Sequence record: OR670491.1
Reading direction: 5' to 3' (one strand)
DNA length: 64,000 bases
Shown here: piece by piece, positions 1 to 64,000 of the stretch
Layout: every line of letters starts with the position of its first letter
Numbering within the stretch: the stretch's first letter is position 1
Made by a program: the position numbers and the translations under genes
Notes under the pieces: generated by a model
What the model was told of the DNA's origin: nothing
The model's input: only the letters and a program-made list of their open reading frames with translations
Database searches by the model: none

Positions 1-2
1 AT

Positions 3-179
3 ACTGGTCAGAACATGACGCATGAAGAATGGATGAGAAAACAAAAGCTAACATGGAATCCTTATTGTTACCAGTTAGACCCAAGAATGTGGGATGTGAT
101 ACGTATTAAATGTATGTACAAATCATTTCTTGGTGATATAATGGATGTTGAAGTACTGATGAATTTAGTACATCGATAA
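3..179 (+). CDS. hypothetical protein, 5'-truncated by window edge
   Basis: Open frame from the window start (TGQNMTHEEW...LMNLVHR) to TAA at 177-179; not in the ORF track. Confidence 0.5.
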   Translation, partial: TGQNMTHEEWMRKQKLTWNPYCYQLDPRMWDVIRIKCMYKSFLGDIMDVEVLMNLVHR

Positions 180-209
180 TAAAAATCTTATTTAAATGGG
201 ATTGATATC

Positions 210-571
<362 letters not shown>

Positions 572-575
<4 letters not shown>

Positions 576-600
576 CTAAATAGTTCAGTACTGATAAAAT
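572..600 (+). promoter_or_regulatory. sigma-70-type early promoter
   Basis: TTGACT-17 bp-TAAAAT; spacer contains CAGTACTG; the -35 box and spacer are identical to the promoters at 1126 and 4106. Confidence 0.8.
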
Positions 601-741
601 GGTAAGGCGTGGAAATATGTTTACAGTAGTTACATAGTAGCCTGTACGCCCCACGTCAAGGTAGCCGAAAGGCAAGTTAAAAAGGGTGGTTATAAAGCTG
701 AATTAACAGCGGCGTTTAAAAGCGTCACCATCCATTTTTTT
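601..741 (+). ncRNA. candidate structured small RNA
   Basis: ORF-free, directly after a promoter, ends in a T-run; stems GGCGTGG/CCACGTC, GCC-GAAA-GGC and GGGTGGT/ACCATCC, the last enclosing two hairpins. Confidence 0.45.
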
Positions 742-757
742 AATTAAAGTTGGTGAT

Positions 758-1259
<502 letters not shown>

Positions 1260-1264
1260 AAATC

Positions 1265-1354
1265 GGTCCCGTTGCCTAGCGTCCGAAGGCAGCCGACTCA
1301 TAATCGGTCACAGTTAATGACACGCCACTGGTTAGAATCCAGTCGGGACCACCA
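1265..1354 (+). tRNA. atypical class II tRNA with CAU anticodon (Met or Ile2)
   Basis: Acceptor GGTCCCG/CGGGACC plus ACCA; anticodon arm GCCGA-CTCATAA-TCGGT; long variable arm; T loop TTAGAAT. Confidence 0.8.
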
Positions 1355-1358
1355 ATTA

Positions 1359-1431
1359 GACTCTGTAGTTCAGTTGGTAGAACGCTTCACTCATAATGAA
1401 GAAGTCGCTGGTTCAATCCCAGTACTGACCA
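1359..1431 (+). pseudogene. decayed tRNA (CAU)
   Basis: Intact D, anticodon (CTTCA-CTCATAA-TGAAG) and T arms, but the acceptor strands GACTCTG and ACTGACC do not pair. Confidence 0.7.
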
Positions 1432-1439
1432 CAAAAAAA

Positions 1440-3137
<1,698 letters not shown>

Positions 3138-3207
3138 AATATTCTCCTGAATTTTCTAAAAGTTATAATAATATTTAGTTACAATATTTATGATATAGAT
3201 TAAAAAG

Positions 3208-3236
3208 TTGAAATGTGTTCAAAAATGTGGTATAAT
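3208..3236 (+). promoter_or_regulatory. sigma-70-type promoter
   Basis: TTGAAA-17 bp-TATAAT with extended -10 TG. Confidence 0.65.
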
Positions 3237-3262
3237 ACCTCTGTTGTTCACGGAAAGATTAA

Positions 3263-3486
<224 letters not shown>

Positions 3487-3559
3487 CTTTTTAATTTAAA
3501 AGTACTTTACTGTAGTGTTTAGTATCGTATATTGTAATCAAAAGGATATAATAAAACTC

Positions 3560-4084
3560 ATGGAGAGAGTTGAAGAATGGCGTGATGTTGTTGGTTATGA
3601 AGACCATTTCCAAGTTAGTAACAAAGGTAGAATTTACAGCAAAAGAACAAATAAAATTTTAGTTCAAGGTACTAATAAAAAAGGTTATAAAGTATTAAGT
3701 ACTAGAATTGGTGGAAGAACTGGAGTATGTAAGTGTTTTAGGGTTCATATTTTAGTGGCTCAAGCATTTATATCAAATCCACATAATAAGCCCATTGTAA
3801 ACCATAAAGATGGCAATAAACAAAACAACGAAGACTGGAATTTAGAATGGTCTACATATAGTGAGAATACTAATCATGCTTATAAAAATGGTTTAACAAT
3901 ACCATTAAAAGGAACTGAACAAGTTCAATCCAAATTAACCGAAGATGATGTTAGATACATACGTTCAGTGTATAAACCATATGATAAAACATATGGTGCA
4001 TCTATGTTAGCAAAACAATTTGGTGTACATCATAGTTTAATATCGGATATAGCATCACATAAATCATGGAAGCATGTTAAGTAA
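3560..4084 (+). CDS. NUMOD4-HNH homing endonuclease
   Basis: NUMOD4 EEWRDVVGYEDHFQVSNKGRI and HNH RVHILVAQAF...VNHKDGNKQNNEDWNLEW; ATG at 3560 preferred over the track start at 3515. Confidence 0.9.
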   Translation: MERVEEWRDVVGYEDHFQVSNKGRIYSKRTNKILVQGTNKKGYKVLSTRIGGRTGVCKCFRVHILVAQAFISNPHNKPIVNHKDGNKQNNEDWNLEWSTYSENTNHAYKNGLTIPLKGTEQVQSKLTEDDVRYIRSVYKPYDKTYGASMLAKQFGVHHSLISDIASHKSWKHVK

Positions 4085-4103
4085 TAAAAAAACAGTACTG
4101 AAC

Positions 4104-4135
<32 letters not shown>

Positions 4136-4146
4136 CAAACATATTC

Positions 4147-4222
4147 GGCCCTGTATACAATCCAGGAATGTACTCTGCTCATAACAGATGTAAGGTCGGG
4201 GCAGCACCGACCAGGGCCACCA
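4147..4222 (+). tRNA. tRNA (CAU; Met or Ile2) with non-canonical T loop
   Basis: Perfect acceptor GGCCCTG/CAGGGCC plus ACCA; anticodon loop CTCATAA; T arm GTCGG-GGCAGCA-CCGAC. Confidence 0.7.
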
Positions 4223-4382
4223 ATTTTGGACACATTAATCTTCGATGGTAATGCTGGTTAATATCTTACGGCTGTAAAATGCAATACATTACATATTGCT
4301 TCAGGTACAGAGATATAAAGATTAATTAATAAGGTATCCTTATTTTGTCCAATCCTTAATAACTAGAAATGGTGGGAAAGAA

Positions 4383-5128
4383 ATGAAAGGTGTTTCAATT
4401 TTTTACGATTACCATGAACAAGGTTTACCACATCAGATTGCTGGAATCTATTCTACGTCTGATAAAACCGAAGAAGAGATGCGTACTGAATTATTGTCGC
4501 TAATTGGTGAGAGAAGTTTCCATGAACGTGATCAACCAATTTTCATTAACCACACACATTTGTATGCAAAAAGTTTGCTAGGTGAAGAACTTGATAAAAA
4601 GGTGGAATACACTTTGAAACAGTTCTTCCCAATCGCACTTGATGTAGTTGGTTTCAAATCATCGGATTTCAAGTTCATGTACTATGATGTTGAAGCATAT
4701 GAGTTCGCTTGGAACAATCGTTATCATAAACAATTACACCAATATCGTTTAGAACTTCAACATGAAGCGGCTGAAGCATATAAAGCAAAACGAGCAGCAC
4801 AGAAGCTTGAAGGTAACGTACAGAAATGATAGAATCTATCTTATGTGTACTGTTGCCAATTTTAGTAGTTGCTTTGATATGTCTTTATTATGGTTACAGT
4901 ACTGTAATTGATAAAAAGCAAGTTTACGTCATTACATTCAGTACTACACATATTGAGTTTGGTAATGTACATACCGGTATCACTTATATTGCATATCGTT
5001 GTAAGTACTTCCATAAGTTCAAATCTTATGATATGATCTATTACTGTGATGAATCCAACGTGAACCGTTATATTGACATAAACGATGAATCAAAAAAATC
5101 GTTTTACAGTTTTAAAGAATTAAAATAA
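4383..5128 (+). other. two hypothetical CDS (4383-4829; 4826-5128 with N-terminal TM)
   Basis: ORF track, ATGA overlap, phage-like codon usage. Confidence 0.7.
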
Positions 5129-5139
5129 ATGTAGACGGA

Positions 5140-5360
<221 letters not shown>

Positions 5361-5468
5361 AATATTGTTGCAACAGTATTCAGTACTACTTTTTAATTGA
5401 CACAACTTTGAATGAGGTGTATTATGTTCCAAGAAGAAAACTGGGGTTTTTAACATAAAGGGGAATGT

Positions 5469-5576
5469 ATGAAAGTGAGTAAAGAAACGGCTAAACAGCT
5501 TGAAGAACTTTGTTCAGCACAACCTATGCCTACACTTGCTTTAATCAAGTTAATGCGTCGAAATAAGCAAAAATAA
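5469..5576 (+). CDS. 35-aa basic microprotein
   Basis: MKVSKETAKQLEELCSAQPMPTLALIKLMRRNKQK with AAGGGG upstream; promoter TTGACA-17-TATTAT at 5397-5425. Confidence 0.5.
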   Translation: MKVSKETAKQLEELCSAQPMPTLALIKLMRRNKQK

Positions 5577-5659
5577 AAATGATAAATAATACAGTAAGAT
5601 GACCTCCCCTCAATACGAAAGAGTATGGAGACTTGTTGGTTATCTTACTTCTTAAATTA

Positions 5660-5732
5660 GCCTTCTTAACTCAGTTGGTAGAGTAATCGCCTTGTAAGCG
5701 ATAAGTCATCCGTTCAAGTCGGATAGAGGGCA
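5660..5732 (+). tRNA. tRNA-Thr (UGU) copy 1
   Basis: Canonical cloverleaf, ATCGC-CTTGTAA-GCGAT; no encoded CCA. Confidence 0.9.
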
Positions 5733-5734
5733 CA

Positions 5735-5816
<82 letters not shown>

Positions 5817-5828
5817 TAAAGGTGAACA

Positions 5829-6260
5829 ATGAAAATGAACATTGTAAAATTTGTTGATTATGTATTACAAAACGAAACATGGTCACTACACGATGTACAA
5901 GTAGAAGACGTTGGTGAAGTGCGTGTTTTTTGCTATGATCCAGAATTGAATGAAATCACTGATTTGAGTAAATGTTTTAATATTTTTATGGCTTATGAAC
6001 TCAATAAGAAGTTTTATTCAATTGATATGTATTTGAACACTGTTACATTTAGAATTTCTGAATATGATAATTTTAATGAAGATTATTATATTGATGAAAG
6101 CATTGAATTTAATGTAGATGATATAGACACTGAAGAAAAATTCTTTCAGTACTCTCTTGTTAATGACACATTGGGCTTGACATTTGATGACGTTAAAGCT
6201 ATACTTAAAGTTCAGAAATTGATTCCTGAAGATGTCCAAAATCCCTTACGTGAAGAATAA
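5829..6260 (+). CDS. hypothetical protein, FQxS-motif family
   Basis: TEEKFFQYSLVND motif. Confidence 0.8.
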   Translation: MKMNIVKFVDYVLQNETWSLHDVQVEDVGEVRVFCYDPELNEITDLSKCFNIFMAYELNKKFYSIDMYLNTVTFRISEYDNFNEDYYIDESIEFNVDDIDTEEKFFQYSLVNDTLGLTFDDVKAILKVQKLIPEDVQNPLREE

Positions 6261-6273
6261 TCTGGAGATATAA

Positions 6274-6468
6274 ATGTTTTTGAATTTACTAACTGTGTTT
6301 GGACGTACCTTACTATTAGCAGTAATTCATACACCTGGTATCACGAAGTTAGTTTCTTATAAGTTCAAAGAAGATTTACATAATGGTACTGAAAAGTATC
6401 TTCGTAAATTGAATAAAGATTTAGGTGTTAAAGAAACAACACCATTCAAGAAGTATAGTGACGATTAA
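6274..6468 (+). CDS. hypothetical protein
   Basis: 64 aa, GGAG RBS. Confidence 0.6.
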   Translation: MFLNLLTVFGRTLLLAVIHTPGITKLVSYKFKEDLHNGTEKYLRKLNKDLGVKETTPFKKYSDD

Positions 6469-6507
6469 AATATATTACCGAATAATTCAGTACTGGATAT
6501 GCTGTAC

Positions 6508-6636
6508 TGATAGCTTCTAGCCAGTACTGGATTCCTCCTTTTTCACTAGAAGCTGTCACTTATTCATACGTTTGTTACCCTCATAGCACTCGTTGTTTCA
6601 AAAGGTATCTTATTACCCCCCTCTCGTAAGATACTT
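6508..6636 (+). ncRNA. candidate sRNA with C-rich loops
   Basis: 13-bp stem 6508-6520/6546-6558 with loop containing TTCCTCCTTT; 10-bp stem 6603-6612/6627-6636 with loop TTACCCCCCTCTCG. Confidence 0.4.
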
Positions 6637-6678
6637 GAATTTAGTAGTTGACTTTTCAACTTCTTATATGTTATACTT

Positions 6679-6713
6679 AGGCTGAATCAAATGATTCGGC
6701 CTTTTTCTTTTTT
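6679..6713 (+). terminator. intrinsic terminator overlapping the start site of a promoter
   Basis: AGGCTGAATC-AAAT-GATTCGGCCT plus T tract; promoter TTGACT(6648)-18-TATACT(6672) lies just upstream. Confidence 0.7.
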
Positions 6714-6726
6714 AGGAGTGCTTTTA

Positions 6727-9267
6727 ATGAATTTCAGTACTACAAAAGAAGCGATAGCACATGCAACAGTTTCTATGTGTAAAGCCATTGCAGATGGAAA
6801 TTTTAACAAGGATATATACTACCAATTAAACGAACAACAAGTTGATATTAATTGTTATAATGAAAACGGTATGTGTACTTCATACGATAAAGCCAGTAAT
6901 ATCTTCTTTATGATCCGAGAGTTACCAAATGAACAATTATGTAAGTTCTATGCTGAAATTGATATGTATAAGAACTATATTAATTTCCAATTCTTGGATA
7001 TAGATCTATTTCGATTGGATATCACTTCTGATATGTTAAACCTAACAGAAGAAATGTTTTTCCAAATGAGCTTAGTTTACGATTTTAAGTACTTCGAATA
7101 TGAAACATTACGTAAGATATTTCAAGTAGCGGGGACTCTACATGAATAATAAGATTCTCAAGAAAATTTTAGATAGGACTGATATCTTCATTAAAGGTAG
7201 TGATGAAAATTACAACGTTCTGCATGATGGTGATATCGATACGCACATCTCATCTTATCTAAACAACTACCGTTGTAGTGTAAGTTATTGTAATAATATA
7301 GTTTTCGTAACAACATCTGAAACATTAGGATCGATTGGTTGGATTGACATTTTGGAGGATGGATTCACTTATGAAAATGAAGTCCTGGATTATACACTTG
7401 AATTCTACGACATTCAGGACTATAATTTAACAGAAGATGTGTACTTCCAGTTGAGTACTATCTATGATTTTGATATCATCGAATTTGAAGATTTGAAGAG
7501 AATCTTTAAGATTTGTGATTTTTTAAAAGGGAACCGAAATGAATCGACAATCGTTGCCTAAAGAGCATGAGGACAACATCCTAAAGCGTTTGGATGAGAT
7601 CACCAACACCCCATTAAGTGTTCTGGAAGCGAACTACGATGCCAAATTCAAGCAGTTCTTGTTCAACAATAGTGAATGGTGGTACAGTACTCCAGAATTG
7701 GTTTGTGCTGTTAATGTGGGCGTAGGTGAGTATGAGTATGCTATTCACTATAACCAGAAGAACATAAGCATCATTGTTGATGAAATTGCAGAGTCTGATA
7801 AATGGCGTGATGATAACAGTATCTTAAGTATGGCTTTGAATTACAAAAATGATTCTGAATACTTTCAAGATAGTACTATCAAAGAGATTGAAGTATCTTA
7901 TAATGTAATAGAAAAGATGCGTGAATTTTGTTTGTACATACTAAAAGTGACAGAGGATCTCCAATGCAAGCATCCGAGATGAGAAAACTGATTGAGAAAG
8001 AACATGGTAGTGTTGAGAATTTGGCTACAAAGATCATTGAAAGCCTTAAATTTGATGAATACCATAAGAGACTTGCACACAATGTTATTGGTGTTTCAAA
8101 AAGAGCCACCATTCTATATTTTCCTCGTTTACAAGAATATAACTTAGAATCAAACACAGATGGAACATTCTTTCAGGTGTACCGAAAAGAAGGTGAAGAC
8201 CGTGTAAGAATGTCATTACAACTTCCCGCCTCTTACACATACAGAGTTAATGATATTGAAGAGTCATGCAAGACTGAAGAAGAATTCTTTCAGGTTAGTT
8301 TGTTTCATGACTTGATCTTTTCTTATGAGTTCTTTAAAGAAGTCGAGTACTTGTTTAACTTGGCTGCCGAAAAACTGAAAAAAGATATGGAAAATTGAGA
8401 TGTTTTGTCTAACTGATGATATAATTAAAGAAGTTGTAGATATACTGAATAACCCTGGTACATTCACTAAATCCACTGAGTTGATTACTGAATTTCGTGA
8501 TGGGTGCTCTTATTACACAAACAATAACAGTACATGCGTGAGTCTTAACCTATCGGATGGGACTGGGGCGTTAATGCACCGTTACAGTACTCCGTTAGAT
8601 GGTGTACAATTTTCTTTTTCATTGATTGATAAAGAGTACAGTCTATTCTGTGATGATTATGAGAGTCTCAATGACCTGTATCTTGATTCTAAAATGTACT
8701 TCTCCGAAGAAGAACACTTCATGGATAGTACAGTTGAAAATCTAACAATTCCTTACACTATTATGGAAGAATTCAATACATTTTGCAGGAACTACGCAAA
8801 TGCATGACTTATATGAAGATATTAATGATGTTATTGATGTAGCATTATGGACTGTTTTCGAATACAGAACAGAAAACAAACACTGGTCTAATTGGTATAC
8901 TAATGATAACCAAAAACTACTGCTAGGTCATGGTAATACCGTTGAGTGTCTTGCATTCACTCGTCATGGGGCAAGTGATGATATAAGGGATTGTTTTAAT
9001 ATACAAATATCACTACTTGGACAAGGTGTGTTGTATAAGATTGATGTTTATCATGATCGTTTATTTGTAGTGTCTGGTAGTGCTACCCGCATTGTATTAG
9101 GTTATGACATGAACCCAAGTGAAGCGGATTTGTTTATTGGTGATTTCGATAAAGACATTGATTGTGCAAGATACTTTCAATTAAGTACTTTGTATAGTTT
9201 ATGTAATATTAGTCATCGTGGATTAAAGAAGTTACAAAGTATTGCACGAAATTTAAATTCTGAATAA
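6727..9267 (+). other. tandem cluster of six FQxS-motif family CDS
   Basis: 6727-7149 (TEEMFFQMSLVYD), 7142-7561 (TEDVYFQLSTIYD), 7539-7982 (DSEYFQDSTIKE), 7964-8398 (TEEEFFQVSLFHD), 8400-8807 (SEEEHFMDSTVEN), 8800-9267 (CARYFQLSTLYS). Confidence 0.8.
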
Positions 9268-9279
9268 CAGGAGAATATT

Positions 9280-11927
9280 ATGAGTTTTAATGGTAACATT
9301 GCAAAAGTACTTATTGTGTTTGAAAACTGTGAGTCCTTTTATGTTGAACAAAAAGACATTCTATGGATGCACATTGGTGATATTAAAACTAAAGTGTTTC
9401 GCTATTCTAATGTACTTAGTATCGAAAATGTAGCTGGACAGTTTGGAATTGCACTACGCAAAGAAATTGAAACCGAATTTTGGGGAAATCAAACATTACT
9501 TAATCGTTTGGATATGCGTGATGTTACGAACATTACTCTATATGACGTTAACAATGAGAGCGTCTCTTATGTTGTTGAGTGGGCTGATTATAGCGATCAA
9601 CAAACGTCAATCAATCAACGTACTTTCGTGACACCCGATGGCAATGTTGTATTCGTCAGTACTACATCTGCTTTAGTGGATGTTGATGTTGAACGTATTG
9701 ATTTCAACGCTCAGTACATGTCTTGACAACAGTATGTGCACGCTGTATAATGTGCACATATTAACTTAATGGGTATTTAAAAATGAGTACAGTAAAAATC
9801 AATGTACACTTTCTTGATTCATGGAAAGATGTTTGTACTGGTGTTAGTGAAGTAGAATACAGTACTGAAACTATCCACGCGGAAGATAAATGGCAAGCTG
9901 AATCACAGTTAGAAAAACTAAAAGAAACAGTAGGAACATCAGTTTCTGCTGGAACTGAGCATACACGTAAAATCATTGGTATTGATGAAATTGCACAGGT
10001 TCAGGTATTCTTGACGAACGAACAAATGATGAAGTTCATTCTTGACAACAATGTGGAACTTGCATTGGATGGTTCAGTATGGCAGAAAACTGACGGTACA
10101 AAAGTACGAGTGAAGTACCGTGTTACCATCAATGGAACTGCTATGTGTGGCATGGATTTGGAAGATGCAATCAATTACTACGTAAACAACATAAGAGGAA
10201 AAAAATGCTAACAGTTATATTGTGTACCTTGATGTGTTGTGTTACAATTATCATATGCCGATTGATCAATAACGCCTCTTTGGAAAAAGCATTTGAGCAT
10301 GAGAGAAATCTTAAAGAGTTGGAGAACCCATCACCAATTAAGAAACAAAAGTCTCCATATTCATTACGTAGGGTGTTGCATTCCAAATCAAAAAAATGGG
10401 GATATTGTCTTTTGGAGGGTGGTGGCATCTACACATCAGTTGATGGATACTACGAAGTGAATTATGATATCAAAGAAGCAATTGAGCTTTTGTGGACTAT
10501 GGAGGATTTAGGTAATTATGAGCGTACTAAGTTTGAATTCTTACAAGATGATCCAGGAACTTCATGAAAAACATGCTATAATTGTAGATGTAGAAAAGCA
10601 GGAAGTTGTGATGAAGAAGAAAGCCTATCAGATTCTGGATAACTTCCGCTCTAAAGCATTCATCATGAAGTTGTGTGCTGACGAGCATTTAGTAGGAAGA
10701 TTTTTATACAAGGAGTAACACAACATGAACATGAGTAAAACTATTCAGTACTTGAGTTCAAATTTCAGCAAAATTATCACCAGAGGTGGAATGATTGTCC
10801 ACCCTGAAACTGATGAAATGTATATTGTCCGTTTCGATGCAAGTTCTTATGATCAAGTACTTGTGGTTTCTAAGATGGTAGGGTATAATGAAGTTATTCA
10901 ATTCTGTTGTACAGAATTTGGAATCTACATTAAAGATTCGGATACTAACACAATTTCACATTATTTTTATCACACGTTGATGGGTACTAAAGACTTTGGT
11001 CTTAAATTCGATGATTTAGTACAATGTCACTATATGTTCAAAACCTACCCAGCATCTGGGAACTAAGGAGTTACAAATATGTCTAACATTTTCTTCAAAT
11101 CCGTTTCTTTCAATAAAGCTGCTTACTCTTACTCTTATGTAGAAGGACGAGTACTGAACATTGTTGTTGATGGTGTACCACTATCTGTCCATTTTCAATC
11201 AAACGCTGAAGCCATTGACGGACTAAAAGAACTTACTGACCTTTTGAATGGCGAACGTGCGACCAATCAAGACACAGTGAAAACAAATCCACTTGACGAC
11301 CTCGTTAACAAAATGAAAAGTGGTAAAGTACTGAATATCTTGAACGAATGTAATGAAAAACTAAGCGGTGTTCTGGAACGTACAAAAGACACTGTAAGTG
11401 ATAAAGTAAGTGACGCAGCTTACCGTCACATTACCAGTGCAATTGAAGAACGTGCACGTCAACTATTCACTGACGTTGAAGACCGTCTTAAAGATTTAAA
11501 AGATAATCTACCTGATATTGAAGACGTTCTTAACCAGGCATTTAGCACTGAAGAACAACCAAAACAAGAACAAGAACAACCTAAACCAAAACCAACTGTT
11601 AAGACTAAACGTAGCTTCGGTACAGTTGAAGATGTATTTGGTTTTGAAGTAACTTCAACTAAAGAAGTTAAGAAAGAAGCAGTGGATACTTCTGAAGTTC
11701 TAATTGGTGATATGCGTCCATCTGAACTACGTGCAGCAATCGATGTATTTGTAAATGATATTACCAGTACTGAACGTGCACAATCCATGTTCAATAGTAT
11801 CATTTCTAACTTCGATAAAGAAACTGCCGATGAAGCGATGCAAGCATTCAAAGAACTAATCTACAATGTTGCAATCCAACATGAAGATAAAACACTAGAA
11901 CAAGTTCTACGTGAAAACTTCCAATAA
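9280..11927 (+). other. six hypothetical CDS
   Basis: 9280-9726, 9783-10211, 10205-10567 (N-terminal TM), 10548-10718, 10725-11066, 11079-11927 (helical, acidic); promoter TTGACA...TATAAT at about 9723-9751. Confidence 0.7.
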
Positions 11928-11936
11928 TTGAAAAAG

Positions 11937-11962
11937 AAAAAGCCTCCATATGGAGGCTTTTT
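11937..11962. terminator. bidirectional intrinsic terminator
   Basis: AAAAGCCTCC-ATAT-GGAGGCTTTTT between convergent genes. Confidence 0.85.
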
Positions 11963-11964
11963 TA

Positions 11965-13122
11965 TTATGCAGTATAACCAACAATGACGATGGATGAATC
12001 AAACGGCTCTACAGATCGTACTGTAACGTTGTCATCAGCATCTAGTTCAATCTCACATAGTACTGTATGATTCATATCATCATATACTTGTACTTGTGGA
12101 TATAACTTACCATGTGTTGCTTTAGGTATACTTAGTGTATACATCATTTCAGAATCAACTACCCAATCACTTGAAAGTATTTCATCGAAGTAAGGTGTAG
12201 TCTGGATTGTTTTACCAATTACGCTCAAAGAGATTGGTTCATTATCACTTTGATATACAGTGATATTACCACTTGCATCTACATTGATATCAACACCAAT
12301 GAGAAAATCATTTGCGTTGTAAGCTTGTAGTACTAGATGATCGCCACGGTCATGCACGACTTCAGGTAGGACCGCTTTATATAGCCCATCACTTACGAAA
12401 TCAAACTGTGCCAGTGCGATGTTCGTCACAAATCCAATATCCTCACCTGATTCCAACACGTCAAACTCAACTGTTTTAGTATTGTATATATCGGAAGTAA
12501 GTATTACAGTTCCCTTACCTTGTTGTGTAATAGCATCAACAGGAATGCTAAACACGTCATCGATAATTTCAGTAGTAAAGTATTCAGTACCGTCAGGTAG
12601 GATTACTGTGATTTTCATACCAGTAGTATCAATCACTTCACCTGCGTTAAACAAGCGACCACCAACCAAATCGTCACCAACAAACACTGGGAACATAATG
12701 ATGTTATCAATGTCATGGTCTACAATCCCACATTCAGGGACGTACATATCATATAGAGTGGTTGAGCTACCTAGAATTGTTTTATGTAAGAGGAACTTAT
12801 AAACGAACCCGTTTGGATCAGTACTAAGATTTTGTTCAGTATGGCCTCGAATGAAGAAAGAGTTTTTCTTAATTTCACTGAGTAGTTGATCATTGGTTTT
12901 ATTGTAGTTAAGCTGATACCCATTCGTATCAGTTGTTGTTAGTTGTACTTTGCGATAGATAACGTTAGTTTTTGGATCTAGAATATCGTATAGTCTGTGG
13001 CTTCGTTGACGATAGATTCTCATGTTCTTGAGCTTCGTACCATCTTGTAAATACACACCATCAACAATATACCCACATTCACCAAACTTATAACGTCCAG
13101 CAGCAGCAATTGACCTTGACAT
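11965..13122 (-). CDS. putative late/structural protein with two C-terminal beta-rich repeats
   Basis: Start at ATG 13122 (MSRSIAAAG) with GGAGGGAG RBS and TAAATA-CGT-TATAAT upstream; duplicated H...QxY(N/D)....(I/L)..D..(G/D)N(I/V)TV domain. Confidence 0.55.
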   Translation of the reverse strand: MSRSIAAAGRYKFGECGYIVDGVYLQDGTKLKNMRIYRQRSHRLYDILDPKTNVIYRKVQLTTTDTNGYQLNYNKTNDQLLSEIKKNSFFIRGHTEQNLSTDPNGFVYKFLLHKTILGSSTTLYDMYVPECGIVDHDIDNIIMFPVFVGDDLVGGRLFNAGEVIDTTGMKITVILPDGTEYFTTEIIDDVFSIPVDAITQQGKGTVILTSDIYNTKTVEFDVLESGEDIGFVTNIALAQFDFVSDGLYKAVLPEVVHDRGDHLVLQAYNANDFLIGVDINVDASGNITVYQSDNEPISLSVIGKTIQTTPYFDEILSSDWVVDSEMMYTLSIPKATHGKLYPQVQVYDDMNHTVLCEIELDADDNVTVRSVEPFDSSIVIVGYTA

Positions 13123-13238
13123 TACTCCCTCCATTGGTATAATAATTATAACGTATTTATTCCAGTTCATAAAAAATAGCACTTGACCACTAGTGATATT
13201 TGTTGTATTATTACGTGGAATATTGATAAGGGGATACC

Positions 13239-13823
13239 ATGAGTGTTTTAGAAAAACGTCTAGTAATCAGAGACAACAAAATGATTGTTAAGCTAAACAA
13301 AGATGAGGCTGATTCTTTTCTGGCTAAGGCCATTGAGAAATCAGAGAGATACAAAGTACTAGCACCGGATAACAAATCTCCATATGGTTTTAACCACATA
13401 CATGGTCACTTTGTTGGTATGGTATGTGAGCACGCGTCATTCGTTCTTTTTAATGAAATCGAAAATTCAACGGGTATTAAACTCAACATTGACCCTGCAT
13501 TCCAAAGTGATGGTCGTGATGGTGAATGTGATATTCTTGTTAACAACCTACGTATTGAAGTAAAAGGTATTAAGTACAAATCATGGAAAGACTTCGGTCC
13601 ATGTGTTAGTACTCGACAATTGAAAAATATTCAGAAAAAAGCTGACGTGGTTCTATGGGTATTGTATAATGAGAAAAAGCAGGAGTTCTCATTTGAAGGA
13701 TTCAACTACGTCAAGGACATTAGTTCAGTACCAGTAGTATTGACAGGTGTACCAGGCCGTGTTATGATTGAGAACCATCCAGTACTAAGTATCATTAAAC
13801 CATTACAGGAGCTACCACTATGA
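13239..13823 (+). CDS. PD-(D/E)XK restriction-endonuclease-like protein
   Basis: E-helix (MVCEHAS) followed by DGECDILVNNLRIEVKG, matching the D-x(n)-E-x-K catalytic pattern. Confidence 0.6.
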   Translation: MSVLEKRLVIRDNKMIVKLNKDEADSFLAKAIEKSERYKVLAPDNKSPYGFNHIHGHFVGMVCEHASFVLFNEIENSTGIKLNIDPAFQSDGRDGECDILVNNLRIEVKGIKYKSWKDFGPCVSTRQLKNIQKKADVVLWVLYNEKKQEFSFEGFNYVKDISSVPVVLTGVPGRVMIENHPVLSIIKPLQELPL

Positions 13824-16800
13824 TTTGTGCAAACGTTTTTCAGGATACTGGTGACGAGTACAATACTAAACTTGGGTTTTTATCTTTCCCTGTTCTACCA
13901 CCCATCGGTGCAACATTAAATCTCACGATTAACGGACATGAAACTTATTTTAAAGTCATTGATATTGAGTACTGTGCTAAGTTGTACGAACGTATTCACG
14001 AATTGGCAATTCCAGTAGATATTGATATCATCGTTAAAGAGGATATTTAAATGTTTAAAAACTTTCTAGCTATTGCAGCAGTTGTTTTTCTGGTGAGTGC
14101 AGTTAGCAATCCTGTTTATGCTTCAGTTACTGAAGACACTACACCTACGCAGAAGATTAAAACTATCGGCACTGGAAAACAGCCACCTAAACGCAGTGCT
14201 GACGAGTATATCCCTGAGATGAGGGAGAACGCCAGACAGACTCGTGCTTTGCGTCAGAGCCGTGAAGATGCGTTATTCAGCCCTGAACAGCAACGTCTTC
14301 GTAAAAGCAAAGGTCATAAGTGGGATGTAGTGAAATCCCCATCATTCTGTGCTGGATATGCAAAAGTGAAGATGGAACAACACAACAACCAGTACTACCA
14401 GGATATGATTACATTCTATGATGCACGTATCTCGGATACAGATATGATGTCGGGAACTGTAGATCGTGAAAAGTTCCTTGCTGGCTATGACATGATTGAT
14501 GATAACAAAATCATGGAATGTGTTGAAGTATATGAGAAGTACAGAGGATTTGACGAATGATTTATCTCGTATTACTTTTTTCACCTTTAATATTCTTTGT
14601 TGTGTACAATATTATTATTGACACACGAAACTTCAAGTACACAGTAATTATCTGTAAGAACGAGGGATGGTCTAACTTCCTTAGAGTTCTCTGGGAATCT
14701 TACTTCATTGATAAAAGATTCGTGAGGTGTCCTGAATTTGATAAGTGGGAGTATAGTAACGCTAAACTATCATCTATTGAGTACATACTTAGACATTACT
14801 TGAGTTCAACTAAAGGTGTTACATTCGAGAAAGCATACCCTTATGATAGGTCGTATGTAAAATATCGTTTGGAATATCAAGATAAACTTGTTAAACTAGA
14901 GATGTACCACAAGGGTGTGTTTTGCTATGTATTTGACTATCTGGTGATCCCACCTTACCATGCACGATTGATTGAAGCAGCAATTAAAAAGAATGATAAA
15001 AATATTCTTGACATACTTTAAATAACCCAGTATACTAATCTCATAACGTAATCACTAGAGGATATAAAGATGGACGTATTAGCTACCCAATTCAAACGTA
15101 ATGCAGAACTTCGTGAAGGTTACATGAGTATTAGTGAAGTTGTTGAGAACAATTTTAAACAATACATCTTTAACTCGGCTATCAAGATTAAGCCTACTAA
15201 AGAATCACCAGACCGTAGCTTTACCAAATGGATCGCTTACTGGGAAGAATCCCCGATTGCAATCGAGATGACTGTAATTACTACAGTACTGGAAACTGGT
15301 TACGTTAAGGCAACCATCGTTGATAAGAAAGTGCGTACCTTAGAAGAAGTGGGTGAGTATCCTGCACGTAACTCTAAAGTATTTGGCTATCTGGTTGATT
15401 CTAAGTTTAAACTAGAAAAAGATGTCCGTGCATATGTGATGGATAAAGTACAGCAACTTTCTGACACACAACAACAATCACCTGCACCTGTTTCAAAAAG
15501 CGAAGCTGTGGACCAAGCAGCGATTGAACAAATCAAAAAGGCATGGGGTCTGAAATAATGTTCAGTTCACAAAACATTAAGTACATCTTCTTGTTTGGTA
15601 TTCTGTCATGGGTTATTCTTCCAGTACTAGATGTACTGGGAGTACCATCCGATAATAAAATTAATGAAATTTTCGGTTTATCATCTGCGTTTTTTGCTTT
15701 CGGTGTATTAGGTCTTGGTATATATATGGTTTTTGAGGGTTATGGTGATAAAGATGACCGACGCAGATTTTTCATGTTCATGTTTGGTAAGATGCATTAT
15801 AATTTCATCTTTACATTTAGTCTGATTCCGTGTATCATATATGCAGTGTGTTATGAATACTACGACTACGCAGGTTGGGGTCTTGAAGTGTTCTTGATTT
15901 TAGAATACATCAGGACTAAACAAAATGAATATGCATATTTGTATGCTATGATGAAAGTGAAGGAATGATAAAATGTATTCAAAAAATAAAACATTGTTTA
16001 TTGTTTATATTATTATTATCATTGATGCAATTAGTAATTACCTCACACTCAATAACATTGAAACATTTATCAATCCGATATGGTTCTGTATAAATCTTGG
16101 AGCACTTGCAGTATTCTCAGCGATTGCATTACTGGGATTGATTGCAGTGTATCTGATTGGTTTGAACGAAAATGACAGAGTTGATTTTGTTAAGGAATAC
16201 GGAACGAAATCATTATCAAAATTCGTTTGGGTTCTTCCATTATGTTTGCTTATAGTGTATGATGTTCAAATGCATTTATATGAATCAGCCGTAATTTTAA
16301 CACCTATCATGCTTATATATAACGCTTTCGTTAATGAGCACAGGTTAGCCATTAAAGAACACTTCATACGAATGGCTAAGATGGGAACCACTCAATTGAA
16401 TGAACAAGAGGATTGAACTAATGAACGTTGAACGTGTCCAAGAATTAGCAGCAGCATTACAGGCGAACGAAAACCAATGTCAAGAACTGCGTGATACTAT
16501 TAAAGTCGAGTACGCACGCTTACAGGGTCTTCTCCAGGAATCTAACTGGGTAGTAACCAAAGGTATCGAAGCAATCTATAAAGATATTGAATCCCTTTTC
16601 AACAAGAAGTCTAAGTTTGAATCCGATTCTTACAACAAACGTAAAGAACTAAATTCAGTACTGGGTGTCTAAAAAAAAAAGTACTTGACCAATTGAATAT
16701 CATGGAGTACATTGTGCTCCTACTTTAATGAAAAGCCAAAAGGAAATAAAATGAAATCTATTCTCGTTGCAGTTAACCTGGTTGCTTCCCCATCTTTCAA

Positions 16801-17436
16801 CTTCAAAAAAGTTGTTGCTGACAATCTGAAGAACATCTGCCCTAATGCTGAATTGACTTTCTGTGTATTCGATTCCGAGAAACTAACAACTGTTGATCTA
16901 AACTATCTCTTGAACGATGTACAAAGTATTTCTGGTGAAAGTAACTTCAATGTAGTTCAGGAAGTTGCAGACGAGTATGATGATACTTTGGTTATTTCGG
17001 AGAATTTCTAAATCCAATGCGAAGAATCATACAGTACTTAATCAGGAAATTATTTCGTTATGAAACGATAGAATATAAAGCTAATCTTGCATACCAAATT
17101 TACATAGCATTGTGTACTGGTGATTACGCTGTGTTGAATAAGTACTGTGCTTCTAAAGCAACTATTGATATAATGGCACTTCGTCTGTACGAGTGCCAGT
17201 TCTTTAGATACAATCATTATCAGTACAGATATGATGAAAAAGATTTCAATAGCATTGATATGCTAACGAAATTATGTAATAATAAAAAGAATATTCACAT
17301 ATCAGAATTCACCGCATTGTATTTTTATCTCAAGAGTTCATTATATATTAACTCTATGAAGAGATTCGATACTCGTGTTAATGCATTTGAAGGTAAAGAA
17401 TATGAGATATATGATAAATTTTTAGATAAGGTGTAA
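13820..17436 (+). other. nine hypothetical CDS
   Basis: 13820-14050, 14051-14560 (signal peptide), 14557-15021 (TM), 15070-15558, 15558-15968 and 15973-16416 (multi-TM), 16400-16672 (coiled coil), 16751-17011, 17017-17436. Confidence 0.7.
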
Positions 17437-17437
17437 T

Positions 17438-17935
17438 ATGACTACTGTTTATATTGATAAGCGTTTAGGCGTATTAATGACTGATTCAAGGGTGACAAGT
17501 ACTCGCCCACGAATTTTTTTGGGTATCTTCCCATTAAAAGAAAAAAACCACTACGGTGTTGTTTCACAGAAAACCTTGTATGTTCATGACCGTCTCTTCA
17601 GTGCAGCAGGATCAGTTTCTGAAATTGACAAAGTACTGAATTATTTAATTACTGGTGAAAAGGTAATTCCTTCCAAAAAGCTATCGTGCCATTGTGTGTT
17701 GTTATCTAAGGACTATTGTATTCATTTTGTCCTAGTAGACGGTAAGTTCGTTAAGAAGTTAGTTTTTCTACACAAGGACTACACGTTTTTTATGGGTAGT
17801 GGTGGTGAATATATGATTGACGCAGCTTGTCATGAGGACTATAGTACTCTCCAAGCTAAAGTACTGGATACTTTTATGAAAGTAAAAAATCATGATTGTT
17901 TCAGTGATGATAATATTAATGTATATCGTTTTTGA
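17438..17935 (+). CDS. HslV-like (Ntn-hydrolase) peptidase subunit
   Basis: N-terminal MTTV...LMTDSRVT and MGSGGEYM match HslV TTIV...AGDGQAT and IGSGGPYA. Confidence 0.65.
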   Translation: MTTVYIDKRLGVLMTDSRVTSTRPRIFLGIFPLKEKNHYGVVSQKTLYVHDRLFSAAGSVSEIDKVLNYLITGEKVIPSKKLSCHCVLLSKDYCIHFVLVDGKFVKKLVFLHKDYTFFMGSGGEYMIDAACHEDYSTLQAKVLDTFMKVKNHDCFSDDNINVYRF

Positions 17936-17957
17936 TTTTTTTCATTAGGAGCCGTAA

Positions 17958-18920
17958 TTGAAAAAGCTAGATCTAAATGCAATTGCTGATGAAGTACTGG
18001 ATGAATGTTTTGCTAGTGAAGAAGTCAACGTATTAGAGGCAATTGATGCCGTTGAAGAAGAACATGATGACCACAAGTTCGAGAAGCCTAACACTGGTAT
18101 CAGTTTGACTCGTCCTAAAGGTGTAACGAATGAAATGCTCATCCAGGAAGTACGTGATGGCATTAACGTTGAAAAGAACATTGATCTTCTGGTACGTTAC
18201 AACTACCCAATGATTGTTAGTACTGCTCGTAAATGTACATGTTTCATCCCATTTGAAGATAAGATTTCATATGGTGTTGAAGGTTTAATGCGAGCGATTC
18301 ATACATTCGATCCTACCAAGAACGTTAAGTTCATTACCTATGCAACAACAACAGTGTATATGACAATCTATAACGAAAGTGCAGACGCTAACTACCTAGT
18401 GCACTTCCCACGTTATATGAGTGTTAACAACATTTATGTGAAACGTTGTGTAGAAGCGTACCAAAAGAAATATGGTAGGTTCCCAACTCCAGAGATGGTC
18501 GCTGAAGAGACTGGTATTGAGATTCAACACGTTAAGAATTGTCTAACCTACACCAATACTTATATGGCATTGGATATGAAATTGAGTACTGATTCAGAAA
18601 GTACCTTGTCTGACATTGTTACTACAGTTGATCCTGATTACAACTTAGGTGCAGAAACTATCAGTATCCCACTGGTACAAAGTATTGCAGATATGATGCA
18701 TAATCTATCTGAAAAAGACCGTGAGTTGATTGAACGTGTACATGGTATTGGTTCAGCACAAGAACCAGAAACGCTACGAGAAATCATTGAGAGCGGTTTT
18801 GAAGATGAGAAGGGTAAAGTCATTACTGCTCGTTCTTCCTTGCACCGTAAGTACTCTGACGCAATGGAACGCCTACGTAAGATGGTGAAGTCCAGAGGTT
18901 ATGAGTTCGAAGATTTTTAA
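17958..18920 (+). CDS. phage-encoded sigma-70-family RNA polymerase sigma factor
   Basis: Region 2 NYPMIVSTARK...GVEGLMRAIHTFDPTKNVKFITYAT, region 3 GRFPTPEMVAEETG, region 4 LSEKDRELIERVHGIG...TLREI. Confidence 0.85.
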   Translation: MKKLDLNAIADEVLDECFASEEVNVLEAIDAVEEEHDDHKFEKPNTGISLTRPKGVTNEMLIQEVRDGINVEKNIDLLVRYNYPMIVSTARKCTCFIPFEDKISYGVEGLMRAIHTFDPTKNVKFITYATTTVYMTIYNESADANYLVHFPRYMSVNNIYVKRCVEAYQKKYGRFPTPEMVAEETGIEIQHVKNCLTYTNTYMALDMKLSTDSESTLSDIVTTVDPDYNLGAETISIPLVQSIADMMHNLSEKDRELIERVHGIGSAQEPETLREIIESGFEDEKGKVITARSSLHRKYSDAMERLRKMVKSRGYEFEDF

Positions 18921-18927
18921 GATTAAA

Positions 18928-18954
18928 GGGTTGACTTCGGTCAACCCTTTTTTT
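18928..18954 (+). terminator. GGGTTGAC-TTCG-GTCAACCC terminator (cassette copy)
   Basis: Perfect 8-bp stem, cUUCGg loop, T7 tract. Confidence 0.9.
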
Positions 18955-18985
18955 ATGGGACAAATTCGTAAATGGTGATACAATG

Positions 18986-19480
18986 ATCTATGCACAACCA
19001 CAATGACAGTACTTGTACTGATAATCTTCCCTAATTCACTTGAAAACGTAAAGGATAGATGAGCTTTTCATTGTAGCGAACAGCAAAAGAAACCCGTTAG
19101 ATGTGGGCATAGTTTGAACCCCTCACGGCAATGCGGCTGTATAAAGAACCACGTTAGGATGGCTGGTGGTTCCTCGATAGACATATAAGGATAACACCTT
19201 ACGAATTATCTAAGGGAGAGTTATCAGATTTTGTACAATATAGTTGCGTCCAAAATTTGAGTACTCACATTAAGTATTTGATTGCATAGATACTTAATGA
19301 AGATACACTATGTTTAAAAGTGTAGACCGTCATATGAAACTGAAGTAGAGAGAAACAGGATGATCCGCTTTCGTGCTCTTTAAGAGTAATCTTCAATGCA
19401 ATAGCTCTGATACCATCAGCGTCAAATTCCCCTCTGTGTGGGGGGGGAAGAAAAATCCCTTTCTCAAATCCCGTCAATAT
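18986..19480 (+). ncRNA. candidate long structured non-coding RNA or regulatory region
   Basis: About 500 bp without a credible ORF; several stems (GAACCAC/GTGGTTC, CATTAAGTAT/ATACTTAATG, TTCCCCTC/GGGGGGAA). Confidence 0.35.
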
Positions 19481-19582
19481 TATAAAGTCCTTGACAGTTA
19501 TTATACATTCGCGTAAGATACGTAGTATCAGAAGCGAACAGACATCTCGAAGAGATGGATGATTAACATTAAGGAACATCTA

Positions 19583-22568
19583 ATGAATTCAACAATCTTC
19601 TTAGTAGCAGCTCTTTCAATGCAAAGCGGTGTACAAATCACTCCAATGAATTCCATGAATCAATGTATTTCTGTTCGTGATAGTACCTACGAACAGGTCA
19701 ATAAAAATATCTGGATGTCTATTGACAAAGAACAGATGTGGTGTTATAACAGTAATACAAAAGTTAAACTGTTTGTTGGTGAGAAAGAATAATAGTTGAC
19801 ACGTAAGAAGTTCTAGAGTATAATTTCTACATTGAGTACTGAACTAAATCATTAATTAATCAAGAGGGTTTATCATGCAAGTTATCGTTCTTATCGTTGG
19901 TATCGTACTGGGTGTTTATGGTCATTCCTGGATGCAGGAGAAGTTTCCTAATACTCGTCCAGACTTCTGTAGCACTACGGTGAGTTCTGAACTATCTAAA
20001 GATAGCAAAGATAGCATTGGTACTAAACTGGATAAAGTACTGAACGTAATTAACGAGTGAGGTAAGTTGTAATGTTTATTCCTAATAATTCTAAAATTGG
20101 AACACAAGTACAACTTCTAGAAGATGTAAGTACTTGCAGTGGTACTTTCACTAAAGGTCACATCTTAACTATCACAGGTGAAACCGAGCGTGGTTATGAT
20201 TTGGAAGATGCTGATGGTAATCGTATCTTAGAAGCAGGGTTTAGTCGTTTTGTTGAAGTGGATAGTACTGACCAGAAAGAAACAGAAGGTCATTGTTTTG
20301 ATTACCAAGAAGTCAACTCAAAATGTATCTGTGGTGAAATTTATAGTAAATGGGATTGACATAGTATAGAAATACTATATAATGTTTATATCAAATGAAA
20401 TTCACTTTAACCAACGATAGGAAAATATTATGTCTTTAACCAAAGAAGAACGTGACCTTATTGAAAAAGCAATCTGGTTTTATGCAAATGAAAGCCAGTG
20501 CAGTGATGAAGAAGCACGTGAACTGTGCAACCACCTTAGACAGAAACAAGAACTGAAAGTGTATCGTATACGTGCTGTGGATGATGGGGATCGTATTGTT
20601 CTAGCGGAAACAAAAGAAGAAGCAGAACAAATCTTCACTGATAATAACGAAAATCCACATTACATGGAAGAAGTCTGTGAAGTGAAAAAAGGTACTTATA
20701 TCGATTGACAGTACTGAATAATAGCAGTATAATGTTTATATCAAAGGGAATGCAGTGAAAGGAAAGACAGCATAATCGTACTCGTCACTGCGTTTCCACC
20801 CTTTTAAATTAAATGAGGAATTAATTATGTTTCAAACTAACACTCAAGGTTTTGTAATCATCGATCTGAATAAAAACAGCGGTCATTGGATGAAACCTAC
20901 TGACGCATGTATGCAGTTTGATTTCTTAGGTTATAAAATCAGTGTAAGCACTGGTGGTTCAGTACTGCGTGGTGGTTGTATCGTTGAACATCTCGTCACT
21001 GATCCTGAAGGCCGCGAATACGAAATCGCAGGTTCAGTACAAGATGCTATCATGTTCGTGTGTCAGCGTGAAATGAATGGCAGTAACAGCAACGCACTGA
21101 CAAACGCATTATCACAAGAAGTGGAGGTTCGTTAATGAAATATATTGTTTTAGTAGTAATGGCGTTTTTACTGAGTGCTTGTGATGCAAGTACGAAAGAC
21201 CGAACCAGTGAATTCCTTCTCCCTACTGAGTTAAAGGATGCTGGGTGTAAGATTTACCGTATGCGTCAGGAAGGTGATGGTGCAACTTTGTACACAGTTT
21301 ACTGCCCTAATGCTAATACCAGTACATCTTTCCGTACAGGAAAGACAACCGTACATGCATCTGTCATCAATGGTGAATAACATGGGATTGGACACAACTA
21401 AAGCCCAAGAACTACATAAGCGAGCAATGGATGAAGAGTTTTTAGCAAACATTCGCTATAAGATGGAGAAGCTATATCGTAGTGCTGAAATCTTAGAAGA
21501 CAAAAAACCTTCCATGACTACAAAATATTTCAATATCACTAACGACATTTGTTATAGTCCAGGTGAAATTTGGATTGAGTGGGAGTCTTGGACAGGGGAT
21601 ATTCTTCGTGTGCAAGGTTATTGTGTTCAATACGCTTTCGACGGTAATTCTAAATCACTGAAGGTACTATGTACTAATACGAATGATGTAGTGGATGTCA
21701 ACTTACATTGTATTAAATGGGTTGACTTTGGAGATGTAGATGAATAAAATTAAATTCATTGTACTTATGGTTCTCATGTGTGTTTCACTCACTGGGTGTG
21801 ATGAAGACCTTTCAGCTAAAACATTAGCTCGCTGGAACTGTAAGATGACTGGTGAGAAGTTCAAAACAGTCGAAAGTGTTTGTGTTGGTGAAGGTAGAAG
21901 CCGCTGCGACAAAATGGTTGACCATGAAGTGGAATTGTTTGTATATGATTGTCCAACAAAGGGTCGAGTACTGAGTAAAAGTGAGTTAATTTATAATTGA
22001 CAGTACACCACAAAAGGGATACAATGTATCCCTACTTTAATCGAAGAGGCTAACAAATGACTACTAATGAAATGCTGAAAGCAATCTGGGATAAAGGTTA
22101 TGAACTGAAAGTAACCAGTACTGAGATTCGCGTATTCAAGACTGAGTACTGTGAATATCTGGATTTAGATACTTATAACAGTATTGTCGTTGAGCAACAC
22201 AAAGGCAATGTTACTGAAAGTATTGATTCAGTACTTAAACGTTCTTTAGCTATCGTTGGTGCTTAAAATGAATTCAGATTTACAGAAGATGATTGGATTT
22301 GGTATTTCTGTGTTTTTTGTTATGATTTCTTTTGCAATTTTCATCCCTAAACTATTTCATTAAGAGGTGTATTATGATTTCTTTATATGTTGCTGTTATG
22401 CTCACTCATGGACAAATCGACCGCACCGTAGGTAAAGGTGTTTACACTACAGCAGATGAATGTTACACTGCTACTGCTTGGCCTCAAGATGAAGGTTCAA
22501 GTAATGAATTCAAATGTCTCAAAGTTAAAGGTGACTTTGTTAATCTTAAGGTTGTTGAGGCCAAATAA
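19583..22568 (+). other. run of small early genes behind several sigma-70 promoters
   Basis: 19583-19792, 19875-20060, 20072-20359, 20430-20708, 20827-21135, 21135-21380 (lipobox LLSAC), 21382-21747, 21740-22000 (lipobox SLTGC), 22057-22266, 22268-22363 (31-aa TM, not in track), 22374-22568; promoters include 19491-19519, 20705-20733 and about 21997-22025. Confidence 0.7.
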
Positions 22569-23068
22569 TGGATATAAACGATTTACTATCGATAGTTTCA
22601 AGACCATGTAAACACTCTTTTGATAGTCATTCCTTTAATTACACAGACAAGATTCAAGTAGTCACCGAGGAATGTTATGGAGTAACAACTATACAGATTT
22701 TGGATAACTATAGTAATAGTTTATGTTATATATACTTGACAAACCGCAGTGATGAACTTAAAAAAACCGAAATTGTATTATTTGGCAAACAGTGTTCAGA
22801 CACGCGTGATATTGAGATACTTTATTATCCTGGAAAATCTACACGCGAAATTGTTTATGACATGTACGCACTAGATGATAACTTTGTTATTGATTACAGT
22901 ACTGAAGAAAAGGTTTTTCAACAAAGTTTAGTACACAACTTTGTGTTGGGTGATCCTGGTATTCCAAAGATTTTTAAAATTCTCGATTCAATTACAGTGG
23001 ATTTTGAATTTCATATGTGCATACGTTCTGAATACTTGGATGATTTTGTGGAGATTTTCGGTTTATGA
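22568..23068 (+). CDS. hypothetical protein, FQxS-motif family
   Basis: STEEKVFQQSLVHN motif. Confidence 0.8.
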   Translation: MDINDLLSIVSRPCKHSFDSHSFNYTDKIQVVTEECYGVTTIQILDNYSNSLCYIYLTNRSDELKKTEIVLFGKQCSDTRDIEILYYPGKSTREIVYDMYALDDNFVIDYSTEEKVFQQSLVHNFVLGDPGIPKIFKILDSITVDFEFHMCIRSEYLDDFVEIFGL

Positions 23069-26018
23069 AACGATTTTACATCAACTATCTGTGTGTATCC
23101 GAATTCAATAACGTAAGAGGTCACACAATCGAAAAGCAATCTATGGATGTATATGTTCGTGCTGAAAGTCCTACACATGCATTGTTTAAACTTATCAGTG
23201 AAGTCACCAAGTACAATACTCCCAAAACCCAACGCTACATTGGTGCTTTGTATGATATCAATGAAGTTCCAGGGTGTGATATATAAAAAGTACTTGACTT
23301 GGATTAGAAATCTATATATAATATATACATATTAATCGAAATGGAAAATAAATCATGTTGGCTAATCTTCAGTACTTTGTAACTTCTCCGTGGGATGAAC
23401 GTGGTGTTGAACTGAACCACAAAGAAACAAGTTTTGATGACATTGGTGTAGGTACATACATCTCTGCAAATTACGACCGTAACCATCCATTTTGGGAAAA
23501 GTTTAAAGATAATGAAAGTAATCGTGTTATGTCATTATTTCAACTTAAACAACCAGGGATTGTAGCTGGTTATAATGAAGAAGACATGATCAATGTATTC
23601 ACTAACTATAAGGTAGTTGAAGAATTCCCGTGGATTAATAAACACAACGGCAATGCTTATAGTTCAGATGATTATCGTGAAATGGTCACAAATGATGATG
23701 CAATTACGTTACCAAGTGGACGTCCAGTTCCATCATCAACAAATTGTATGTCTTCTTATGGTACGGCTGATAATCTTCAGCAAATCCTGAAGAAGTATAA
23801 GCGTGTTCTGGATTCAGAAGACGAGTTAGTACTGTGTATTCATCCTGTGTACAAATCCGAACAACCAGAAAGTGGTGGCTGGCGTTGGCATAAGAATGGT
23901 ACATATATTGGTAACAAAAGAAGTAAACGTGGATATGAATACCTGGCTGATGAACCTGATATTGAAGTAGTAATCGGCTTTAAATTTCTTAAAGTACAGA
24001 GGAAAGACAATGCTTTATCTAATTCTTAGTTTTGTGGTTGCAATCGTTTTTATGTTTTACCCAACCTTCGTAGCACTGGTTGTACAGAAAAGCTACCGTA
24101 CTATTGGCATCATCATGGTACTGAATATTGCACTTGCTCTAGTGTCTATGCTTGTAGTAGTATCATCGCTGGCGTGGGTTGATATCATTACATTTTGGTT
24201 ATTTGTGTTTTCTTATTTGATGATTGTTGAAGTCAAACCTATTGACTTATAAGTTACTTCTGATATAATAACTTTACATTAACTGATATGAGGTATTAAA
24301 ATGTTAGCACTTATTTCTTCTATTCCGGCTATGGTACTCGTTTGGATTATTGTTTTTTATATGTTTTCATCTGCTAAAACGAAAGAAAAGATGGAAGACT
24401 TGTTCTTGTTGGATACAACTGTAGTTGAAGTATTCTTCTGGGTAGTAGTCATCGGAACTGTTGTAATGATTCTGAACTTTGTATTACCACTTGGAATCGC
24501 TCACAACATTCTGTCCCTTGTTGAATATTTTATTGCAATCATTTGGTTCATGCAATGTCTGTTTGCTGGTAAGGTTGGAATCTGGTTTACGTTGGTGAAA
24601 GAAAAGATTAGTACGCTTACTAAAACTAAGTAATATTCTCAAAAATGTTAAATACTTCTGTACAAAGTAATGTTCAGAAGTATTTTTACTTTTATTGAGG
24701 GTATCATGAAATATGTAATAATAACTATAACTTTTTTAATTGGATTGATTTCTAGTTCAGCCAATGCAGTAGTTGGTGAAGAACTAGATTGTATGGGGAA
24801 TGATGGGATATGGCATGTACTTACAAATGACCCACAAAATGGAACTAATATTGTAGTTGACGGTGATGTTTATAGGTTCAGAAACGAAAGTACAATAGGT
24901 AACAAAAAAGTCTCGACATATAAAAATGATGCTGATATAATAGCTAACGTAATCTTGATTGTAGATCCAAAGACAAGGGATGGAGATATCTATATTGTAA
25001 TATATAGAGATTCTTCGAATAAACGCGATGAGGATATAGATAAGCTTAATCTACATTGCGAATTTTAAACGAGGTTCTTATGTTAAACACGGTTCTTCAG
25101 TACATCTTAAGCATTCCATTTATTCTTAGCAGTCTTGTATCTGTAGCATCAATACTTTTTAGTATCTTTTCAGTAATGTACTGTGTATATACTAAAAAAT
25201 ATACATTCATCAATAAGGTAAACTCCTTATTTGAAACTGATAGTGTACCGTATTGTGTGTGGTCTTTTAGTGCAGCGGGAATTTTTGCAACATTCCTTCT
25301 TTACTGCCTGGATATTATTGACAGAAGTTATGTTCTAATTAGCATTGGGGTAGGATTATATTCATCGTGTTGGTACTTGATTTATGTTGTAGACTCGTGG
25401 TATACTGCATATCAGCAGTACACGATTAATAAACAATATTCCAAGTGAGGATATGACCATGAAAGTATTTTTATTCTTTATCTGTATGATTTTTTGTGCT
25501 GTACAAGCTCATGCGGAACCACTGGCAAAGATGTTTTGTTCAGAGGGTGAAGTACAGCACATCTATCAAGGTGATTCTGATGACCACGATATCATTTACA
25601 TTGATGGATCGATTTATAACTTTGTAAAAGAACATACAGTTGGTGATGTAAGTTTTACCGAGTACGCATCGAATGTAGATAAGAATGAGTTAGCGTTTAT
25701 CCAGGTTAACTTAGAAGAAGATGCTGATGAAGTACAAGATGTTAAATTGGTTCTAATGCGTAAAGGTGCAGGTACTACAGAGTTTGGTGGCTCCTGTGTG
25801 TTTGATGCATAGTCGGGAGATAAAATATGTTGATTTATCAAGGTGATGGTATTCGTGTATTGCAGCATCCATTCCTTCAAGTCTTCGATGTACAGAAGTT
25901 TCAAGAAGGTGATGATCCAAGAACATATGGACGTAAACATGATTACTTCACAGTAAAGCAATGTACAAGTATTGAAGAAGTTCGTTCATTAGTGAAAGAA
26001 CTAGAAAATAATGGTTGA
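23065..26018 (+). other. small hypothetical, membrane and exported proteins
   Basis: 23065-23286, 24010-24252, 24301-24633, 24706-25068 (signal peptide), 25080-25448 (multi-TM), 25453-25812 (signal peptide), 25827-26018. Confidence 0.65.
23355..24029 (+). CDS. conserved phage protein (GGWRWHKxGxYIG type)
   Basis: SYGTADNLQQI...QPESGGWRWHKNGTYIG motif, recognised from memory as recurrent in myophages; function unknown. Confidence 0.6.
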   Translation: MLANLQYFVTSPWDERGVELNHKETSFDDIGVGTYISANYDRNHPFWEKFKDNESNRVMSLFQLKQPGIVAGYNEEDMINVFTNYKVVEEFPWINKHNGNAYSSDDYREMVTNDDAITLPSGRPVPSSTNCMSSYGTADNLQQILKKYKRVLDSEDELVLCIHPVYKSEQPESGGWRWHKNGTYIGNKRSKRGYEYLADEPDIEVVIGFKFLKVQRKDNALSNS

Positions 26019-26043
26019 CTTCGGTCAACCTTTTTTGTATACT
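26013..26043 (+). promoter_or_regulatory. fused terminator-promoter cassette
   Basis: GGTTGAC-TTCG-GTCAACC-T6 with TTGACT-17-TATACT. Confidence 0.8.
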
Positions 26044-26073
26044 TAATTCATATTAATTGATGAGGGTATTGCG

Positions 26074-26520
26074 ATGCTGGTATATCGTTTTGAATTAGGC
26101 TTTAGTTATGTAGAAGAAAACTTATATCCAGTGAGATCAATTGGACCGTTCGCACGTTACTATTCACAATACAGTACTGACAACGGGTTTGACCGTTTGC
26201 GTTTAGGAACACCACACGAATTGCAACCTGAACCAGAAAAGGATGGCATTCATTGCATCAAGCACGGTTGGGCTTTTGGCTGTGCATCAATTAAAGACCT
26301 TATTCGTTTCTTCGCTAATGACTTAGGTCGTTTGCATCGTTCCGGCTTTCAGGTTTTTGTATATGAAGTTCCTGATAATCATGTTGATGTTGGTGGTCAC
26401 CAGGTTCAGTACTACGTAGGTAGTGCTAATTTAGTACGCATCATGGGTGTACGTGAAATGAAGCAAGAATACCGCCAGATGAAAGAGGTTGAAGATGCAA
26501 AAAACGCTGTACACGTTTAA
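26074..26520 (+). CDS. conserved phage protein, possible ADP-ribosyltransferase fold
   Basis: VYR...PEPEKDG...FGCAS...GFQVFVYEV...GGHQV pattern. Confidence 0.35.
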   Translation: MLVYRFELGFSYVEENLYPVRSIGPFARYYSQYSTDNGFDRLRLGTPHELQPEPEKDGIHCIKHGWAFGCASIKDLIRFFANDLGRLHRSGFQVFVYEVPDNHVDVGGHQVQYYVGSANLVRIMGVREMKQEYRQMKEVEDAKNAVHV

Positions 26521-28001
26521 GAAGTGGTACACATTCACTTTACCTGGTGACAAATACTTTGACCAACAGGATGATGAATATTACAAAAAAGAAACTCTCA
26601 AATTACTGAAGATGGCTAAACAAGCCCTTTCTGTATACAACAGTTCTTTAAACGTAGCCTATGAGCATTACCGAATCACGGCAAAGATTGATGAAGAAGA
26701 TGGTGAACTTTCATTCTTTGAATACGATATTGTATACTTTGGTTACACCGATGATGAAGACCCAATCAACGTTGATAAGATACGACTTGACCTCACCGCT
26801 ATATCTGTTATACTTAAACAACTGGCTGAGATGTGTGGCTTAATTGAAACATAATAGAGGAACACTATGAAACTTAAAATTGAATACAGTGGTTTCTGTA
26901 TGCGTAAAAATACTGAATTTGTAAACCGCACTAAAGGTTCAGAACTCTTTTTTAAAGAGATGCAAATTCCTTATGTAATTGAGACAGTTGGAGATCGTGA
27001 AGTACTGTCCTATGAAGAATACACTAAAGTAGATGTACCGTGGTATTCTGAGCACATGTATATGGACATGGCAGAACGTTACAATTGCGAATTTATTATT
27101 AAACCAAAAACTATCACAATCAAATTTAACTAAGGTAAAATAAAATGATCAGTGCTTCAGTGAATGCCAATATTGTTTCAGATGTAAATTTAATTAAAGA
27201 ATGCACAGATAATGATACTCGTGATCTTTATATTAACAACGTCATTGAGCAATATGGAAACATGGGTGTTATGGAGTTCGTCCGCTTAAACGGTGAACTA
27301 ATCAAGAATAAGATTCGTCTTAAACTTGCGGTTCATCCAAAGGCGTGGGCATTCACAATGAAGTACGCAGAAGATATGTTAGAGCTACGCCGCAGTACTG
27401 TTTACGAACGTTTACATAATGGCACATTAGAGGGTTAATATGAAAAAGATTGCATTGGGATTGGCTTTTCTTGCATTGAGTGCTTCTTCGTTTGCAGGGC
27501 AAGCAGAATATGATCAACCACGTTCTGTGAAGTGTGTAGATTTGCGTGGGGGAATTATATCTTATGATGAACATGAAGTACGACGTGCTAAAATTGATAG
27601 TGATGGAACAACGGTAATACTGAAGGATGGAAAATTCATTCAATTCAGTCCAGCAGTTCAATGTATCACGGTTTTGCAAGAATAAAAGCTTTATTGATCT
27701 ATATCAATTTTCATTACCAAAATGTAAATATTAATGAGTAAAATATATTTTCATGGAGGTTTATATGGAAGTTGTTATTATAATATGTGCATTTATTTCT
27801 TTGATAGTAATGTTATCTCCAACTTTTATTGCACACAAATTGAAGAACAATAATGCTGAAGCAATAACATACGTTAACATTTGTTGTGTAATGACATATG
27901 GAATACTGTTGTTCTTTACTGAATTTACTTTTATTCCTATAGTTGTATGTTCATCAATGTTCATATGGTTATTCTTACTGTATGAATCTATTAAAAAATA
28001 A
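26495..28001 (+). other. five hypothetical CDS
   Basis: 26495-26854, 26867-27133, 27145-27438, 27440-27685 (signal peptide), 27753-28001 (TM). Confidence 0.7.
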
Positions 28002-28052
28002 TCAATAACTGGGTTGACCGAAGTCAACCCTTTGTTGTATAGTGAGGTTCTT

Positions 28053-28625
28053 ATGAATCGTAAAGGCCGCTTCAAAGTATCAAAGAAAAATAAGAGTTCC
28101 AAATTTAAGCCCATTGTTATATCCGTGAAAAGTAAGCCTGAATTAACTGCTCTTAGTCATAAGATTGTTTCACCTAAGATTAAAGTATCTTACATTAATT
28201 CGTTAAAATTCCAAAAGGTAAAACCACAAGACCAACTCATTTCACTTATATTTGAACGTAATGATTTTGAGATATCAGTCGATGATTATAGAGGCTATAA
28301 TGCTGGCTTCATTAATGTAACTTGTAATAAAGAACTAACTGCGTTAGAAAATTTGACATGTATAATAAATCTTGATAAAGGGGTGGTGACGTACCAATTT
28401 GTACATTTAACCAATATCAATAATGGTATGGGTGTGCAATCCAGAATAATAGTACCTACATGTGATGAGACTAGTTTAGCGAAGCTCAATGAAGAAGAAT
28501 ATTTTCAAGAAAGTATTGTAACTGAGCATTTGGATGTTATAATAGAAACCTACAAAGAATGCGTATGGGTTTTGAACGCAATCAAACCTAAATTATGTTT
28601 AATGAATATAGTTCGTGATTTGTAA
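28053..28625 (+). CDS. hypothetical protein, FQxS-motif family
   Basis: NEEEYFQESIVTE motif; preceded by a cassette copy with inverted loop (GGGTTGAC-CGAA-GTCAACCC, 28011-28030). Confidence 0.75.
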   Translation: MNRKGRFKVSKKNKSSKFKPIVISVKSKPELTALSHKIVSPKIKVSYINSLKFQKVKPQDQLISLIFERNDFEISVDDYRGYNAGFINVTCNKELTALENLTCIINLDKGVVTYQFVHLTNINNGMGVQSRIIVPTCDETSLAKLNEEEYFQESIVTEHLDVIIETYKECVWVLNAIKPKLCLMNIVRDL

Positions 28626-28637
28626 ATTGGAGAGAAA

Positions 28638-29081
28638 ATGAGTTGGATACATGTTAATCATTCAGTACTGAACGAAATTGATATCTTTGCTTTCGTCAAC
28701 CTTAAGGATGATACTGTCCTTCGTGGACGTTTGTTCACTACACACGAAGGAGTTAAAGGTATTGCACTGATGGATACAAATGGTGCAGTATATGCTTCAC
28801 AGGAGCTACCTGCGTGGACGTATAGCAGTACTGAAGAGAATGTATTCGCAGAAGTAATGAAAGGCTTAGAGGCTCTGCCTGGTGGCGATATCCAGAACAT
28901 CGTATTCAATATTGAACGCGGTAATTACTCACCAGAACATCTAAGTGCATTAGCTATGAGAGCATTGAAGTCAGCTATAGTCACACCTAAGTGTGTGATT
29001 CTGAAGTATGTTCCTGACTTATCGTTAAGTGCACAAGATATGGAATCATTCATTTTTACATCTGAACTGAAACAATATTGA
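28638..29081 (+). CDS. hypothetical protein
   Basis: 147 aa, GGAG RBS. Confidence 0.7.
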   Translation: MSWIHVNHSVLNEIDIFAFVNLKDDTVLRGRLFTTHEGVKGIALMDTNGAVYASQELPAWTYSSTEENVFAEVMKGLEALPGGDIQNIVFNIERGNYSPEHLSALAMRALKSAIVTPKCVILKYVPDLSLSAQDMESFIFTSELKQY

Positions 29082-29139
29082 ACAAATTTCAGTTAAGTGA
29101 TATAATTACAATGAGTTAATAAGAACAGAACTCATTTGT

Positions 29140-29147
29140 TATAAATA
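29140..29147 (+). promoter_or_regulatory. T4-type late promoter
   Basis: TATAAATA 33 bp upstream of 29181. Confidence 0.65.
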
Positions 29148-29180
29148 CAAATGTAATTTATCTCTTTAAGGAGTATTGAA

Positions 29181-29564
29181 ATGGTTGATAAATGGAACAA
29201 GAAAGATCCATCACACGATGTGGATATTTCAGGTCTTGACAATGAGCACAAGCATAAGTATCTAGATTCACTAGGTCTACTAAAGCCTGACCAAAGTCTA
29301 TCTCATGACCGCCCTTCACGTGAAAAGGCATTCAGCCTTGAATCCTTGGGTCATGAATTGAATCGTGTATTTGAAGATCACCCAATCTATGTTCGTGATA
29401 TTATTGAAAAGCTTAAAGTAACTCCTAAAGAGCACTTTAAAGCAACAGTACATGCGGCGTTCCGCTCTTTGCACGAAGCACTAAAGAAAACTCATAACCT
29501 ACGTAAGATTCATGATGATATCGTGAAAGCTATCGAAGGTGAGAAACATAAGTTCAAGAAATAA
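29181..29564 (+). CDS. late protein, paralog of the N-terminal part of 30152-31972
   Basis: YLDSLGLL...LNRVFEDHP...LKVTPKEHFK aligns with YVNSLGLL...LGKIFANKP...LQAVPKEELK. Confidence 0.7.
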   Translation: MVDKWNKKDPSHDVDISGLDNEHKHKYLDSLGLLKPDQSLSHDRPSREKAFSLESLGHELNRVFEDHPIYVRDIIEKLKVTPKEHFKATVHAAFRSLHEALKKTHNLRKIHDDIVKAIEGEKHKFKK

Positions 29565-29666
29565 ACACTAAGGTTGACTTCGGTCAGCATTTTTTATTGA
29601 TTTAGTATTGACACTATTAAAAGAAATGAATATAATATCAATCAAGACGTAGATAAACCTAACTTA

Positions 29667-30068
29667 ATGAGGATGTGTATGAAAATTATTATTGCGTTGT
29701 TAGTATGTATATCATTTCAAGTATTATCTGCCCCACAATTAGTATGTACAATTACCCGAACTGATGGACAGACTATGACATTCAATACGAATGAATTGTT
29801 TGGAAGATCAAGTACTGAAACGGAAACCACATATCAATATCACCGACTTGATGTTGGTAATAATGTATCTACGCAAACAGACATGACCATCGATAAAATC
29901 ACACTTAAGGGTCGAATTATTGCTGAGAGAAGTGGTGTTCCAGCTTTATCGGCAACAGTAGACTGCAACTAAGGAACAGGTATGTATTTATATATCGCAA
30001 TTTCAAGTATTGTCTTTGTTGTTATCGTTACTGGATGGTTTGGGTATCTAATGTTAAGTACAAAATAG
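29667..30068 (+). other. exported protein (29667-29972) and 28-aa TM microprotein (29982-30068)
   Basis: Signal peptide with Cys pair; MYLYIAISSIVFVVIVTGWFGYLMLSTK is not in the track. Confidence 0.55.
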
Positions 30069-30097
30069 GTTGACTTCGGTCAGCCTTTTCTTTATAC

Positions 30098-30105
30098 TAT
30101 AAATA
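30098..30105 (+). promoter_or_regulatory. T4-type late promoter
   Basis: TATAAATA directly after a terminator cassette (30067-30086). Confidence 0.65.
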
Positions 30106-30151
30106 TAGTCATAGAGAATAAACCAATATGAAATCTATGGAGAGAAATCAA

Positions 30152-31972
30152 ATGCCAGGTCAATTTACTGATAAAAATGGTGGTAATATGGCTGGTCACT
30201 CTGACCGTTGGAGTGATGCTAACCGCCGTAAGAATAGTTATCAAGCAGGACAAGGTTCACGTGGTTCACGTAATCAAGGGACAGGTTTAGCTGGTAAGGC
30301 AAACGCAGAAGCAGGTGAAGTTAAGAGTACTGAGAACATGACTGAGCTAGAAAAGCTACGTTATGTTAACTCATTAGGTCTTCTTAACGCAACACAGAAA
30401 CAACGCCTTGCTGATATGGAACGTGCTGAGAAAGAACAAGCAGTTCCTAAAGAAGAACCAAAACCAGAAGCTCCTAAAGCAGCTAACCCTGTTAAAGAGT
30501 TATCTGATAACTTAGGTAAGATCTTTGCTAACAAACCACAGTTGATTCAGGGTATTGTCAAAGCACTACAGGCAGTTCCTAAAGAAGAACTCAAAGGTAA
30601 AGCACAAGCTGTACTTGATGCAATGAAAGGTAATAAGAGCACTGAACCTACTGAAGTATTCAGTACTATCATGCGTGCACTGGAAGGTAAACAGAAATCC
30701 TTACCACAAAAGACCGATCAAAAACCAAGCAAACCTAGTGGAAGAATGTCTGAAGACGAATTCCGTGAAGTAAATGATTACTTAGGTGCTAAGTTTGTGA
30801 ACGATATTATCAATCAAGCTAAACAATATACAGACTTAGAGAAAGCACTGTACATTATTGATATGGCAATTGAAAATGTAGATGATGTAAATGATTCTCG
30901 TGCAGTTCGTATGTCAATGTCAAGTGCTGCTGATGACCTCACATCAATGGGATTAACGCTCAAGGATGAAGACGAAAATAATGATATTGAGTTTGATGAA
31001 CACTCACACGATGATGTTAATCTGGAAAGTATTCTTAAAACTTTTGATAGTATTGGCAAAGCAGACCGTGCTAATGCACAGCAAGTCAAGAATGTACTAG
31101 CTAAACTTGAAAACCGTTTAGAAGGTAAAGACGATAAGATTCAATTAGTACATGATGCTATCAAATCAGCATTAGATTCTTATGCACCTGGTGAGAAGTC
31201 TCGATTCATCACTGCTATGAATGCTGCATTCAATACTATGAAAAAGTATGAAGCTGAACATGGTGAGAAAGTATCAAAAGATGGTTACTTAGTTCGTGAT
31301 GATGAAGAAGGGGCAGTTGACCAGAAAGATGCTGAAACATCTCATGATGATTTACCTGATACTGTTGATATGGATGGTTACATTCATCGTCCTGAAATGG
31401 GAGAGTTTGGTTCTGACAAAGAAGGATTTGAACATGCAATGGCAGTGTACAAAGCTCTCGTGAACAATCCAGATTATGCCAACCGATTTGTAGATGAGTT
31501 TGATAGTGCATGGAACAACTACAAAGACAAAGGTTATGACTTCCCTGCTGAGGCAGCATTCTTTGAACTTGGTAAACTTTTAGCTAAACATGGAATTGAT
31601 GTAGGTTCTAAAGATGGTACTGATACTGATGGCATGGAAGCAGAATTGGCTAAAGATCGTGAAATGAACGACAACTCCATTCATGAACTCCAGAAGCTAA
31701 TGATGTGGATATCCGATATTGGTAAAAAAGCTGGTGCTGATAATAAGAGTATCAACAAAAACATTAGTTGGATTAAAAGTAATGTTGGTAAAAATGCTCG
31801 TAAACTACAAAAAGCATGGACTGATTTAGTAAATGGTGCTGATGATGTTGACATTGAATCACCAGAAGCATACGAATATGCATTAACTACTCTTGATAAT
31901 TCCTTTAAAGATTACGATAACGGTAACGTAACTCATTGGGAAAAGGATATCATGAACAAATACGGTAAATGA
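30152..31972 (+). CDS. large acidic late protein (candidate internal virion protein)
   Basis: About 606 aa from ATG 30152 (GGAG RBS; track start 30128); D/E/K-rich and helical. Confidence 0.6.
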   Translation: MPGQFTDKNGGNMAGHSDRWSDANRRKNSYQAGQGSRGSRNQGTGLAGKANAEAGEVKSTENMTELEKLRYVNSLGLLNATQKQRLADMERAEKEQAVPKEEPKPEAPKAANPVKELSDNLGKIFANKPQLIQGIVKALQAVPKEELKGKAQAVLDAMKGNKSTEPTEVFSTIMRALEGKQKSLPQKTDQKPSKPSGRMSEDEFREVNDYLGAKFVNDIINQAKQYTDLEKALYIIDMAIENVDDVNDSRAVRMSMSSAADDLTSMGLTLKDEDENNDIEFDEHSHDDVNLESILKTFDSIGKADRANAQQVKNVLAKLENRLEGKDDKIQLVHDAIKSALDSYAPGEKSRFITAMNAAFNTMKKYEAEHGEKVSKDGYLVRDDEEGAVDQKDAETSHDDLPDTVDMDGYIHRPEMGEFGSDKEGFEHAMAVYKALVNNPDYANRFVDEFDSAWNNYKDKGYDFPAEAAFFELGKLLAKHGIDVGSKDGTDTDGMEAELAKDREMNDNSIHELQKLMMWISDIGKKAGADNKSINKNISWIKSNVGKNARKLQKAWTDLVNGADDVDIESPEAYEYALTTLDNSFKDYDNGNVTHWEKDIMNKYGK

Positions 31973-31981
31973 TAAAGAAAA

Positions 31982-32014
31982 GGGTTGACTTCGGTCAGCC
32001 CTTTTTGCTATAAT
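31982..32014 (+). promoter_or_regulatory. fused terminator-promoter cassette
   Basis: GGGTTGAC-TTCG-GTCAGCCC-T5-GC-TATAAT (18-bp spacer, extended -10 TGC). Confidence 0.85.
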
Positions 32015-32042
32015 CATTTCATCAACTCAAGAGGAAACAAAA

Positions 32043-32786
32043 ATGAAAAAGACTATTTTAAGCGTAATCGGTGCAGTACTGTTCATGGTAACTTCAGTTG
32101 CTTCTGCTGCAACAGTAGAAGAGATCTTTAATAACAACCTACCTACTCAAGAAGAGATGGGTATTAAGAAGTGTGACCTTTCCCGTTACATCATTTTGGG
32201 ATCACAACTGGTTCCTGATGGTAAGGTTAAAAATCGTGTTAATCTGGTTGAAGATGGTAACACCTTCAGTTTTGAATATGGCGTAGCACCAACCTCCGGT
32301 TCTATGGATAACGTTGATGAAAACACTGGTTCCACCTGGAGTACTAACAAAGGTGATGTGTTCCATCGTATGCGTGAAGGTGGTAAACTGAAATATGTTT
32401 ACGAAAGCCCATTCATCAAACGCGTGTATATTATGACCAACTGCCATTGACAGATACATTTCAGTACTGTATAATACCTACATCAACCAGAGGATATGAC
32501 AATGAATGTATTAGCCAATCTTGTAGGACAGATGCGTTATAACGAAATCATCACTGATGTTTCTGAACTCACTGAATCAAAAAGCTACATCCACTTAGAT
32601 GAACTAATCATCAAGTACGGAGAGATTGGTGTCAATGAGCTTATTGTTTTTATGATTGAAACTCACAAGTTGAAGTACTTTAAGCTGAACTCTGAACCGT
32701 ATGCAGAACCTAATCTTTATTACAGTTATTACTTGAAGTACAAAGATGAATTCAATAGTATTTTTAGTAAACTATTACTTGCATAG
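32043..32786 (+). other. exported protein (32043-32450) and hypothetical protein (32496-32786)
   Basis: Signal peptide ending ASA; promoter TTGACA-17-TATAAT at 32447-32475 with TCAGTACTG in the spacer. Confidence 0.7.
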
Positions 32787-32795
32787 GATAACAAT

Positions 32796-34178
32796 ATGAA
32801 TTTTGAATTGATTAATAAAATATCATTCTGTTTCATGTGTTTAATACAATTGTATTTGACACTTGGATATATACTTAGATTTTTTAAGTACAAAAGTATA
32901 TATAAACGCTTTTATGATGATGCACCTATCTTCGATTTACTGTTCATCGGTAATGCGTTTTCTATAGGAGAAATTCTGGTTGATGGCATTGACCCTGCTC
33001 AACCACAGTTAGTTAGTATCTTACTTGGACTAATTGTATCATGTGTTGGTATATTCCCATTGGTGTGGTCATTCTTTCACTTCGTTGGGTGGCTTGATAA
33101 AATACGTAATAATTTACCGGAGCGATAATGCAAACAGTAAACACATTAAGTTTTATCATTTGTACTGTGTCTGTATTTTATATGGTACTGTGTTATGTTT
33201 TGTGGTTTTTCAAATTTGAAAGCATTTTAGAACGTGTTTATAGGCTGGACTTAGAAGATGAGATTGGTATAACAGTACTCACTGTTCTAGGTTTTGTCTG
33301 TGGTGCGTCTATCCTGTTGGATATGTACATGAAACTACCCATTGATGCCCCACATCCTCCAGTAATCACCAGTTCAATTGTAATTGGTATTGTAGGTTTC
33401 CAGGGATTGATTAGTCTGTTTTCCTCAATAGCTACATATAGAGATAAGCTACCAAAGAGGTAAAAATGTCGGATAAGTACTACTTTACGGGTAAGAAATG
33501 TGAACCATACGTTTTGGATTACAAGGAGCAGGAACAACCTAAACCGAAAAAGAAAGCGAAGAAGGAAGTAGTGAAGAAACAAAAACCACTGGTTAAAGGA
33601 TTGAAACTTAAACCTTTCCAAAAACTGGACTTTGACACTTACAGAAAGATTTATTTGGATTTGACGTGTAACATTAGCTTTGATGTTAATGCGATGAACA
33701 GGAAGTATAACCTGAAGGGTAGTTTCAATTTTTATTATGACTTAAAGAATGATGATCTTGAATCTTACCATGAGTGGTATAACGTTATGAATAACCACGT
33801 CGATGACAATAACCCATAGGTGAATATATGATTGAAATTATCGGAACGATCAGTTTTGTGTCATGTGTATTGTTCTGCACTTACATGATAATTGGACACA
33901 TTTTGTATTTCTTCAATTACATTACTGTGTTTAAAAAATTCTACTTCGAAAAGAGTGGATTTTTGTTTTACATTTGTGATTTTTTCACATGGGTGTCAAT
34001 GGGTGCAGTTATAATGGATATTATGTTTAGTGAAGATGTTTCTAAGGTAGGGTTCGGAATGACGCTTCTACCATTTGCACTATTCGTTACCCTTGTAGCT
34101 TTGTTCTTGATAGTGTTATCAAGTAATTTTATATCAGAGAAATTAAACAAGGCTAGAGAAAACTTCCCAATGCGATAA
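32796..34178 (+). other. three 3-TM family membrane proteins and one soluble protein
   Basis: 32796-33128, 33128-33463 and 33828-34178 share three hydrophobic segments and a basic R..(L/F)P.R tail; 33466-33819 is basic and soluble. Confidence 0.7.
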
Positions 34179-34189
34179 AGGAGTATACT

Positions 34190-35944
34190 ATGTTCGCACT
34201 ACGTAATAAAAAGACTCACCAAATCGTGGATTATGAATGGGTTTGCTATTACAATACTGGCAGCACTGATATGATTCTGTGCCATGATGGTGAAGAACCA
34301 TTTGTAACCAAACGTCGTGAAACACTCGAAGAGATCATCGAAGAATACAATACCAATGTAAATGCTGAAAATGGTCCTTATGGCGATGGCCTACGTGTAG
34401 AGTTACCAGATGCGTATGAAACTGGTAACATGGATTCTTACGAGATTGTAGAACTGGTGGTTAAGTAATGCGTGTAATGTATAAAGTAACTGAGCTAAAC
34501 AAGCGTCTGCTTAAGATTTCTATGTTTGAGGATAAAGAATCTCTCTATAACTTTAAACGTGCTGTAGAGGCTGCTACGCATCTACAGAAGCTTAAGGATA
34601 AAGGATGTATCATTCTTGAAAACAATTCAGTACTGGAAGGTAACTTCAGTGTAGCCTTTGATGAAGCAGAAGATGGAACACTTTCTATGCCACGTTTGGG
34701 TACTGGTGACATGACAGTGTGGATTGGCTTTACTATGGGAAACAAGAAAGGAACTGTATACGTTGATGAAGAAGAGTTGAAAGATAGCTTCAAAAACTTA
34801 TCGTACATCGAACCACAATACTCTCATAAACTAAGTTTATTTTGAGTTGACAATAAAGTTCAGTACTGTATAATGTTTATCAAGGGGATGAACTTCTCAT
34901 CCCCACAATCGAGGAATTGTCATGATTACTTTTAAGAAAACTGCTAACCACATCCATGAGATCTACATTAACGGTCACAAAGCTGGCCTTCTTCGTTTAC
35001 TCGCCCATCATCCGAATATTACCGTATCTGATAATGAACCTAAAGATTGGCGTGTATTTTTCTTTGGAAAGTACAGTGATTTTCAAGTATCAAACCTGAA
35101 GAACATTCGTTCAGTATGCACGTTAACTGAAATTAAAGAAAAGTTAACCAAAGCATTGAAAACTAATCCAGATAGTGTTCTTCCACCTGATAACTTTGTA
35201 GAGAAAGGATATGCCTTAGCTCATTTCAAAGATGGTACTATTCAATCTATCAGTACTGAATATGAATATCAATGGACTGAGTACTTCACTTATGGATCGC
35301 GTAATACATTGATGGCTTCACGTAGTAAATTGGAAGAAGTACTGACTCGTATGAATGAACGCGAGCGTCAATTTTATGACAAACCAGAAATGTGGAGTTC
35401 AACTTACATTGACCGTATTGACTATGTTATTATGACTCCAATATTTGACACTGCTTACTATGATTCTTTGAAATAAGGATAACTTATATGAAACTACGTA
35501 CTCGTAATCGACTGATGGATGCACTGTACCATGAACAGCTTTCACTGAATGAAGTGAAGCGTCAGTTAATGTACACATATCTGTTACCCGCTCGCATTGC
35601 AAAACAACGTGCTAAAGAATTGCTGAAAGAAGCAATCGAGTACTGGGAATCTGATTCGTACTAATTGTCACGTTAATTAAGTGAGGCGATAAATGAAAAT
35701 TTTATTAGTTCTAATACTACTAATTGTTTTACCATTTACGTTAGTATCCCCTGAACTTGCATGGAATGTGTTTGTGTACTTACTATGTACTATTGTAGTA
35801 AATGGTATCTTGTTCTTAGTTCTATTCATAAATGGAATAGGACACGGTGGAGGATGGACCAGAACTGCTGATATTGTACATAAAACCACTATGTCTTTAT
35901 TTGTAGTGTGGAATTTATTCTGGACTTGGTTTGTGTTCTTCTAA
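34190..35944 (+). other. five hypothetical CDS
   Basis: 34190-34468, 34468-34845, 34922-35476, 35488-35664 (58 aa, not in track), 35693-35944 (TM); promoter at 34847-34874 with leader hairpin 34884-34904. Confidence 0.7.
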
Positions 35945-35953
35945 TTAAAAAAT

Positions 35954-36325
35954 ATGAATATAGATTTGAAAGGTGCAACCCGAACTGTCATACTCATTGG
36001 GGAATATGCTATCAAGATTCCAACCTTTAAAAGTTGGAAGCTATTCTTAACAGGGATGATAGCTAACCTCAATGAACGTTCTTGGATGCAGTACTCCAAA
36101 CGTAGTGACAGTGGTATATGTCCTACTTTGTGGTCATCTATGACTGGTCTGATAACAGTACAGAAGCGATGTAAACCAGTACATCACCGAGGATTGTTTT
36201 GGGTGGAGTTGTGTGCGTTAGCATCGAAATCAGAGTTGAGTACTGACTTCTTTTATTCAGATGCGAAGCCAGAAAACTTTGGGTATCTGAATGGTAAGTT
36301 AGTTAAACTTGATTACGGAGATTAA
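35954..36325 (+). CDS. minimal protein-kinase-like protein
   Basis: KGATRTV (Gly loop), YAIKIP (Lys), NLNE (alpha-C Glu), DAKPENFG (catalytic loop) and KLDYG (DFG equivalent) in 123 aa. Confidence 0.7.
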   Translation: MNIDLKGATRTVILIGEYAIKIPTFKSWKLFLTGMIANLNERSWMQYSKRSDSGICPTLWSSMTGLITVQKRCKPVHHRGLFWVELCALASKSELSTDFFYSDAKPENFGYLNGKLVKLDYGD

Positions 36326-36326
36326 T

Positions 36327-38000
36327 ATGTACGCATTATATAATAAAGAAAAGAAACGATTCGCTAAGGTTGAAATTTTTATTGATACATTTGATATGTT
36401 AGAGTATTGTATCATCACTGATACTTATGAAGCATTGTATTACGTTCTTGATGACGTATCAGTACTGCAACGATTACTTGAGCGTTCAAAAAGTACATGC
36501 CAGGGTATCCATGATGGTTCATCTTATGAAACACCTGATTGTCCACACGGTCAACTCGATGGGTATGAGATTGTTAAGTTGGGAATTATTGAGTAAAAGG
36601 TATTGACACAGTTCCCATTTAACAGTATTATGTATGTACACCAACTAATGAGGAATCTGAAATGGCATCTTTAACTGAAATCACTGAACTTAATCCACTG
36701 GCAATTAGTACTGTTCAACGCACCAAGACGTTTTACTTCCGTCCAGCAGAAGGTTGGAAGCGTGGCGTGAATGGTGATTATCGTGAACTGGAAGATAATC
36801 TCGTGGGACGTGTTAATTCAGAACTTAATGTTTATGAAGGTGTTAAGGTTGTACGTTCACATTCTCGTTATTTTGAATACTACATTGAGTCTTCATCAGT
36901 GAATGAAAACAGTTCATTTTCTGTTGACAATACTGATACACTGCGTAATGCAGTATCTATTCTATGTAACATTGCAGAAGAGATGGGATTAACTATCGTA
37001 ACGATTGGTGAGTTAGCATGATTAAAACTTTTATTCTTACAATGGTATTTGGTTCTTATGGTGCTGGTGTGCACCAGTAACTAAGAAATAAAAAAAGGTT
37101 GACAGTAGTCATCCCTTTCTATATAATTAATACATCTTAAGCGAACGAGGATTTACAAATGAATGCAACTCTGAATGGTAAAAATATCAACGTAGCTACT
37201 ATTGCTGCAATTCTGCTAAACAATCGTGAAGTAACTATTGACTTACCACTTACAACTAAAACTGGTATTCTCATTACACGAAATGAATCACACTTCGTTG
37301 GTTACAAAAAGCAAGATGTTATTTCCGTTTGTTTTTATGAATCAGACGGCATCGACGACGAAGTAACTAGTACTGAATACTTCAATACCGACATGATTGA
37401 ATCAGCATCTAAAGCTGCACTTGAGCGTCATGCAAGTGAAGATCCAACTGAAGCATCCAACTTCAGTGTTTCATTTGAAAACACTTTCATCAAAATTGAT
37501 GAAAATGTTATTGATTTTGAAATGGCTGATATCAGTCCGATGGATCTCAATGGCCTTCCAACTGTTAAAGGATAATACAAATGAAATGTCCAATCTGTGA
37601 AAAACAATTGAATGTTGGATCAATTCCTTTCCTTTGGATGGATCGCTACGGTGATAAATGCGTTGCCAGGACTGAATGCTGTGGTCATGCAGTAACAATG
37701 CGTAAGGTTTCAACCTATACAGCAGACCCGTATGTTGGTGAGCGAAGCGAAGATGATTGGGGTACAGAGTTTACTCCTTTGAAGTCTAAAATCCAAGCAC
37801 AAGTAAACGATGAACTTTATGATTCAGTACTGATGCACTTGAAGAACAACGAACTGAGAGAAGCACTTGATGTTATTCGTTCTATTAAGAACCCTTTAAC
37901 AGCAGCTTGGGTGACTCATCAAGTACTGGAATATTTGGATACACCTAGCCAAAAACAAACGCGTAACTGGCTCATTAACGCATTGTATAGTGGAGTATAA
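36327..38000 (+). other. four hypothetical CDS
   Basis: 36327-36596, 36662-37021, 37159-37575, 37581-38000 (CPIC...CCGH zinc-ribbon-like). Confidence 0.7.
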
Positions 38001-38046
38001 GAGTAGTTGTAATCGAAGCTGTAATTTATATGTTGAGGTAGTTCAA

Positions 38047-38139
38047 ATGAAAGTTATGTTTGTATACAACGAATTTGAAGAATGCAAAGGTTGTGGTTTG
38101 CCGAACTATCTTTGTTCCTGTCATGGTGAGTATTTCTGA
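38047..38139 (+). CDS. 30-aa Cys-rich microprotein
   Basis: MKVMFVYNEFEECKGCGLPNYLCSCHGEYF with GAGGT RBS; not in track. Confidence 0.55.
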   Translation: MKVMFVYNEFEECKGCGLPNYLCSCHGEYF

Positions 38140-38145
38140 AATAAA

Positions 38146-38178
38146 GGGTTGACTTCGGTCAGCCCTTTTTGCTATAAT
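38146..38178 (+). promoter_or_regulatory. fused terminator-promoter cassette
   Basis: Identical to 31982-32014. Confidence 0.85.
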
Positions 38179-38206
38179 ACTTTCATCAAGACGAGAGGAT
38201 GAAAAC

Positions 38207-38722
38207 ATGACACGCATTAACTTAGTACACGTTAAAGAACTTGCTGACCAACATCTGATGGCTGAATACCGTGAACTCCCACGCGTGTTTGGTGCTGTAC
38301 AAAAACATGTTCAAGCACGTAAACGTGTCCGTGATTTCAAAATTAACAGTACTTACCTGTTAGGTTCAGGTCATGTAACATTCTTCTACGACAAGTTACT
38401 TTACTTACAGAAGCGACATATTGATATTGTCAACGAATGTTTGCGTCGTGGTATGAAGATTCAAAACACTGAAGTAAACGATATCAGTGGGTTCCCTGCT
38501 GAGTTTTGTAATGATTACGTACCATCGGAGTCAGAGATTAAAACATCGCGTGAGCGTTTGATTGAGAAGCTCCAGATGAAGCCTAAGTGGTATAAATTTA
38601 CTGATGTTGAATGTCCACAGTACGTTAAAGATATGCAGAACGTAAGTAGTAAGATCGAATCTAGTACTGATATGTTCGACGAAATTGAAGAACAAATCAA
38701 AGATGAAATGAATAATTATTAA
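38207..38722 (+). CDS. denV: pyrimidine-dimer DNA glycosylase (endonuclease V)
   Basis: MTRINL...[18 protein letters not shown]...[13 protein letters not shown] matches T4 DenV, including catalytic Thr2 and Glu23 equivalents; acidic C-terminal extension. Confidence 0.95.
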
Positions 38723-38760
38723 AGGAAAGGATTGACTTCGGTCACACAAAGGAACATAAC

Positions 38761-39329
38761 ATGTTATTACTATATTCAAAGCGTTTCTGGATTTCTTTCA
38801 TTGTACTTTCGCTAATCGGCTTCGGTGTGAGTATAATCTTTTCGTGGGATGAATTGGGTACATGGTATTATGAAGTTCCGTGGTACATGAAGATAGCTCC
38901 TTGTTACGCGGCATTGTTCGTGTCCTTCCTTATTGTTGTCTTCAGTGAGGATTAGTTGATGTAGTGGCTGATAAATCACATGAATTACTAAGGGTACGTT
39001 GGCCTCATCTTAATGAGAAGAAATAAACATTTTAAAGGGTTGACTTCTGTCAGCCCTTTTTGCTATAATTATTTCATTAACTAAAGAGGTAATACATGAA
39101 ACTATCTTTTATACGTTTAGCAGAATTCTTCGGTACTGATATCATTACTTTACAACAAATTGCAGACAATACTTCATTAAGTACACAAGAAGTACTTGAC
39201 TTGGATGTAATTAAGTGCGATAATACTTCCATCGATTACAAAGAAGGTCTTGTCGAAAAAGATAAGATTCAGGCTAAGATTAATGGTGCTGGACGGGTTC
39301 AGTACTGGAAAGGAGTTTTAAGTAAATGA
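38761..39329 (+). other. two small CDS (38761-38955, 2-TM; 39096-39329)
   Basis: ORF track; cassette copy at 39037-39069 precedes the second. Confidence 0.65.
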
Positions 39330-40750
39330 AAATTTATATTGATAAATTTGGAACGACTTATGAATATTATGATTATACACATTATAATTCATATATACAA
39401 AAAAATCATAACCAAATGTCACCTTATTTGCATTATGAAGATTTAATGGAACTATTCTCTAAAAATGTAAATTCTATTAAATTTATTGGTTTTAAAGATG
39501 CAACATGGAAAAGTTCACATACGCATGTGTATTTTGAATATGATAATATGGTATATGAACATTCAATATCAAATATCAAAACAAAATTCGCTGATCATAG
39601 ACATAAACCAGGTAGAATATGTAGAACCTTGGAACAAATTATAAATGAGTCCATTTATATATTTAAAAAATATGATAAATTTAATTTTCATAGCAGTGCA
39701 TCATTTAATGGAGCACGAACTATAATCAATTATACAATTGAAGGACGTGAAAGAATATTTTCTATATCATTCAATTCATTAATAAAAGATTTTAAAGGGG
39801 GAAGCCCATGTTATTCATATGAAGAAGTAGAAAATATATCTATAAAAAAATTAAATGAACATAATTTGAGATTTATCTCAATTAGTAAATTTAATGGTGT
39901 GTTTAGTTGTATTGAATATGAACAACCAACACAGAAAGGAAAAAAATATGTTGATTTTAATATATTAATCTATAATGAATGGAAAGGTAATCTACCGAAT
40001 ATAACTAATGAAGAGGTGAATAATCGAATTTCAGAAAAAATGAAAAAACTAAATATCAATGAATATGAAATTGTAGAATATAACAGTACTAGGAGCATGG
40101 TTGAATATACAGTTGATGATATTTCATATACAACTAGTTACGATAAGATTATGCATCCAACTTGGAAAGGTAATCCAAGATATACAAAAGAAAGAATAAT
40201 AAAATTGTCGAAAAAATATTGCAAGGGTAAAAAATTTCAATTTAATAAAATAATTGGTAATGTTAAAGGAATTAATACTATCATTGAATTAGAACTTGAA
40301 AATGGTATGTTTATATATCCAAAATTTATACAATTAAAAGGAGGTTCTGACTTTAATACATCCACTGATGGTAAGATTTTAACAGAAATAATTTATCCTT
40401 TGTTCGACAATTATATCACACAAAAACGTTTTGAAAATTGTAGAAATCCTGAAACTGGATACTTGTTGCCATATGATTTGTATGTTCCAGAATTTAATTT
40501 ATTATTAGAAAAAGATGGAGTGCAACATTACAATCCAACAGCATATTTTAATAAAACATATGAATCATATTTGAAATTGAGAGAGAGAGATGAATTTAAA
40601 AACAAATATGCCATATCAAATGGTTATAATTTCATGCGAATAGCAGATTATGAAGATCATGAAAAAATATTGAAATCTTTCCTTAAACTCATTGAAGAGA
40701 ATCCAGGAAAGCAAATCGTGCAGATCTATGGTGAAGTACAAATTATCTAA
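39326..40750 (+). mobile_element. putative homing endonuclease (C-terminal Vsr/DUF559-like nuclease)
   Basis: 474 aa, visibly more AT-rich than its neighbours; C-terminal LPYDLYVPEFNLLLEKDGVQHY; internal repeats ending in KG(G/N)xP. Confidence 0.7.
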
Positions 40751-40757
40751 AACAAAA

Positions 40758-40790
40758 GGGTTGACACTAGTCAGCCCTTTTTGCTATAAT
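40758..40790 (+). promoter_or_regulatory. fused terminator-promoter cassette
   Basis: GGGTTGAC-ACTA-GTCAGCCC-T5-GC-TATAAT. Confidence 0.85.
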
Positions 40791-40818
40791 CATTTCATCA
40801 ACTCAAGAGGATAAAGAC

Positions 40819-41592
40819 ATGACCCGTACAGAGAAAGCAATCCAAATCGAAAAGAACTTCAACAGCATGATGGCAGCTTTGGAATGTTTACTTGATACCC
40901 AAGCTAATTCAATCAATTCCCTGATTGTATCTGGTAAAGGTGGTGTTGGTAAAACTTACAACGTTGACCAGCGTTTACAGAAAGCTGATGATAACTTTGA
41001 AATCGACTACAAAAAGATCAGCGGTAAAGTAACCACTATGGGTTTGTACGAAGCACTGTATCGTTCACGTCATGCCGCTTCAGTACTGTTACTTGATGAC
41101 GTTGATATCTTCAGTGATGAAACTAACATTGACTTGCTCAAAGCAGTGTTGGACACGTCGGAGAAGCGGGTTGTATCTTATGCAACTTCTGGTAAGTACC
41201 TGGAGCAGCAGGGTATTCCTAAGCAGTTTGAATTCCGTGGGAAGGTAATCTTCCTGACGAACAAAAACCTGTCACAGATTGCTAAAGGTAAAAGCAGTTT
41301 AGCACCACACATTGATGCACTGATTACTCGTAGTATCTTTGTTGACCTACAACTGTTCACCAACGAAGAAGTCATGATTCACATTGAGAACATCATGAAC
41401 AAGACTAACATTCTTGAGAACAATGGTGTTAATAAAAATGGTTGTAAAGCAATCCTGAACTGGATGCTGAACAACGAAGAAAACCTGCGTTCACCTTCAC
41501 TGCGTATGCCGTGCCTGATTGCTGGTTTGTACAACAAATTCCCGTATGATTGGGAATCAATGGCAGAAAACATGTTCCTGGAAAAGAACTAA
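40819..41592 (+). CDS. AAA+ family ATPase
   Basis: Walker A GKGGVGKT, Walker B LLLDDVD, downstream FLTN sensor-1-like and ALITRS arginine-finger-like motifs. Confidence 0.85.
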   Translation: MTRTEKAIQIEKNFNSMMAALECLLDTQANSINSLIVSGKGGVGKTYNVDQRLQKADDNFEIDYKKISGKVTTMGLYEALYRSRHAASVLLLDDVDIFSDETNIDLLKAVLDTSEKRVVSYATSGKYLEQQGIPKQFEFRGKVIFLTNKNLSQIAKGKSSLAPHIDALITRSIFVDLQLFTNEEVMIHIENIMNKTNILENNGVNKNGCKAILNWMLNNEENLRSPSLRMPCLIAGLYNKFPYDWESMAENMFLEKN

Positions 41593-41651
41593 TACTTGAC
41601 AGTACTACCAATGTACAGTACAATACCTGTATTGAAAAGCGAGGAAACGAT

Positions 41652-44419
41652 ATGCAAGAATTTATAACACAAGATTGGGTACGAAGTTTGACATTCTTCT
41701 ATATGTTGGGGTTCGTATATTATCATGTACTGGTTGGTATACTATGGTACTTTAAGAAGCGAGCGTGTTTAACTCTGTATCCAGAATGGATGATTTTATT
41801 TTCTGTCGTACAAGGCGTTGGTGTGTTATTTGGGGCAATAACACATTGGGTGTATGTGACTGACCCTAGATTAATTTATATTGCACCTTACTTTGTATTT
41901 GGATTTGGTATCATATTTTTGTGCATGAGTGCAATATATGGTTTGGTAGTTTATCGTAGAAAAATTGTTGGCGATTTATAAGGGGATACAAAGATGGGTT
42001 CTGATTACATTGAGTTTATTTTGAATAGCGGCATTGTACAAACTATTTCTATGTGTATCTTTTATCTTTATATTTTTGTTTGTGCATTTTTCTTTATTGG
42101 ATGGTACTTTAAACGTCCTTACTACGAAGTATATGCATACAGTGAAGAACTAAGTATTGCTAATAATATCTTAGCGTACTGTAGTGTAGGAGCATTAATT
42201 ATTGCAGTTGCAAGTGATAAAGGCTTAAATGTTGCATTTGCATTCTCTTATGGTGTCTGTGCATTGCCAGCATTCATTTTCTTTGGTATTATATTAGTAC
42301 TGAAATACCTTAACAAACTACGTAACCACATTCCAGAGGCATAATATGGAGTACTTTCTGAGTTTATTACCAATGCACATTCTAATCGCTACAGGTTATT
42401 ATGTATTCTTTGCAGTATTCTTTTTCCTGATGTGGTTCTTCAAACGACCCATTTCAGTCGTGATTGACCGTAACTACTGGCCTCCTATGTTACACGTTTG
42501 GTACTGGTTTTCGTGCTTTATGTCTATTATTCACTACGCTTTGATTAGTACTGGTCAACGTTCAAATGGGGAAGGTATTTGTACTGTGTTTTTTATATTA
42601 GGAACAGCGGTATATATATTTCTTCTAGTAACACCACTGATTCAGAAGTTACGTTCTAAGATTCCTGACGTGAGAGGTCACTAACAATGTTTGAATTTGT
42701 AATGTTTACAGTAATTTCATTTTACTTTTGTATTTGCTGGGTTGGATTTCTCTTTGCACTGAAATCTTTTATCTTCTTTGAGAAGCAAGCAAAAGAGTTT
42801 TGGTTCCCAATCGCAGTAGTGACAGTAACATCACTGATTTGGGTATGGAAATTGTCATATGGTACATATGATGACATTCAGGTAGCACAATTTCTTCTTG
42901 GCCCTTGTGTAGTTGTATTTGTAGTAAGTTCAATTCCACCATTGTGTCGTGCAGTGAAGTCGTTTCATATGAAACAAAAAGCTAAACGCAGATAAAGGAT
43001 AATAACATGCAAATTGAATTGATTCTATTCATCATCTGTGCTGTGTACATGTTATCGTGTTGGGTTGGATACCTGTTCGCAATCCCTGTATTTGACTTTT
43101 TTGAGAAACAATGCAAGAATGGTTTTATATGGGCGTGGGGTGCAACATTCAACAGTGTAATATGGACAGTACTACTTATATTCCATCCTCCTGAAGATAT
43201 GTACGGTGTGAGGATAGTACTGGTTATGACGCTTATATTAGTTGGATTATCAGCCTGTGAAGCACTATACAAAGTATTCACTTCCGTTCGTTTGAAGTAC
43301 TTGAATAAGAGGAAAGATGTATGATTACATTTACATTAAATGCATTGACAGTAATTCTATGCTATAGTACACTAGTCTACATTGGTAAATTCTTTTGTGT
43401 AAGATTCTTTGAAGCACAATACGATGCAGCGGCTGAAGACGATATTGATAATGTTGCTATCAGTGCTATGTGTTATTGTTTTGGTTTATTCTTCACTGTA
43501 TGTGCATGGTTAACGTACTATTATGATTTTGGATACCTAGAGGGTGACAGATTCTTACTAGTGTTGTTATTGGTATTCGGTTCATTTTGTGTCGTGATAC
43601 ACTTTTTTATTCTTGTGTGTACTAGTGTAGTATATAAGTTAGTTCCGTTCTTTAAAGATTTGCACAGTAAAATCCGTGCTAAGAAGAGAGGTGAGTGATG
43701 TTATCATTTGCGGGTCAGATTATCGTCATGGGTATTACATTATTATTCACGGTGAATAGTATTATTTTACTCGGTAAGTACTTTAATATTCGTCCAATGA
43801 ATAAGTTGTACGATAAATTAAAAGAAGATAATCCATTCTATGTATTTTTATCTGTAGCAATTGGCATAGGTTTCGTTTTAGAAGTTATTGGTTTAATTGC
43901 ATCTGCACCAGTTGTGATTGTTTTTGGAATCTTTTCTGCTACATGTGGGTTATTATTATTTTCTTTAGGTTTAATACTCGACCTATCGATTAACATTGGT
44001 ATTAAACTTAAGAAGTTTCATGAAAAGCAACTTCAGAGGGACGTAAAATGACATACCGTGAGTACTTCCTAATTGTTCATATCTTATTTTTTACCGTATT
44101 TTCTGTTGTAGGGTTGATGTATTATTTTTGTATTCAACCAGTGTACAATTACTTCCAGAAGACTACTGACACAAAGGTTGTTGGTACAATTGCTGCAATC
44201 CTATTATATATGTTGAGTATCCTTCTTATAATTGGTGAAGTATTTTTTGATGGTATGCCAAATTCAGACGGTTTGCTTATTCATGAGTTTATAACTGGTT
44301 TATATTGTTTAGTTGGGTTTATTGCATTTGTGATTTTTACAGTGTACAGGATCTATAAATTTTTCATGTATCTTGGTGGACTACACGATTCTATTCGTCA
44401 GAAACGTATGGGGGAATAA
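41652..44419 (+). other. tandem array of eight 3-TM family membrane proteins
   Basis: 41652-41981, 41994-42344, 42346-42684, 42687-42995, 43007-43324, 43321-43698, 43695-44051, 44048-44419; 100-125 aa, three hydrophobic segments, basic C-terminal tail. Confidence 0.75.
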
Positions 44420-44425
44420 AAAAAT

Positions 44426-44460
44426 ACCCAGTACTGAAATATTGTACTGGGTATTTTAAT
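44426..44460 (+). terminator. terminator-like hairpin built on GTAC arms
   Basis: ACCCAGTAC...GTACTGGGT followed by ATTTT. Confidence 0.6.
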
Positions 44461-44465
44461 ATATT

Positions 44466-45668
44466 ATGAGATTCATTAAAGCGAGCTTGCAATCACAAAA
44501 GAAATGTCAAATTATAATTGAACACGATGGTTTGAAGATATCAGCATTTGATTTTGGAAGTACTAAACATTCTATTTGCTTTAATGATCCTGACAACGCA
44601 GTGTATTGTCTTATGATTAAAGTAAACTACTTACATAAACTTATAACAGAACCTGAATATTTTGTTCGTTTCAAAAACTTTAGTACAGAGAAACTACATG
44701 AGATATATAGAATTTCAATGATTGCATATACATTTTTGGGAATACCTGATGATGAACTTGATGTGACATTCCCTGGTGAAGCTAAAATACCTAAAGAATC
44801 ATTTTGGAAGGATTTATGAAACACAGACTTAATAAGTTTTACACTGACTATTTCAAAGATGTAAATGCATTCTTTAAAAAATACAAGATGCATACTAAAA
44901 ATGCACAGAACAGACGAAACCCAGCATTTGCCAGACCAAGTAGAAATATTACTTCATGTACACCTACGTGCTCAACGAAAAAGATGTTAAGTGCCAAAGG
45001 TATAAAGATAGCTTATATTGAAGCATATAAAGATAATGCACGTTTGAATAGTACTGATGATATTAAATTCAGTTCTGTTAAAATGAAAATTGGTGATATT
45101 CAGTGTGAAATGGCTGTTGATTTGGAATACAATCTGGAAATCAGAATGTATGTAGCTCACGATAGTTCACGAAAAGTGGAATTAATGGGAATAACATCTT
45201 ATATTTGTAAAGATACAGATGGATTTGCATTGAAAACTTCAACGTTCAACGTTGATTCGGTAGATGATCTCGATGGTGCATTAAATCATCTGATGAGTTC
45301 TGAATGTACAGACGAACTAATGTTCCAGTACTCACTGTTGTATAAAGATATTGACCAGTACATTGAAATGTGCAAAGTACTACAACGTGTATATGATATG
45401 TACATGAAGACTGGAAAACTAACTGCATTTATTTTATATAACGCAGTAGAGGTATGATATGGAAAAGTTTTATAGTTCACTACTTCTATCTACTGAACTT
45501 GTATCATTTATGGTGTGCAAGACTAAGAAAGATTATTACATTAATAATCCAAATCCTTTAAATGATATAGAGCTATCACTTAAATTTGTAAATTGTACTG
45601 AAAATATATTAAAGTACAACAATAAAGTTTATTTTAATGTATTGAAATTGATATTTGTATATAACTAA
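44466..45668 (+). other. three CDS; 44804-45457 is a FQxS-motif family member
   Basis: 44466-44819, 44804-45457 (TDELMFQYSLLYKD), 45459-45668. Confidence 0.7.
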
Positions 45669-45671
45669 AAA

Positions 45672-45690
45672 GCCAGTACAAAGTACTGGC
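45672..45690. terminator. bidirectional terminator
   Basis: GCCAGTAC-AAA-GTACTGGC flanked by A and T tracts between convergent blocks. Confidence 0.8.
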
Positions 45691-45696
45691 TTTATT

Positions 45697-46902
45697 TTAT
45701 ATACCACGACTGGGTATTTGATATAATTGGAATTTAGTGTAGTAATCAGAAACTGTTGTCCCGGCTGCTTGTGGGATATAGCCACTCAAATACACATCCC
45801 CTTGATTATCCATATACACTGTTGTACATTCACTTGAACAGAATAACTCGGTGTTAGATACTTTAGGAGCATCAACTGGTGTTACAAATGTAGTACTTGA
45901 TGTTGTATTACCGCGACCGAGCTTACCATACGTGTTTATACCACACATATAAAGTGAATCGGCAGTTTTAACCGTAAGCCCACCATATGTTAATGAATTT
46001 GATTTCATTTCCATATCATCTGATATTGGTAGAGTGGAGATAGTGGATAATACTGTCCAAGAATTAGCGGATGAACCATTACCCAAGTTACCATCGGACT
46101 GAATCCCACTTGCACGAACTGTATATGTATTATTCGTGTTGTGTTTATATACAACCCATGATGCACTCCCACCGAGTTCATAATGTATAACAGTATTGTT
46201 GGCGAATGCACCCATTTGTGTCCATACTCTAATGTTAGTTGCATTATTACTTATACCAAGCGAACCCCATGTGTTTTGACCAGTGACCCAAAGTGTTTTA
46301 TCAATTTTCTGCACAATCACTGCACTTGAACCTGTTTTAACACTATCAACATTCGTATTAATTGACGTAAAAGTTGATAATCTAGTGGTTGTGTTATTAC
46401 CAAAATATCCCTGTGTATTCGTCCCCATTCCATATAGCGTACCATTTTCAAGTAAAACAAAAATACCCTCACCTACAAGTTGAATGTCCTTAATTTGGGA
46501 CAATTGTGTAGCATTGAATACTGATGTAAAATATGAAGTACAATCAGTATAAGTACTGGCAGTACTTAAACCTGCACCAATAGCTTTACCAACCCCACTG
46601 TAATAAAATTTATTATCTTCAGTTTGGATTAAATTAAAAGTACCTTGGGCTGTTCTGAAACGTTTTACATTTTGGTATATTAAAGTCCATTCTTTTACTT
46701 TCGCATTATGTACACCATTCCCGAATCCATAGTTTTGTGAAGTAGTTCCACCTATACCCATTAAGTCTCCATTTTTATATAATAGTAAGAGTGCTGTTGC
46801 TGGAATTACTGACGCACTATAACCATTGTACATAAAGATTTCTTTCACTTCAGGAACTTTCATTTTATTAGCGTATTTAACCATTCTTGCAAAAGGTAAC
46901 AT
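45697..46902 (-). CDS. RCC1/BLIP-II-like beta-propeller protein (MLPF family)
   Basis: MLPFARMVKYAN leader; repeats such as LYGMGTNTQGYFG and LWVTGQNTWGSLG. Confidence 0.8.
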   Translation of the reverse strand: MLPFARMVKYANKMKVPEVKEIFMYNGYSASVIPATALLLLYKNGDLMGIGGTTSQNYGFGNGVHNAKVKEWTLIYQNVKRFRTAQGTFNLIQTEDNKFYYSGVGKAIGAGLSTASTYTDCTSYFTSVFNATQLSQIKDIQLVGEGIFVLLENGTLYGMGTNTQGYFGNNTTTRLSTFTSINTNVDSVKTGSSAVIVQKIDKTLWVTGQNTWGSLGISNNATNIRVWTQMGAFANNTVIHYELGGSASWVVYKHNTNNTYTVRASGIQSDGNLGNGSSANSWTVLSTISTLPISDDMEMKSNSLTYGGLTVKTADSLYMCGINTYGKLGRGNTTSSTTFVTPVDAPKVSNTELFCSSECTTVYMDNQGDVYLSGYIPQAAGTTVSDYYTKFQLYQIPSRGI

Positions 46903-46979
46903 AAAATCCTCCTTTATTCATTATACTATATTTAGCCAAAAAGGAAAAGCCAGTACTTGAGTACTGGCATTATAAAGAA

Positions 46980-48155
46980 TCAAATTGTAGGAAGTAGGAA
47001 TTCTTTCATAACAGATGAACTACTCGCACTGACATTATCTGGTGATTTCCCTGCGTAGTATAATTTATTATTAATGAACATATATAATGTTGCATCATTC
47101 CCTGCAACAAGAGAAACCTCTTTATTAAAAACAACACCACTAGGTAAAATTGCTTCAACGAATGAACCTGATTCGCGTGTGGTATTATTTGCTAATTGAC
47201 CATTGTTATTATAACCAGTACTATAAATTTTACCTGAACTATAATACACAAGCCCACGTGTACTAGTGTTTTCTATACGAAGGAATTCACTATCATCTGG
47301 AACTGAAGTTGATAAAGTTGCATTTAACTTATAAGCGGATGTTGTATTATTATTACCCAACTGACCATAACCTTGATATCCTAGTGTATACATAGGACAT
47401 GATTCTGGTGTACCTTTAGTTATAACACCAAAATAATTCGAACTACAAAAAGCGTCTATAACTTCTGTAACAGGTGTACCCTTATATTGAACCCAAGGGA
47501 ATACATATGATTGTTGTTTGCCATTCCCTAAAGTACCAGAGCTTGTTGTTCCGGTACGCCATATTGTATCATCAAGTTTAATAATCCAGTTAGCAGATGT
47601 TATAGATGAACAGAATTTTTTAACATTATCAATTAAGTATGTAAATTTATTATAATATGATGCAGTGTTTAGCCCAAACTTAGCACCAGTATTATCACCT
47701 AACAAATATAAACTATTATCAGTACCTAAAATGACAGCATAATCATAACCTACATATATCTCTTTTATTTTTGAAATACCAAATTGTGTAAAATAGCTTG
47801 TACATTCAGTGAATGTTGTTACTGTATTTGTTGTATTATTACCTAACCATTTATCAAAACCACTAAAAAAGAATCTATCATCATTTGTGCGTATTAGACA
47901 AAAAGCGTTCCCTGTACTACACCAGAAATCTTTAACATTGCTATATATTTTTGTCCATTCCTGTACCTGTGTCGTATTACCTAGACCAAAAATACCACCA
48001 TTTTGAAGACCGATGGCCCATACTGAACCATTTTTATCAAGTAGCATTGTAGTTGTAAATGAGTATCCAGATGATGGTGTAACCAATTTAACAAAATTTG
48101 GGATATATGGCACGACCTTATTTCCGTACTTAGCCATCCTTGCAAAAGGTAACAT
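46980..48155 (-). CDS. RCC1/BLIP-II-like protein (MLPF family)
   Basis: MLPFARMAKYGN; YSTGYNNNGQLA repeats. Confidence 0.8.
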   Translation of the reverse strand: MLPFARMAKYGNKVVPYIPNFVKLVTPSSGYSFTTTMLLDKNGSVWAIGLQNGGIFGLGNTTQVQEWTKIYSNVKDFWCSTGNAFCLIRTNDDRFFFSGFDKWLGNNTTNTVTTFTECTSYFTQFGISKIKEIYVGYDYAVILGTDNSLYLLGDNTGAKFGLNTASYYNKFTYLIDNVKKFCSSITSANWIIKLDDTIWRTGTTSSGTLGNGKQQSYVFPWVQYKGTPVTEVIDAFCSSNYFGVITKGTPESCPMYTLGYQGYGQLGNNNTTSAYKLNATLSTSVPDDSEFLRIENTSTRGLVYYSSGKIYSTGYNNNGQLANNTTRESGSFVEAILPSGVVFNKEVSLVAGNDATLYMFINNKLYYAGKSPDNVSASSSSVMKEFLLPTI

Positions 48156-48229
48156 AATTTCTCTCCTTTATTCATTATAATGTATTTACCCAAAAAAAGA
48201 AATGCCAGTACTGGAGTACTGGCATTATA

Positions 48230-49573
48230 TTATTGTAAAGGTATTTCAGTTAAGGTGCTATATTGTGTTCCGTTATATATACCCCTCCAGTATAATTTAC
48301 CTTCAGTACTAATAACTAATAAACCATATGTTGTAAACCCTAGAGTTCCTCCGACATACATAGCATCTTTTATTCTAATACCAATGTCTTCATATGTAAA
48401 CTCTGATACTTCACCAGCATTCCACGCTGGACTGTAATAATAATCAGTATAAACACCATGTGCTTTATATAGGGACGTCAATCCAGGTTCAAAAATTACA
48501 GTTCCGCAGTAGTTCATTCTTATTTTAGTACTGGATGAAGTTGGTATATTACCAAAAATATTATCTTTTAACCCAGTAGTTAGAACGTTGAAACCACCAC
48601 CAATGGAGTTAACGTTATTCACGCCACTTAGACTCATACCAACGTTGTATCCCATGCAATACACACTACTGCTACCATTCCAGTAAGAAAAACCGCCGCC
48701 ACGACCACAACGATATAATTGTGAATTTGAACAGTACATCATACCTTCGTTTGATGCGTCATAGTCGTCTGCTGTTCCAATTGTAGCTACAGTAGTCCAA
48801 GTTTTAATTACTTGGTTTGCACTAGCTGGTGTTTGTATGCCATATCTGATATTATATCCCTTACCGACTATGGTCCCATCTAATAATTTGGCATACAGTA
48901 CTGGTCTAGCCCCATTATAATAAACGTTATTATGTGACATATCAATTGTACTTCGTAATGAAACTGCTTTTTGTGTCAATTGGTTATCTTTAGTAAAAGA
49001 TGAAAAGTAGTAATCTGCTGTGGAGTTGTTTATTAAACCCTGAAAGGACTGACCCATATACCAGACTTCTCCGTTTGAGTTCAATGCTGCCAAAATACAA
49101 CTATATTTGGATGTGTACCCAGTATTAGTGCCTGGACCTTTATCATACCCACCACTGAATACCATATCAACGACATCACCAACGCTAGTGAAATATGACG
49201 AAACATCGATGAATCCAGATGTTAAAAATGGTGCAGTCGTCATCCCTGTATTTGTGAATATTCCATTTGCATATACACCACAAAAATTATACGAACCATC
49301 AATATCCTGTACTATGATACCATTAGAAAGTAACCAAAAGTTTTTTACATTTTTACGAACCAATTCAACACCTGCACCATTATTAGGAGTTATTCCAAAT
49401 GTAATTGCTTTAGTTGTGCCCATGCCATATAAATTCCCATTGGTTGCTAATATTGCACCAAGCCAGTTTCCACCTCCATTACTATTACGACCCATACCAA
49501 TGGAATCGAATTTCTTTACAGTTGGAGCTTCTACTGTATTCCCATAATCAAATAATCTAACAAAAGGTAACAT
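48230..49573 (-). CDS. RCC1/BLIP-II-like protein (MLPF family), divergent
   Basis: MLPFVRLFDYGN; 447 aa with insertions. Confidence 0.75.
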   Translation of the reverse strand: MLPFVRLFDYGNTVEAPTVKKFDSIGMGRNSNGGGNWLGAILATNGNLYGMGTTKAITFGITPNNGAGVELVRKNVKNFWLLSNGIIVQDIDGSYNFCGVYANGIFTNTGMTTAPFLTSGFIDVSSYFTSVGDVVDMVFSGGYDKGPGTNTGYTSKYSCILAALNSNGEVWYMGQSFQGLINNSTADYYFSSFTKDNQLTQKAVSLRSTIDMSHNNVYYNGARPVLYAKLLDGTIVGKGYNIRYGIQTPASANQVIKTWTTVATIGTADDYDASNEGMMYCSNSQLYRCGRGGGFSYWNGSSSVYCMGYNVGMSLSGVNNVNSIGGGFNVLTTGLKDNIFGNIPTSSSTKIRMNYCGTVIFEPGLTSLYKAHGVYTDYYYSPAWNAGEVSEFTYEDIGIRIKDAMYVGGTLGFTTYGLLVISTEGKLYWRGIYNGTQYSTLTEIPLQ

Positions 49574-49645
49574 ATATTCCTCCTTTATTCATTATACTAT
49601 ATTTAGCCAAAAAGGAAAAGCCAGTACTTGAGTACTGGCTTTATG

Positions 49646-50797
49646 TCAATAAACATCCCAAGGTAATGGTGTCTTTCTAAACCCATACCTAGTTGCGTTC
49701 TGCCCATCTCCGGCTATGTATCTACCAGTACCACACTGATATAATTCAGTACTGCTACATATCGCACCACCAATAGTACCACTACCCCACTGAGTTATAT
49801 TGGAATATAATATTGGCAAATCACTACATTTAGTATATAATGCAACAGTAGCAGCACCACTCGCACCACCAAAAACACTTCGGTTCGAACCCGTGTAATA
49901 TATACCATCTGGACTCATAAATGCGGAAGTATAAGTTGTACTACAATCCACTGGACTTCTTATATTATTAAGATCACTTGGGTATACCCTAGCACCATAT
50001 GTGTATACATTACCTGTAGTAGTAATACCATTACCTAACTGACCATTATTTTGTCCACCACATGTAACTAACGATCCACTACCAGAAACAATGGCAGTAG
50101 CATTATAAGAAGTACCTATAACAATAGAAGCTCCCGCCAATAGGTATGGGGCAGGAACTCCGGCTGCATTCCCCTGACCTAATTCACCATTGACATTTCT
50201 TCCCCATCCGTATACAGAAGTGGTATCCAATTGGCATAGTACTGAACCATAACTAAACGTATATCGTATATCCTTCACTGCCGATGGTAAACCACTAACT
50301 TTAGTTGCAACACTAATAACGCCAGAAACGCCTGTTACTCCAGCGTTCGCGTTCAGATTACGTCCATATGCATATAAAGAGCCATCAGCAGTTTTAATAT
50401 GCATCATGCCATCTGTGCAATATAATGTATCTATACTACCCACTGCAACCTCTCCCATACTGGACGTTATATCGTTCCACCCAAGCGTTGTAGTACTAGA
50501 AATTAAGTTATTTCCGGCGTAAAGTATTCTATTATCATTAGTAACTACTACTGTATAATTGGCAGTAACGCCAATTAATCTAACTTTCTCGTATATCTTA
50601 GACCACATTCCTATTGAATTTGTGTTAGTATCCAGAAACCCCAACTGACCAGCGGTATTATATCCAATACCCCACACATCACCTTCACTATCCAATAACA
50701 CTTCATGGGAAAAACCAATCTTAAAATCTTTTATCGTTGGTGTTTCTGGAACAGGTTTAATATTTCCGTACTTAACCATTCTAGCAAAAGGTAACAT
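49646..50797 (-). CDS. RCC1/BLIP-II-like protein (MLPF family)
   Basis: MLPFARMVKYGN; VWGIGYNTAGQLG and VYGWGRNVNGELGQG. Confidence 0.85.
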   Translation of the reverse strand: MLPFARMVKYGNIKPVPETPTIKDFKIGFSHEVLLDSEGDVWGIGYNTAGQLGFLDTNTNSIGMWSKIYEKVRLIGVTANYTVVVTNDNRILYAGNNLISSTTTLGWNDITSSMGEVAVGSIDTLYCTDGMMHIKTADGSLYAYGRNLNANAGVTGVSGVISVATKVSGLPSAVKDIRYTFSYGSVLCQLDTTSVYGWGRNVNGELGQGNAAGVPAPYLLAGASIVIGTSYNATAIVSGSGSLVTCGGQNNGQLGNGITTTGNVYTYGARVYPSDLNNIRSPVDCSTTYTSAFMSPDGIYYTGSNRSVFGGASGAATVALYTKCSDLPILYSNITQWGSGTIGGAICSSTELYQCGTGRYIAGDGQNATRYGFRKTPLPWDVY

Positions 50798-50868
50798 AAT
50801 TCCTCCTTTTATTTGTTATACTATATTTAATAAAAAAGAAAAGCCAGTATCAAGTACTGGCATTATTA

Positions 50869-52059
50869 TTACAATTGTCTAGGTGTATCCAGAACATATC
50901 TATTTGTACTAGGACCACCATCATCATCAGTTCCGGTTGAATATATATTTTTCATATCAGCAGTTAGAAAAGTACGATACGAACCGCGATATATTTTTAT
51001 TTTATCATACATAGAATATGTTATTTCTGACGGCAATGGACATGCAGTAAATTTACCAATGGTAACATCAGAACCAACACCCAATGTGCCAGCATAACTA
51101 CTCGCATTTAAACCAGTTGCATATACACCTGCACTCGTAACTAGTATACTAGATTGTGTTGGGTATCCAGTATGAATTGAATACAAAGTACCGGGTGGTA
51201 AGGTTGTACTATTGTTTCCTAAAACTCCATTAACAGTGCTAGATGTAGTTTTATTTCCCCATGCTCCATTATTAGCTAATCCACCAACTAGAAACTGACG
51301 TGCTCCTGTATTTGGATTCTCCACTAAAGCACTGACTGAACCCATTGAGCATACAGTGTATTGTAACGTTTTTGTGTATGTTGTACTTGGCTGATATAAA
51401 GTATATTCATTATATAAAGTCCATGTAGTGCTGGAACTTATACCGGATGTACCACCACCAATATATAAATTATTTTGTGTATCAAAAAACATTGCACAGC
51501 TATTTGTTGACATTATTTGTGCAATATCAACATCTGGTGTTACAGCTTTAACAAATGAACCATCGGTTATTTGTTGAGTTTTTCCAGTACCATCAGCGAA
51601 TTGTTTAGCCCCACTCCAACCAGTACTCCATATTGTATTATTATCCATTAAGAAAGTAAACCACGTAGTACCTGCATACATCTGTTTAATTGAAGTACTT
51701 GAACTTTGTGTGAACAAATTTTCAATATATTGGTTATAACTTAAAAATGATGTAGTACTAGTTTCTAAACCAATATAACCACCATAGCCACAATAAAAAT
51801 AATTTAAGTCATTATCTTGTACTAACAAAGTTCCTTCTGACATCCAACAATCGTTAACGTTTTCTCTAATTAATGTCCATGTTCTTAATGCAGTGTTGTT
51901 TCCTCTCCCAAACTTCCCAAAACTATTATTGCCTCGTGCGTATAGTTGACCATCAGTATAAAGTACAACAACATCACTATTGATTGGTATTATTTTCTTA
52001 ATTTGAAGAGGCTCAGGTGTAATATTTCCATAATCAAACATTCTAACAAAAGGTAACAT
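50869..52059 (-). CDS. RCC1/BLIP-II-like protein (MLPF family)
   Basis: MLPFVRMFDYGN; LYARGNNSFGKFGRG. Confidence 0.8.
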   Translation of the reverse strand: MLPFVRMFDYGNITPEPLQIKKIIPINSDVVVLYTDGQLYARGNNSFGKFGRGNNTALRTWTLIRENVNDCWMSEGTLLVQDNDLNYFYCGYGGYIGLETSTTSFLSYNQYIENLFTQSSSTSIKQMYAGTTWFTFLMDNNTIWSTGWSGAKQFADGTGKTQQITDGSFVKAVTPDVDIAQIMSTNSCAMFFDTQNNLYIGGGTSGISSSTTWTLYNEYTLYQPSTTYTKTLQYTVCSMGSVSALVENPNTGARQFLVGGLANNGAWGNKTTSSTVNGVLGNNSTTLPPGTLYSIHTGYPTQSSILVTSAGVYATGLNASSYAGTLGVGSDVTIGKFTACPLPSEITYSMYDKIKIYRGSYRTFLTADMKNIYSTGTDDDGGPSTNRYVLDTPRQL

Positions 52060-52136
52060 AACTAATTCTCCAAATTCAAATAATTATAATGTATTTACAA
52101 AAAAAATACCAGCACATATTTCAGTACTGGTATCAT

Positions 52137-53318
52137 TTATGGTAAAATGATAGATTGTAACGAACTCATACCCAATGCTGGAACACTAGCCTGTGGTGCT
52201 GGAGAATTCAATTTTGGTGATGAAACCGCATATGACATTCCTGAACCCAAATCTGGATCAAAAACTACAGCACAATAATTCCCACTATATATAAGTCCAT
52301 TCTTGTATCCTTGTGCACTTTGAATGCATTTCGTGAACGTACCAATATCTGTAGTGGCATTTATTAAGTTCCTCCCACGATAACCGCAGGTGTATATGAA
52401 ATTATCATCGCCTATGTACATACTAGAATCCCCAGAAGAACTACATAGATAAGACATATAAGCACGCATGTTTTTAGGAGCAACTGACAATGTACCTGCA
52501 TAGAATTTATTATTCGAACCCGTAATATCACCATCACCCAATGCACCAAAACTTCCCCAGCCAGTACCATAATATCTCTTATCACTCAAGAATATAATAC
52601 AGTTGTTATTACACATCTTGACTTGATATATCAATGAAGGATCAACCCCAGGGAATGATTCAGTGTATGTTAGAACAGCCAGATCAGTACTAGCATTACA
52701 TTGATGATATGTATTAGTACCAGCGGACAAGATTGTTCCATTAGCTAACAGAATTCTCGCAGTACCAGTACCAGCAGTACAAGCAACTGCACTTCCTGCA
52801 CTTCCGGTGTATATTTGTCTGAAAGTAAAGAAACCAACAGTTTTACTTCCCTGCCCACTCCAACCAGTATTATCAACTCCACACGCCCATACTGAACCAT
52901 CTTCCATGATCATCATTACACCAAAGCGTTCTATTGAAATATAAACAATCTTTTTAGTATCAACTGCACGAAATCTAGAAGTTATATCAGTCCATACCTT
53001 AACACTTACCGCCGTCGCACTGGAAGTAGGATCTTCACCAGCTATCATTATCCTCCCATTGTTAGTAAGATACATTGTCTGACTATAACCAGTACTACAA
53101 AACTTAACACTATCAGTCTCTGGAACTTTTAACCACTCGTTGTAACGTGTTACGTTAGTGTTATTACCTAACTGATAATAGTTATTCATCCCAGATACAT
53201 ATAACACACCATCCTTTATTAAACTATAAGTCGCACTATAGTCACTACAGGTATAACGTGTACCCACAGGTGGCTCAACGACGTTCCCATAATCAAACAT
53301 TCTAACAAAAGGTAACAT
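52137..53318 (-). CDS. RCC1/BLIP-II-like protein (MLPF family)
   Basis: MLPFVRMFDYGN; LYVSGMNNYYQLG. Confidence 0.8.
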   Translation of the reverse strand: MLPFVRMFDYGNVVEPPVGTRYTCSDYSATYSLIKDGVLYVSGMNNYYQLGNNTNVTRYNEWLKVPETDSVKFCSTGYSQTMYLTNNGRIMIAGEDPTSSATAVSVKVWTDITSRFRAVDTKKIVYISIERFGVMMIMEDGSVWACGVDNTGWSGQGSKTVGFFTFRQIYTGSAGSAVACTAGTGTARILLANGTILSAGTNTYHQCNASTDLAVLTYTESFPGVDPSLIYQVKMCNNNCIIFLSDKRYYGTGWGSFGALGDGDITGSNNKFYAGTLSVAPKNMRAYMSYLCSSSGDSSMYIGDDNFIYTCGYRGRNLINATTDIGTFTKCIQSAQGYKNGLIYSGNYCAVVFDPDLGSGMSYAVSSPKLNSPAPQASVPALGMSSLQSIILP

Positions 53319-53394
53319 AATTCCCTCCTTTATTCATTATACTATATTTAATCAAAAAAAAAGAAATGTCAGTACTCAAGTACTGGCATTGTGT

Positions 53395-54574
53395 TTATCT
53401 AAAAGGAACGCACTTTTTGAATTTATATATATATCCAGTCTCACCTTGTTCAGTAAAATACCCAGGGTTTCCAGTCCAGTATAAATCCTCACCTATACTA
53501 ACTACCGATACTGAACCATTACCAATCGTACCAAACCACTCAACATGTGATAAGTCAACACTATCATCAAAGAATTCTATTGGTAATATTGAACCATAAT
53601 TCCCAGAGACTGCGTTGCGGCCTAAACCAGCACCATTAGAATTATATCCCTTACCATTCGTATTAATAATGTTAGTACTGGATTTTATTGCATTAACATA
53701 GGATACTGGTGAAAGTTTATCGAATGAATTTGCTGTTATATCGGTATAGGGATTGGTAGTAAATGATGACCTTATTATACCAGTATTTTCAGAACCACCT
53801 ATAGTCAACTGTGTGTTCCAACCAGCCGCCATTAAAGACAAAGCAGATGTACTACTTTGAACAATCAAACGTGTTACCCATCGTGTAGCTTGTACTGCAA
53901 TTACATGAGAACTACCAAGATTCAATGCAGTAAAACTAGTAATAGGCTTATTATCACCGGTTCCTAATTGATAAAAAGTATTCTCACCACAACGATAGTA
54001 TATACCATCTTTTATATAGTGAAAGTTTCTGCTCATTTCACTAGATGCAATTGCAGATACACTAGTGTCAATTAAGAGTGGAGATGTAATTGGTGCAGTT
54101 GCTGTACCCAATTCACTTGCACCATTCATGCCTATACCATATAACTGACTGTCACTTGTGAGTATTAGCATAGAATTGTTAGTACTGGTTGTTGATGTTA
54201 TTTTTATATCTTTTATAGAACTTGCAGAGATAGATCCAAAATATGATTCACAACGAGTCCACGTTGAAACAGAAGATGATATACCAAACACCGAGTTTGT
54301 CCCGCTATAGTACAATTCCCCTTGTTTTGTTCTAATTATAGTACAATATAAAGAACTCCAGAAATCATCAACACTATAAGGACATAAAACCCATCTATCC
54401 AAAAAAGATGAACCAGTAACTCCCATTTTTGCTGATTGGTTTCCGTCCACGCATATATAATGACCCATCACTGTATAATACGCTTATTGAATTTTCATCA
54501 CTATTAATTTTAACAACAGTATCTTTGACAGGGGCAATATTCCCATAATCAAATAATCTAACAAAAGGTAACAT
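53395..54574 (-). pseudogene. frameshifted RCC1/BLIP-II-like gene (MLPF family)
   Basis: MLPFVRLFDYGN starts at 54574 but is out of frame with track ORF 53395-54471; span 1180 nt = 3n+1; break near 54440-54442. Confidence 0.75.
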
Positions 54575-54644
54575 ATATTCCTCCTTTATTCATTATACTA
54601 TATTTAATAAAAAAGAAAAGCCAGTACTGAGTACTGGCATTATG

Positions 54645-55754
54645 TTATTTTGGTAAATCAATTTTAGTAAAGACTGCAACATCTGCACTTGCACCTGGAA
54701 TGGCGTAATACGATCCAGTACTATATACATCCCCGTCTTTGGTTAATAATGATGTTAATCCGTCACTAAAAGCAACATCACTAATCTCACTAACTTCTAC
54801 AGGTAATTGTAAATTAGCAGCACTATAGATAGCACCCGTTTGAGAATTGTTTAATCCCAAACCACGGTTTCCCCCAATACCTTTCTGATATGCACTAGTT
54901 AATATAATTTGCGTAGCCGTGCTTGTTGCCTCTGAATTTGTCATAAACAAAGGTGAATTATTAGGTAAAGTACTTACAGGAACTGCTTTGAATGTAGTTG
55001 AATCTGAACTAAGAAAGTTTGGAGTTGTACCACATGTGAAATATGATGTACCATTATAGTAATTGAGTGTATGACCACCAATAGCTGCATCTATTACACC
55101 AGAACTACGCAGTCCCCAAATGTTAACTTGTGTTCTGTTCCCTGTGCCATGTAATCCACGGTCATTCCACCCTGAACTATATAACTTATTATCTATGCTA
55201 ATATACATACTATCATTAGGAGTAGACATAACTTTACGCACATTAGAAGCACATAGTGTTAATGTATATATTGATGAAGAACCAATCCCCAATACACCAC
55301 GGTATCCATTAGCCCCAGCACCATAGAGTACTGAACTTGAACTGAGTACAAATATTACACCACCATTGCATACAATATTAGCAATTTGATTCACAGGAAT
55401 TGTATTTGTAAACCACTCCGTTCTATCAACTAATGTAGTACTGTAAGAAGTTGTTGATGATGATGTGAACCAATATGTTTCACCGGATGTCCATATCGTA
55501 TTGTCATTTTTAATAATAACAAGTGTTCGTCCTCCAGTGAAAAAATTAGAAACATCTGCACTTACTAATGTCCAAGAAGATACCGTGTTTTTATTACCAT
55601 TTCCAGATTCACCACCTTGATTTCTGCCTATGTAATATAATTCATGTGAATCAGTCAATACGAATTGACCTTGTGTAGAAGCACCAACTTTTATTATATT
55701 TTTAGGACCAGGTGTAATATTCCCATAATCAAACAGTCTTACAAAAGGTAACAT
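54645..55754 (-). CDS. RCC1/BLIP-II-like protein (MLPF family)
   Basis: Likely start MLPFVRLFDYGN at 55754 (GGAGGG RBS); LYYIGRNQGGESGNG. Confidence 0.8.
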   Translation of the reverse strand: MLPFVRLFDYGNITPGPKNIIKVGASTQGQFVLTDSHELYYIGRNQGGESGNGNKNTVSSWTLVSADVSNFFTGGRTLVIIKNDNTIWTSGETYWFTSSSTTSYSTTLVDRTEWFTNTIPVNQIANIVCNGGVIFVLSSSSVLYGAGANGYRGVLGIGSSSIYTLTLCASNVRKVMSTPNDSMYISIDNKLYSSGWNDRGLHGTGNRTQVNIWGLRSSGVIDAAIGGHTLNYYNGTSYFTCGTTPNFLSSDSTTFKAVPVSTLPNNSPLFMTNSEATSTATQIILTSAYQKGIGGNRGLGLNNSQTGAIYSAANLQLPVEVSEISDVAFSDGLTSLLTKDGDVYSTGSYYAIPGASADVAVFTKIDLPK

Positions 55755-55762
55755 ATTCCCTC

Positions 55763-56965
55763 CTATTGTTGCCATAACTGCGTTGGCATTAATGTTAGTG
55801 TAGTAATACTATAAGTGCCATCAGGCAATCTACCACCATTACCATTCCAGCCACCACATGCATATAATTTATAATCTTTAGTAATTATTATGGTTCTGCT
55901 CCAATCTTTAGATGCCATAAGAACATTGTCATAACCACCACTTATTGCATTAAGATTAAAAATATTCCAAGTTCTAACTAATGTATTAGTTCCATTACCT
56001 TCTTGACCATATGAGTTAGCACCACTACTTCTAACATATGGTGCGTATTGTGCCATAGGTGCACCAATTGATGCATTTCCCATATTACTTGGACAAATAA
56101 AAGTACTGTACTTACTTACATCAACCGTGACCGATGTGTTCCTAATTGGTGTTAGCTGATTTACAGATGTAGTCGTACCATTACCAGCTTGTCCAGTACT
56201 GTTAACCCCGCTATAATATACAGACCCACCAGTAATAAACCACCAAGTAACATCGTATGTAGTACTAATATGTTCTACATTACTAATCACGAATTTGTTC
56301 AAATATACAACAGAACTACCACCACATCCACTTTCACCAAAGTTATCCTTACCACAAAACCATGCATCTTTATTTGATTTGATATAGTGCGTTCCTTGTA
56401 ATGAACATGCCATATGTGTAACTTCACCCATATTAGTCATAACTGTTAGTGTAGGTATGGAATTTTTATTACCAGACCCACATTCACCATTGGTATTTCT
56501 TCCACACGCAATTACTCTACCATCGGTTAATAATATTCTAGTACTTTCACCTATATATACACTCTTGATCATATTAGCCATAACACCAATTTTATTAAAT
56601 GAAGCAGTAACATCAGTCCATGTTCTCAAATAACCATTAACAGGTGTTGCATCTCCATAATCAGAAAATGCACCAACCGACCCAGTGTAGTATATTTTAT
56701 TATCCAAATCAATCATCAATGAACCTTGAACACCAAGCCAAAAGGCTGCACATCGCGTTGCAAGTACTGTAAATGACGCAACTGCTGCTGAATTCCCAAG
56801 ACCAAATTGATAAAAGTTATTACTACCATAACCATATAAAGTATTAGTTGGGCTATGTAGATACATACAGTTTGTATAATGTTGTTGTAAAACATTTGAG
56901 AACTCTATTGGTTCTGGCCCTGGTGCAATATTCGCGTACTTAACCATTCTAGCAAAAGGTAACAT
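55763..56965 (-). CDS. RCC1/BLIP-II-like protein (MLPF family)
   Basis: MLPFARMVKYAN; IACGRNTNGECGSG. Confidence 0.8.
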   Translation of the reverse strand: MLPFARMVKYANIAPGPEPIEFSNVLQQHYTNCMYLHSPTNTLYGYGSNNFYQFGLGNSAAVASFTVLATRCAAFWLGVQGSLMIDLDNKIYYTGSVGAFSDYGDATPVNGYLRTWTDVTASFNKIGVMANMIKSVYIGESTRILLTDGRVIACGRNTNGECGSGNKNSIPTLTVMTNMGEVTHMACSLQGTHYIKSNKDAWFCGKDNFGESGCGGSSVVYLNKFVISNVEHISTTYDVTWWFITGGSVYYSGVNSTGQAGNGTTTSVNQLTPIRNTSVTVDVSKYSTFICPSNMGNASIGAPMAQYAPYVRSSGANSYGQEGNGTNTLVRTWNIFNLNAISGGYDNVLMASKDWSRTIIITKDYKLYACGGWNGNGGRLPDGTYSITTLTLMPTQLWQQ

Positions 56966-57066
56966 ATTTTCCTCCTTTATTTGTTATATCATATTTACCC
57001 CAAAACAAAAACCCTTGACAACCTTTCTGGACTGATGTACAATAGAAAGAAATTAAGGAGAAATGT

Positions 57067-60000
57067 ATGAACAATTCAACAGATCACTACCAAGAACTTA
57101 GTCAAAGTACTAAGAACTATATGAGCTACATGAACGCAGAAGATTTCGCAGTCTTCCTCGGAAAATTCTGTGCAATCAATACCCTCAAAAAAAGTACCAG
57201 TACTACAAGTGTACTTATGTTGAATTGCTTTATAGAGAACATCCTTGAGGAACTTCAAAGCCCTGACGAAAGTAAACGATTCATGAACCTTTTGTTACTG
57301 GCCTCTATATGACTCAAGAACAAATTATGCAGTACTACCTATGTGCTATATCAAAAGAACATCTGAATAGCATAGGGCATCAACAAATTATACTTGCAAA
57401 TGCGAAACGTTCGGCACTTCTGCTTAACTCCATCAGAAATAACCTCATAAGGAATTTTCTGGAAGGTAACGAATCTATGCAGTACTATTTCATCTTAACA
57501 CTACTAATCGAGTACTAAATGAATAAAGAACAATTATTTCAGTACTATAAAAGTACTCTGTCCAAAGGTCTACAGGAAAGTATAGCAGTTGAGTCTGCAA
57601 TACTACAGAACCTTAATGCAGTAGAATTCACAAACAGAATCACCAGGCACGCACAAAATGCTTTACAAGGACATGAAACCTTGAGATACTATCACATCAT
57701 CGTGCTTTGTATGGAGGTATAACAGAACAAATGAATCCAGAACATCTAGAGTACTACAAGACATTCATGAACCACAAGGATCAGTACAGTTACAATACTG
57801 CTATGGGGCATTTTCGATACCATACCAAAAAAATGCAAAAGCACACACTAACACTATGGACTGTACAAGCACAACGAGACGAACTAAGATTGTGTGCTAT
57901 AATTAAAATCCTGAACATCTAAGGAATACTATGTACGAGCACAAAGAACAGTACTTAAACACTCTACCTAAAGATATACAAAGAGCATTCCCTTGTGCTC
58001 CGTGGGATTTAAACAGTAAATGGGGTTTTATTGAGTTCTATAACGATGTATGTATTGTACTGGAAAGTAAGTCCCTCTCAATGCAGTACTGTTCAATCTT
58101 GAACCTAATTTTTAAGTACTAAAACTATGCAAACATTCTATACAGATAGACTAAGCCTTAGAGATACTTTTATGTACGAAACCTTTGTTAAGTACTATAA
58201 CTTAGGTACTCCAATTACAAAGAATATTAATCTACAGCACTGCACACACTCAGCAGTACATGACCACGATCCGTACAGATACATCTTAGCCCTTTTAAGT
58301 ATATAAGGAACACTAATGAAACTCAATAATTACAGTAAACAATACCTAAAGCATTTTAAGTACCTCAAAAGCATTAAGGCTGAATCTATCACCAGCAGCT
58401 ACGTTTACAGCCCTAATGTACTAAAACAATTAAAGTACAAGAAAGAAAAAGTATCAAAGAACCTCAAAAAGTTTCTTAAGCACAAAGACGCAAAGATTCA
58501 GTACTTGAACATTAAAAACGATCATCCAGTACTAAGCCTCAATACAAGTCTAAAGAATCTGGATAACTCTTCATTTATGCTTGAGTTCAATATAAATGAA
58601 AATACTCCAGCGGTTTTTACAATTGCGTATAATAAAGCACAAATCTTTTTAGGTGCAAAAACCGCACTTAAACTCAGTAAAGCACAATTCTGTTTAGGTG
58701 ACCAGTACTACGTAGGTAGTGTACATATTGAACTCGAAAAAGATATGTACTTCGGTAGTACCCACGATAATCCAGAACATAAAGATACTATTGACTTCTT
58801 CAGGAATCTCCCTAAAGAGTATTCAGAAGATGAAATGTTCCAGTGGAGTACTATTATTAAAGACCCACATCTTTGCTACGAAGTGTATAAGAAAGTACAA
58901 GGGATTAAACAAATGATTAAAGAAAATAAAAAAATGTACCAACTCTTGCAGTTCTTAACCGGAGAAAATCTAATTGTTCAAAGACCATAAAGAGTACTAC
59001 AGAAATCAACTCCCAAAGGAATGGCAAATAACATTAGAAACTAACCTAGCACAGATATATACCCAGAAGTTTCTTGCTATGACATGGGAGCACTGCATTG
59101 AGTCAGTACTGAATTCTTCAAATGAATCACAATATCTCAATACTCTTTTACTTGTATATAAATTCTAAAAAGGAATAACAAATGCAATTCCATGAACATA
59201 TGGAGTACTACAGAAAACAACTACCAGAACCTTTATCGATGATAATCGGTTCCAGAAGTTTAATAAGTAATCCCAATTTTCATATGCGTAGTCACTATAA
59301 ATGTACTGCTTCAATTTGTAATGGAACTGCTCACAATGAACCGCACCAGCATCTATACCAAATCCTTAAACTAATATATCAGTACTAAATTATGCACGAA
59401 TATAAAGAGTACTACAAAGATAAAATCCCAAAGTTTCTACAATACCAAATACCAGATGCTGCACTAGGAATAAATGATGTGCACACCTGTACAAGATTCT
59501 ATCAATGCACTGAAAGTTTTCTGGTAGATGATTATGACCAATGCAAGGTGTACTATGTTATTTCACTAATATATAGGTACTAAATCATGCACAACGATTT
59601 CTATATACAAAAACTTATCGACGCTGGCCTGGAAAGCTTCCCGATAAATCCTGTACAAACAAAAGGATTGCACTGGTACTTCATCCCCTGTACTAAAGCA
59701 TGTATAAACCCCAGCAATTACAAGGATCTATACCACAATATATTAATACTCGCATTGAGGTACTAAATTATGCAAGAACACTTGGAGTACTACAGAAGCC
59801 ATCTCCCAAAGAAGGCACAAAGAAACTTCGACCAACAATATATAAACCAAAAGAATCAGTTCTATAATGCATTCTATTCGTCTATGAAAACTATTGCTAT
59901 ACAAGGCAAAGACCCGTACTATAGCATCCTGAACATCATCTTCAAGTACTAAAGCATGTACAGAGACTTCTATATAAGTAAACTTAATCCTGTACTACAA

Positions 60001-61022
60001 ACTCGTATTCCTCCAGCGAAATTTATCCTCAAAACAAAAGCACAAAGGTATGAGTTCAAAAAGTGTACAAAAGAAATACTCAGTACTAAAAGTAATAAGA
60101 ACATATACTATCAAGTACTCGTCCTTATATTCAAGTACTAAAGTACTAAAGGAATAAACATATGCAACACCAGCACAAATTGTACTACACGCAATTTCTT
60201 AATCAGCAACTACAACAATTTATACCTAATGAACCATTACCATATGATCATCCCCTGGGTGCACGCGTTTTCAAAAGAACTATTAATGAACTATTGAGTA
60301 CTACCGACGACGATTCCCTGTACTACTGCTTAATTAAACTTATATATAGGCACTAATATGCAACTCCTGCACAGAGAATACTACACACAATTCCTTAAAG
60401 AGAACTACAGAGATTCAGTCCCCGTAACTCCTTTTGACCCAAATAACCCAAGTTCAATCTTCCTCTTTAACGACGCAACACGTACTGCACTCTGTACTAC
60501 CAATAAACATTGGCACTACGCATTTGTACTTATACTTATATACAGACACTAAGGCACTAACATGAATGAGCACAGAGAGTACTACATAAAGAGACTTCAC
60601 CCCGACCTACGAGATACTATACCATTCGTTCCACATAATATACATGAACCCGTAGTGCAGTACTACTTTAATATAACAGTACAAGCCGCATTAAGTGAAT
60701 ATAGACTTGAGTACTTCACTGTACTAAAACTTATATATAAGTACTAACCCCTTGACATATACTCCAAGAATGATATACTACTTTCTATATAGAAACAATA
60801 CAGAGATAACATATGCACGAACATAAAGATTTCTATGTAAGCCAACTCCCCGTAATAGACCAATTCTGGTTAGCTGATGCAGCACCGTGTAATACAGATA
60901 CTAAGTACGGACAATTGTGCTTTGTTGAATCTATAAAGAAAGTACTACAACAAGATAAAACTAAGTACCGTAAAGAAAAAGACTTGTACTTTAATATAGT
61001 AGAACTTACCTTTATGTTCTAG
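57067..61022 (+). other. tandem array of about 15 paralogous 59-71 aa genes, interrupted by one FQxS-family gene
   Basis: 57309, 57519, 57707, 57931, 58127 (not in track), 58974, 59182, 59392, 59587 (not in track), 59770, 59956, 60162, 60358, 60562, 60813; consensus M.EH.EYY...L ... Y...L.LI(F/Y)(K/R)Y*; 57067-57312 more distant. Confidence 0.8.
58316..58990 (+). CDS. hypothetical protein, FQxS-motif family
   Basis: SEDEMFQWSTIIKD motif; Lys-rich N-terminus. Confidence 0.75.
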   Translation: MKLNNYSKQYLKHFKYLKSIKAESITSSYVYSPNVLKQLKYKKEKVSKNLKKFLKHKDAKIQYLNIKNDHPVLSLNTSLKNLDNSSFMLEFNINENTPAVFTIAYNKAQIFLGAKTALKLSKAQFCLGDQYYVGSVHIELEKDMYFGSTHDNPEHKDTIDFFRNLPKEYSEDEMFQWSTIIKDPHLCYEVYKKVQGIKQMIKENKKMYQLLQFLTGENLIVQRP

Positions 61023-61102
61023 TATAGAGAATAGTACAGGATACTAAGGTCTAGATGTGTTCCTAGGGAAGCATTATAACAGGCTTTAACATCTCGTAAA
61101 GA

Positions 61103-61150
61103 TGTTAAAATTCAGCCTGCTCGACGTCTGAATTGTTAAAATTCAGCCTG
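61103..61150 (+). repeat. 17-bp direct repeat pair
   Basis: TGTTAAAATTCAGCCTG at 61103 and 61134; partial inverted copies at 61085-61093 and 61180-61188. Confidence 0.85.
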
Positions 61151-61707
61151 GACAAATGCGATCACTAGGATTCTATCTAGGCTGAATCCCGTAATCACAA
61201 GTACGCATATGTAATCATATATAAACATTTCCGTGAGAAGTTTTGAGTACTGTATAGTATTAAGAATCACCGTAGGAGCACAGAATGATTAAGAATGCAC
61301 GGGAATGATTCAGAATGATTCAGTACTGATATGTCACTAAGTAGGCAGAGGAAGTCTGCCGTACTTTTTAGTTTCCAAGCTCCTTTTCCATTTTTCAAAT
61401 TACATCAAATGCAATCAAAAGTAATCACGCAATGATTAGTACTGAATTATTACTTTCACCTTAATTTCAAATACCCGTTGACCCTTCGGGGTAAAATTCC
61501 ATTACCCCTTGAGGCTCCAGCAAAAAGTTGGTTAGTACTCCATCCTAAATCTCGATCCTAAAAATTTTGGAGTACCTATGAAATAAAAGTTGGATCTTCG
61601 AAAGTTGAAATTTACGTTGGGATGATTAGGATTTGTGAACTATAATGTAGTTCAAGTTGGAGTACAGAGTGAGAACAATCTAGAGTACTGAAAGATGAAA
61701 TAACATC

Positions 61708-61735
61708 TTGACAATACAATTCAGTACTGTATAAT
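61708..61735 (+). promoter_or_regulatory. consensus promoter with no downstream ORF
   Basis: TTGACA-16-TATAAT with TCAGTACTG in the spacer, followed by the hairpin GGAACGG-CGGCAA-CTGTTCC. Confidence 0.6.
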
Positions 61736-62106
61736 GTTGTACATAGGGTGAGGGAACGGCGGCAACTGTTCCTTAATCTCAGTATCATGTCGTGAGACAT
61801 TACGCAAGTTATATCCTCCTGTGCATAGTGCTGGTGGTTATCTCTTGAACCTCATTTTTTCTCGTGAACTAAACAGTACTGATATTAACAGAATGGTAGC
61901 AGTACTGATATTAATCTAATGCATTATGCCACCAGCTTGTGCTGGTGGATTCCCTCTAACAGTATTCAGTACTACATGATGGTCTTCATCCTCCTGGGGT
62001 AACATAGTGAAGGTTATGATGGCAGTACTGAATACTCCAAACTCAAGATGGATTAAGGGTGTAGTACTGACGGATTTTGGGTGTAGTTACCCTGGATGGA
62101 TTTTGG

Positions 62107-62258
62107 ACGTAGATATGTCTAGCCCTCCAGAAGTCTGGAAGTAAAGATGGCTATCCATCTAGACGGCTAAACGGCTAGATTTCTGGATGGCTGGACGTTT
62201 GGACGGCTAAACGGCTAAACGGCTAAACGGCTAAACGTCTGGATGTATGGATGGCTAA
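62107..62258 (+). repeat. degenerate 8-bp tandem array
   Basis: ACGGCTAA x4 exact at 62203-62234; in-phase variants (ATGGCTGG, ACGTCTGG, ATGGCTAA and others) on both sides. Confidence 0.85.
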
Positions 62259-62883
62259 ATCAAAATTTTATTTTGTTTTTTCCAATAGTTCCCCTACCGC
62301 GTGGGGATAGTTTCCCCGCAGTATCTGGTGTTAGATTTTTCTGAATCTGGAATCATTATCTTATAAACTGGGGGCAATGTCAACGGCCTGGACGGATATT
62401 TTTAAAAATTTTTTCAGTACTGAATTTTGGGCGTAACTATGCACCCGGTGGGCTTGAGTCTTTCTCGACTTGATGGAACTATTATACAGTACTGAAAAAA
62501 TAAAGCAATACCCTGGAAGCAAAAAAGTTTTAATTAATTTGCTTGCTATCCTGGGCCGGACTATGGTACTATATTTCAGTACTGAGAAAGTGCGTTTACC
62601 TGCTAGGGTGCGGGAGTGTATCCTTTTTTTATATCTTGAATTTTGGACGGATCTTCCCACCCCCTGGGGTATCCGCTTTCTCGCGTCTATGTAGTAATTA
62701 TACGCTTTTTCAGGATCAAGTCAATACCTAAAAACAAAATAATTGAAAATAATTTAACGCGTTTAAACGGCCCGTAACGCCCTGGAATGATTAGAATGGT
62801 GCAAATGTATAGCTTAGGTGTATTAATGCGTTAGAATGCGTCTGAGGCCGTTTTATGGGGTGTAGTAGTGATTTGGTTGATTC

Positions 62884-63047
62884 AGTACTGAATAATAGTA
62901 CTCCTATATAGAAAGATAGTTCCCCTGGATTGATTCAGTACTGAATGATAGTACTGAATAATAGTACTCCTATATAGAAAGATAGTTCCCCTGGATTGAT
63001 TCAGTACTGAATGATAGTACTGAATAATAGTTCCCCTATATAGAAAG
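62884..63047 (+). repeat. 66-bp tandem repeat, 2.5 copies
   Basis: Units start at 62884, 62950 and 63016; each full unit has three AGTACT sites. Confidence 0.9.
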
Positions 63048-63079
63048 AAAACTATTTTAAAAGTATTTGTAGAAAGTAC

Positions 63080-63139
63080 TTGCACAGTACTGATAAAAGC
63101 GTATAATGTTTTACATCGAGAGCGGGAACTCTTCCCGCT
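63080..63139 (+). promoter_or_regulatory. early promoter with leader hairpin
   Basis: TTGCAC-16-TATAAT, then AGCGGGAA-CTC-TTCCCGCT. Confidence 0.7.
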
Positions 63140-63162
63140 ACACTTTAAGAGAGATTAATACG

Positions 63163-63525
63163 ATGGCGACTCAAATCACTAAAATCATTGCTAACCTGGT
63201 TAACTTCCGCGACGATATGAAAGATCTTCCGGCGGCAACGGTTAAAACTCACATTGACGCATACCGCGAACTGATTAAAATGCTGCCGCTTAAGCGTGAA
63301 CAATACGCCGCCACCGTGATGCTTGATGCGATGATCCATAAGATGATCGCCAGTGATTTAACGATGGCTTATCAGTATATGGGTGAATTGTTCGCGGTGT
63401 ATAGTAAACCAGTACCAGGAATGGAAAGTACAGAAGTATTACACGGTTTAAATTTAAAACAAGATGCATGGGATAATATGCCTCGTTTCCTGGTATGGGC
63501 TGACAGTGGCAAAATTTACGAATAA
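63163..63525 (+). CDS. hypothetical early protein
   Basis: ATG 63163 (MATQITK) after GAGAG; codons visibly GC-richer than upstream genes. Confidence 0.75.
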   Translation: MATQITKIIANLVNFRDDMKDLPAATVKTHIDAYRELIKMLPLKREQYAATVMLDAMIHKMIASDLTMAYQYMGELFAVYSKPVPGMESTEVLHGLNLKQDAWDNMPRFLVWADSGKIYE

Positions 63526-63538
63526 GTTAAAAATTAGT

Positions 63539-63597
63539 TTGACAGTACTGAATAAAAGCGTATAATGTTTTACATCAGGTGGGGAATAGTTCCCCAC
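63539..63597 (+). promoter_or_regulatory. early promoter with leader hairpin
   Basis: TTGACA-16-TATAAT sharing AAAAGCGTATAATGTTTTACATC with 63080; hairpin GTGGGGAA-TAG-TTCCCCAC. Confidence 0.75.
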
Positions 63598-63617
63598 TAT
63601 ATAAGAGGATTAAAAAA

Positions 63618-63857
63618 ATGGCTAAATCAAAAATGTTCTTAGGTCACAAAAATAAAACTCATTGGAATGTAAGCCTTTGGATTAATAACGATGAGGGATT
63701 GTATCGGTTGGCCCAGGACTTTATTAACGATAGCACTAATCGCAATGATGCGGCCCGTCATATGATGTTATTTTTAGAACAGACTGGACAAGATAAAACA
63801 CCGGACGGATTCAAATATAGCACTACTGCGATCCGTGCGGCAATGGTAGGAATGTAA
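63618..63857 (+). CDS. hypothetical early protein
   Basis: ATG 63618 with GAGG RBS; HKNKTHWNVSLWINNDEGLY motif. Confidence 0.75.
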   Translation: MAKSKMFLGHKNKTHWNVSLWINNDEGLYRLAQDFINDSTNRNDAARHMMLFLEQTGQDKTPDGFKYSTTAIRAAMVGM

Positions 63858-63943
63858 TAGAATATATTTAAAGTACTATCATTTTTTTGCGATAGTACTT
63901 TATAATAGTGTTTTATTCATACACCAACGATAAGGGCAACAGC

Positions 63944-64000
63944 ATGAATATTAAGTATTTTGCGACGCGTGAACAAGCTCGGATCGCCGCTCGCCAGGAC
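63944..64000 (+). CDS. hypothetical protein, 3'-truncated by window edge
   Basis: ATG after AAGGG; open to the window end. Confidence 0.45.
   Translation, partial: MNIKYFATREQARIAARQD

Follow-up and report, generated by a model that had tools for sequence, protein, structure and literature searches.

The 64,000-nucleotide stretch of DNA analysed here (the window; sequence record OR670491.1) comes from Escherichia phage vB_EcoM_JNE01, an Asteriusvirus with a genome of 355 kb. A tRNA cluster on its plus strand begins with tRNA-Ser(ACU) at 1165-1256 and continues with the gene that is the subject of this analysis, at 1265-1354, which specifies a long-armed tRNA with the anticodon CAU, 87 nt in length up to the discriminator A73 and 90 nt with its encoded CCA. 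A second annotated "tRNA-Met", on the same strand at 1360-1432, fuses the first 15 nt of tRNA-Asn to the 3' portion of a Met-like CAU tRNA. In this chimera the acceptor stem is unpaired and Rfam aligns model positions 8-63 only; to judge by its sequence it is probably inactive, so that the tRNA at 1265-1354 would be the only intact CAU tRNA of JNE01. A candidate sigma-70-type promoter at 1126-1154 (plus strand; TTGACT and TATAAT separated by 17 nt, with TG just upstream, 11 of 12 consensus matches) lies 11 nt upstream of the first tRNA of the cluster and probably drives tRNA-Ser(ACU), the long-armed CAU tRNA and the chimera as one transcript. A near-identical promoter motif stands ahead of tRNA-Ser(UGA), upstream of the window. 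In one RNA-seq library a 228-nt assembled contig spans 1200-1427 with a single difference, the flanks being covered by no contig of that run, which weakly suggests that the cluster is transcribed.

At 1265-1354 ARAGORN reports a tRNA of 90 nt whose anticodon is CAU, and 1265-1351 matches the Rfam tRNA family (RF00005) over model positions 1-71 at 50.4 bits, where the cut-off is 29 (E 1e-8). In the sequence itself, the acceptor stem (1265-1271 with 1344-1350) has Watson-Crick pairs at all seven positions, with A73 at 1351 and CCA at 1352-1354; the acceptor and T stems have the lengths 7 and 5. The D arm is Tyr/Ser-like, with the stem GCCU/AGGC and the loop AGCGUCCGA, in which G18 is at 1281 and U19, in place of the G19 of relatives, at 1282. 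The anticodon (1299-1301) sits in the loop CUCAUAA, with U33, A37 and A38, on a stem GCCGA/UCGGU that includes G27.U43, C29-G41 and G30-C40. The T loop is UUAGAAU, with A56 at 1334 where relatives have C56. The variable region (18 nt, 1309-1326) forms a 3-bp mini-hairpin, GUU-AAU-GAC (1313-1321), with unpaired CACA (4 nt) and ACGCC (5 nt) on either side. ARAGORN, Rfam and direct reading thus agree with the original prediction of a CAU anticodon and a long variable region, but the "long variable arm" of which it spoke holds only for the length of the region: the arm is a mini-hairpin of three pairs and not a helix of the Ser/Leu type. At 18 nt the variable region exceeds the 10 nt by which class II tRNAs are told, while the anticodon belongs to none of Leu, Ser and Tyr. 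The chassis is unusual, combining this region with a Tyr/Ser-like D arm, and is, as predicted, unlike that of a normal tRNA-Met or tRNA-Ile2. The gene is annotated as tRNA-Met in every annotated record that carries it, GenBank and ARAGORN making the same call.

The long-armed CAU tRNA is real and conserved, and its fold is under selection. Across 11 distinct homologues 97.8% of the paired-position cells of the alignment are paired and changes on both sides are found at 16 of the 25 pairs; none of 500 shuffles gave pairing or covariation values as high as those observed, and sliding the partners out of register led to far lower ones. (L019, a degenerate copy whose T stem is broken, was excluded from the alignment, and L017, from the first viral pattern scan, proved to be a chance match and no tRNA.) The family is rare, being found in 9 out of 50,697 phage records. 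In contigs from genomes and metagenomes, a pattern combining D loop and anticodon had 76 matches; only 15 of these are tRNAs and the rest about what chance would supply. A similar tRNA is also encoded on red-type plastid-like metagenome contigs, one version having the order atpB-tRNA-rpl19, a hint that the design is older than these phages and more widely distributed.

All 11 family members have the CAU anticodon, and the loop CUCAUAA, with its A37 and A38, is invariant. C5-G68 is likewise found in 11 of 11, C4-G69 in eight (U-A in the remaining three), and the 3-70 pair is UA in six, AU in three, GC in two and never C-G; C29-G41 becomes G-C in six of the 11 (the L094 group, L050 and the plastid-like members). 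The variable region ranges from 15 to 20 nt. Its three stem pairs are, in turn, GC in eight members and CG in one; UA in eight, CG in one and UG in two; and UG in eight and UA in one. L050 alters two of these three pairs on both sides and the plastid-like members use a different pairing register; among the jumbo-phage members the core of the region is nearly invariant.

The D loop and T loop of the JNE01 tRNA had been predicted to hold a compensatory U19-A56 pair, and the family bears this out: the near-universal pair is changed on both sides with Watson-Crick pairing retained. All nine of the other distinct members (sequences from Erwinia, Xanthomonas, IMG/VR and metagenomes) have GG in the D loop and UUCGAAU as T loop, that is, G19-C56; U19 with A56 is confined to JNE01 and the G17 type, the members that come from Asteriusvirus phages of E. 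coli. Pair 19-56 is accordingly GC in nine homologues, UA in two and unpaired in none. Besides variable position 16, 19 and 56 are the only positions to have changed among those that are otherwise invariant in the D and T loops. By a rough estimate, the chance that a second change would fall on the partner and bring in the right base is about 1 in 40. The U19-A56 elbow of the E. coli phage lineage preserves the fold.

In bacteria, according to the textbooks, a long variable arm marks the tRNAs for Leu, Ser, Tyr and Sec. No description of a long-armed CAU, Ile2 or Met tRNA was found in the literature; one survey, without detail, counts "Met" among the cyanobacterial tRNAs in which the variable region is long. 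In shape the phage tRNA resembles E. coli tRNA-Tyr (tyrT/tyrU), which shares U8-U9, a D loop of the form AG-N-GGCC-R-A, and A73, and which has a 3-bp variable hairpin (GUC-NNN-GAC) comparable with the GUU-AAU-GAC of the phage; it differs in its GUA anticodon with U35, in acceptor and anticodon stems that are unrelated, and in the shorter flanks of its variable region. Nematode nev-tRNAs and bacterial allo-tRNAs also join long-armed bodies to anticodons other than those of Leu, Ser and Tyr, but they are charged through the long arm, with Leu or Ser, and miscode, whereas the phage tRNA has a mini-hairpin and the evidence on it favours normal Ile decoding; the acceptor/T stems of allo-tRNAs are, moreover, 8/4 or 9/3 as against 7/5. 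Blastn of the long-armed tRNA against E. coli genomes returned no match, and it is therefore not a recent copy of a host gene. A recent chimera with a tRNA-Tyr of the phage's own genome was considered and rejected, since in Kaldavass and in L045 tRNA-Tyr departs from it in the D and variable arms.

The genomic slot of the gene is informative. The order Ser(ACU)-CAU tRNA is kept in G17, 121Q and UE-S1, but the CAU tRNA is of two kinds. In G17-type phages and JNE01 the slot, with identical flanks, holds the long-armed tRNA; in 121Q, UE-S1 and at least 10 other Asteriusvirus records the place between Ser(ACU) and Asn is taken by a 75-nt short-armed CAU tRNA of the Ile2 type, annotated in one record as tRNA-Ile. 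The two have C4-G69, C5-G68, G27.U43 and an encoded CCA in common. The short-armed tRNA has G3-C70, a short variable loop and the T loop AUCGUUC (A54/U58), and its sequence is otherwise unrelated. It is related to the tRNAs of Stx phages. In Erwinia phage Kaldavass, which encodes tRNAs for all 20 amino acids, Ile(GAU) is present and no tRNA has a UAU anticodon. Its CAU tRNAs are three: one is initiator-like (A11-U24, G12-C23), one Met-like (C27-G43, A5-U68), these two being classed by determinants from the literature and not by isotype-specific models, and the third is the long-armed one, which is thereby left as the sole reader of AUA.

Global pairwise identity to E. coli tRNAs does not discriminate among isotypes, and the isotype of the JNE01 tRNA was therefore judged from determinant positions. 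E. coli TilS requires C4-G69 and C5-G68, the U4-A69 and A5-U68 of tRNA-Met serving as negative determinants (PMC2500205, PMC1635315). Both positive determinants are present in the JNE01 tRNA (C4 and C5 at 1268-1269, paired with G69 and G68 at 1346-1347), the third acceptor pair being U3-A70 and not the C3-G70 that is usual in Met and fMet tRNAs (PMC1635315). TmcA, which acetylates C34 of tRNA-Met, needs C27-G43, C30-G40 and G44 and is blocked by G27.U43 (PMC2500205); the phage tRNA has G27.U43, G30-C40 and C44 in their place, the first two as in E. coli ileX. The bacterial Ile identity set includes A73, C4-G69, C29-G41, A37 and A38 (PMC9976931), and A73, C4-G69 and C29-G41 are all there, but the core determinants of E. 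coli IleRS in the D arm, U12-A23, G16, D20 and D21 in the same table, are replaced by C12-G23, C16, C20 and C20a. Nor does the tRNA bear the marks of an initiator: G1-C72 is paired, C11-G24 stands where tRNA-fMet has A11-U24, and the anticodon stem GCCGA/UCGGU does not have the three G-C pairs 29-31/39-41. In the acceptor and anticodon stems, then, the Ile2/TilS marks are present and those of Met and TmcA absent. The doubt originally cast on the "tRNA-Met" label was well placed.

The likeness to E. coli tRNA-Ile2 (ileX/ileY) is closest in the anticodon arm, GGCGA-CUCAUAA-UCGCU in ileX, with the same loop and a nearly identical stem (G27.U43, C29-G41, G30-C40, A31-U39), and extends to G1, G2, C4-G69, C5-G68, C6-G67 and A73. 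ileX differs in its 5-nt variable loop (18 nt in the phage), which is of the short class I kind found in every tRNA-Ile2 so far described, in its D arm (GCUC-AGUGGUUA-GAGC), U12-A23 (C12-G23) and G19-C56 (U19-A56). We consider the long-armed CAU tRNA to be most likely, with a probability of roughly 0.6, the tRNA-Ile2 of the phage, which would read AUA after lysidine modification by the TilS of the host.

Codon demand fits this assignment. Per 1000 codons, the phage window has 20.0 AUA and E. coli 3.3, an approximately six-fold difference and the highest phage/E. coli ratio among the codons that are served by phage tRNAs; AUG stands at 23.6 and 23.5, respectively. The tRNA sets of JNE01 and XaC1 are otherwise directed mostly at phage-enriched codons (UUA, GGA, UCA, AGA, ACA and AGU). 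T4 provides a parallel: it encodes tRNAs for Arg (UCU), Gly (UCC), Leu (UAA), Ser (UGA) and Thr (UGU) and an AUA-reading Ile tRNA, a set near those of JNE01 and XaC1. T4-type sets furnish tRNAs for codons seldom used by the host, including a CAU tRNA that reads AUA, the body of which, in T4, is normal and short-armed. The logic of supply is the same in JNE01; the difference lies in its long-armed CAU tRNA.

The meaning of AUA can be followed in 41 pairs of JNE01/BF17 orthologues, in which it is exchanged with AUU 24 times, AUC 10, Val 13, Leu 13, Met 3 and Ser 0 times. AUU and AUC show the same exchange pattern, and AUA and AUG sites follow those that are normal for Ile and Met. AUA keeps its normal meaning, and the long-armed tRNA is most likely no code-changing device.

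Three other accounts of the gene must be weighed. That it is an elongator tRNA-Met, with C34 unmodified, charged by MetRS through CAU and reading AUG, its odd body serving, for example, to evade a host nuclease that attacks tRNAs, accords with the GenBank and ARAGORN label and with the core of Met identity, CAU and A73 (PMC9976931). Charging by MetRS is probable if TilS fails to act, CAU being the chief determinant of Met identity. L045/L100 have a 16-tRNA array in which the long-armed tRNA is the only CAU tRNA and stands beside Ile(GAU), an arrangement that suits a Met role. However, U4-A69, A5-U68 and C3-G70 are wanting, as are the TmcA marks C27-G43, C30-G40 and G44; it is AUA, and not AUG, that is enriched in the phage; the same slot holds an Ile2-type tRNA in sister phages; and in Kaldavass, already supplied with Met-like and initiator-like CAU tRNAs, a reader of AUA would be missing. 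The nuclease-resistant tRNA-Met that had been envisaged is thus less likely than tRNA-Ile2, and we regard the Met assignment as unlikely, if worth keeping in view.

It is highly improbable that the body is charged by LeuRS, SerRS or TyrRS and inserts Leu, Ser or Tyr at AUG or AUA. In its D arm and 3-bp variable hairpin the tRNA does resemble E. coli tRNA-Tyr and tRNA-Ser, A73 is shared with Leu and Tyr tRNAs and G2-C71 and C11-G24 with Ser tRNAs, E. coli LeuRS and SerRS recognise their tRNAs without reading the anticodon (PMC9976931), and nematode long-armed tRNAs with an Ile anticodon offer a precedent (PMC3333845). Yet the main determinants of all three enzymes are lacking. SerRS would meet a short and poorly paired arm in place of a long helix, and A73 in place of G73. 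Of the E. coli LeuRS set (A73, A15-U48, G18G19, A20a, G19-C56) A73 is present, but G15-C48, G18U19 and U19-A56 differ, the D loop is of the Ser/Tyr type, and in JNE01 the loss of G19 removes a pair, G19-C56, that is important to Leu identity (PMC9976931). TyrRS would find A35 instead of the key U35 that goes with G34, agreement being limited to A73 and the shape of the D and variable arms. The acceptor pairs 4-69 and 5-68, for their part, are conserved as TilS requires, and the orthologue exchanges are normal and show no Ser signal. The original suggestion that a residue other than Met or Ile is inserted at these codons finds no support. A role apart from decoding, as a decoy for host enzymes or defence nucleases, as regulator or as a gene in decay, is also very unlikely. 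The conservation of the variable-region core above that of the stems in jumbo phages could mean a sequence-specific partner, and the family is, as noted, rare; but the features that serve translation (7/5 stems, U33, A37, encoded CCA and the restored elbow pair) are intact and covary, the gene occupies the slot of a normal tRNA, and a very similar tRNA is found in plastid-like genomes with small tRNA sets.

If the tRNA is tRNA-Ile2, its pathway could be the following. Transcription from the early sigma-70-type promoter would yield a common transcript with its neighbours, to be processed as for any tRNA. A search of the phage for its own TilS, Ile/Met-type class I synthetase or Ser-type class II synthetase (PF01171, PF00133, PF09334, PF00587) found none, so that host enzymes must act. 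Host TilS would recognise C4-G69, C5-G68 and the CUCAUAA loop and convert C34 to lysidine; host IleRS would then charge the product with Ile by way of lysidine-34, A35, U36, A37, A38, A73, C4-G69 and C29-G41. Decoding of AUA would thereby be supplied to the AT-rich genes of the phage in a host in which tRNA-Ile2 is scarce.

The long arm and rebuilt elbow might be an adaptation and not a relic, a Tyr-like chassis making the AUA reader partly independent of the host in jumbo phages and, separately, in some red-type plastids; we rate this as improbable. Such a body might hide the tRNA from a host factor that detects the normal shape of tRNA-Ile2 or tRNA-Met or the G19-C56 or U54-A58 elbow; candidates are a defence nuclease that cleaves tRNAs, TmcA, or LeuRS, to which these elbow pairs are important. 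The variable region, with its conserved sequence, could also be a dock for a phage protein. In E. coli phages each of the two alleles of the slot has a change at one elbow pair, the long-armed tRNA having U19-A56 and the short-armed one A54/U58. A bolder variant of the adaptive reading would have part of the tRNA pool charged with an amino acid other than Ile.

Should the assignment to tRNA-Ile2 be true, the database label of this gene is wrong, Ile2 identity and lysidine formation are possible on a class II-like chassis, and the near-universal G19-C56 elbow can be exchanged for U-A in a natural tRNA operating with the E. coli machinery. The tRNA would also be a natural scaffold for the engineering of AUA or AUG decoding. 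If its body is a device of evasion, these phages would present a new case of tRNAs shaped by host defence.

The 90-nt gene at window positions 1265-1354 is most likely an AUA-reading tRNA-Ile2 on an unusual tRNA-Tyr-like chassis (a reading to which we give a probability of about 0.6). It would become an AUA reader through the host's TilS, followed by the host's IleRS. ARAGORN and Rfam (50.4 bits) both call a tRNA there. Its 7-bp acceptor stem is perfect and is followed by A73 and a CCA that the gene itself encodes; after U8-U9 comes a 4-bp D stem (GCCU/AGGC) enclosing the D loop AGCGUCCGA. The anticodon arm reads GCCGA-CUCAUAA-UCGGU, the variable region has 18 nt, and the T arm consists of a 5-bp stem and the loop UUAGAAU. 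G18 is retained; positions 19 and 56, usually G and C, are U (1282) and A (1334). The original prediction described this body, its CAU anticodon and U19/A56 accurately from a direct reading of the sequence. Its "long variable arm" is right as to length, but the hairpin within it has only 3 bp (GUU-AAU-GAC) with unpaired flanks, and is nearer to that of bacterial tRNA-Tyr than to those of Ser or Leu tRNAs.

The genome of Escherichia phage vB_EcoM_JNE01 (OR670491.1, genus Asteriusvirus; 355,583 bp, with record position 248001 as window position 1 and the first 8 kb of the window identical to the record) has nine tRNA-like genes detected by Rfam: Leu UAA, Gly UCC, Ser UGA, an aberrant UCU tRNA, Ser ACU, the long-armed CAU tRNA, a second CAU tRNA and two Thr UGU. 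G+C in the window is 31-38%. A three-gene tRNA cluster (1165-1432) is flanked by a small ORF (758-1129) and by a converging ORF of 1.7 kb (1440-3137), and lies downstream of a near-consensus sigma-70 promoter (1126-1154). Nearly the same promoter-like motif precedes a separate JNE01 tRNA cluster (4466-4494 of compared sequence L015): TTGACTAAATA, a few bases, CAGTACTGATA, then a -10-like hexamer, which is TATAAT at 1126-1154 and AAAAT in the upstream copy. The two clusters probably share this motif as an early phage promoter. A tRNA-like gene at L015:4590-4668 (record 247590-247668, ~330 nt before the window start; 33.3 bits in Rfam, missed by ARAGORN) combines a UCU (Arg AGA) anticodon loop with a long variable region and lacks a normal D arm. 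The tRNA-Ser at 1165-1255 has the anticodon ACU (A34), as in Xanthomonas phage XaC1; per 1000 codons, the phage uses AGU 28.3 times and E. coli 6.1 times.

The second annotated 'tRNA-Met' (1360-1432) is chimeric: 15 nt equal to the 5' end of tRNA-Asn from phage G17 are joined to the 3' portion of a Met-like CAU tRNA (C27-G43, C30-G40), a portion with intact relatives in Erwinia, Yersinia and Serratia jumbo phages. The acceptor stem is unpaired, and the Rfam alignment covers only model positions 8-63. The Met-like fragment, which in phage UE-S1 adjoins the same 1.7-kb ORF, travels with that minus-strand ORF (1440-3137) and an HNH endonuclease gene (3560-4084). The chimera seems to be left over from the insertion of a mobile cassette, made up of the ORF and the HNH endonuclease, into tRNA-Asn; it is probably inactive, which would leave JNE01 with a single working CAU tRNA.

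By blastn, the long-armed CAU gene occurs in 9 of 50,697 phage records. Six are Asteriusvirus (JNE01, G17, phAPEC6, Sharanji and two more), the five other copies having one base different from JNE01; the rest are Erwinia phage Kaldavass and Xanthomonas phages XbC2 and XaC1. Pattern scans of IMG/VR and metagenomes added further members, including a phage-type array of 16 tRNAs (L045/L100) and AT-rich contigs. In an alignment of 11 distinct sequences, 97.8% of cells in the cloverleaf and the 19-56 pair are paired, with both-side changes in 16 of 25 pairs. These values were reached in none of 500 shuffles, and sliding the partners drops pairing to 24-48%. The long-armed CAU tRNA is thus a functional RNA whose tRNA fold is under purifying selection. 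Nine members have G-C at 19-56, the two sequences from E. coli phages have U-A, and every other D-loop and T-loop position save variable position 16 is invariant, so that both changes sit precisely on the partners of a known tertiary pair, with Watson-Crick pairing kept. We estimate the chance of such a double change at ~1 in 40. This agrees with the earlier proposal that U19-A56 reflects selection for folding, with modest statistical weight since it is a single evolutionary event. The core of the variable region is near-invariant among jumbo phages, whereas the stems covary, which hints at a sequence-specific contact.

Set against the tRNAs of E. coli K-12, the gene resembles ileX in its acceptor stem (GGUCCCG; ileX, GGCCCCU) and anticodon arm (GCCGA-loop-UCGGU; ileX, GGCGA-loop-UCGCU), and tyrT/tyrU in its D arm and variable hairpin. 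E. coli TilS requires C4-G69 and C5-G68, and is blocked by the U4-A69/A5-U68 of tRNA-Met (PMC2500205; PMC1635315). TmcA recognizes tRNA-Met through C27-G43, C30-G40 and G44 and is blocked by G27.U43 (PMC2500205), and C3-G70 is usual in Met and fMet tRNAs (PMC1635315). The JNE01 tRNA has C4-G69, C5-G68, G27.U43, G30-C40, C44 and U3-A70. Across the family (n=11) C5-G68 is invariant, C4-G69 is found in 8 of 11, and C-G never occurs at 3-70, while pairs 2-71, 3-70 and 6-67 covary freely. From the bacterial Ile identity set (PMC9976931) the JNE01 tRNA carries A73, C4-G69, C29-G41 and the anticodon loop, and lacks the elements that lie in the D arm (U12-A23, G16, D20 and D21). Were TilS to ignore this tRNA, the expected outcome would be an elongator Met tRNA, a reading that we consider unlikely. 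Those records carrying the gene that are annotated label it tRNA-Met. Charging by LeuRS, SerRS or TyrRS is very improbable, the determinants being missing and the codon test, described below, going against it. G19-C56 and U54:A58 contribute to recognition by E. coli LeuRS (PMC9976931), and each of two alternative CAU tRNAs at this locus alters one such elbow pair. A non-decoding role is also improbable, and fits poorly with translation features that are intact and covarying.

In ORFs of at least 150 aa, AUA accounts for 20.0 per 1000 codons in the window, against 3.3 in 50 kb of sampled E. coli DNA, the highest phage/host ratio among codons matched by phage tRNAs; AUG stands at 23.6 and 23.5. 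JNE01 was compared with BF17, an Asteriusvirus without the long-armed allele, over 41 orthologue pairs (4783 aligned codons, mean protein identity 64%). The partners of AUA were AUU (24), AUC (10), Val codons (13), Leu codons (13) and Met (3), with no Ser codon opposite AUA in these pairs; AUU and AUC exchange similarly, and AUG shows the usual Met pattern. These normal exchanges give no sign of an altered meaning of AUA or AUG in the phage carrying the long-armed tRNA, and speak against the suggestion that it inserts a residue other than Met or Ile there. A search of the JNE01 genome found no match to a TilS-type PP-loop ATPase, to a class I Ile/Leu/Val/Met synthetase or to a Ser/Thr/Pro/His-type class II core, so modification and charging must come from host enzymes. 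Class I synthetases, IleRS and MetRS among them, approach tRNA with its variable region towards solvent, so that a longer one is plausibly tolerated. Public RNA libraries, examined as assembled contigs, gave in one run a contig of 228 nt over 1200-1427 (one difference, flanks uncovered) and in another the 121Q-type allele joined to the Ser tRNA; these contigs are compatible with a stable tRNA-cluster transcript but no proof of one.

That allele is a 75-nt short-armed CAU tRNA, which fills the Ser(ACU)-Asn slot of 121Q, UE-S1 and at least 10 other Asteriusvirus records, and is annotated tRNA-Ile in one. It has G3-C70, C4-G69, C5-G68 and G27.U43, and many other phages, Stx-converting ones among them, have tRNAs 80-90% similar to it. 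The long-armed tRNA occupies exactly that slot, between the same flanks, in G17-type phages and JNE01; two different genes alternating in one slot suggest one shared function. The elbow pair altered is U19-A56 in the long-armed allele; in the short-armed one the T loop is AUCGUUC. The short-armed tRNA of 121Q (L041:1407-1481) shares this loop with an Ile(GAU) tRNA of the metagenomic phage array (L045:5646-5721). The loop has A54 and U58 where U54 and A58 are normal, apparently another exchanged tertiary pair of the tRNA elbow.

Kaldavass has 35 tRNA matches in Rfam, 31 typed by ARAGORN, and covers all 20 amino acids. Of its three CAU tRNAs, one is initiator-like (A11-U24, G12-C23; nearest E. 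coli metZ), one is Met-like (C27-G43, A5-U68; metT-like D and T loops) and the third is long-armed. The set has Ile(GAU) and no UAU anticodon. A complete set requires an AUA reader, and with the other two assigned the long-armed tRNA is the sole candidate left. Of the eight tRNAs of XaC1 (Ser ACU, Thr UGU, Asn, Phe, Leu UAA, Gly UCC, Arg UCU and the long-armed CAU), all but those for Asn and Phe serve codons far commoner in this phage group than in E. coli. Amber-suppressor-type (CUA) tRNAs lie within ~1 kb of the long-armed gene in Erwinia, Xanthomonas and IMG/VR relatives (L002:366-439, L003:933-1006, L016:854-927, L018:358-431, L020:2000-2073). In another Kaldavass tRNA the anticodon loop has 8 nt and is read as UUAG by ARAGORN (L119:26631-26708), and this phage further carries several 'tRNA-OTHER' genes of 110-120 nt.

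A related 84-nt CAU tRNA was found in seven identical metagenome contigs and one variant, in short stretches of 26-32% G+C (plastid-like tRNAs at L069:2479-2562, L117:8794-8877 and L121:9306-9391). It has the D arm of the phage family, a T arm identical to that of Kaldavass, A73, and a 15-nt variable region with a 3-bp hairpin; CCA is not encoded. The genes around it are arranged as in a red-type plastid genome: rpoC2-rpoC1-rpoB; rps20, rpl33, rps18; a 169-aa TPR protein (likely ycf3) and atpB; then the tRNA; rpl19, trnH, rps4; and rbcL-rbcS with an AAA ATPase (likely cbbX). Its best matches among phage records are the long-armed CAU tRNAs themselves (80% identity), and it may be the organelle's AUA reader or a trnY derivative. 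Literature searches turned up no account of a long-armed phage tRNA of the CAU, Ile2 or Met kind; one survey lists 'Met', without comment, among cyanobacterial tRNAs with long variable regions. Phage-encoded AUA readers are themselves already known, and we rate the long-armed CAU tRNA as a putative new structural variant.

Follow-up and report, generated by a model that had tools for sequence, protein, structure and literature searches.

The Escherichia jumbo phage vB_EcoM_JNE01 (Asteriusvirus; 355 kb, infecting E. coli) carries a real, intact gene for a sigma-70-family protein which, judging from comparison of its sequence with those of its relatives, most likely switches the host RNA polymerase from the early genes of the phage to its middle genes. 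The gene lies in the 64,000-nucleotide stretch of record OR670491.1 analysed here (the window), and its product is labelled "hypothetical protein" in that record. It is an already annotated, ordinary kind of phage gene: the orthologues in sister phages, the RaK2-like group, are annotated as RNA polymerase sigma factor and have been proposed to override host transcription (PMC5259590; PMC7824862). What is now proposed for it is a set of target promoters. We give about an even chance to the reading that the protein is a functional alternative sigma factor of RaK2-like jumbo phages that would direct the host polymerase to middle promoters of a fourth class, here called class M, a better candidate target than the TAAATA-N3-TATAA and AGTACT motifs put forward in a first-pass annotation of the sequence. 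Therapeutic use of RaK2-like phages (Asteriusvirus, Alcyoneusvirus, Mimasvirus, Eneladusvirus) is under consideration for E. coli, Klebsiella and plant pathogens, and to our knowledge no experiment has yet addressed how their transcription is programmed. No experimental work on this sigma family was found in the literature searched, and public sequencing runs containing the phage DNA were only wastewater or other metagenomes, stored as contigs, with no infection time-course among them.

The gene and its flanking signals are located as follows.

17958..18920, + strand: sigma-70-family gene, 320 aa, TTG start, WOL22956.1
17947..17951, + strand: Shine-Dalgarno sequence AGGAG, 6-nt spacer to the TTG start
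15008..15036, + strand: nearest strong upstream sigma-70-type promoter, TTGACA-17-TATACT, 11/12
17817..17845, + strand: weaker sigma-70-like site, TTGACG-17-TATAGT, 10/12
18925..18950, + strand: strong intrinsic terminator ending the sigma transcription unit, 11-bp stem followed by a T run

The N-terminal sequence MKKLDLN, which starts at the TTG-initiated methionine, is kept in all orthologues in the alignment. The promoter at 15008..15036 probably marks the start of an early operon of which the sigma gene is the last member, and the weaker site falls within the ORF directly upstream, 113 nt 5' of the sigma start. For that ORF the PHROGs gave an HslV-family hint only, and a Pfam search of eight neighbouring ORFs and a "FleQ-like" ORF returned nothing useful. 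Perfect sigma-70 consensus promoters number 12 in the window against 0.16 expected, every one of them on the + strand; early-type promoters are sigma-70 consensus-like in Turkey5 and CBB alike, and the CBB operon that holds the sigma orthologue carries an RpoD-like promoter, Porf_510.

An orthologue is present in every RaK2-like phage examined (among them CBB_513, GAP32_490, RaK2 ORF244, PBECO4 AGC35036 and Turkey5 XMR02002, all PHROG 351), with lengths of about 300–330 aa, identities of 31%–99% and a matching early-region context. For one Asteriusvirus, Sharanji, the host named in GenBank is the laboratory strain E. coli K-12 MG1655. The JNE01 protein matches the PHROG 351 profile over residues 1–317 (E 6.4e-47), the sole PHROG matched by this ORF, has 26 close homologues, and shares with the clade full-length similarity, the N-terminal pattern MKKLDLN..DEVLDECF and a D-x-K-G-K motif in region 4. 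In a profile search of 1.84 billion representatives, about 18 clusters (50% identity) aligned over nearly the whole profile with E < 1e-44, followed by generic sigma factors. The labels RpoS, RpoD and FliA attached to sister-phage proteins were set aside, as the NCBIfam scores lie below the cut-offs both for groups 1/2 (RpoD_Cterm, 92.2 against 354 bits; rpoS_proteo, 84.8 against 378.7) and for group 3 (SigBFG, 68.9 against 234 bits; FliA_WhiG, 63.4 against 189.6); the "FliA" label in WPEC3 is unsupported. The ORF likewise has no match to the T4 gp55-type families (PHROG 234 and 12791), the gp55 homologue being a separate gene.

Within the protein, the following segments are distinguished.

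17958..18107, + strand: acidic N-terminal extension (aa 1-50), predicted disordered, no region 1.1/1.2 match
18189..18377, + strand: sigma2 (aa 78-140), with N82 (= RpoD N383) and the core-binding helix 99-118
18327..18374, + strand: region 2.3/2.4 block K124-N139, with W433T, W434T, R436Y, Q437M, T440Y and R441N; Y430 kept
18405..18431, + strand: region 3.0 equivalent FPRYMSVNN, RpoD H455 replaced by Y153 and E458 by V156
18438..18626, + strand: sigma3 (aa 161-223), from Pfam
18651..18893, + strand: sigma4 (aa 232-312), predicted fold like sigma4 domains
18801..18824, + strand: 8-aa insertion EDEKGKVI (residues 282-289) in the turn of the region-4.2 helix-turn-helix
18825..18887, + strand: putative -35 recognition helix, with R292 (= R584), S293, S294, H296 (= R588) and R297 (= Q589)

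Pfam recognizes Sigma70_r2 (PF04542; 36.8 bits, cut-off 24) and Sigma70_r3 (PF04539; 45.6 bits, cut-off 25.3), and an alignment of the family profile to RpoD with hhalign covers residues 377–576 at 99.1% probability. The Pfam region-4 model found no match in the protein; the alignment to the NCBIfam RpoS model extends to residue 318, and a structure search with an AlphaFold2 model of residues 224–320 (pLDDT 75.6) returned sigma4 domains only (3hug_E, TM 0.76; 1ku7_A, TM 0.69), at probabilities of 0.99–1.0 with E-values of merely 0.02–0.3. At the level of the predicted fold, a sigma4 domain with a helix-turn-helix is present, bearing the atypical 8-aa insertion. Neither Sigma70_r1_1 nor Sigma70_r1_2, the Pfam models sought for the N-terminus of the 320-aa protein, gave a match, so that residues 1–49, predicted disordered and acidic, have no hit to the region 1.2 of groups 1/2 or the region 1.1 of group 1. 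The first ~50 residues (15 D/E against 4 K/R) are of low confidence in the AlphaFold2 model and family-specific, with residues 1–18 forming a nearly invariant motif among orthologues. The description of the factor as full-length in the first-pass annotation thus applies to regions 2, 3 and 4 and fails for regions 1.1 and 1.2, in place of which the acidic extension is found. The architecture, sigma2, sigma3 and sigma4 preceded by an acidic tail, is group-3-like: it is that of the FliA/WhiG and SigB/F/G factors in having all three domains while lacking both region 1.1 and the Trp dyad, a resemblance of architecture only.

The residues that read the -10 element could be placed with precision. BLASTP against E. 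coli K-12 RpoD (E 3e-17) aligns phage K124–N139 with RpoD K426–R441 without gaps, and the same register is obtained from phmmer against PDB sigma chains and from hhalign with the family profile (99.1%), so that the earlier manual assignment of W433T, W434T, Q437M, T440Y and R441N proves exact. One further substitution, R436Y, was missing from that list. The signature of groups 1/2, Y-A-T-W-W-I-R-Q-A-I-T-R, reads Y-A-T-T-T-V-Y-M-T-I-Y-N in the phage, and tryptophan is absent from both dyad positions in 21 of 21 diverse family members. Loss of the Trp dyad is the norm among alternative (group 3/4) sigma factors, and what had been called rewiring is therefore a common trait of alternative sigma factors and no peculiarity of this one. 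The -11A pocket residues of RpoD and N383 are retained (F117, D118, K124, F125, T127 and Y128, together with N82, are invariant or nearly so in the close family), and the readers of -12 and -13 are altered, including the residues by which sigma-70 reads TG and -12 (H455, E458, Q437 and T440). Several core-binding residues of region 2.2 (Q406, E407 and N409) are altered in the Asteriusvirus proteins, a point against the favored reading. Positions that contact DNA are identical between JNE01 and the PBECO4-type proteins despite an overall identity of 57%.

In region 4, a MAFFT alignment with RpoD bore out both the insertion of about 8 aa and the replacement of T-R-E-R-I-R-Q by T-A-R-S-S-L-H-R-K that had been read from the sequence before. 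R584 is retained as R292, and the other changes in the recognition helix are E585S, R586S, R588H (H296) and Q589R (R297). AlphaFold2 predicts two helices, at 273–278 and 292–312, with a short beta bridge between them at 282/288; the insertion is kept family-wide as D-x-K-G-K, and R292, H296 and R297 vary little or not at all among close relatives in the family. The hhalign alignment to RpoD goes no further than 576, right at the insertion; matching of the two recognition helices is therefore based on MAFFT and the predicted structure, and the individual residue pairs there are less secure, which also counts against the favored reading.

Class M promoters consist of T-G-[G/A]-A-C-A-a and TG-n-TATAAT at a rigid distance of 13 nt. 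In a fuller form, an a-rich tract precedes T-[G/T/A]-G-A-C-A-A, which is followed after 11 nt by g-TG-A-TATAAT-g, placing the hexamers 16 nt apart. When the anchors [G/A]ACA and TGnTATAAT were sought at separations of 9 to 18 nt, the numbers of sites were, in that order, 0, 6, 0, 0, 29, 2, 0, 1, 0 and 0. The genes behind the sites include those for the clamp, ssb, primase, topoisomerase and a gp55-like protein. The identical architecture and spacing are found in RaK2, Serratia phage BF, GAP32 and CBB, where it is "Promoter 1", reported with 18 sites (PMC5259590, Table S6). The CBB "-35" heptamer TGAAACG was tried as a motif in the window and discarded, with 7 sites found where 7.7 were expected; in Asteriusvirus the element has a different form.

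The -35-like element and the base at -13 vary by clade, in step with the residue at the R441 position and with the recognition helix. Where the sigma factor has N at the R441 position, G is rare at -13 (Turkey5, 1 of 29 strict sites, or 1 of 36 in a looser tally; RaK2, none of 6); where it keeps R, G is frequent (CBB, 10 of 18; BF, 8 of 10; GAP32, 6 of 11 hand-counted sites). The difference between Turkey5 and CBB has p = 7e-5 in a Fisher test; counting against the correlation, A is still common at -13 in GAP32 (4 of the 11 hand-counted sites). Similarly, an upstream element of the form TG[G/A]ACA goes with R..H in the recognition helix and TG[A/G]AAC[G/A] with K..S. The host of GAP32 belongs to the Enterobacteriaceae, as do those of the E. 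coli and Klebsiella phages, and the motif therefore tracks the phage, not the host family. The covariation involves two types of sigma factor, effectively one evolutionary transition, and any other factor of the phage that differs by clade would show the same covariation.

On the reading that we favor, the host sigma-70 holoenzyme would transcribe the sigma gene early, as the last gene of an early-region operon, and its product would then displace sigma-70 on the host core RNA polymerase. The resulting holoenzyme would turn to the middle, class M promoters, which may drive genes for replication, recombination and nucleotide metabolism, the gene for the gp55-like late sigma factor, and a small family of non-coding RNAs with one member directly downstream of the sigma gene. 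The proposed cascade would accordingly run from host sigma-70 (early) through this factor (middle) to the gp55 homologue (late, xTAAATA). If it is true, more than 550 genes, largely unannotated, could be placed on a simple temporal map, and there would be an orthogonal pair of sigma factor and promoter usable with the E. coli core polymerase as well as a natural case of sigma residues and promoter bases changing together (the R441 position with -13, and the recognition helix with the -35 element).

The attribution of class M to the JNE01 protein has to be weighed against a reading, to which we give a real if clearly smaller chance, in which the sigma factor is functional but class M is fired by host sigma-70 as ordinary extended -10 promoters, and the phage factor serves a small or diffuse promoter set missed by the scans made here, or particular host states, such as those in which sigma-70 is limiting. 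Class M sites resemble good extended -10 promoters of sigma-70, which could plausibly fire them alone: they combine a canonical TATAAT with a TGn extension and a GACA-containing -35 element, which is a perfect TTGACA in 9 of 29, and the pairing of a weak -35 with TGn is the compensation expected of sigma-70 promoters. It also counts against the assignment that the canonical TATAAT is kept although the phage factor is devoid of sigma-70's readers of -12, as it is of those of TG. On the other side, the -35-like element and the -13 base differ from clade to clade although sigma-70 is essentially the same in the hosts, with the sites of GAP32, a Cronobacter phage, departing from those of the E. 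coli and Klebsiella phages; and class M is fixed at 16 nt, whereas the sigma-70-type early promoters of the same genome have spacers of 16 and 17 nt (among perfect promoters, TGn occurs in 9 of 22 with the former and 0 of 15 with the latter). Class M moreover has no competing assignment, the early promoters being sigma-70-like and the late ones having the gp55 homologue; inspection of 60 unclassified intergenic gaps in the sister genome, mostly terminators or pseudo-gaps, revealed no fifth promoter class.

It is quite improbable that the protein instead serves late transcription, as a sigma factor or co-factor that reads xTAAATA or TAAATA-N3-TATAA. The latter is a real motif, with 9 exact sites on the - strand between 46.9 and 57.0 kb of the window, and the xTAAATA class to which it belongs is found upstream of structural and other genes (tail sheath, tail tube, major capsid, protease, baseplate and RCC1-like). 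The class, however, resembles TATAAATA, the late promoter that gp55 recognizes in T4 (PMC5259590), and a gp55 homologue is encoded by the phage itself next to the gp47 and gp46 homologues (in Turkey5 at 187400-188239; PHROG 12791, E 1e-150, and PHROG 234, E 1e-16; the RaK2 annotation also names gp55). The sigma gene is located in the early region, and its sigma3 and sigma4 are conserved although a single-element promoter requires neither. Of the initial suggestion of a non-host promoter class, middle or late, the first half survives, in that a promoter class other than the host consensus, and probably a middle one, is consistent with all the results. As for AGTACT, the palindrome is over-represented genome-wide (1001 copies in a 351-kb sister genome, an estimated ~8 times the expectation from base composition), 87% of CAGTACTG sites lie within coding DNA and their positions relative to -10 boxes vary, which disqualifies it as a promoter element. 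The first-pass annotation had also raised a dominant-negative sequesterer of core polymerase, taken here as a decoy that would shut off host transcription without promoter recognition. Loss of the melting dyad and alteration of several region-2.2 core contacts are compatible with such a protein, and the acidic tail could mimic DNA. We nonetheless regard it as very improbable: dyad loss is normal in alternative sigma factors, a decoy would have no need of conserved sigma3 and sigma4, and family members that have diverged to ~30% identity retain the -11A pocket, N383 and the recognition helix of sigma4, with purifying selection on DNA-contact positions, whose only differences are from clade to clade and follow the promoter motifs.

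The closest solved structures are those of group 2 sigma factors (RpoS of E. coli and Pseudomonas, SigB of M. tuberculosis), with 7pp4_f the best match in sequence (E 1e-17) and 5ipl_F the best in fold, from sigma2 to sigma4 (E 1e-11). The phage protein shares with them the -11A pocket and N383 and differs in its lack of W433/W434, its residues at 436, 437, 440 and 441, the replacement of H455/E458, the insertion and different recognition helix of its helix-turn-helix, the missing region 1.2 match, and its 85–92 bits with the RpoD/RpoS NCBIfam models, whose cut-offs are 354–379. In the middle promoters of T4, as in class M, the -10 remains sigma-70-like and the upstream part is different; T4 serves them by appropriation of sigma-70 through MotA/AsiA. 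JNE01 is a distant relative of T4, with homologues of gp55, gp46, gp47, gp43 and gp41/61, and its xTAAATA resembles the late sequence of T4, whose late system consists of gp55, gp33 and gp45. Since its class M upstream element has a fixed place at -35 and the phage encodes a whole additional sigma factor, the comparison suggests that the middle switch occurs by sigma replacement, not by appropriation as in T4. SPO1 gp28 is a small, highly divergent sigma factor with a promoter unlike the host's; the JNE01 protein differs from it in keeping sigma2, sigma3 and sigma4, and its candidate promoter in keeping TATAAT. The proposed logic would nevertheless be analogous, an early phage sigma factor replacing the primary sigma of the host and switching on middle genes that include the late factor; in the SPO1 cascade of sigma-A, gp28 and gp33/34, gp28 is the middle sigma (PMC13401047). 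Phage sigma-70-family proteins shown to be active with E. coli core are phiEco32 gp36 and gp47 of Salmonella phage 7-11, the latter having a region 4 and a bipartite promoter, GTAAtg-(16)-aCTA, with a 16-nt spacer (PMC8948821). They serve middle/late or late genes of small podoviruses from promoters unrelated to class M, gp36 lacks region 4 and uses a single-element promoter, unlike the JNE01 factor, and both are biochemically proven, whereas the JNE01 factor is known from sequence.

A wider interpretation, which we advance tentatively and think possible rather than probable, is that these proteins form a distinct sigma lineage that would recognize a bipartite TGnTATAAT promoter with a rigid 16-nt spacer in the absence of the Trp wedge and of the sigma-70 readers of TG and -12, using Y153/V156 and N139 instead. 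It would have a beta-hairpin insertion in the turn of the sigma4 helix-turn-helix, -13 and -35 readouts that co-evolved with the promoters across phage genera (N with A, R with G), and a regulon including a previously undescribed structured RNA in four copies, one of which follows the sigma gene directly in three genera. The elements concerned are the following.

18957..18984, + strand: class-M-like promoter, GGGACA followed by TGA-TACAAT, directly after the sigma terminator
18985..19560, + strand: conserved non-coding segment downstream of this promoter

Rfam searches of the whole window, with a permissive scan of 18940-19620, identified only tRNAs and no match for the segment, which is a candidate for encoding a structured RNA. 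It is one of four paralogous copies, and the arrangement of a class-M-like promoter after the sigma terminator is the same in PBECO4 and RaK2.

The sigma-70-family protein considered here is encoded by Escherichia phage vB_EcoM_JNE01 (Asteriusvirus; genome of 355,583 bp), window coordinates being those of OR670491.1 minus 248,000; positions 17000-20000 are 100% identical to that record and 98.6% identical to the related phage Turkey5 (megablast). The gene and its family are already known and annotated: the JNE01 product, WOL22956.1, is a "hypothetical protein", and in sister-phage records the orthologue is labelled "RNA polymerase sigma factor", as RpoS, RpoD or FliA by turns. The reading frame starts at a TTG codon 6 bases 3' of AGGAG, and the N-terminus MKKLDLN is common to all orthologues. 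The locus comprises:

15008, + strand, closest strong promoter 5' of the sigma gene (11/12 consensus match)
17817, + strand, weaker promoter 5' of the sigma gene
17958..18920, + strand, sigma open reading frame, 320 aa
18957-18984, + strand, promoter directly 3' of the sigma terminator, resembling the candidate middle promoters termed class M below
18985-19560, + strand, conserved non-coding segment of ~580 nt, candidate structured RNA

In Pfam, Sigma70_r2 and Sigma70_r3 score over threshold and regions 4 and 1 find no match; the protein matches PHROG 351 (sigma factor, E 6e-47), and every NCBIfam sigma model lies far under its cut-off (the top one, RpoD_Cterm, at 92 bits vs 354). An AlphaFold2 model built with 26 family members as input (mean pLDDT 70) predicts sigma2 (58-147), sigma3 (156-197), a linker and sigma4 (232-312), the last with helix 273-278 and the long helix 292-312 on either side of a beta bridge (282/288). 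Residues 1-49 are of low confidence and belong to an acidic, family-specific N-terminal tail (among the first 50 residues, 15 are D/E and 4 are K/R). Foldseek ranks sigma-S and mycobacterial SigA/SigB holoenzyme chains highest among PDB entries, over 260-280 aligned columns; residues 224-320 modelled alone (pLDDT 75.6) match sigma4 domains only, one of them Taq sigma-A region 4 on -35 DNA. The domain matches and predicted folds thus describe a sigma2-sigma3-sigma4 protein with a group-3-like architecture, which would probably act as a working promoter-specificity factor. The nearest characterised proteins by sequence and fold are group 2 sigma factors, but the protein lacks that group's region 2.3/2.4 signature, scores under the curated cut-offs and has no region 1.2 match; its architecture is like that of group 3 sigma factors, yet it falls under every subfamily cut-off.

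Against E. coli K-12 RpoD (BLASTP, E 3e-17), phage residues K124-N139 align without gaps to K426-R441, in the same register as that given by phmmer with PDB chains and by family-profile hhalign (99.1% probability). The substitutions proposed in the first-pass annotation (W433T, W434T, Q437M, T440Y and R441N) are exact, and R436Y is to be added to them. Retained are F419, E420 (as D), R423 (as K), K426, F427, T429, Y430 and N383. Structural work on sigma-A and sigma-70 has established that these residues make up the pockets into which the flipped -11A and -7T bases fit; the base-capture machinery is therefore preserved, and the alignments indicate loss of the tryptophan wedge and of the residues reading -12 and -13. 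H455Y and E458V alter residues of region 3.0 with which sigma-70 reads the extended -10 TG. The two region 4 peculiarities that had been described were recovered with MAFFT: residues 282-289 (EDEKGKVI) form the 8-aa insertion and fall within the helix-turn-helix turn, and T-A-R-S-S-L-H-R-K lies opposite RpoD T-R-E-R-I-R-Q.

A word-indexed search found 26 close homologues, and a profile searched exhaustively over 1.84 billion representatives found ~18 clusters at 50% identity covering nearly the whole profile at E < 1e-44, beyond which matches grade into generic sigma factors. By tblastn the gene is present in Asteriusvirus, RaK2/K64-1, GAP32, CBB, Erwinia, Serratia BF and Yersinia fHe-Yen9 phages; Iyer and colleagues noted both a minimal and a complete RpoD-like sigma factor in their "group 2" jumbo phages (PMC7824862). 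None of the family members compared has tryptophan at the W433/W434 positions, and the D-x-K-G-K insertion is kept throughout. Most clades have R-Q at positions 436/437 and R at position 441; the Asteriusvirus and RaK2 clades carry Y-M at the former pair, and Asteriusvirus/RaK2-like clades carry N at the latter position. Between JNE01 and the related PBECO4 type (57% identity) the putative DNA-contact residues are common (Y-M..Y-N; R-S-S-x-H-R-K-Y).

A dyad-motif search of the Turkey5 genome, pieced together from eight annotated stretches, yielded four promoter classes. Class A is the perfect sigma-70 consensus (40 sites). Class B, a second early promoter family, consists of an A-tract, AGTACTTGCA, 17 nt and TATAATG, in 21 near-identical copies before tiny ORFs at 0.6-19.5 kb. 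Over Turkey5 614-19452 its sequence runs AGTACTTGCA, 17 nt, TATAATGTTTTACATC and then a conserved 5' hairpin; the window's right end touches the first copies (63085-63130, 63539-63566). Class L carries xTAAATA ~30-60 nt before sheath, tube, capsid, protease, baseplate and RCC1-like genes. Class M joins a -35-like [G/A]ACA element to TGnTATAAT with a hexamer spacer of 16 nt, and its spacing is rigid: distances of 9-18 nt between the two elements occur at 0, 6, 0, 0, 29, 2, 0, 1, 0 and 0 Turkey5 sites. Its weight matrix shows unselected conservation of a 5' A-tract, T at the first hexamer position and G after TATAAT, with A after GACA at 23/29, G at -16 at 18/29 and A at -13 at 21/29 sites. Among perfect promoters TGn accompanies 16-nt spacers only (9/22, vs 0/15 with 17 nt). 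Behind class M sites lie genes for the sliding clamp, ssb, primase, topoisomerase and ClpP, other middle-type genes and the gp55-like gene. "Promoter 1" of CBB shares both architecture and spacing, carries TG[A/G]AA[C/T][G/A], and likewise stands 5' of the gp55-like gene and of replication genes (PMC5259590 Table S6); class M recurs in RaK2 (as CTGAACA), Serratia phage BF and GAP32.

The base at -13 varies with the type of sigma factor. In CBB, GAP32 and BF, whose proteins have R at the R441 position and the recognition helix K-A-T-L-S-R-R-Y, G occupies -13 at 10/18, 6/11 (a hand count from the site list) and 8/10 sites; in JNE01/Turkey5 and RaK2, where that residue is N and the helix has R..H, A dominates and G is found at 1/29 strict Turkey5 sites (1/36 in a looser tally) and 0/6 in RaK2 (Turkey5 vs CBB, p = 7e-5, Fisher's test). 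The -35-like element varies in parallel. Since GAP32 infects Cronobacter, a member of the family that also includes Escherichia and Klebsiella, the motif goes with the phage rather than with its host. Such a pattern is expected if a phage-encoded protein reads class M, and Arg-G and Asn-A may be read as classical pairings. There are, however, two sigma types only, so effectively one transition, and any clade-specific phage factor would produce the same covariation. As far as the searchable literature shows, the residue-level reading, the rigid class M spacing in Asteriusvirus and the cross-clade covariation, all of them computational results, are unpublished.

Judged from sequence, the most economical reading would be three factors for three times, with host sigma-70 serving classes A and B, the phage sigma factor class M and a gp55 homologue class L; we hold it with about as much belief as doubt. 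The phage protein would then resemble SPO1 gp28, phiEco32 gp36 and 7-11 gp47 in its proposed role, and in a T4 relative would replace MotA/AsiA-mediated middle transcription. The main rival, in which class M sites are ordinary extended -10 promoters used by host sigma-70, has to be set beside the covariation with phage sigma type, and we consider it the less likely of the two. A late role is improbable and fits the data poorly: TAAATA-N3-TATAA, suggested earlier as this factor's promoter, is class L, which resembles the T4 late promoter, and the phage has a separate gp55 homologue (PHROG 12791, E 1e-150; gp55 also in the RaK2 annotation) beside its gp47/gp46 homologues. A decoy, the dominant-negative sequester of the first-pass annotation, also fits poorly and seems the least probable of all.

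The window holds 12 perfect TTGACA-N16-18-TATAAT promoters (0.16 expected), on the + strand only, and a strong terminator lies just 3' of the sigma stop codon. The CBB orthologue belongs to an operon with an RpoD-like promoter, and the authors grouped the gene with early host-takeover genes (PMC5259590). From the consensus promoters, the terminator and the CBB parallels we infer that the sigma protein would be made early, by the host holoenzyme; our search of public RNA data found no infection transcriptome for RaK2-like jumbo phages. The ORF directly 5' of the gene (17438-17935, + strand) begins M-T-T-V and weakly matches HslV-family peptidases (phrog_1040, E 2e-7), its fEgEco12 counterpart being labelled HslV-like protease subunit. 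The terminator hairpin GGGTTGACTTCGGTCARCCC (18925-18950) recurs in CBB at Torf515/518/520 and in Turkey5 at 317059 and 321727; at the two Turkey5 sites TTGACT in the hairpin stem lies at -35 spacing for TGCTATAAT directly after the T run, and these would be fused terminator-promoter units.

AGTACT, the other motif proposed, is not a promoter element: it lies mostly in coding DNA and is variably placed relative to -10 boxes. It occurs 1001 times in Turkey5 (351 kb) against ~120 by our base-composition estimate (~8x). The window has 53 copies of CAGTACTG (0.9 expected; for example at 586, 20709, 32462, 48206 and 63543), and in Turkey5 87% of its sites fall within coding DNA, with a fairly even distribution. 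The palindrome might be bound by a phage DNA-binding protein or mark a target for modification. In early promoters some copies run into the -35 box or the spacer, paired copies make terminator stems, and around the tRNA cluster (1165-1423 and 5660-5812, + strand; five Rfam tRNA matches) CAGTACTG stands just 5' of the -10 box. An RCC1-repeat array at 46900-60000 (- strand) holds ~14 paralogous genes of ~1.2 kb each, labelled "regulator of chromosome condensation" or "HERC1" in Turkey5; a late-type promoter, TAAATA-N3-TATAA, precedes at least nine of them, and hairpins of CAGTACTG-type palindromes separate several. The exact T4 late-promoter octamer TATAAATA is depleted in the mostly early window (3 vs 11.8 expected).

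On the + strand, the segment 3' of the sigma gene contains no ORF >47 aa, and Rfam matched nothing in it with E values allowed as high as 1. Its core is nearly identical in JNE01 and PBECO4 despite the divergence of the neighbouring sigma proteins, and the promoter-plus-gap arrangement is the same in PBECO4 and RaK2. Turkey5 has four paralogous copies, each 3' of a TGnTATAAT promoter, the further ones being:

54037-54292, Turkey5 segment paralogue
108806-109193, Turkey5 segment paralogue
192113-472, Turkey5 segment paralogue

RNAalifold predicts 33 base pairs from six copies, 13/33 with compensatory double changes, so that the segment is probably an undescribed structured phage RNA family. The 70-aa CDS annotated within it in JNE01 (19265-19477, - strand) is probably spurious.

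Follow-up and report, generated by a model that had tools for sequence, protein, structure and literature searches.

Introduction

PeSLs, first described in T4-like myoviruses, combine a promoter with a stem-loop and fall into five subclasses, in one of which the stem-loop lies over the -35 box (Arbiol et al. 2010, PMC2839356). In coliphages RB49 and phi1 these sigma-70 promoter and stem-loop elements are repeated between genes of hyperplastic regions and flank indels, and the RB49 stems are mostly poly-G/poly-C and usually found in the stretch that separates the -35 box from the -10 box, or over the -10 box. Promoter and terminator activities were demonstrated by experiment for the PeSLs of the RB49 group, as were mini-circles for those of RB49/phi1 (PMC2839356). 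The PeSLs of nt-1/KVP40 are composed of A3-4, GGG, a 5' arm beginning with TTG, a loop that is often TTCG, a 3' arm, CCC and a T-run, followed by a box reading TATTAT or TATAAT, then leader, ribosome-binding site and ATG, and are tied to indels between close relatives (Comeau, Arbiol and Krisch 2014, PMC4122927). In bacteria, promoter-coupled terminators are recognized by two mapped positions, an RNA 3' end and, at most 35 bp downstream of it, a transcription start, and terminators with a stem that forms the -35 box of the next promoter were demonstrated to function and called common, in a study that mentions neither phages nor PeSLs (Fletcher et al. 2026, bioRxiv 10.64898/2026.08.19.745784). 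Thus, a -35 box inside a stem is not new, since it defines a listed PeSL subclass, is found in the nt-1 PeSLs and is common in bacteria according to the 2026 preprint.

Here we describe repeated cassettes in a 64,000-nt stretch of record OR670491.1 (the window). The window is from Escherichia phage vB_EcoM_JNE01 (JNE01), a jumbo phage comparable to 121Q and RaK2, with a 355-kb genome and a recorded taxonomy of Caudoviricetes; Asteriusvirus. We estimate a probability of roughly 80% that the cassettes are PeSL-type composite terminator-promoter elements in the early hyperplastic region of this Asteriusvirus jumbo phage. PeSLs are a known kind of element and their occurrence in the Asteriusvirus group is a real new instance; a literature search found no published description of PeSLs in this group of jumbo phages.

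The PeSL assignment, proposed in a first-pass annotation of the window, fits every feature that can be tested on sequence alone, and the design is that of the nt-1 PeSLs (PMC4122927). The cassettes occupy gaps that separate genes of one strand in a hyperplastic region. They have an AT-rich upstream tract and sigma-70-like -35 and -10 boxes spaced by about 17 nt, carry a stable stem-loop in one of the five promoter-relative positions (here over the -35 box), lead into a ribosome-binding site and start codon, and are conserved over tens of bases. Close relatives differ by insertions, deletions and replacements that are associated with them. JNE01 is not a T4-like myovirus, which concerns the place of first description and not a property of the element. 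The cassettes share the layout of the nt-1/KVP40 PeSLs given above and differ from them in a stem of 8 bp with TTGAC, nearer to consensus than their TTGC, and in their location in an Asteriusvirus jumbo phage outside Straboviridae. They also resemble the RB49/phi1 PeSLs, but their stems differ from the poly-G/poly-C type in composition and position, and the promoter and terminator activities demonstrated for those elements are here predicted from sequence. As in the bacterial promoter-coupled terminators, the DNA of the stem-loop also serves as the -35 box, the T-tract abuts the -10 box, tandem genes lie on either side, and stop and start are about 10 bp apart, a spacing that in JNE01 is predicted. 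By contrast to the bacterial elements, which are of diverse sequence, one per locus and in cellular genomes, those of JNE01 form one sequence family that is repeated many times and common to several phages.

Insertion of lambdoid phage morons is thought to be illegitimate, not homology-guided. Morons resemble the JNE01 cassettes in forming autonomous promoter-gene-terminator units whose gain or loss leaves adjacent genes undisturbed, and differ in having no repeated shared boundary sequence (see also the discussion in PMC2839356).

Results

The pattern (A)AAGGGTTGAC-N4-GTCARCCC-T-run was found in 10 good copies and one decayed copy at 18.9-40.8 kb, between same-strand early genes (Table 1). 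On the plus strand of the window, the exact pattern GGGTTGAC-N3-8-GTCARCCC was detected at six sites (0.00 expected); the looser GGTTGACNNNNGTCARCC, with up to two mismatches, was detected in the window at 10 sites (0.4 expected). These 10 sites, strand-consistent and far above chance, coincide with 10 of the 11 coordinates of the first-pass annotation, and the repeat is thus real. The estimate of about 11 copies held for 10 and failed for 38731, a decayed remnant that is likewise decayed in its 121Q ortholog. When the whole genome (355,583 bp) was scanned for TTGAC-N3-8-GTCAR, 14 plus-strand matches were found, with nine in the 18.9-40.8 kb cluster (the 37097 copy falls outside this count, as its 3' arm reads GTCAT) and five as variant cassette copies 24-40 kb beyond it. 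The three minus-strand matches were perfectly palindromic copies read in reverse. Every cassette lies between small plus-strand genes. Coverage of the 25-kb region was 75% in one close relative and 24-44%, in 7-14 pieces, in the other relatives listed. Judged from its sequence, the region is early and hyperplastic, with the cassettes intergenic between tandem genes of early type.

Table 1. Cassettes and related features of the JNE01 window (positions are those of the window).
Feature	Coordinates	Strand	Details
Sigma-70-family phage sigma factor gene	17958..18920	+	ortholog positions in Turkey5, UE-S1, 121Q, SHEFM2K and vB_Ec-M-J annotated as RNA polymerase sigma factor
Hairpin GGGTTGAC-TTCG-GTCAACCC and T7	18928..18954	+	-16.1 kcal/mol; no -10 in register
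Two hairpin-less consensus promoters (20356-20383, 20705-20733) around gene 20430-20708	20356..20733	+	gene missing in Turkey5
Cassette, 7-bp hairpin, TTCG loop, T6, -10 TATACT at 17-nt spacer, leader, ATG at 26074	26013..26073	+	
Hairpin, perfectly palindromic stem, CGAA loop, -10 TATAGT at 18-nt spacer	28011..28052	+	breakpoint 28043
Hairpin (29572-29589) and T6, then separate consensus promoter TTGACA-17-TATAAT (29608-29636)	29572..29636	+	breakpoints 29588, 29595, 29622
Hairpin, weak -10 TATACT, T4-late-type TATAAATA at 30098-30105	30067..30151	+	upstream of virion structural protein gene
Full cassette GGGTTGAC-TTCG-GTCAGCCC, T5, TGC-TATAAT at 18-nt spacer, leader CATTTCATCAACTCAAGAGGA, ATG at 32043	31982..32042	+	breakpoints 31965, 32006-32014
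1.5-kb segment flanked by AAAGGTATTGAC (left) and AAAGGGTTGAC (right)	36598..38142	+	missing at site in Turkey5, 121Q, UE-S1, SHEFM2K and CMSTMSU
Cassette, weakened hairpin (one stem mismatch, AGTA loop, no clean T-run), consensus promoter TTGACA-17-TATAAT	37097..37158	+	
Full cassette upstream of endonuclease V (denV) gene	38146..38206	+	homology starts 38139-38143 in six relatives
Decayed cassette remnant ATTGACTTCGGTCA	38731..38760	+	4-bp stem, no T-run; sense hairpin -3.2 kcal/mol
Full cassette, TTCT loop	39037..39095	+	upstream of 77-aa gene and HNH or homing-endonuclease-like gene; breakpoints 39018, 39033
Full cassette, ACTA loop, leader as at 31982	40758..40818	+	breakpoints 40748-40754, 40808

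The repeated signal is about 60 bases long and consists, in order, of an A-rich upstream tract (an A-run in most copies), a hairpin with the -35 box, a T-run as spacer, a -10 box, a ribosome-binding site and ATG. In six copies the hairpin begins 6-9 nt past the upstream stop codon (the first hairpin 7 nt past that of the sigma factor gene), and the -10 box ends 26-31 nt before ATG in six copies, with GAGG in the leader. The stem overlaps the -35 box, and hairpin energies are -7 to -16 kcal/mol. The proposed register, with TTGACW as -35 box, the T-run as spacer and (TGC)TATAAT as -10 box, was found in eight of 10 copies, in which a spacer of 17-18 nt separates TTGACW from a TATAAT-like hexamer with matches at 5 or 6 of 6 positions; it was not found at 18928 and 29572. 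Four copies (31982, 38146, 39037 and 40758) have the extended TGC-TATAAT, always at 18-nt spacing and with an unvarying leader and ribosome-binding site. Also borne out were the varying loops on persisting stems (TTCG in six copies; CGAA, AGTA, TTCT and ACTA in one each; pair-preserving stem changes) and the sequence shared downstream of the 31982 and 40758 hairpins, a 21-nt leader.

The copies are not uniform. The 18928 hairpin looks like a terminator only, and its ortholog in 121Q and SHEFM2K is GGTTGGC-TTAT-GCCAACC, a double change that keeps pairing and loses the -35 box. At 29572 the consensus promoter is separate, 36 nt downstream, in an unfused arrangement. At 28011 the -10 box ends only 9 nt from ATG, such that the transcript would be without a ribosome-binding site, and a promoter role is doubtful. 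These three copies are without a usable coupled promoter, and 37097 has a weak hairpin; for three of the 11 copies listed, the dual function described is unlikely.

Gene-module exchange at the cassettes, as earlier proposed, is supported by comparison to relatives. Sharp homology breakpoints in BLAST alignments against six relatives formed 30 clusters, and 11 of these were in cassette footprints, which make up 3.2% of the bases (p ~1e-9). The indels of relatives were, as anticipated, bounded by cassettes: a breakpoint was detected at 8/10 cassette junctions compared to 1/47 plain junctions (p ~2e-7). Breakpoints coincide with cassettes, and the cassettes are conserved across relatives. Individual events had the expected signatures, including a single cassette in one phage versus two flanking cassettes in another; at the 31982 position, 121Q has two cassettes and extra genes. 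At the 30067 site, breakpoints were found at 30048-30059 in five relatives, and the 37097 cassette is inside the 1.5-kb segment missing from the five relatives compared at the site. In public-run contigs, divergence begins exactly at the edges of cassettes, metagenome contig ends cluster at 38142-38147 and 38175-38178 (38146 cassette), and a joint related to the 36598..38142 segment is present in a public run. The public-run joints are the gene orders of relatives and do not represent mini-circles.

An account to which we assign an appreciable but minority likelihood is that the cassettes are real signals that are passive in genome change, with only unit-boundary indels viable or with free-standing homing endonuclease genes driving the exchanges. 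HNH or homing endonuclease genes adjoin several variable junctions, 13/30 breakpoints are inside genes, and promoter-only junctions hold breakpoints too (4/10, not significantly different from the 8/10 of cassette junctions; p = 0.17). By contrast, when only non-genic bases were considered, the enrichment remained, with 11/17 breakpoints in cassettes compared to 24% expected (p = 4e-4). Breakpoints on the left precede the hairpin by 6-17 nt, and those on the right coincide with where the hairpin or the -10 box ends, a pattern predicted for partners that both carry the cassette. Also against passivity, the Turkey5 deletion of gene 20430-20708 is a crossover in the 18-nt TATAATGTTTATATCAAA common to both hairpin-less promoters, and AAAGG..TTGAC repeats flank the 1.5-kb segment. 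The enrichment could partly be due to selection, with only indels at unit boundaries surviving, and could partly be an artefact of BLAST alignments snapping to conserved islands. We infer that recombination, and not selection alone, places the breakpoints. Since the same ~35-60 nt is repeated at many junctions, the cassettes would provide short homology patches, by which gene modules may be deleted, inserted, replaced or moved.

The arrangement of parts suggests how a cassette would act on transcription. The upstream transcript would form the RNA hairpin GGGUUGAC-UUCG-GUCAGCCC (about -16 kcal/mol), which with the short U-run would terminate or attenuate upstream transcription near the -10 box. 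The U-run is short (5 T, then GC), so termination may be partial. The same DNA would serve as a sigma-70 promoter, with TTGACW of the 5' arm as -35 box, (TGC)TATAAT as -10 box, and the loop, 3' arm and T-run as the 17-18 nt spacer. Restart is predicted ~11-14 nt past the point of termination and would yield a leader of ~20 nt with a ribosome-binding site, rendering every gene or small gene group an insulated unit. Actual termination and actual initiation at the cassettes are predictions from these features; the one RNA run examined (raw reads) had 0 reads on the stretch. The UE-S1 record annotates the corresponding hairpins as terminators, and that of Yersinia phage fHe-Yen9-03 has -35 and -10 boxes annotated over its cassette match.

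It is improbable that the hairpins have a single role, as terminators or 3'-end stabilisers with a promoter likeness derived from AT-rich intergenic sequence, or as promoters in which the hairpin is neutral. Such a role would suit the 18928 and 29572 copies and the many nearby consensus promoters without a hairpin; these are of equal strength, which indicates that fusion of promoter and hairpin is optional. However, the TTGAC of the 5' arm is near-invariant while the 3' arm takes up the changes, and in the four TGC-TATAAT copies the 18-nt spacing, the leader and the ribosome-binding site are constant. Where the -10 box is missing, TTGAC drifts yet pairing is kept, as in the 121Q counterpart of 18928, and different genera retain the hairpin, with changes that preserve pairing.

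At stem pair 4, 89 of 126 unique cassettes have U.G and 35 have U-A; four have stem pair 7 changed from A-U to G-C, and 75 have a UUCG loop. The U.G of pair 4 is an A/C mismatch on the opposite strand, and predicted folding is about -16 kcal/mol for the sense hairpin compared to about -11 kcal/mol for the antisense. Pairing is intact in 96.6% of cells of a 22-sequence set picked so that variant copies were represented, and both sides are changed in two of the pairs. Taken together, the sense-only wobble pairs, UUCG loops and compensatory changes argue for an RNA terminator hairpin and against a DNA palindrome; structural selection acts on the sense-strand RNA. Marginally less probable still is that the palindrome is an operator, bound as DNA by a dimeric regulator of phage or host and overlapping the early -35 box (e.g., for early shut-off), with the RNA hairpin incidental: the stem is a perfect palindrome in three window copies, some bacterial terminator palindromes are also regulator binding sites (bioRxiv 10.64898/2026.08.19.745784) and the phage's own sigma factor gene is just upstream, but most copies are not DNA palindromes (3' arm G and not A, 89 vs 35, tolerated only as sense-RNA U.G), the observed changes keep RNA pairing and not half-site symmetry, the sense-strand loop is strongly biased to UUCG or UCCG, and the T-run is always 3' of the hairpin on the sense strand. 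The prevailing U.G wobble may have been selected to keep the cassette one-directional, as hairpin and -35 box are both weakened by it on the antisense strand.

Discussion

Near-identical cassettes are found across RaK2-like, KVP40-like and Aeromonas 65 phages. Every sampled RaK2-like jumbo phage has the 30-nt core AAGGGTTGACTTCGGTCAGCCCTTTTTGCTAT, as do KVP40-like Vibrio phages, Aeromonas phage 65 and several 118-162 kb contigs; it was not found in E. coli genomes. A 20-mer of the -10 box and leader, TATTATATCTACATCGAAAC, is common to the KVP40-like phage VH7D and RaK2-like contigs. We tentatively suggest that the cassette could be one regulatory linker common to several phage families, beyond JNE01. 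If it is spread or maintained by exchange, and not by convergence, it would provide a common docking site by which unrelated large phages trade ready-to-express genes.

Cassette number and anatomy

The window comprises bases 248,001-312,000 of Escherichia phage vB_EcoM_JNE01 (OR670491.1, 355,583 bp; genus Asteriusvirus according to the public record), a jumbo myovirus of the same group as 121Q, PBECO4 and RaK2. The cassettes, hairpins with the -35 box (TTGACW) in the 5' arm followed by a T-run and a TATAAT-like -10 hexamer, sit in a series of small genes on the + strand, mostly of unknown function, that begins directly after a phage sigma-factor gene (17958-18920). A strict cassette pattern was found at 6 + strand sites in the window (0 expected) and a looser pattern at 10 sites (0.4 expected), all of which are among the 11 hairpin starts of the first-pass annotation. 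Ten of the roughly 11 copies claimed there were thus recovered, while the copy at 38731 was found to be a decayed remnant. The whole 355,583-bp genome was then assembled from the public record and searched for TTGAC-N3-8-GTCAR. This pattern had 14 + strand matches, nine of them in the window's cluster; five variant copies (GGGATTGAC-TCCG-GTCAGTCCC) lie 24-40 kb beyond it. The - strand matches were all accounted for by three perfectly palindromic copies read in reverse.

In six copies, the start of the hairpin lies 6-9 nt past the upstream stop codon. TTGACW takes up stem positions 4-9, and a spacer of 17-18 nt is made up of what remains of the loop, the 3' arm (8 nt) and the T-run. Beyond the spacer, 8 of 10 copies have a TATAAT-like hexamer, with an extended -10 (TGC-TATAAT) in four, such that the proposed arrangement of a -35 box in the 5' arm, the U tract as spacer and (TGC)TATAAT was confirmed to be in register. 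An ATG is located 26-31 nt past the -10 in six copies, with GAGG between. The copies at 18928, 28011, 29572 and 30067 deviate from this layout, as listed in the table. The downstream sequence earlier noted as shared by the copies at 31982 and 40758 proved to be the whole leader, which is identical in both. Many consensus sigma-70 promoters of the region have no such hairpin; in one promoter of this type, at 21997, a stem overlies the -10 box.

Positions of putative terminator-promoter cassettes and related hairpins (hairpin starts in the window unless stated otherwise)
Feature	Position	Strand	Remark
Cassette	18928	+	no -10 in register
Cassette	26013
Cassette	28011	+	-10 too near ATG to take in ribosome-binding site
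Cassette	29572	+	no -10 in register; consensus promoter 36 nt downstream
Cassette	30067	+	hairpin followed by TATAAATA, the T4 late-promoter motif; adjoins virion structural protein gene downstream
Cassette	31982
Cassette	37097		GTCAT, so missed by TTGAC-N3-8-GTCAR
Cassette	38146
Cassette	38731		remnant
Cassette	39037
Cassette	40758
Second-family hairpins	45673, 46950, 48205, 49621, 54621	-	variants near 50843, 52105, 53365
Variant cassettes	record 312559, 319043, 323061, 326336, 329086		just past window

RNA hairpin versus DNA palindrome

A set of 126 unique cassettes was compiled from the window, six relatives and IMG/VR; a few of its entries are perfectly palindromic copies read in reverse. 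In this set, the 5' arm was near-fixed (GGGTTGAC or AGGTTGAC). By contrast, the 3' arm base opposite the first T of TTGAC was G in 89 and A in 35 cassettes; this G forms a U.G wobble in the sense RNA compared to an A/C mismatch on the opposite strand. Other one-sided changes of the 3' arm (GTCGGCC and GTTAGCC) likewise preserve pairing by wobble. The loop was UUCG in 75 of the 126, and a distal variant cassette had a UCCG loop with a paired A/T insertion in its stem. When folded, hairpins of the GTCAGCCC type had energies of about -16 kcal/mol for the sense strand compared to about -11 for the antisense strand.

Pairing was further examined in 22 sequences, picked so as to take in variant copies, and was found in 96.6% of cells, with two pairs changed on both sides; when the partner was slid by 1-3 columns, pairing fell to only 12-55%. 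The copy after the sigma-factor gene needs no promoter, and in 121Q and SHEFM2K it has lost TTGAC and kept pairing through a double change (TTGAC/GTCAA to TTGGC/GCCAA), as a dual constraint predicts. A DNA operator, with the palindrome read as double-stranded DNA, was rejected because the wobble pairs are strand-asymmetric and the loop sequences biased. Taken together, the evidence favours a cassette hairpin that acts as sense-strand RNA rather than as a DNA palindrome. The repeated cassette is real and was read correctly from the start, as a probable terminator hairpin that would double as the -35 box of the next promoter; how efficiently it stops transcription, and whether and when its promoter is used, are inferred. 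Of 24 public runs, the only one with raw RNA reads gave 0 reads over 36500-42400.

Distribution among phages

Five Asteriusvirus relatives were found to carry 6-10 cassette copies each in the syntenic region. The hairpins are annotated as terminators in the UE-S1 record, and -35 and -10 signals are marked over a cassette match in that of Yersinia phage fHe-Yen9-03. A 23-nt exact scan of IMG/VR detected 29 loci, on contigs assigned to RaK2, GAP32, CBB, Serratia BF and 121Q and on related contigs, as well as on contigs assigned to Aeromonas phage 65 (235,229 bp) and Vibrio phage VH7D (246,964 bp) and on contigs of 118-162 kb. A 20-mer comprising the -10 plus leader (TATTATATCTACATCGAAAC) is common to VH7D and RaK2-like contigs. 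By use of a 43-nt cassette query, 92 phage records were matched (33 Vibrio, 29 Escherichia, 9 Klebsiella, 7 Erwinia, 6 Salmonella and others fewer). The same query detected no copy in E. coli genomes, and a host origin of the cassette was rejected on this basis.

Gene-content breakpoints and exchange events

The region is a mosaic among relatives: over 25 kb, the listed relatives share 24-44% in 7-14 pieces, with the exception of the close relative Turkey5 (75%). Sharp homology ends, determined by local BLAST against six relatives (of which the CMSTMSU record, with its fragmented ORFs, is less trusted), formed 30 breakpoint clusters. Cassette footprints (from -30 to +62 nt relative to where the hairpin starts) cover 3.2% of bases and held 11 of these 30 (binomial p about 1e-9), consistent with the expectation of the first-pass annotation that indels are bounded by cassettes. 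When only non-genic breakpoints were considered, 11 of 17 were in cassettes compared to 24% expected (p = 4e-4). A breakpoint was present in 8 of 10 junctions with a cassette, 4 of 10 with a promoter only and 1 of 47 with neither. Homology that begins at a cassette sets in 6-17 nt upstream of the hairpin, and homology that ends at one stops at the hairpin end or the -10 end, as expected if the cassette itself is common to both genomes. The cassettes help to account for the mosaic state of the region.

Individual exchange events were also resolved. The gene at 20430-20708 is missing from Turkey5, where the sole promoter is composed of parts of both promoters that flank the gene here, with the crossover within a shared TATAATGTTTATATCAAA. 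The segment 36598-38142, with AAAGG(TA/G)TTGAC on its flanks, is absent from the same site in five relatives (Turkey5, 121Q, UE-S1, SHEFM2K and CMSTMSU); in 121Q, a gene of this segment lies downstream of denV and was therefore displaced. The single cassette at 31982 corresponds to two cassettes enclosing three extra genes in 121Q, and 121Q has other sequence in place of the interval between hairpins 29572 and 30067 (edges 29588 and 30055). In a public run with related phages, contig ends cluster at 38142-38147 and 38175-38178, which are both cassette edges. A "goes back" joint in this run was rejected as evidence of an excised circle, as it fits the 121Q-like gene order of a relative. The breakpoint result fits recombination at cassettes and selection for boundary-respecting indels alike and does not separate them; solely the crossover signatures speak for recombination at cassettes.

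Other repeats and signals

Several further features were observed. The 630 nt at 18948-19582, 3' of the sigma-factor terminator, have a doubtful - strand ORF as their sole ORF, are aligned with relatives at an identity equal to that of flanking genes and have promoter-like sites of their own; a repeat region is annotated at the corresponding place of the UE-S1 record. Five tRNA genes are located in 1165-1423 and 5660-5812, and an Rfam scan of the window detected nothing but tRNAs.

The hexamer AGTACT, often within CAGTACTG, was counted 1000 times over the 355-kb genome, compared to about 119 expected, and is the most enriched hexamer family (8-10 fold; e.g., window 16421-45668). Its copies are mainly within genes, in all three frames. 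The excess was also found in 121Q, UE-S1, RaK2, GAP32, CBB and Serratia BF but not in nt-1, VH7D or Aeromonas 65, and a literature search on it found no report. AGTACT resembles a DNA-level signal spread over the whole genome in RaK2-like phages.

A second hairpin family (45669-54638, - strand) reads (A)AAGCCAGTACT-loop-AGTACTGGC, a T/C-run and then GGCTAAATATAGTATAATGAATAAAGGAG, upstream of - strand genes, and looks like another cassette that combines terminator and promoter, here with a TAAATA motif of late type. The 1 kb at 62144-63163 is without genes, has tandem ACGGCTAA-type repeats, several CAGTACTG copies and GCACCCGGTGGGC-type hairpins, and could be an origin, packaging site or terminal-repeat boundary. 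Past it (window 63164-64000 onward; record 311-335 kb), very small genes make up another early-type region. Most of them have upstream AAAGTACTTGCA-N17-(GCG)TATAATGTTTTACATC, a hairpin of the form GGGGAA..TTCCCC that lies in the 5' leader, and a ribosome-binding site, a layout corresponding to the subclass of PeSLs (promoter-early stem-loops) with the stem downstream of the -10. In the variant cassettes just past the window, the hairpin is followed by TATTAT and, instead of a gene, by a conserved stretch of about 50 nt (CATTGAGAGATA..GCCCACAGGGTGC..) that may be a repeated small RNA; this arrangement is also present in IMG/VR contigs.

Relation to known systems and significance

PeSLs were first defined in phages RB49 and phi1, where promoter activity, terminator activity and mini-circles were demonstrated and five stem positions were listed, one of them over the -35 (Arbiol et al. 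2010, PMC2839356). Later work added nt-1 and KVP40 and gave the stem as A3-4 G3-loop-C3 T3-4 (Comeau et al. 2014, PMC4122927). In nt-1 bases 50,000-57,500, we found PeSLs such as AAAAGGGTTGCTTCGGCAGCCCTTTTTTGTTATTCT, which share their design with the vB_EcoM_JNE01 cassettes. In bacteria, the DNA of the stem frequently serves as the -35 as well, with the T-tract supporting the -10. Transcripts end and begin at points separated by about 10 bp, and termination is modulated by the coupled promoter; phages are not mentioned in that study (Fletcher et al., 2026 preprint, bioRxiv 10.64898/2026.08.19.745784). The fused terminator-promoter design is thus not new in itself. Literature on Asteriusvirus, 121Q, PBECO4, phAPEC6, UE-S1 and RaK2 was searched, and no description of a PeSL, promoter or terminator was found.

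The additions made here are modest: the phage group, a quantitative breakpoint test, the strand-asymmetric wobble pair and a cassette that is nearly identical from one phage family to another. PeSL-type cassettes are extended from T4-like phages to RaK2/121Q jumbo phages, with a quantitative breakpoint test of a kind that the original PeSL papers did not report, and the phage PeSL literature is tied to recent work showing frequent fusion of terminators with promoters in bacteria. The cassettes would be compact natural insulator parts, and they would mark the unit boundaries for more than 50 unknown early genes.

What the first reader, a model, noticed from the sequence alone, without database searches (positions are those of the whole stretch)
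45697..56965. Nine-gene tandem array of RCC1/BLIP-II propellers with an invariant MLPF leader
Seen: every gene starts MLPF(A/V)R(M/L)xxY(G/A)N, conserved even at DNA level (ATGTTACCTTTTG), followed by a Pro-containing linker and highly diverged Ser/Thr/Gly/Asn-rich propeller repeats. Nearly every gene has its own late-type promoter, AGGAG RBS and GCCAGTAC hairpin terminator. Established: such genes in related jumbo phages are often labelled DNA-condensation proteins by RCC1 similarity alone. Inference: interchangeable virion-displayed binding heads docked through the MLPF peptide (adhesin or receptor repertoire), shuffled through the conserved intergenic-plus-leader DNA.
Basis: partly seen in the sequence, partly recalled or inferred. 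Interest (0 to 1): 0.75.

Follow-up and report, generated by a model that had tools for sequence, protein, structure and literature searches.

The report
Tagged propeller gene cassettes, jumbo phage
A giant E. coli phage carries nine tandem genes for very different propeller-shaped proteins that all start with the same 12-residue tag. In related phages, proteins with this tag are found in the virus particle, so the tag probably loads a swappable set of binding modules onto the virion.

Summary
The window is Escherichia phage vB_EcoM_JNE01 (Asteriusvirus). Positions 45697-56965 (minus strand) hold nine paralogous genes of phrog_4219. Eight are intact and one has a single frameshift. All nine start with the exact 13-mer that encodes MLPF.

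Between paralogs, DNA identity is 76% in the intergenic cassette and 83% in the 36-nt leader. It then falls to the shuffled-control level (about 52%). The bodies are 21-33% identical seven-bladed RCC1-like propellers.

- **Virion association.** It is already published for relatives: 8 array members in the phAPEC6 proteome and 5 of 7 leader-bearing proteins in CBB.
- **Leader on other folds.** I found the same leader on Kelch and Laminin-G/ConA-like bodies in other jumbo-phage genera. It therefore behaves as a fold-independent tag under peptide-level selection.
- **Cassette exchange.** Arrays differ greatly between close relatives (9 to at least 13 copies, 22 body types in five phages). All 36 homology-block ends fall in the conserved junctions.
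- **Promoters.** They match the TAAATA motif upstream of proteomics-confirmed structural genes.

Where the proteins sit on the virion, what the tag docks to and what the propellers bind are all unknown. The "DNA condensation" label has no support.

The parts
55763..56965 (-). Gene 9, first in transcription order. Leader plus RCC1-like propeller, 400 aa.
   Evidence: ORF; phrog_4219 E 1e-104; Pfam RCC1 repeat above cut-off. Body type 1, shared with PBECO4, Turkey5, EC22.5-2 and phAPEC6.
54645..55754 (-). Gene 8. Leader plus propeller, 369 aa. Starts 8 nt after the stop of gene 9 and has no promoter or terminator of its own upstream.
   Evidence: phrog_4219 E 6e-92. Adjacent to body type 1 in four of five phages.
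53395..54574 (-). Gene 7. Leader plus propeller, broken by one frameshift.
   Evidence: The length is not a multiple of three. It is 97.1% identical to an intact Turkey5 orthologue, with one 1-nt length difference. The long downstream ORF matches phrog_4219 at E 4e-79. The same gene is also interrupted in PBECO4 and EC22.5-2.
52137..53318 (-). Gene 6. Leader plus propeller, 393 aa.
50869..52059 (-). Gene 5. Leader plus propeller, 396 aa.
49646..50797 (-). Gene 4. Leader plus propeller, 383 aa. 93% identical to phAPEC6 gp005, a protein detected in virions.
   Evidence: AlphaFold pTM 0.81 with residues 1-14 at pLDDT below 50. Foldseek UVR8 TM 0.76.
48230..49573 (-). Gene 3. Leader plus the most diverged propeller, with insertions, 447 aa.
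   Evidence: No Pfam hit; phrog_4219 E 8e-11. AlphaFold pTM 0.71. Foldseek UVR8 E 2e-9, TM 0.59-0.70.
46980..48155 (-). Gene 2. Leader plus propeller, 391 aa.
45697..46902 (-). Gene 1, last in transcription order. Leader plus propeller, 401 aa.
56966..57000 (-). Promoter-like motif (TAAATA, 3 nt, TATAAC) and GGAGG ribosome-binding site of gene 9. No hairpin upstream.
54575..54644 (-). Junction cassette upstream of gene 7: hairpin terminator, T-run, TAAATA-N3-TATAAT, AGGAGG.
53319..53394 (-). Junction cassette upstream of gene 6.
52060..52136 (-). Junction cassette upstream of gene 5. Its hairpin and ribosome-binding site are variants of the common form.
50798..50868 (-). Junction cassette upstream of gene 4.
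49574..49645 (-). Junction cassette upstream of gene 3.
48156..48229 (-). Junction cassette upstream of gene 2.
46903..46979 (-). Junction cassette upstream of gene 1.
45669..45693 (-). Hairpin terminator that closes the array.

Best explanation
The array is a late-expressed multigene family built from cassettes. Each gene encodes three parts: a conserved 12-residue N-terminal tag (M-L-P-F-x-R-x-x-x-Y-G/A-N), a short Pro-containing linker, and a highly diverged seven-bladed RCC1-like beta-propeller.

The tag is the common signal that incorporates these proteins into the virion at low copy number. The propeller is an exchangeable ligand-binding head.

The repertoire turns over by gain, loss and exchange of whole cassettes. 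This happens through homologous recombination in the conserved junction (hairpin terminator, TAAATA late-type promoter, ribosome-binding site and leader codons). The T4-like PeSL cassettes are described as working in the same way.

**Shown here or in the literature:** the family and fold, the sharp conservation boundary, cassette-bounded mosaicism, the tag on unrelated folds across genera, and virion detection in three relatives.

**Inferred:** late timing (from the promoter motif only), the tag as the incorporation signal, and the heads as binders. I think an external, host-surface-binding role is the most likely location and function, at about 0.4 on its own, but it is not demonstrated.
For: **Sharp boundary.** Pairwise DNA identity among paralogs is 76% in the 75 nt upstream and 83% in the 36-nt leader. 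It is 50-54% from codon 13 onwards, which equals the shuffled control at 52%. Protein bodies are 21-33% identical.

**Peptide-level selection.**
- Y10 is encoded by TAC in 34 copies and TAT in 26. G11 is GGG in 39 and GGA in 15. The residues themselves are kept.
- Other genera use CCA rather than CCT for the Pro and still encode the same motif.

**Tag independent of fold.**
- GAP32_002 is phrog_6011 'virion structural protein' with a weak ConA-like match.
- XbC2_590 is a Kelch protein and XbC2_591 combines RCC1 and Kelch.
- CBB_548-554 (Kelch and Laminin_G_3 bodies) all start with the tag.
- A ConA-like homologue in the 150-kb phage PBES 02 has the body but a different N-terminus.

**Virion association.**
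- phAPEC6: 8 of 11 RCC1-like proteins are in the ESI-MS/MS virion table, P = 2e-6.
- CBB: 5 of 7, P = 1.5e-4.
- GAP32 gp001 was also detected.

**Tag is free of the propeller.** Residues 1-14 have pLDDT below 50 and the propeller starts near residue 20.

**Late promoter.**
- TAAATA lies 23-64 nt upstream of the phAPEC6 major capsid protein, scaffold, protease, wedge and fibre genes and other proteomics-positive genes.
- It is absent upstream of nrdA, primase, uvsW, thyA and the sigma factor gene.
- The CBB paper reports ATAAATA before structural genes.
- The only other exact TAAATA-N3-TATAAT in the window precedes a virion structural gene.

**Shuffling.**
- Array maps differ in order, content and copy number.
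- All 36 homology-block ends lie in junction zones, which make up 11% of the array.
- The same body type carries different tag variants in different phages.
- Two 'chromosome condensation regulators' are among the few proteins below 50% identity between two phages of the same species.
Against: - There are no data on the JNE01 virion itself.
- Peptide counts in phAPEC6 are low (1-5), so a co-purifying contaminant is not formally excluded. Recurrence in three proteomes argues against that.
- No docking partner has been identified.
- No transcript data exist. 'Late' rests on a motif.
- The array lies far from the tail and head modules, inside a block of small early-type genes on the opposite strand.
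- A monomeric propeller is unlike classical fibrous receptor-binding proteins.
- Codons 2-4 are invariant even at synonymous sites within Asteriusvirus. Recombination or a translation-start constraint therefore also contributes to the DNA-level conservation.
Confidence: 0.65

Rival explanations
1. Internal or ejected cargo. The tag works like a capsid-targeting sequence that loads the propellers into the prohead (inner body). They are then delivered into the cell with the DNA, for example as a variable battery of binders or inhibitors of host proteins such as defence systems.
For: - A short conserved N-terminal peptide on otherwise unrelated, fast-evolving, late-expressed virion proteins is also the design of the T4 internal proteins (my own knowledge, not tested here).
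- phAPEC6 has an inner body and a T4-like prohead protease, gp227c.
- The low peptide counts fit minor cargo.
- RCC1-like propellers are protein-protein interaction platforms. The top structural matches are UVR8, RPGR and HERC2.
Against: - No conserved cleavage site follows the tag. Only 6 of 9 proteins have a Glu within residues 13-25, at varying positions, and the GAP32 and Munch linkers differ again.
- The alternative bodies (Kelch, Laminin-G/ConA-like lectin folds) are typical surface binders.
- Rigid 40-kDa propellers would have to unfold to pass through the tail tube (inference).
Confidence: 0.2
2. DNA-condensation or inner-body proteins that organise the packaged genome. This is what the database label implies and what the phAPEC6 authors suggested.
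For: [quoted passage not shown] The authors themselves present the idea as speculation.
Against: - Net charge is between -4 and +4, so there is no basic character.
- Identity to RCC1 is 15-17%, and the better matches are non-chromatin propellers.
- A structural DNA-organising role does not predict 22 body types in five phages, with cassette turnover.
- It also does not predict replacement by Kelch or lectin-like bodies in CBB, which has no RCC1 homologue.
- Peptide counts are low compared with abundant structural proteins.
Confidence: 0.05
3. The conserved start has no role as a protein. It would be a by-product of gene conversion between junctions, or an mRNA or translation-initiation element, and the proteins would reach the virion by other means or only as contaminants.
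For: - Codons 2-4 and codon 6 are nearly invariant at synonymous sites in 63 Asteriusvirus copies.
- The conserved DNA runs uninterrupted from the promoter into the leader.
Against: - The peptide is conserved across four or more genera with different codons and different upstream DNA.
- Synonymous variation at Y10, G11 and N12 leaves the residues unchanged.
- Leader proteins are enriched in three virion proteomes.
Confidence: 0.07

Closest known systems
RCC1-like multigene family of Rak2-like jumbo phages (phrog_4219; phAPEC6 gp001-010 and gp549-551, 121Q_234-248, PBECO4 gp286-296, GAP32 gp001)
   Same: This is the same family. Window gene 4 is 93% identical to phAPEC6 gp005. The multicopy arrays and virion detection are already reported.
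   Different: The papers I could search do not describe the shared N-terminal tag, its presence on non-RCC1 bodies, the cassette junction or the junction-bounded mosaicism. They label the proteins as DNA-condensation proteins.
PeSL cassettes of T4-like phages (composite terminator/promoter motifs; PMC2839356, PMC4122927)
   Same: Both are short conserved stem-loop-plus-promoter units between unrelated genes in a hyperplastic region, and both serve as points of homologous exchange. Here all 36 block ends lie in the junctions.
   Different: Here the promoter is of the late TAAATA type, not early. The conserved unit also extends 36 nt into the coding sequence as a functional peptide.
T4 internal proteins with an N-terminal capsid-targeting sequence (from my own knowledge; not retrieved by any tool)
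   Same: Both have a short conserved N-terminal peptide on polymorphic virion proteins encoded in a variable locus.
   Different: No conserved protease site follows the tag here. The bodies are large propellers or lectin-like folds. An internal location is not shown.
Conserved N-terminal anchor modules on interchangeable tailspikes or fibres of multivalent phages (from my own knowledge)
   Same: The logic is the same: a common anchor and a variable binding head, several per virion.
   Different: The anchor here is about 12 residues, not a folded domain. The heads are predicted to be monomeric propellers, not trimeric fibres. The genes lie outside the tail module.
Cellular RCC1-like domains (UVR8, RPGR, HERC2 RLD, RCC1)
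   Same: Both are seven-bladed propellers, with TM 0.76 to UVR8.
   Different: Identity is 15-20%. There is no evidence of Ran-GEF or chromatin function. The N-terminus is the phage-specific tag.

Membership tests
phrog_4219 (phage 'regulator of chromosome condensation' family) | Significant full-length match to the family profile | tested here: met
   All nine genes match, E 8e-11 to 3e-112.
RCC1-like beta-propeller superfamily | RCC1 repeat motifs detectable by Pfam | tested here: met
   PF00415 and/or PF13540 score above their cut-offs in genes 1, 2, 4, 5, 6 and 9. Genes 7 and 8 match PF25390 below its cut-off. Gene 3 has no hit.
RCC1-like beta-propeller superfamily | Seven-bladed propeller fold | tested here: met
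   Gene 4 model: pTM 0.81, UVR8 TM 0.76, E 4e-20. Gene 3 model: pTM 0.71, UVR8 TM 0.59-0.70. The other seven genes were not modelled.
RCC1 proper (chromatin-bound Ran exchange factor, source of the 'DNA condensation' label) | Basic chromatin- or DNA-binding character and close similarity to RCC1 | tested here: not met
   Net charge is -4 to +4. RCC1 chains rank below UVR8, RPGR and HERC2, at 15-17% identity and TM 0.5-0.67. Ran-binding residues were not examined.
BLIP-II | Structural match to the BLIP-II propeller | tested here: inconclusive
   No BLIP-II entry appears among the top 50 PDB matches for either model. Lower ranks were not inspected.
PeSL-type recombination cassettes | Conserved stem-loop terminator plus promoter between unrelated genes | tested here: met
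   Seven junctions carry hairpin, T-run and promoter motif, at 76% mean identity.
PeSL-type recombination cassettes | The promoter is an early promoter | tested here: not met
   The motif is TAAATA-N3-TATAAT. It is shared with structural genes and absent from replication genes. No transcript data exist.
PeSL-type recombination cassettes | Indel and replacement breakpoints between related phages fall in the cassettes | tested here: met
   36 of 36 block ends do so.
Capsid-targeting-sequence cargo (T4 internal-protein type) | Short conserved N-terminal peptide on unrelated virion proteins | tested here: met
   with the proteomes.
Capsid-targeting-sequence cargo (T4 internal-protein type) | Conserved prohead-protease cleavage site after the peptide | tested here: not met
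   There is no conserved acidic position. Six of nine proteins have Glu at varying places, and there is none in genes 2, 7 and 8 within residues 13-25.
Capsid-targeting-sequence cargo (T4 internal-protein type) | Location inside the capsid | not testable with these tools
   This needs fractionated proteomics or cryo-EM.
Tail-fibre or tailspike receptor-binding proteins | Encoded in the tail module, with a trimeric fibrous or beta-helical architecture | tested here: not met
   The array lies among small early-type genes on the opposite strand. The models are single globular propellers. There are only weak matches to phrog_11922 'tail protein'.

The most novel reading that the evidence does not exclude
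The MLPF-type peptide is a universal docking tag of the Rak2-like jumbo phages. Any lectin-like head that carries it (RCC1, Kelch or Laminin-G folds) would be plugged into one common socket on the outside of the virion, possibly the unassigned hair-like or hexamer-centre fibres seen on phAPEC6 and CBB. Each particle would then display a mixed repertoire of host-surface binders that is exchanged cassette by cassette.
Probability: 0.35. Interest if true: 0.8.

Novelty: new variant of a known kind. Interest (0 to 1): 0.62.

Why it matters
Most genes of jumbo phages have no known function, and this family is mislabelled 'DNA condensation protein' in dozens of genomes.

A 12-residue tag that predicts virion incorporation, whatever the fold behind it, would have three uses:
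- It would correct those annotations.
- It would give a simple sequence rule for finding minor virion proteins in this clade.
- It would point to the unassigned surface structures of these phages.

The array is also a very clean natural example of cassette-wise diversification, in which the recombination substrate includes a functional coding segment.

Tried and rejected
- **Profile search of 1.84 billion representatives.** It gave 118,698 hits, dominated by giant cellular RCC1-repeat proteins, and was of no use for tracing the phage family.
- **Word-based homologue search.** It returned only 8 hits, all close relatives or generic RCC1 proteins.
- **IMG/VR scan for the leader DNA.** It returned 45 loci, but only the 121Q genome carries real leader genes. 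The rest are chance matches. The exact DNA leader is therefore confined to Asteriusvirus in that collection.
- **Literature searches.** Searches for the peptide and for a Rak2-type cryo-EM assignment of propellers found nothing.
- **Near-matches to the 13-mer at 42-54 and 1990-2002.** I rejected these. The peptide-pattern scan of all six frames finds only the nine array genes, and the second site is out of frame with the ORF that contains it.
- **CMSTMSU record.** I did not use it because its array is fragmented into many short ORFs, which points to poor sequence quality.
- **Velcro strand.** I considered whether the tag is a strand that closes the propeller. I rejected this because both models leave residues 1-12 unpacked at low confidence.
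- **Complex prediction.** I could not run a tag-plus-virion-protein complex prediction with these tools.

1. Scripts printed the length of the leader-frame ORF of the broken gene 7 and its relatives, and one search also a count of downstream stops. These figures indirectly bound the break.
Full report
**Identity of the window.** The region is 100% identical to Escherichia phage vB_EcoM_JNE01 (OR670491.1), a 355,583-bp Asteriusvirus. Record position equals window position plus 248,000. The deposited record calls all nine genes 'hypothetical protein'.

- Nine minus-strand genes fill 45697-56965. GC skew flips across them, and they sit between blocks of small plus-strand genes.
- The 13-mer ATGTTACCTTTTG occurs exactly nine times, once at each start, where 0.22 is expected.
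- All nine match phrog_4219, and eight match Pfam RCC1-type models.
- The AlphaFold model of gene 4 (pTM 0.81) is a seven-bladed RCC1-like propeller, with UVR8 TM 0.76.
- Gene 3 has no Pfam hit but also gives a propeller with long insertions (pTM 0.71).
- S+T+G+N content is 36-43%, against 23% in other ORFs.

- Gene 7 is broken by one frameshift. It is 97.1% identical to an intact Turkey5 orthologue, with a single 1-nt length difference. The same gene is also interrupted in PBECO4 and EC22.5-2. The break is therefore probably real and shared, not a sequencing error.
- Gene 8 follows gene 9 after 8 nt, with no cassette between them.

**Anatomy of the repeat unit.**
- Seven junctions of 70-77 nt share one layout:
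  - a palindromic hairpin built on GCCAGTAC;
  - a T-run;
  - the motif TAAATA, 3 nt, TATAAT;
  - AGGAGG;
  - the leader.
- Pairwise DNA identity among paralogs is 76% in the 75 nt upstream and 83% in the 36-nt leader. From codon 13 onwards it is 50-54%, which equals the shuffled control at 52%.
- Protein bodies are 21-33% identical, with only one Gly per blade invariant.

**The promoter looks late.**
- In phAPEC6, TAAATA lies 23-64 nt upstream of the major capsid protein, scaffold, protease, gp228, gp231, wedge, gp245, gp250, gp253 and fibre gp256 genes. It is absent upstream of nrdA, primase, uvsW, thyA and the late sigma factor gene.
- The CBB paper reports ATAAATA before structural genes in CBB and GAP32 and notes its likeness to the T4 late promoter.
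- The only other exact match in the window lies about 20 nt upstream of the start of a phrog_10468 virion structural gene.
- The array's upstream end abuts a divergent sigma-70-like promoter that faces the small plus-strand genes.
- No transcript data exist, so 'late' is an inference.

**Virion association is already published for relatives.**
- The phAPEC6 proteome lists gp003, 005, 006, 007, 009, 010, 549 and 551. I verified that these are array members that carry the leader, and that gp005 is 93% identical to window gene 4. Eight of eleven is far above the genome-wide rate (P = 2e-6). Peptide counts are low (1-5).
- GAP32 gp001 was also found by mass spectrometry.
- The phAPEC6 authors suggested a role in DNA condensation or the inner body. 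That rests on the RCC1 name only. The proteins' neutral charge and rapid turnover argue against it.

**The leader is a fold-independent tag (apparently unreported in the papers I could search).**
- tblastn hits in distant jumbo phages all start at residue 1.
- GAP32, Munch, Yersinia fHe-Yen9-04 and Xanthomonas XbC2 proteins start with M(L/I)PF, five variable residues, then YGN.
- The tag also heads bodies that are not RCC1:
  - GAP32_002 (phrog_6011 'virion structural protein', weak ConA-like match);
  - XbC2_590 (Kelch);
  - XbC2_591 (RCC1 plus Kelch);
  - XbC2_587-589.
- In CBB, which has no RCC1 homologue, all seven genes CBB_548-554 (Kelch or Laminin_G_3 bodies) begin with the tag. Five of them are in the CBB virion proteome (P = 1.5e-4).
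- A ConA-like homologue in the 150-kb phage PBES 02 has the body but a different N-terminus.
- Codon counts show selection on the peptide. Y10, G11 and N12 vary synonymously, and other genera use a different Pro codon.
- Codons 2-4 are frozen within Asteriusvirus, so recombination or a translation-start constraint also acts on the DNA.

**The array is a shuffled repertoire.**
- Clustering at 70% identity gives 22 body types in five phages. Identity between types has a median of 27%.
- Array maps in transcription order, where 's' marks a short or interrupted copy:

| Phage | Body types in order |
|---|---|
| JNE01 | 1 2 s 5 3 4 10 6 7 |
| PBECO4 | 1 2 11 8 3 s 4 6 7 s |
| Turkey5 | 1 2 17 11 12 18 5 13 3 4 14 10 7 |
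| EC22.5-2 | 8 19 5 13 9 1 2 s 20 3 6 4 s 15 21 |
| phAPEC6 | 8 9 16 (9 16 repeated at the record origin) 2 1 12 3 s 4 22 14 15 |

- The flanks are collinear.
- All 36 ends of inter-phage homology blocks inside the array lie in junction zones, which are 11% of its length.
- The gene 9-gene 8 pair has no junction between its members, and it stays together in four of the five phages.
- The same body type carries different tag variants in different phages.
- An independent paper notes that two 'chromosome condensation regulators' are among the few proteins below 50% identity between two phages of the same species.
- This behaviour matches the PeSL cassettes of T4-like phages, except that the promoter type is late and the conserved unit includes coding sequence.

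**Mechanism and its limits.**
- I commit to the following: a late-expressed family of minor virion proteins, incorporated through a shared N-terminal tag, with exchangeable binding heads that diversify by junction-mediated cassette exchange (confidence 0.65).
- An external, host-surface-binding role is the most likely sub-case. The alternative heads are lectin-type folds, and phAPEC6 and CBB carry unassigned hair-like fibres. This is not shown.
- The main rival is targeting to the capsid interior. It is weakened by the lack of a conserved cleavage site but not excluded.

**Novelty.** The array, its RCC1 similarity and its virion detection are known. What appears to be new, as far as I could search, is:
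- the tag and its spread across folds and genera;
- the sharp conservation boundary;
- the junction-bounded mosaicism.

Noticed in passing
window 57931-61000 (+): A second tandem family: about ten mutually related small ORFs (45-130 aa) in a row, just beyond the array. [quoted passage not shown]
   Followed up: partly
window 57015-57043 (+): A strong sigma-70-like promoter (TTGACA, 17 nt, TACAAT) faces away from the array towards the small plus-strand genes. It contrasts with the TAAATA-type motifs inside the array.
   Followed up: no
window 11965-13122 (-): A virion structural gene (phrog_10468) with the same TAAATA-N3-TATAAT motif about 20 nt upstream of its likely ATG. The listed ORF starts further upstream, at a GTG.
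   Followed up: partly
window 53395-54574 (-); L006, L007, L008: The single frameshift in gene 7 recurs in PBECO4 and EC22.5-2, while Turkey5 has an intact orthologue. The long downstream frame stays open in JNE01. A tolerated pseudogene or some form of recoding cannot be told apart here.
   Followed up: partly
L015 (CBB 345865-356530), CBB_548-554: Seven consecutive genes with Kelch or Laminin_G_3 bodies all start with the MLPF-type tag. Five are mass-spectrometry-confirmed virion proteins. The CBB paper describes the Kelch proteins as having no obvious homologues in other Rak2-like phages.
   Followed up: yes
L002/L003 (phAPEC6 record ends): Body types 9 and 16 appear twice across the record origin (gp550/gp551, then position 3 and gp001). 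This is either a real tandem duplication or an assembly overlap. Three leader-bearing ORFs (near 2434, 6063 and 7325) are not annotated in the record.
   Followed up: no
window 1440-3137 (-), 17958-18920 (+), 39326-40750 (+): A tail-fibre- or hydrolase-like protein (phrog_30606/32409), an RNA polymerase sigma factor (phrog_351) and an HNH homing endonuclease lie elsewhere in the window.
   Followed up: no
window array genes, C-termini: All nine proteins, and the GAP32, Munch and Yen9-04 relatives, end with a hydrophobic-x-hydrophobic-Pro motif a few residues before the stop. It probably belongs to the last propeller strand.
   Followed up: no

Follow-up and report, generated by a model that had tools for sequence, protein, structure and literature searches.

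A tandem array of diverged small genes, predicted to encode helical bundles, beside the terminal repeat of the jumbo phage vB_EcoM_JNE01

The window analysed here, a stretch of 64,000 nucleotides from record OR670491.1, belongs to Escherichia phage vB_EcoM_JNE01 (JNE01), a jumbo Asteriusvirus of 355 kb whose sister phage, Turkey5, shares 96-97% nucleotide identity with it. The right-hand end of the unique genome, some 320 nt ahead of the direct terminal repeat (DTR) of about 21 kb, carries a row of small open reading frames (ORFs) at positions 57067-61022, all on the same strand. The initial annotation had read this row as one family of about 15 diverged paralogs, two of them missed by the gene calls. 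Indeed, an iterated HMM search recovers 15 head-to-tail members of 59-71 aa between 57309 and 61022 (E 1e-10 to 1e-19), with pairwise amino-acid identities of 11-42% (median 24%, maximum 42%). Both missed members were confirmed, the frame at 59587-59766 being unannotated in the deposited record and that at 58127-58306 annotated as 135 nt only. The row is however not made of this family throughout, as its first ORF is unrelated and an unrelated ORF of 224 aa splits it. The features discussed below are as follows.

45459..45668, + strand: remote partial family member, 69 aa, C-terminal half only, beyond the RCC1-like gene array
57015..57043, + strand: sigma-70-type promoter-like site upstream of the array (TTGACA, 17 nt, TACAAT; 11/12 matches)
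57067..57312, + strand: leader ORF, 81 aa, at the array head in relatives too; not a detectable family member
57309..57518, + strand: family unit 1, 69 aa, HMM match; weak positional ortholog in main-clade group A, 56% amino-acid identity
57519..57722, + strand: family unit 2, 67 aa, HMM match; pN/pS 0.26
57731..57922, + strand: family unit 3, 63 aa from ATG (71 aa from an upstream TTG), HMM match
57931..58122, + strand: family unit 4, 63 aa, HMM match
58127..58306, + strand: family unit 5, 59 aa, HMM match; truncated in the deposited annotation, intact in Turkey5; ortholog in main-clade group I, 58% identity
58316..58990, + strand: 224-aa ORF within the array, of the unrelated family phrog_29152, which has no assigned function
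58974..59168, + strand: family unit 6, 64 aa, HMM match; begins at a TTG that lies within the end of the 224-aa ORF
59182..59388, + strand: family unit 7, 68 aa, HMM match
59392..59583, + strand: family unit 8, 63 aa; divergent allele in Turkey5
59587..59766, + strand: family unit 9, 59 aa, HMM match; unannotated in the deposited record; intact in Turkey5, pN/pS 0.47
59770..59952, + strand: family unit 10, 60 aa, HMM match
59956..60141, + strand: family unit 11, 61 aa, HMM match
60162..60356, + strand: family unit 12, 64 aa, HMM match
60358..60552, + strand: family unit 13, 64 aa, HMM match; ortholog in main-clade group Q, 58% identity
60562..60747, + strand: family unit 14, 61 aa; junction of a one-unit indel; unit used for the AlphaFold model
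60752..60779, + strand: another promoter-like site (TTGACA, 16 nt, TATACT with TG), inside the 65-nt gap that separates units 14 and 15
60813..61022, + strand: family unit 15, 69 aa, HMM match; final gene of the unique region
61341..61370, + strand: terminator-like hairpin and T run, at the inferred DTR start
61340..63162, no strand assigned: non-coding head of the terminal repeat, where AGTACT is densest (11.5/kb), with one 66-nt and one 8-nt tandem repeat

Neighbouring genes are closely packed, with gaps of -4, 0, 8, 8, 4, 13, 3, 3, 3, 3, 20, 1, 9 and 65 nt. The leader ORF is preceded by a strong Shine-Dalgarno sequence, shows a pN/pS of 0.23 against Turkey5 and has orthologs in the main clade that are 28-30% identical to it; its membership of the family was considered and rejected (hhalign probability 1.2%, HMM E 0.04). 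The 224-aa ORF is kept in all relatives, including EJP2, a phage devoid of small units. A word-indexed search retrieved a single protein for it, and its AlphaFold model (pLDDT 36.7) was unusable for a fold search. Two short DNA repeats had raised the idea that its C-terminal third is a fused unit, which single-sequence and profile comparisons did not support.

Outside the array, the family HMM finds the remote partial member and nothing else in the window (HMM E 1.7e-5; hhalign probability 93.5%, E 2e-7, over residues 33-68), and within it all matches lie on the array strand. The phrog_11711 profile matches 11 of 16 ORFs at E <= 0.01 (best E 1e-13; E 1.5e-5 for unit 14). The small ORFs are genuine genes under purifying selection. 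All of them are open and intact in Turkey5, with a pooled pN/pS of 0.31 between the two phages and values of 0.2-0.5 for individual units, and across 35 ortholog clusters pN/pS is 0.43 overall, 0.24 in the conserved columns and 0.50 in the others. Start codons either have Shine-Dalgarno-like sequences ahead of them or adjoin the stop codon of the preceding gene.

The modelled unit folds in silico into four helices forming a small helical bundle (pLDDT 88.7), and the profile displays conserved hydrophobic or aromatic columns spaced i, i+4 along the helices. The proposal of small helical proteins is thus supported, and they have a conserved core and a variable remainder. The picture of conserved ends around hypervariable middles does not fit these data, since profile columns 36, 40 and 44 are conserved as well and pN/pS in the variable columns is 0.5, not above 1, which gives no sign of an arms race.

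The family appears, from the sequence searches, to be confined to Asteriusvirus. It has only 21 representatives among 1.84 billion proteins, and the word-indexed search found only 8. Sequence searches of Pfam, NCBIfam and PDB gave no family relative, Foldseek gave no match in PDB (best E 2.5) and no significant match in BFVD (best E 0.099). The top three BFVD matches are family-sized and apparently family members, at least one of them being a 121Q protein. A tblastn search with one unit against 50,697 phage records, a query too short and diverged for this purpose, returned JNE01 and Turkey5 only; the arrays of other relatives were located by synteny and a local HMM.

The surroundings of the array are far better preserved than its nucleotide sequence, as the flanking RCC1-like gene is 97% and the DTR 90-98% identical to those of relatives, whereas nucleotide matches to the array itself are confined to the JNE01/Turkey5 pair. 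The interval between the conserved flanks varies from 5.5 to 12.9 kb, and the number of units is not fixed: the 11 genomes contain 0, 14, 15, 15, 15, 16, 16, 18, 19, 19 and 21. JNE01 has 15 and Turkey5 16, and the difference is one 190-nt unit whose junction falls in a stretch common to two neighbouring unit starts. In unit 14, the 5' flank and first codons correspond to one Turkey5 unit and the remainder to the next. Altogether, nine whole-unit indels have junction overlaps of 9-48 nt at unit starts or boundaries, eight of them, with overlaps of 9-39 nt, being found among other Asteriusviruses. Unit 8 has been replaced as a block (59391-59563), with 81% nucleotide identity to Turkey5 versus 96-100% for its neighbours. 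These alignments show an array that has changed by gain, loss, replacement and occasional relocation of whole units, through homologous recombination, unequal or ectopic, in common stretches of 9-48 nt at unit starts and boundaries.

Amplification and shuffling at the unit ends had been proposed on the model of a gene accordion. The shuffling part stands, the units behaving as exchangeable cassettes joined at conserved ends, but recent amplification does not. The JNE01 paralogs share too little identity for a recent accordion, and most of them correspond one-to-one to orthologs in other genomes. In those genomes, the most similar paralogs within a genome reach 50-58% identity. Repeats at the DNA level between units span no more than 30-50 nt (63-82% identity). 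Ortholog order is largely colinear between genomes, apart from differences of single units and one unit that has moved.

The array promoter has a -35 hexamer invariant in 8 Asteriusvirus genomes. Within the array there are two good promoter-like sites only, and the terminator-like matches are weak and on the opposite strand; over the whole scan, promoter-like sites are not enriched relative to shuffled sequence (28 versus 27.6 expected). An Rfam scan returned known tRNAs only. Perfect sigma-70-type promoters are present in the non-coding head of the repeat. The start of the DTR is inferred from phage vB_Ec-M-J, whose position 1 (annotated DTR 1-21525) aligns to window position 61340, and experiments on fEgEco12 have verified the DTR (PMC13070987). 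For the related phage CBB, an early host-takeover region was proposed, made up of short-ORF stretches with RpoD-like promoters inside and alongside the terminal repeat (PMC5259590). Since the promoter is conserved and of sigma-70 type, the genes are tightly packed and a terminator-like hairpin lies at the boundary of the repeat, the organization suggests an early accessory operon, a model whose timing and single transcription unit we infer from consensus matches.

The hexamer AGTACT, in which the initial annotation saw the recombination sites, is not a peculiarity of the array. The window contains 222 sites versus 21.7 expected, and this roughly 10-fold enrichment holds throughout, whether in coding sequence of any frame or in non-coding DNA; it is also seen in distant Rak2-like phages. 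Across Rak2-like jumbo phages the excess is about 7-24 times, above what amino-acid sequence and codon usage allow. The JNE01 array has 33 sites in 3956 nt (8.3/kb). The remainder of the window has 2.7-3.4/kb, and the non-coding DNA next to the array 11.5/kb. Densities are 7-10/kb for the arrays of the two lineages, 6.4/kb for the DTR genes and 9-11.5/kb for the DTR head. In the pairs of relatives tested, with small samples, AGTACT sites were not conserved in significant excess over other hexamers. These counts show AGTACT to be a genome-wide over-represented palindrome that, in the JNE01/Turkey5 lineage, happens to overlap the conserved Tyr codons of the unit ends. Literature searches on the motif, on Asteriusvirus paralogs and on expression turned up neither the array nor the AGTACT excess, and no expression data for an Asteriusvirus.

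Our preferred reading, to which we give a probability of about 0.6, is that the array holds an old, Asteriusvirus-only family of helical-bundle proteins of about 60 residues, organized like an operon, renewed by whole-unit turnover and playing an early accessory, host-binding role. The host RNA polymerase would transcribe the array early from the TTGACA promoter at 57015, ending at the 61341 hairpin, and downstream units would be translated by coupling. The small proteins would be dispensable accessory factors, because a natural relative, EJP2, lacks every unit while keeping the array promoter and a homolog of the 224-aa gene. Each protein may present a different surface on the common scaffold, and together they would most likely bind host targets during takeover or counter-defence. 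This last role is argued purely from context, because the searches yielded no relative of known function, by structure or by sequence.

Other explanations have to be weighed against this one. That the small ORFs are untranslated and their periodicity is that of a non-coding repeat could find some comfort in the unusual composition of the coding strand, where C exceeds G (GC skew of -0.10 to -0.18) despite the + strand genes, and in the two units passed over by annotators. We give it almost no credence, as the frames are open in both phages, synonymous changes exceed non-synonymous ones per site, starts are placed as expected of translated genes and the fold prediction is confident. The small proteins could also serve the RCC1-like beta-propeller paralogs as assembly partners or adaptors, both arrays being one module. 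The two arrays are indeed adjacent and divergent in all genomes compared, copy number varies in both, and the remote family member lies beyond the RCC1-like genes. However, EJP2 has seven RCC1-like genes and no small unit, copy numbers in the two arrays do not go hand in hand (9 RCC1-like genes and 15 units in JNE01), and the array promoter is of sigma-70 type whereas the structural genes of related phages carry a T4-late-like motif (PMC5259590). We therefore regard such a partnership as improbable.

The two remaining alternatives concern AGTACT. In the initial annotation, palindromes bracketing many units directed the amplification and shuffling of a rapidly diversifying library. The hexamer does occur at the N-terminal Tyr codons of 9 of the 15 JNE01 units and at the Tyr-stop of 6, but only 5 have it at both ends. 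It is also present in the junction of the JNE01/Turkey5 indel and in the left boundary interval of the unit 8 replacement, yet the other eight of the nine indel junctions lack it. In eight other genomes, where unit turnover is equal, only 23 of 137 starts and 11 of 137 ends of units carry AGTACT, although these units retain the Tyr residues and encode the same protein ends as GAA-TAC. Inside main-clade units, sites occupy all positions and all frames. Adding the enrichment throughout the genome and the lack of any close-copy paralog pair within a genome, a role of AGTACT as recombination agent is not borne out, and we judge it very improbable. The second alternative gives the region importance chiefly as DNA: the array and the terminal repeat would form a dense AGTACT zone read by a putative factor that might serve early-promoter control, end protection, packaging or condensation, with the Tyr-rich protein ends shaped by AGTACT pressure. 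The higher density in the arrays, DTR genes and DTR head speaks for it, as do the codons: at column 7, 67 of 68 Tyr codons are TAC, whose share is 0.36 genome-wide, and the preceding Glu in JNE01/Turkey5 is GAG in 12 of 14 against a genome share of 0.23. So does CAGTACTG, found in the array-promoter spacer of the main clade and of EJP2 and in the perfect promoter at 61708. Purifying selection at the protein level and the confident fold oppose it, as do the individual sites, which differ in position between lineages and are, in small samples, no better conserved than other hexamers. Taken as the main meaning of the region, it seems unlikely, if less so than the others; it can coexist with the early accessory protein family instead of replacing it.

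Leaving the protein family as our main reading, we tentatively suggest, at somewhat less than even odds, that AGTACT, extended as (T)TCAGTACTGA(A), serves Rak2-like jumbo phages as a functional DNA signal throughout the genome. It would be read by a phage or host protein, and the Tyr-rich ends in JNE01 and the signal would have been mutually fitted; its density peaks in the terminal repeat and the non-coding head of that repeat, in early-promoter spacers and in the array. Binding of SlmA, which acts in E. coli nucleoid occlusion, was considered as its meaning and rejected. The SlmA site is a 12-nt palindrome with G, T, purine, A, G, pyrimidine in each half (PMC3020112), the phage flank of AGTACT is mostly T-T-C, and we found 0 full sites in the 64 kb and 10 of 444 half-sites that fit.

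Jumbo phages are studied and used as therapeutic agents, and most of their genes are unnamed. Sixteen "hypothetical proteins" can here be turned into one defined family whose fold is predicted, whose place next to the terminal repeat is clear and whose turnover, unit by unit on short homology, is documented, and the array offers a compact natural series for probing the roles of jumbo-phage accessory early genes. The case also illustrates how an eye-catching motif at gene ends can arise as a side effect of a signal present throughout the genome; the approximately ten-fold enriched palindrome lacks an explanation and may be the more interesting lead.

How does this array compare with known systems? 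The family itself had already been clustered as phrog_11711 from earlier Asteriusvirus genomes, an entry silent on function, array, turnover and position. In the hyperplastic regions of T4-type phages, small early genes are reportedly shuffled via promoter-early stem-loop cassettes (work ascribed to Comeau and colleagues in 2007 and Arbiol and colleagues in 2010). The JNE01 locus resembles them as a plastic block of small accessory ORFs between conserved flanks, with predicted early sigma-70-type promoters, and by the one-at-a-time gain, loss and exchange of genes via short conserved boundary sequences. However, its units are paralogs of one family with gaps mostly of 0-13 nt (range -4 to 20; 65 before the last unit), they do not each carry a promoter and stem-loop cassette, and the joining sequence is the coding 5' end of the unit rather than a regulatory cassette.

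Poxvirus gene accordions, which Elde and colleagues are said to have described in 2012, share with our array the tandem repetition of one gene and a copy number that differs among close relatives by recombination between copies. Accordion copies are recent and nearly identical, and expand under acute selection. In JNE01, the difference in copy number between relatives and the junctions in shared sequence are found, but near-identical copies are not: the copies are 11-42% identical, each with its own ortholog elsewhere. The array also recalls the terminal multigene families of large DNA viruses and the host-takeover modules of SPO1 and T5, in or beside long terminal repeats, with which it shares a position beside the genome end and many small genes of unassigned function that vary among isolates, have a presumed early role in the host and, in our array presumably, are dispensable. 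Those of SPO1 and T5 type are made of mostly unrelated genes, each with its own promoter, whereas the JNE01 array is one operon-like block that lies just beyond the repeat and is made up of a single family.

The region 57000-61100 is 100% identical to Escherichia phage vB_EcoM_JNE01 of the genus Asteriusvirus (OR670491.1, 355,583 bp; the window starts at record position 248,001). Its identity to phage Turkey5 is 96%, and apart from one 100-nt stretch it has no nucleotide match in other phage records. The ORF list gives here an unbroken plus-strand row of small ORFs, the array, whose successive spacings are -4, 0, 8, 8, 4, 13, 3, 3, 3, 3, 20, 1, 9 and 65 nt. The main features are as follows.

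45697-56965, minus strand, nine paralogous RCC1-like genes upstream of the array
57015-57043, promoter-like site (TTGACA, 17 nt, TACAAT) upstream of the leader ORF
57067-61022, plus strand, the array
57067-57312, leader ORF, 81 aa
58316-58990, 224-aa ORF (phrog_29152), splitting the array
59392-59583, unit 8
60562-60747, unit 14
61341-61370, terminator-like hairpin followed by a T run

A family HMM, seeded with the window's own paralogs and iterated over the ORFs of eleven genomes, recovered 15 members (units) in JNE01, all of them inside the array and on its strand; eleven match phrog_11711, a family of unknown function. The row of about 15 paralogs described in the initial annotation is thus confirmed in part: 15 ORFs do form a family, and two more in the same stretch do not belong to it, the leader ORF, which has no detectable relation to the small proteins and whose conserved orthologs head every array, and the unrelated 224-aa ORF, found mid-array in every genome. 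Two members said to have been missed are indeed wanting in the deposited annotation, where 59587-59766 is absent and 58127-58306 is called from an internal start only. Over 57000-62000 the coding strand of the array has more C than G (GC skew -0.10 to -0.18) and more A than T, in contrast to all other gene blocks of the window, whose coding strands are G-rich. The probable reason is an amino-acid composition high in Tyr, His, Gln, Asn and Lys and low in Gly, Asp, Ala and Val.

The units are real, old genes. In a profile of 122 distinct members, all have Tyr at column 8 and 97% have Tyr or Phe at column 7, followed by Leu at column 12 (82%), Phe at 36 (61%), Thr or Ile at 40 (89%), Leu or Ile at 44 (87%), Tyr or Leu at 53 (97%), Leu at 59 (90%) and Tyr at 63 (75%); columns 13-35 and 45-52 are variable. 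Turkey5 has intact copies of all 15 units, of the leader ORF and of the 224-aa ORF, and the pooled pN/pS of the family between JNE01 and Turkey5 is 0.31, or about 0.21 without one replaced unit. When the most divergent pair was taken from each of 35 ortholog clusters, the ratio was 0.43, with 0.24 in conserved columns and 0.50 elsewhere. The family is under purifying selection, somewhat relaxed, and nothing in the latter value points to diversifying selection on the variable columns. An AlphaFold2 model of unit 14, built on an alignment of 19 paralogs and relatives, predicts four helices (residues 2-10, 14-17, 30-44 and 50-60; pLDDT 88.7, pTM 0.70), in agreement with the small helical proteins proposed initially. 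Nothing in the PDB resembles this model and BFVD holds no significant match (best E 0.099); only its top three matches resemble it, at least one of them a 121Q protein. Against 1.84 billion representative proteins, a complete HMMER search returned 21 matches, all of 59-69 aa.

Copy number is not fixed among relatives.

Family members per genome (iterated HMM)
EJP2: 0
SD-2_S15: 14
JNE01, 121Q, CMSTMSU: 15 each
Turkey5, PBECO4: 16 each
WPEC3: 18
slurp01, ECO103: 19 each
vB_Ec-M-J: 21

Clustering at 60% identity yielded 42 ortholog groups of units, about 26 of them common to the eight genomes of the main clade, where order is mostly kept and arrays differ by presence or absence of single units, by one unit found at two positions and by one swapped pair. 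All JNE01/Turkey5 units are below 60% identity to those of the main clade; four are weak orthologs (52-58%) in the same relative order. Since the flanks are 97% (RCC1-like gene) and about 90-98% (terminal repeat) identical to relatives, divergence or exchange has gone much further in the array than around it. EJP2 keeps the promoter and a homolog of the 224-aa gene with no small unit at all, and the family is therefore dispensable in nature.

The changes follow unit boundaries. One 190-nt Turkey5 unit is missing from JNE01, whose unit at 60562 is a composite: its upstream flank and first codons are those of one Turkey5 unit, its body is that of the following unit, and the junction falls in a stretch common to both. 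Main-clade genomes show eight more distinct indels (167-202 nt, one of 392 nt), with overlaps of 9-39 nt at unit starts or where the stop of one unit meets the start of the next. Furthermore, mismatches between JNE01 and Turkey5 concentrate at 59391-59563, exactly one unit between neighbours that are 98-100% identical: this is a one-unit allele replacement. The nine indels and the replacement support a turnover of cassettes joined through their conserved ends, a joining for which short shared sequence suffices.

The initial annotation had placed this recombination at unit ends containing the AGTACT palindrome, in a gene accordion. Its interpretation is partly supported: recombination at unit ends holds, the role given to AGTACT is not supported. 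Only the JNE01/Turkey5 indel junction carries the hexamer, the eight main-clade junctions having none. In JNE01, AGTACT overlaps the N-terminal Tyr codons of 9 of 15 units and the Tyr-stop of 6, with just five bracketed at both ends, and in eight other genomes, among 137 units, it occurs at 23 starts and 11 ends, its sites within units being scattered over all positions and frames. Across the genus the terminal Tyr residues are kept and AGTACT is not. A single synonymous position accounts for the difference between lineages at unit starts: the Glu codon before Tyr is mostly GAG in JNE01/Turkey5 (12 of 14 cases) and mostly GAA in the main clade (34 of 41), with a window-wide GAG share of 0.23. 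A recent accordion is likewise not supported: near-identity of copies defines the poxvirus type, and JNE01 paralogs are 11-42% identical (median 24%), the closest pair in any genome reaching 58%.

The most serious rival to a protein-centred reading would give the AGTACT richness of the region a meaning in itself, at the level of DNA, and is compatible with a coding function. AGTACT occurs 222 times in the window, where dinucleotide shuffles predict 21.7 (at most 35 in any shuffle), an excess of about 10-fold. Together with CAGTAC and GTACTG, which extend it, it heads the over-represented hexamers by a wide margin; extended to (T)TCAGTACTGA(A), it forms a palindrome of 10-12 nt. Outside the array 127 sites, divided 64, 25 and 38 among codon frames, compare with 40 when synonymous codons are shuffled, an excess of about 3-fold, and with 23 when codon order is shuffled; density there is 5.2 per kb in non-coding and 2.5 per kb in coding DNA. 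Nine other Asteriusviruses show a 15-24-fold excess in the corresponding regions, and two only distantly related phages, a Klebsiella phage and a Yersinia Eneladusvirus, one of 7-fold in samples of 12 kb.

AGTACT density by region (sites per kb)
Bulk of window: 2.7-3.4
Small-gene arrays, both lineages: 7-10
Terminal-repeat genes of vB_Ec-M-J: 6.4
Non-coding head of repeat: 9-11.5

The array thus stands about 2.7-fold above an already enriched background, as does everything around the genome end. The unit-start Tyr codon is TAC in 67 of 68 cases over both lineages (window-wide share, 0.36), which argues that DNA-level constraint or homogenisation also acts on the 5′ end of units, though not in the form of AGTACT. 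An identification of the sites as SlmA sites, as defined in PMC3020112, was rejected. Neither array nor excess is described in any paper we found, PMC3622015 and PMC7247149 included, nor did we find an explanation of the excess; this genome-wide palindrome is a more novel lead than the array itself.

The array lies at the edge of the direct terminal repeat. The depositors of vB_Ec-M-J annotated direct terminal repeats of 21,525 bp, and position 1 of that record corresponds in alignment to window 61340, 318 nt past the last stop codon of the array; several other records start 1.63-1.70 kb upstream of the same first gene. In fEgEco12 PhageTerm gave a 20,993-bp repeat, confirmed with restriction digests (PMC13070987). 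The promoter-like site before the leader ORF is followed by a strong ribosome-binding site, its -35 hexamer is invariant in eight genomes, EJP2 included, and a second such site precedes the last unit. As the promoter scan as a whole was not above chance, we only infer early, operon-like expression from these signals. In the related phage CBB, RpoD-like promoters concentrate before short ORFs beside and within the terminal repeat, interpreted as an early host-takeover region (PMC5259590).

The non-coding head of the repeat (61340-63162, start inferred) has 21 AGTACT sites (11.5 per kb), a 66-nt repeat carrying the extended palindrome (2.5 copies, 62884-63048), an 8-nt repeat, ACGGCTAA (4.4 copies, 62203-62237), and a perfect sigma-70-type promoter (61708-61735) with CAGTACTG abutting its -10 hexamer. 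Three of the window's four matches to what we take to be the Chi octamer lie within 120 nt (~61829-61950), 500-600 nt inside the repeat start, two forming an inverted pair 4 nt apart. An intergenic element of 60-80 nt, with a promoter-like site and AGTACT in or beside its spacer, recurs at 85-88% identity between the small genes within the repeat (63059-63138 in the window, numerous sites in the repeat of vB_Ec-M-J), recalling the regulatory cassettes of T4 hyperplastic regions.

The window has other paralog sets. The RCC1-like genes are a second tandem array, of beta-propeller proteins (357-447 aa, 25-64% mutual identity) whose copy number differs among relatives; in one relative a copy bears the annotation virion structural protein, and phAPEC6 is reported to have eleven (PMC7247149). 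Beyond them, a 69-aa ORF (45459-45668, plus strand) matches the family over its C-terminal half (hhalign probability 93.5%), so that family members bracket the RCC1-like block. Blastp detected further tandem sets of two or three genes (32796-34178, 5829-7149 and 42687-43324; ~100-150 aa, 30-35% identical), in agreement with the ~10% paralogous genes reported for RaK2 (PMC3622015).

Taken together, the array is most likely a birth-and-death multigene family of small helical proteins with a common core and differing surfaces, expressed jointly and probably early from the terminal-repeat edge, that may bind host components in takeover or counter-defence. We assign this whole a probability of about 0.6, with much higher confidence in its structural and evolutionary part. 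The functional part, with host binding proposed from size, predicted timing, plasticity, dispensability and position and not from any homology, we put somewhat below even odds. Phrog_11711 already clusters the family, without a function. T4 hyperplastic regions contain promoter and stem-loop cassettes between genes, whereas the array has none; in the way it works it is nevertheless comparable to the plastic early regions found in T4-type phages and to multigene families at the termini of large DNA viruses.
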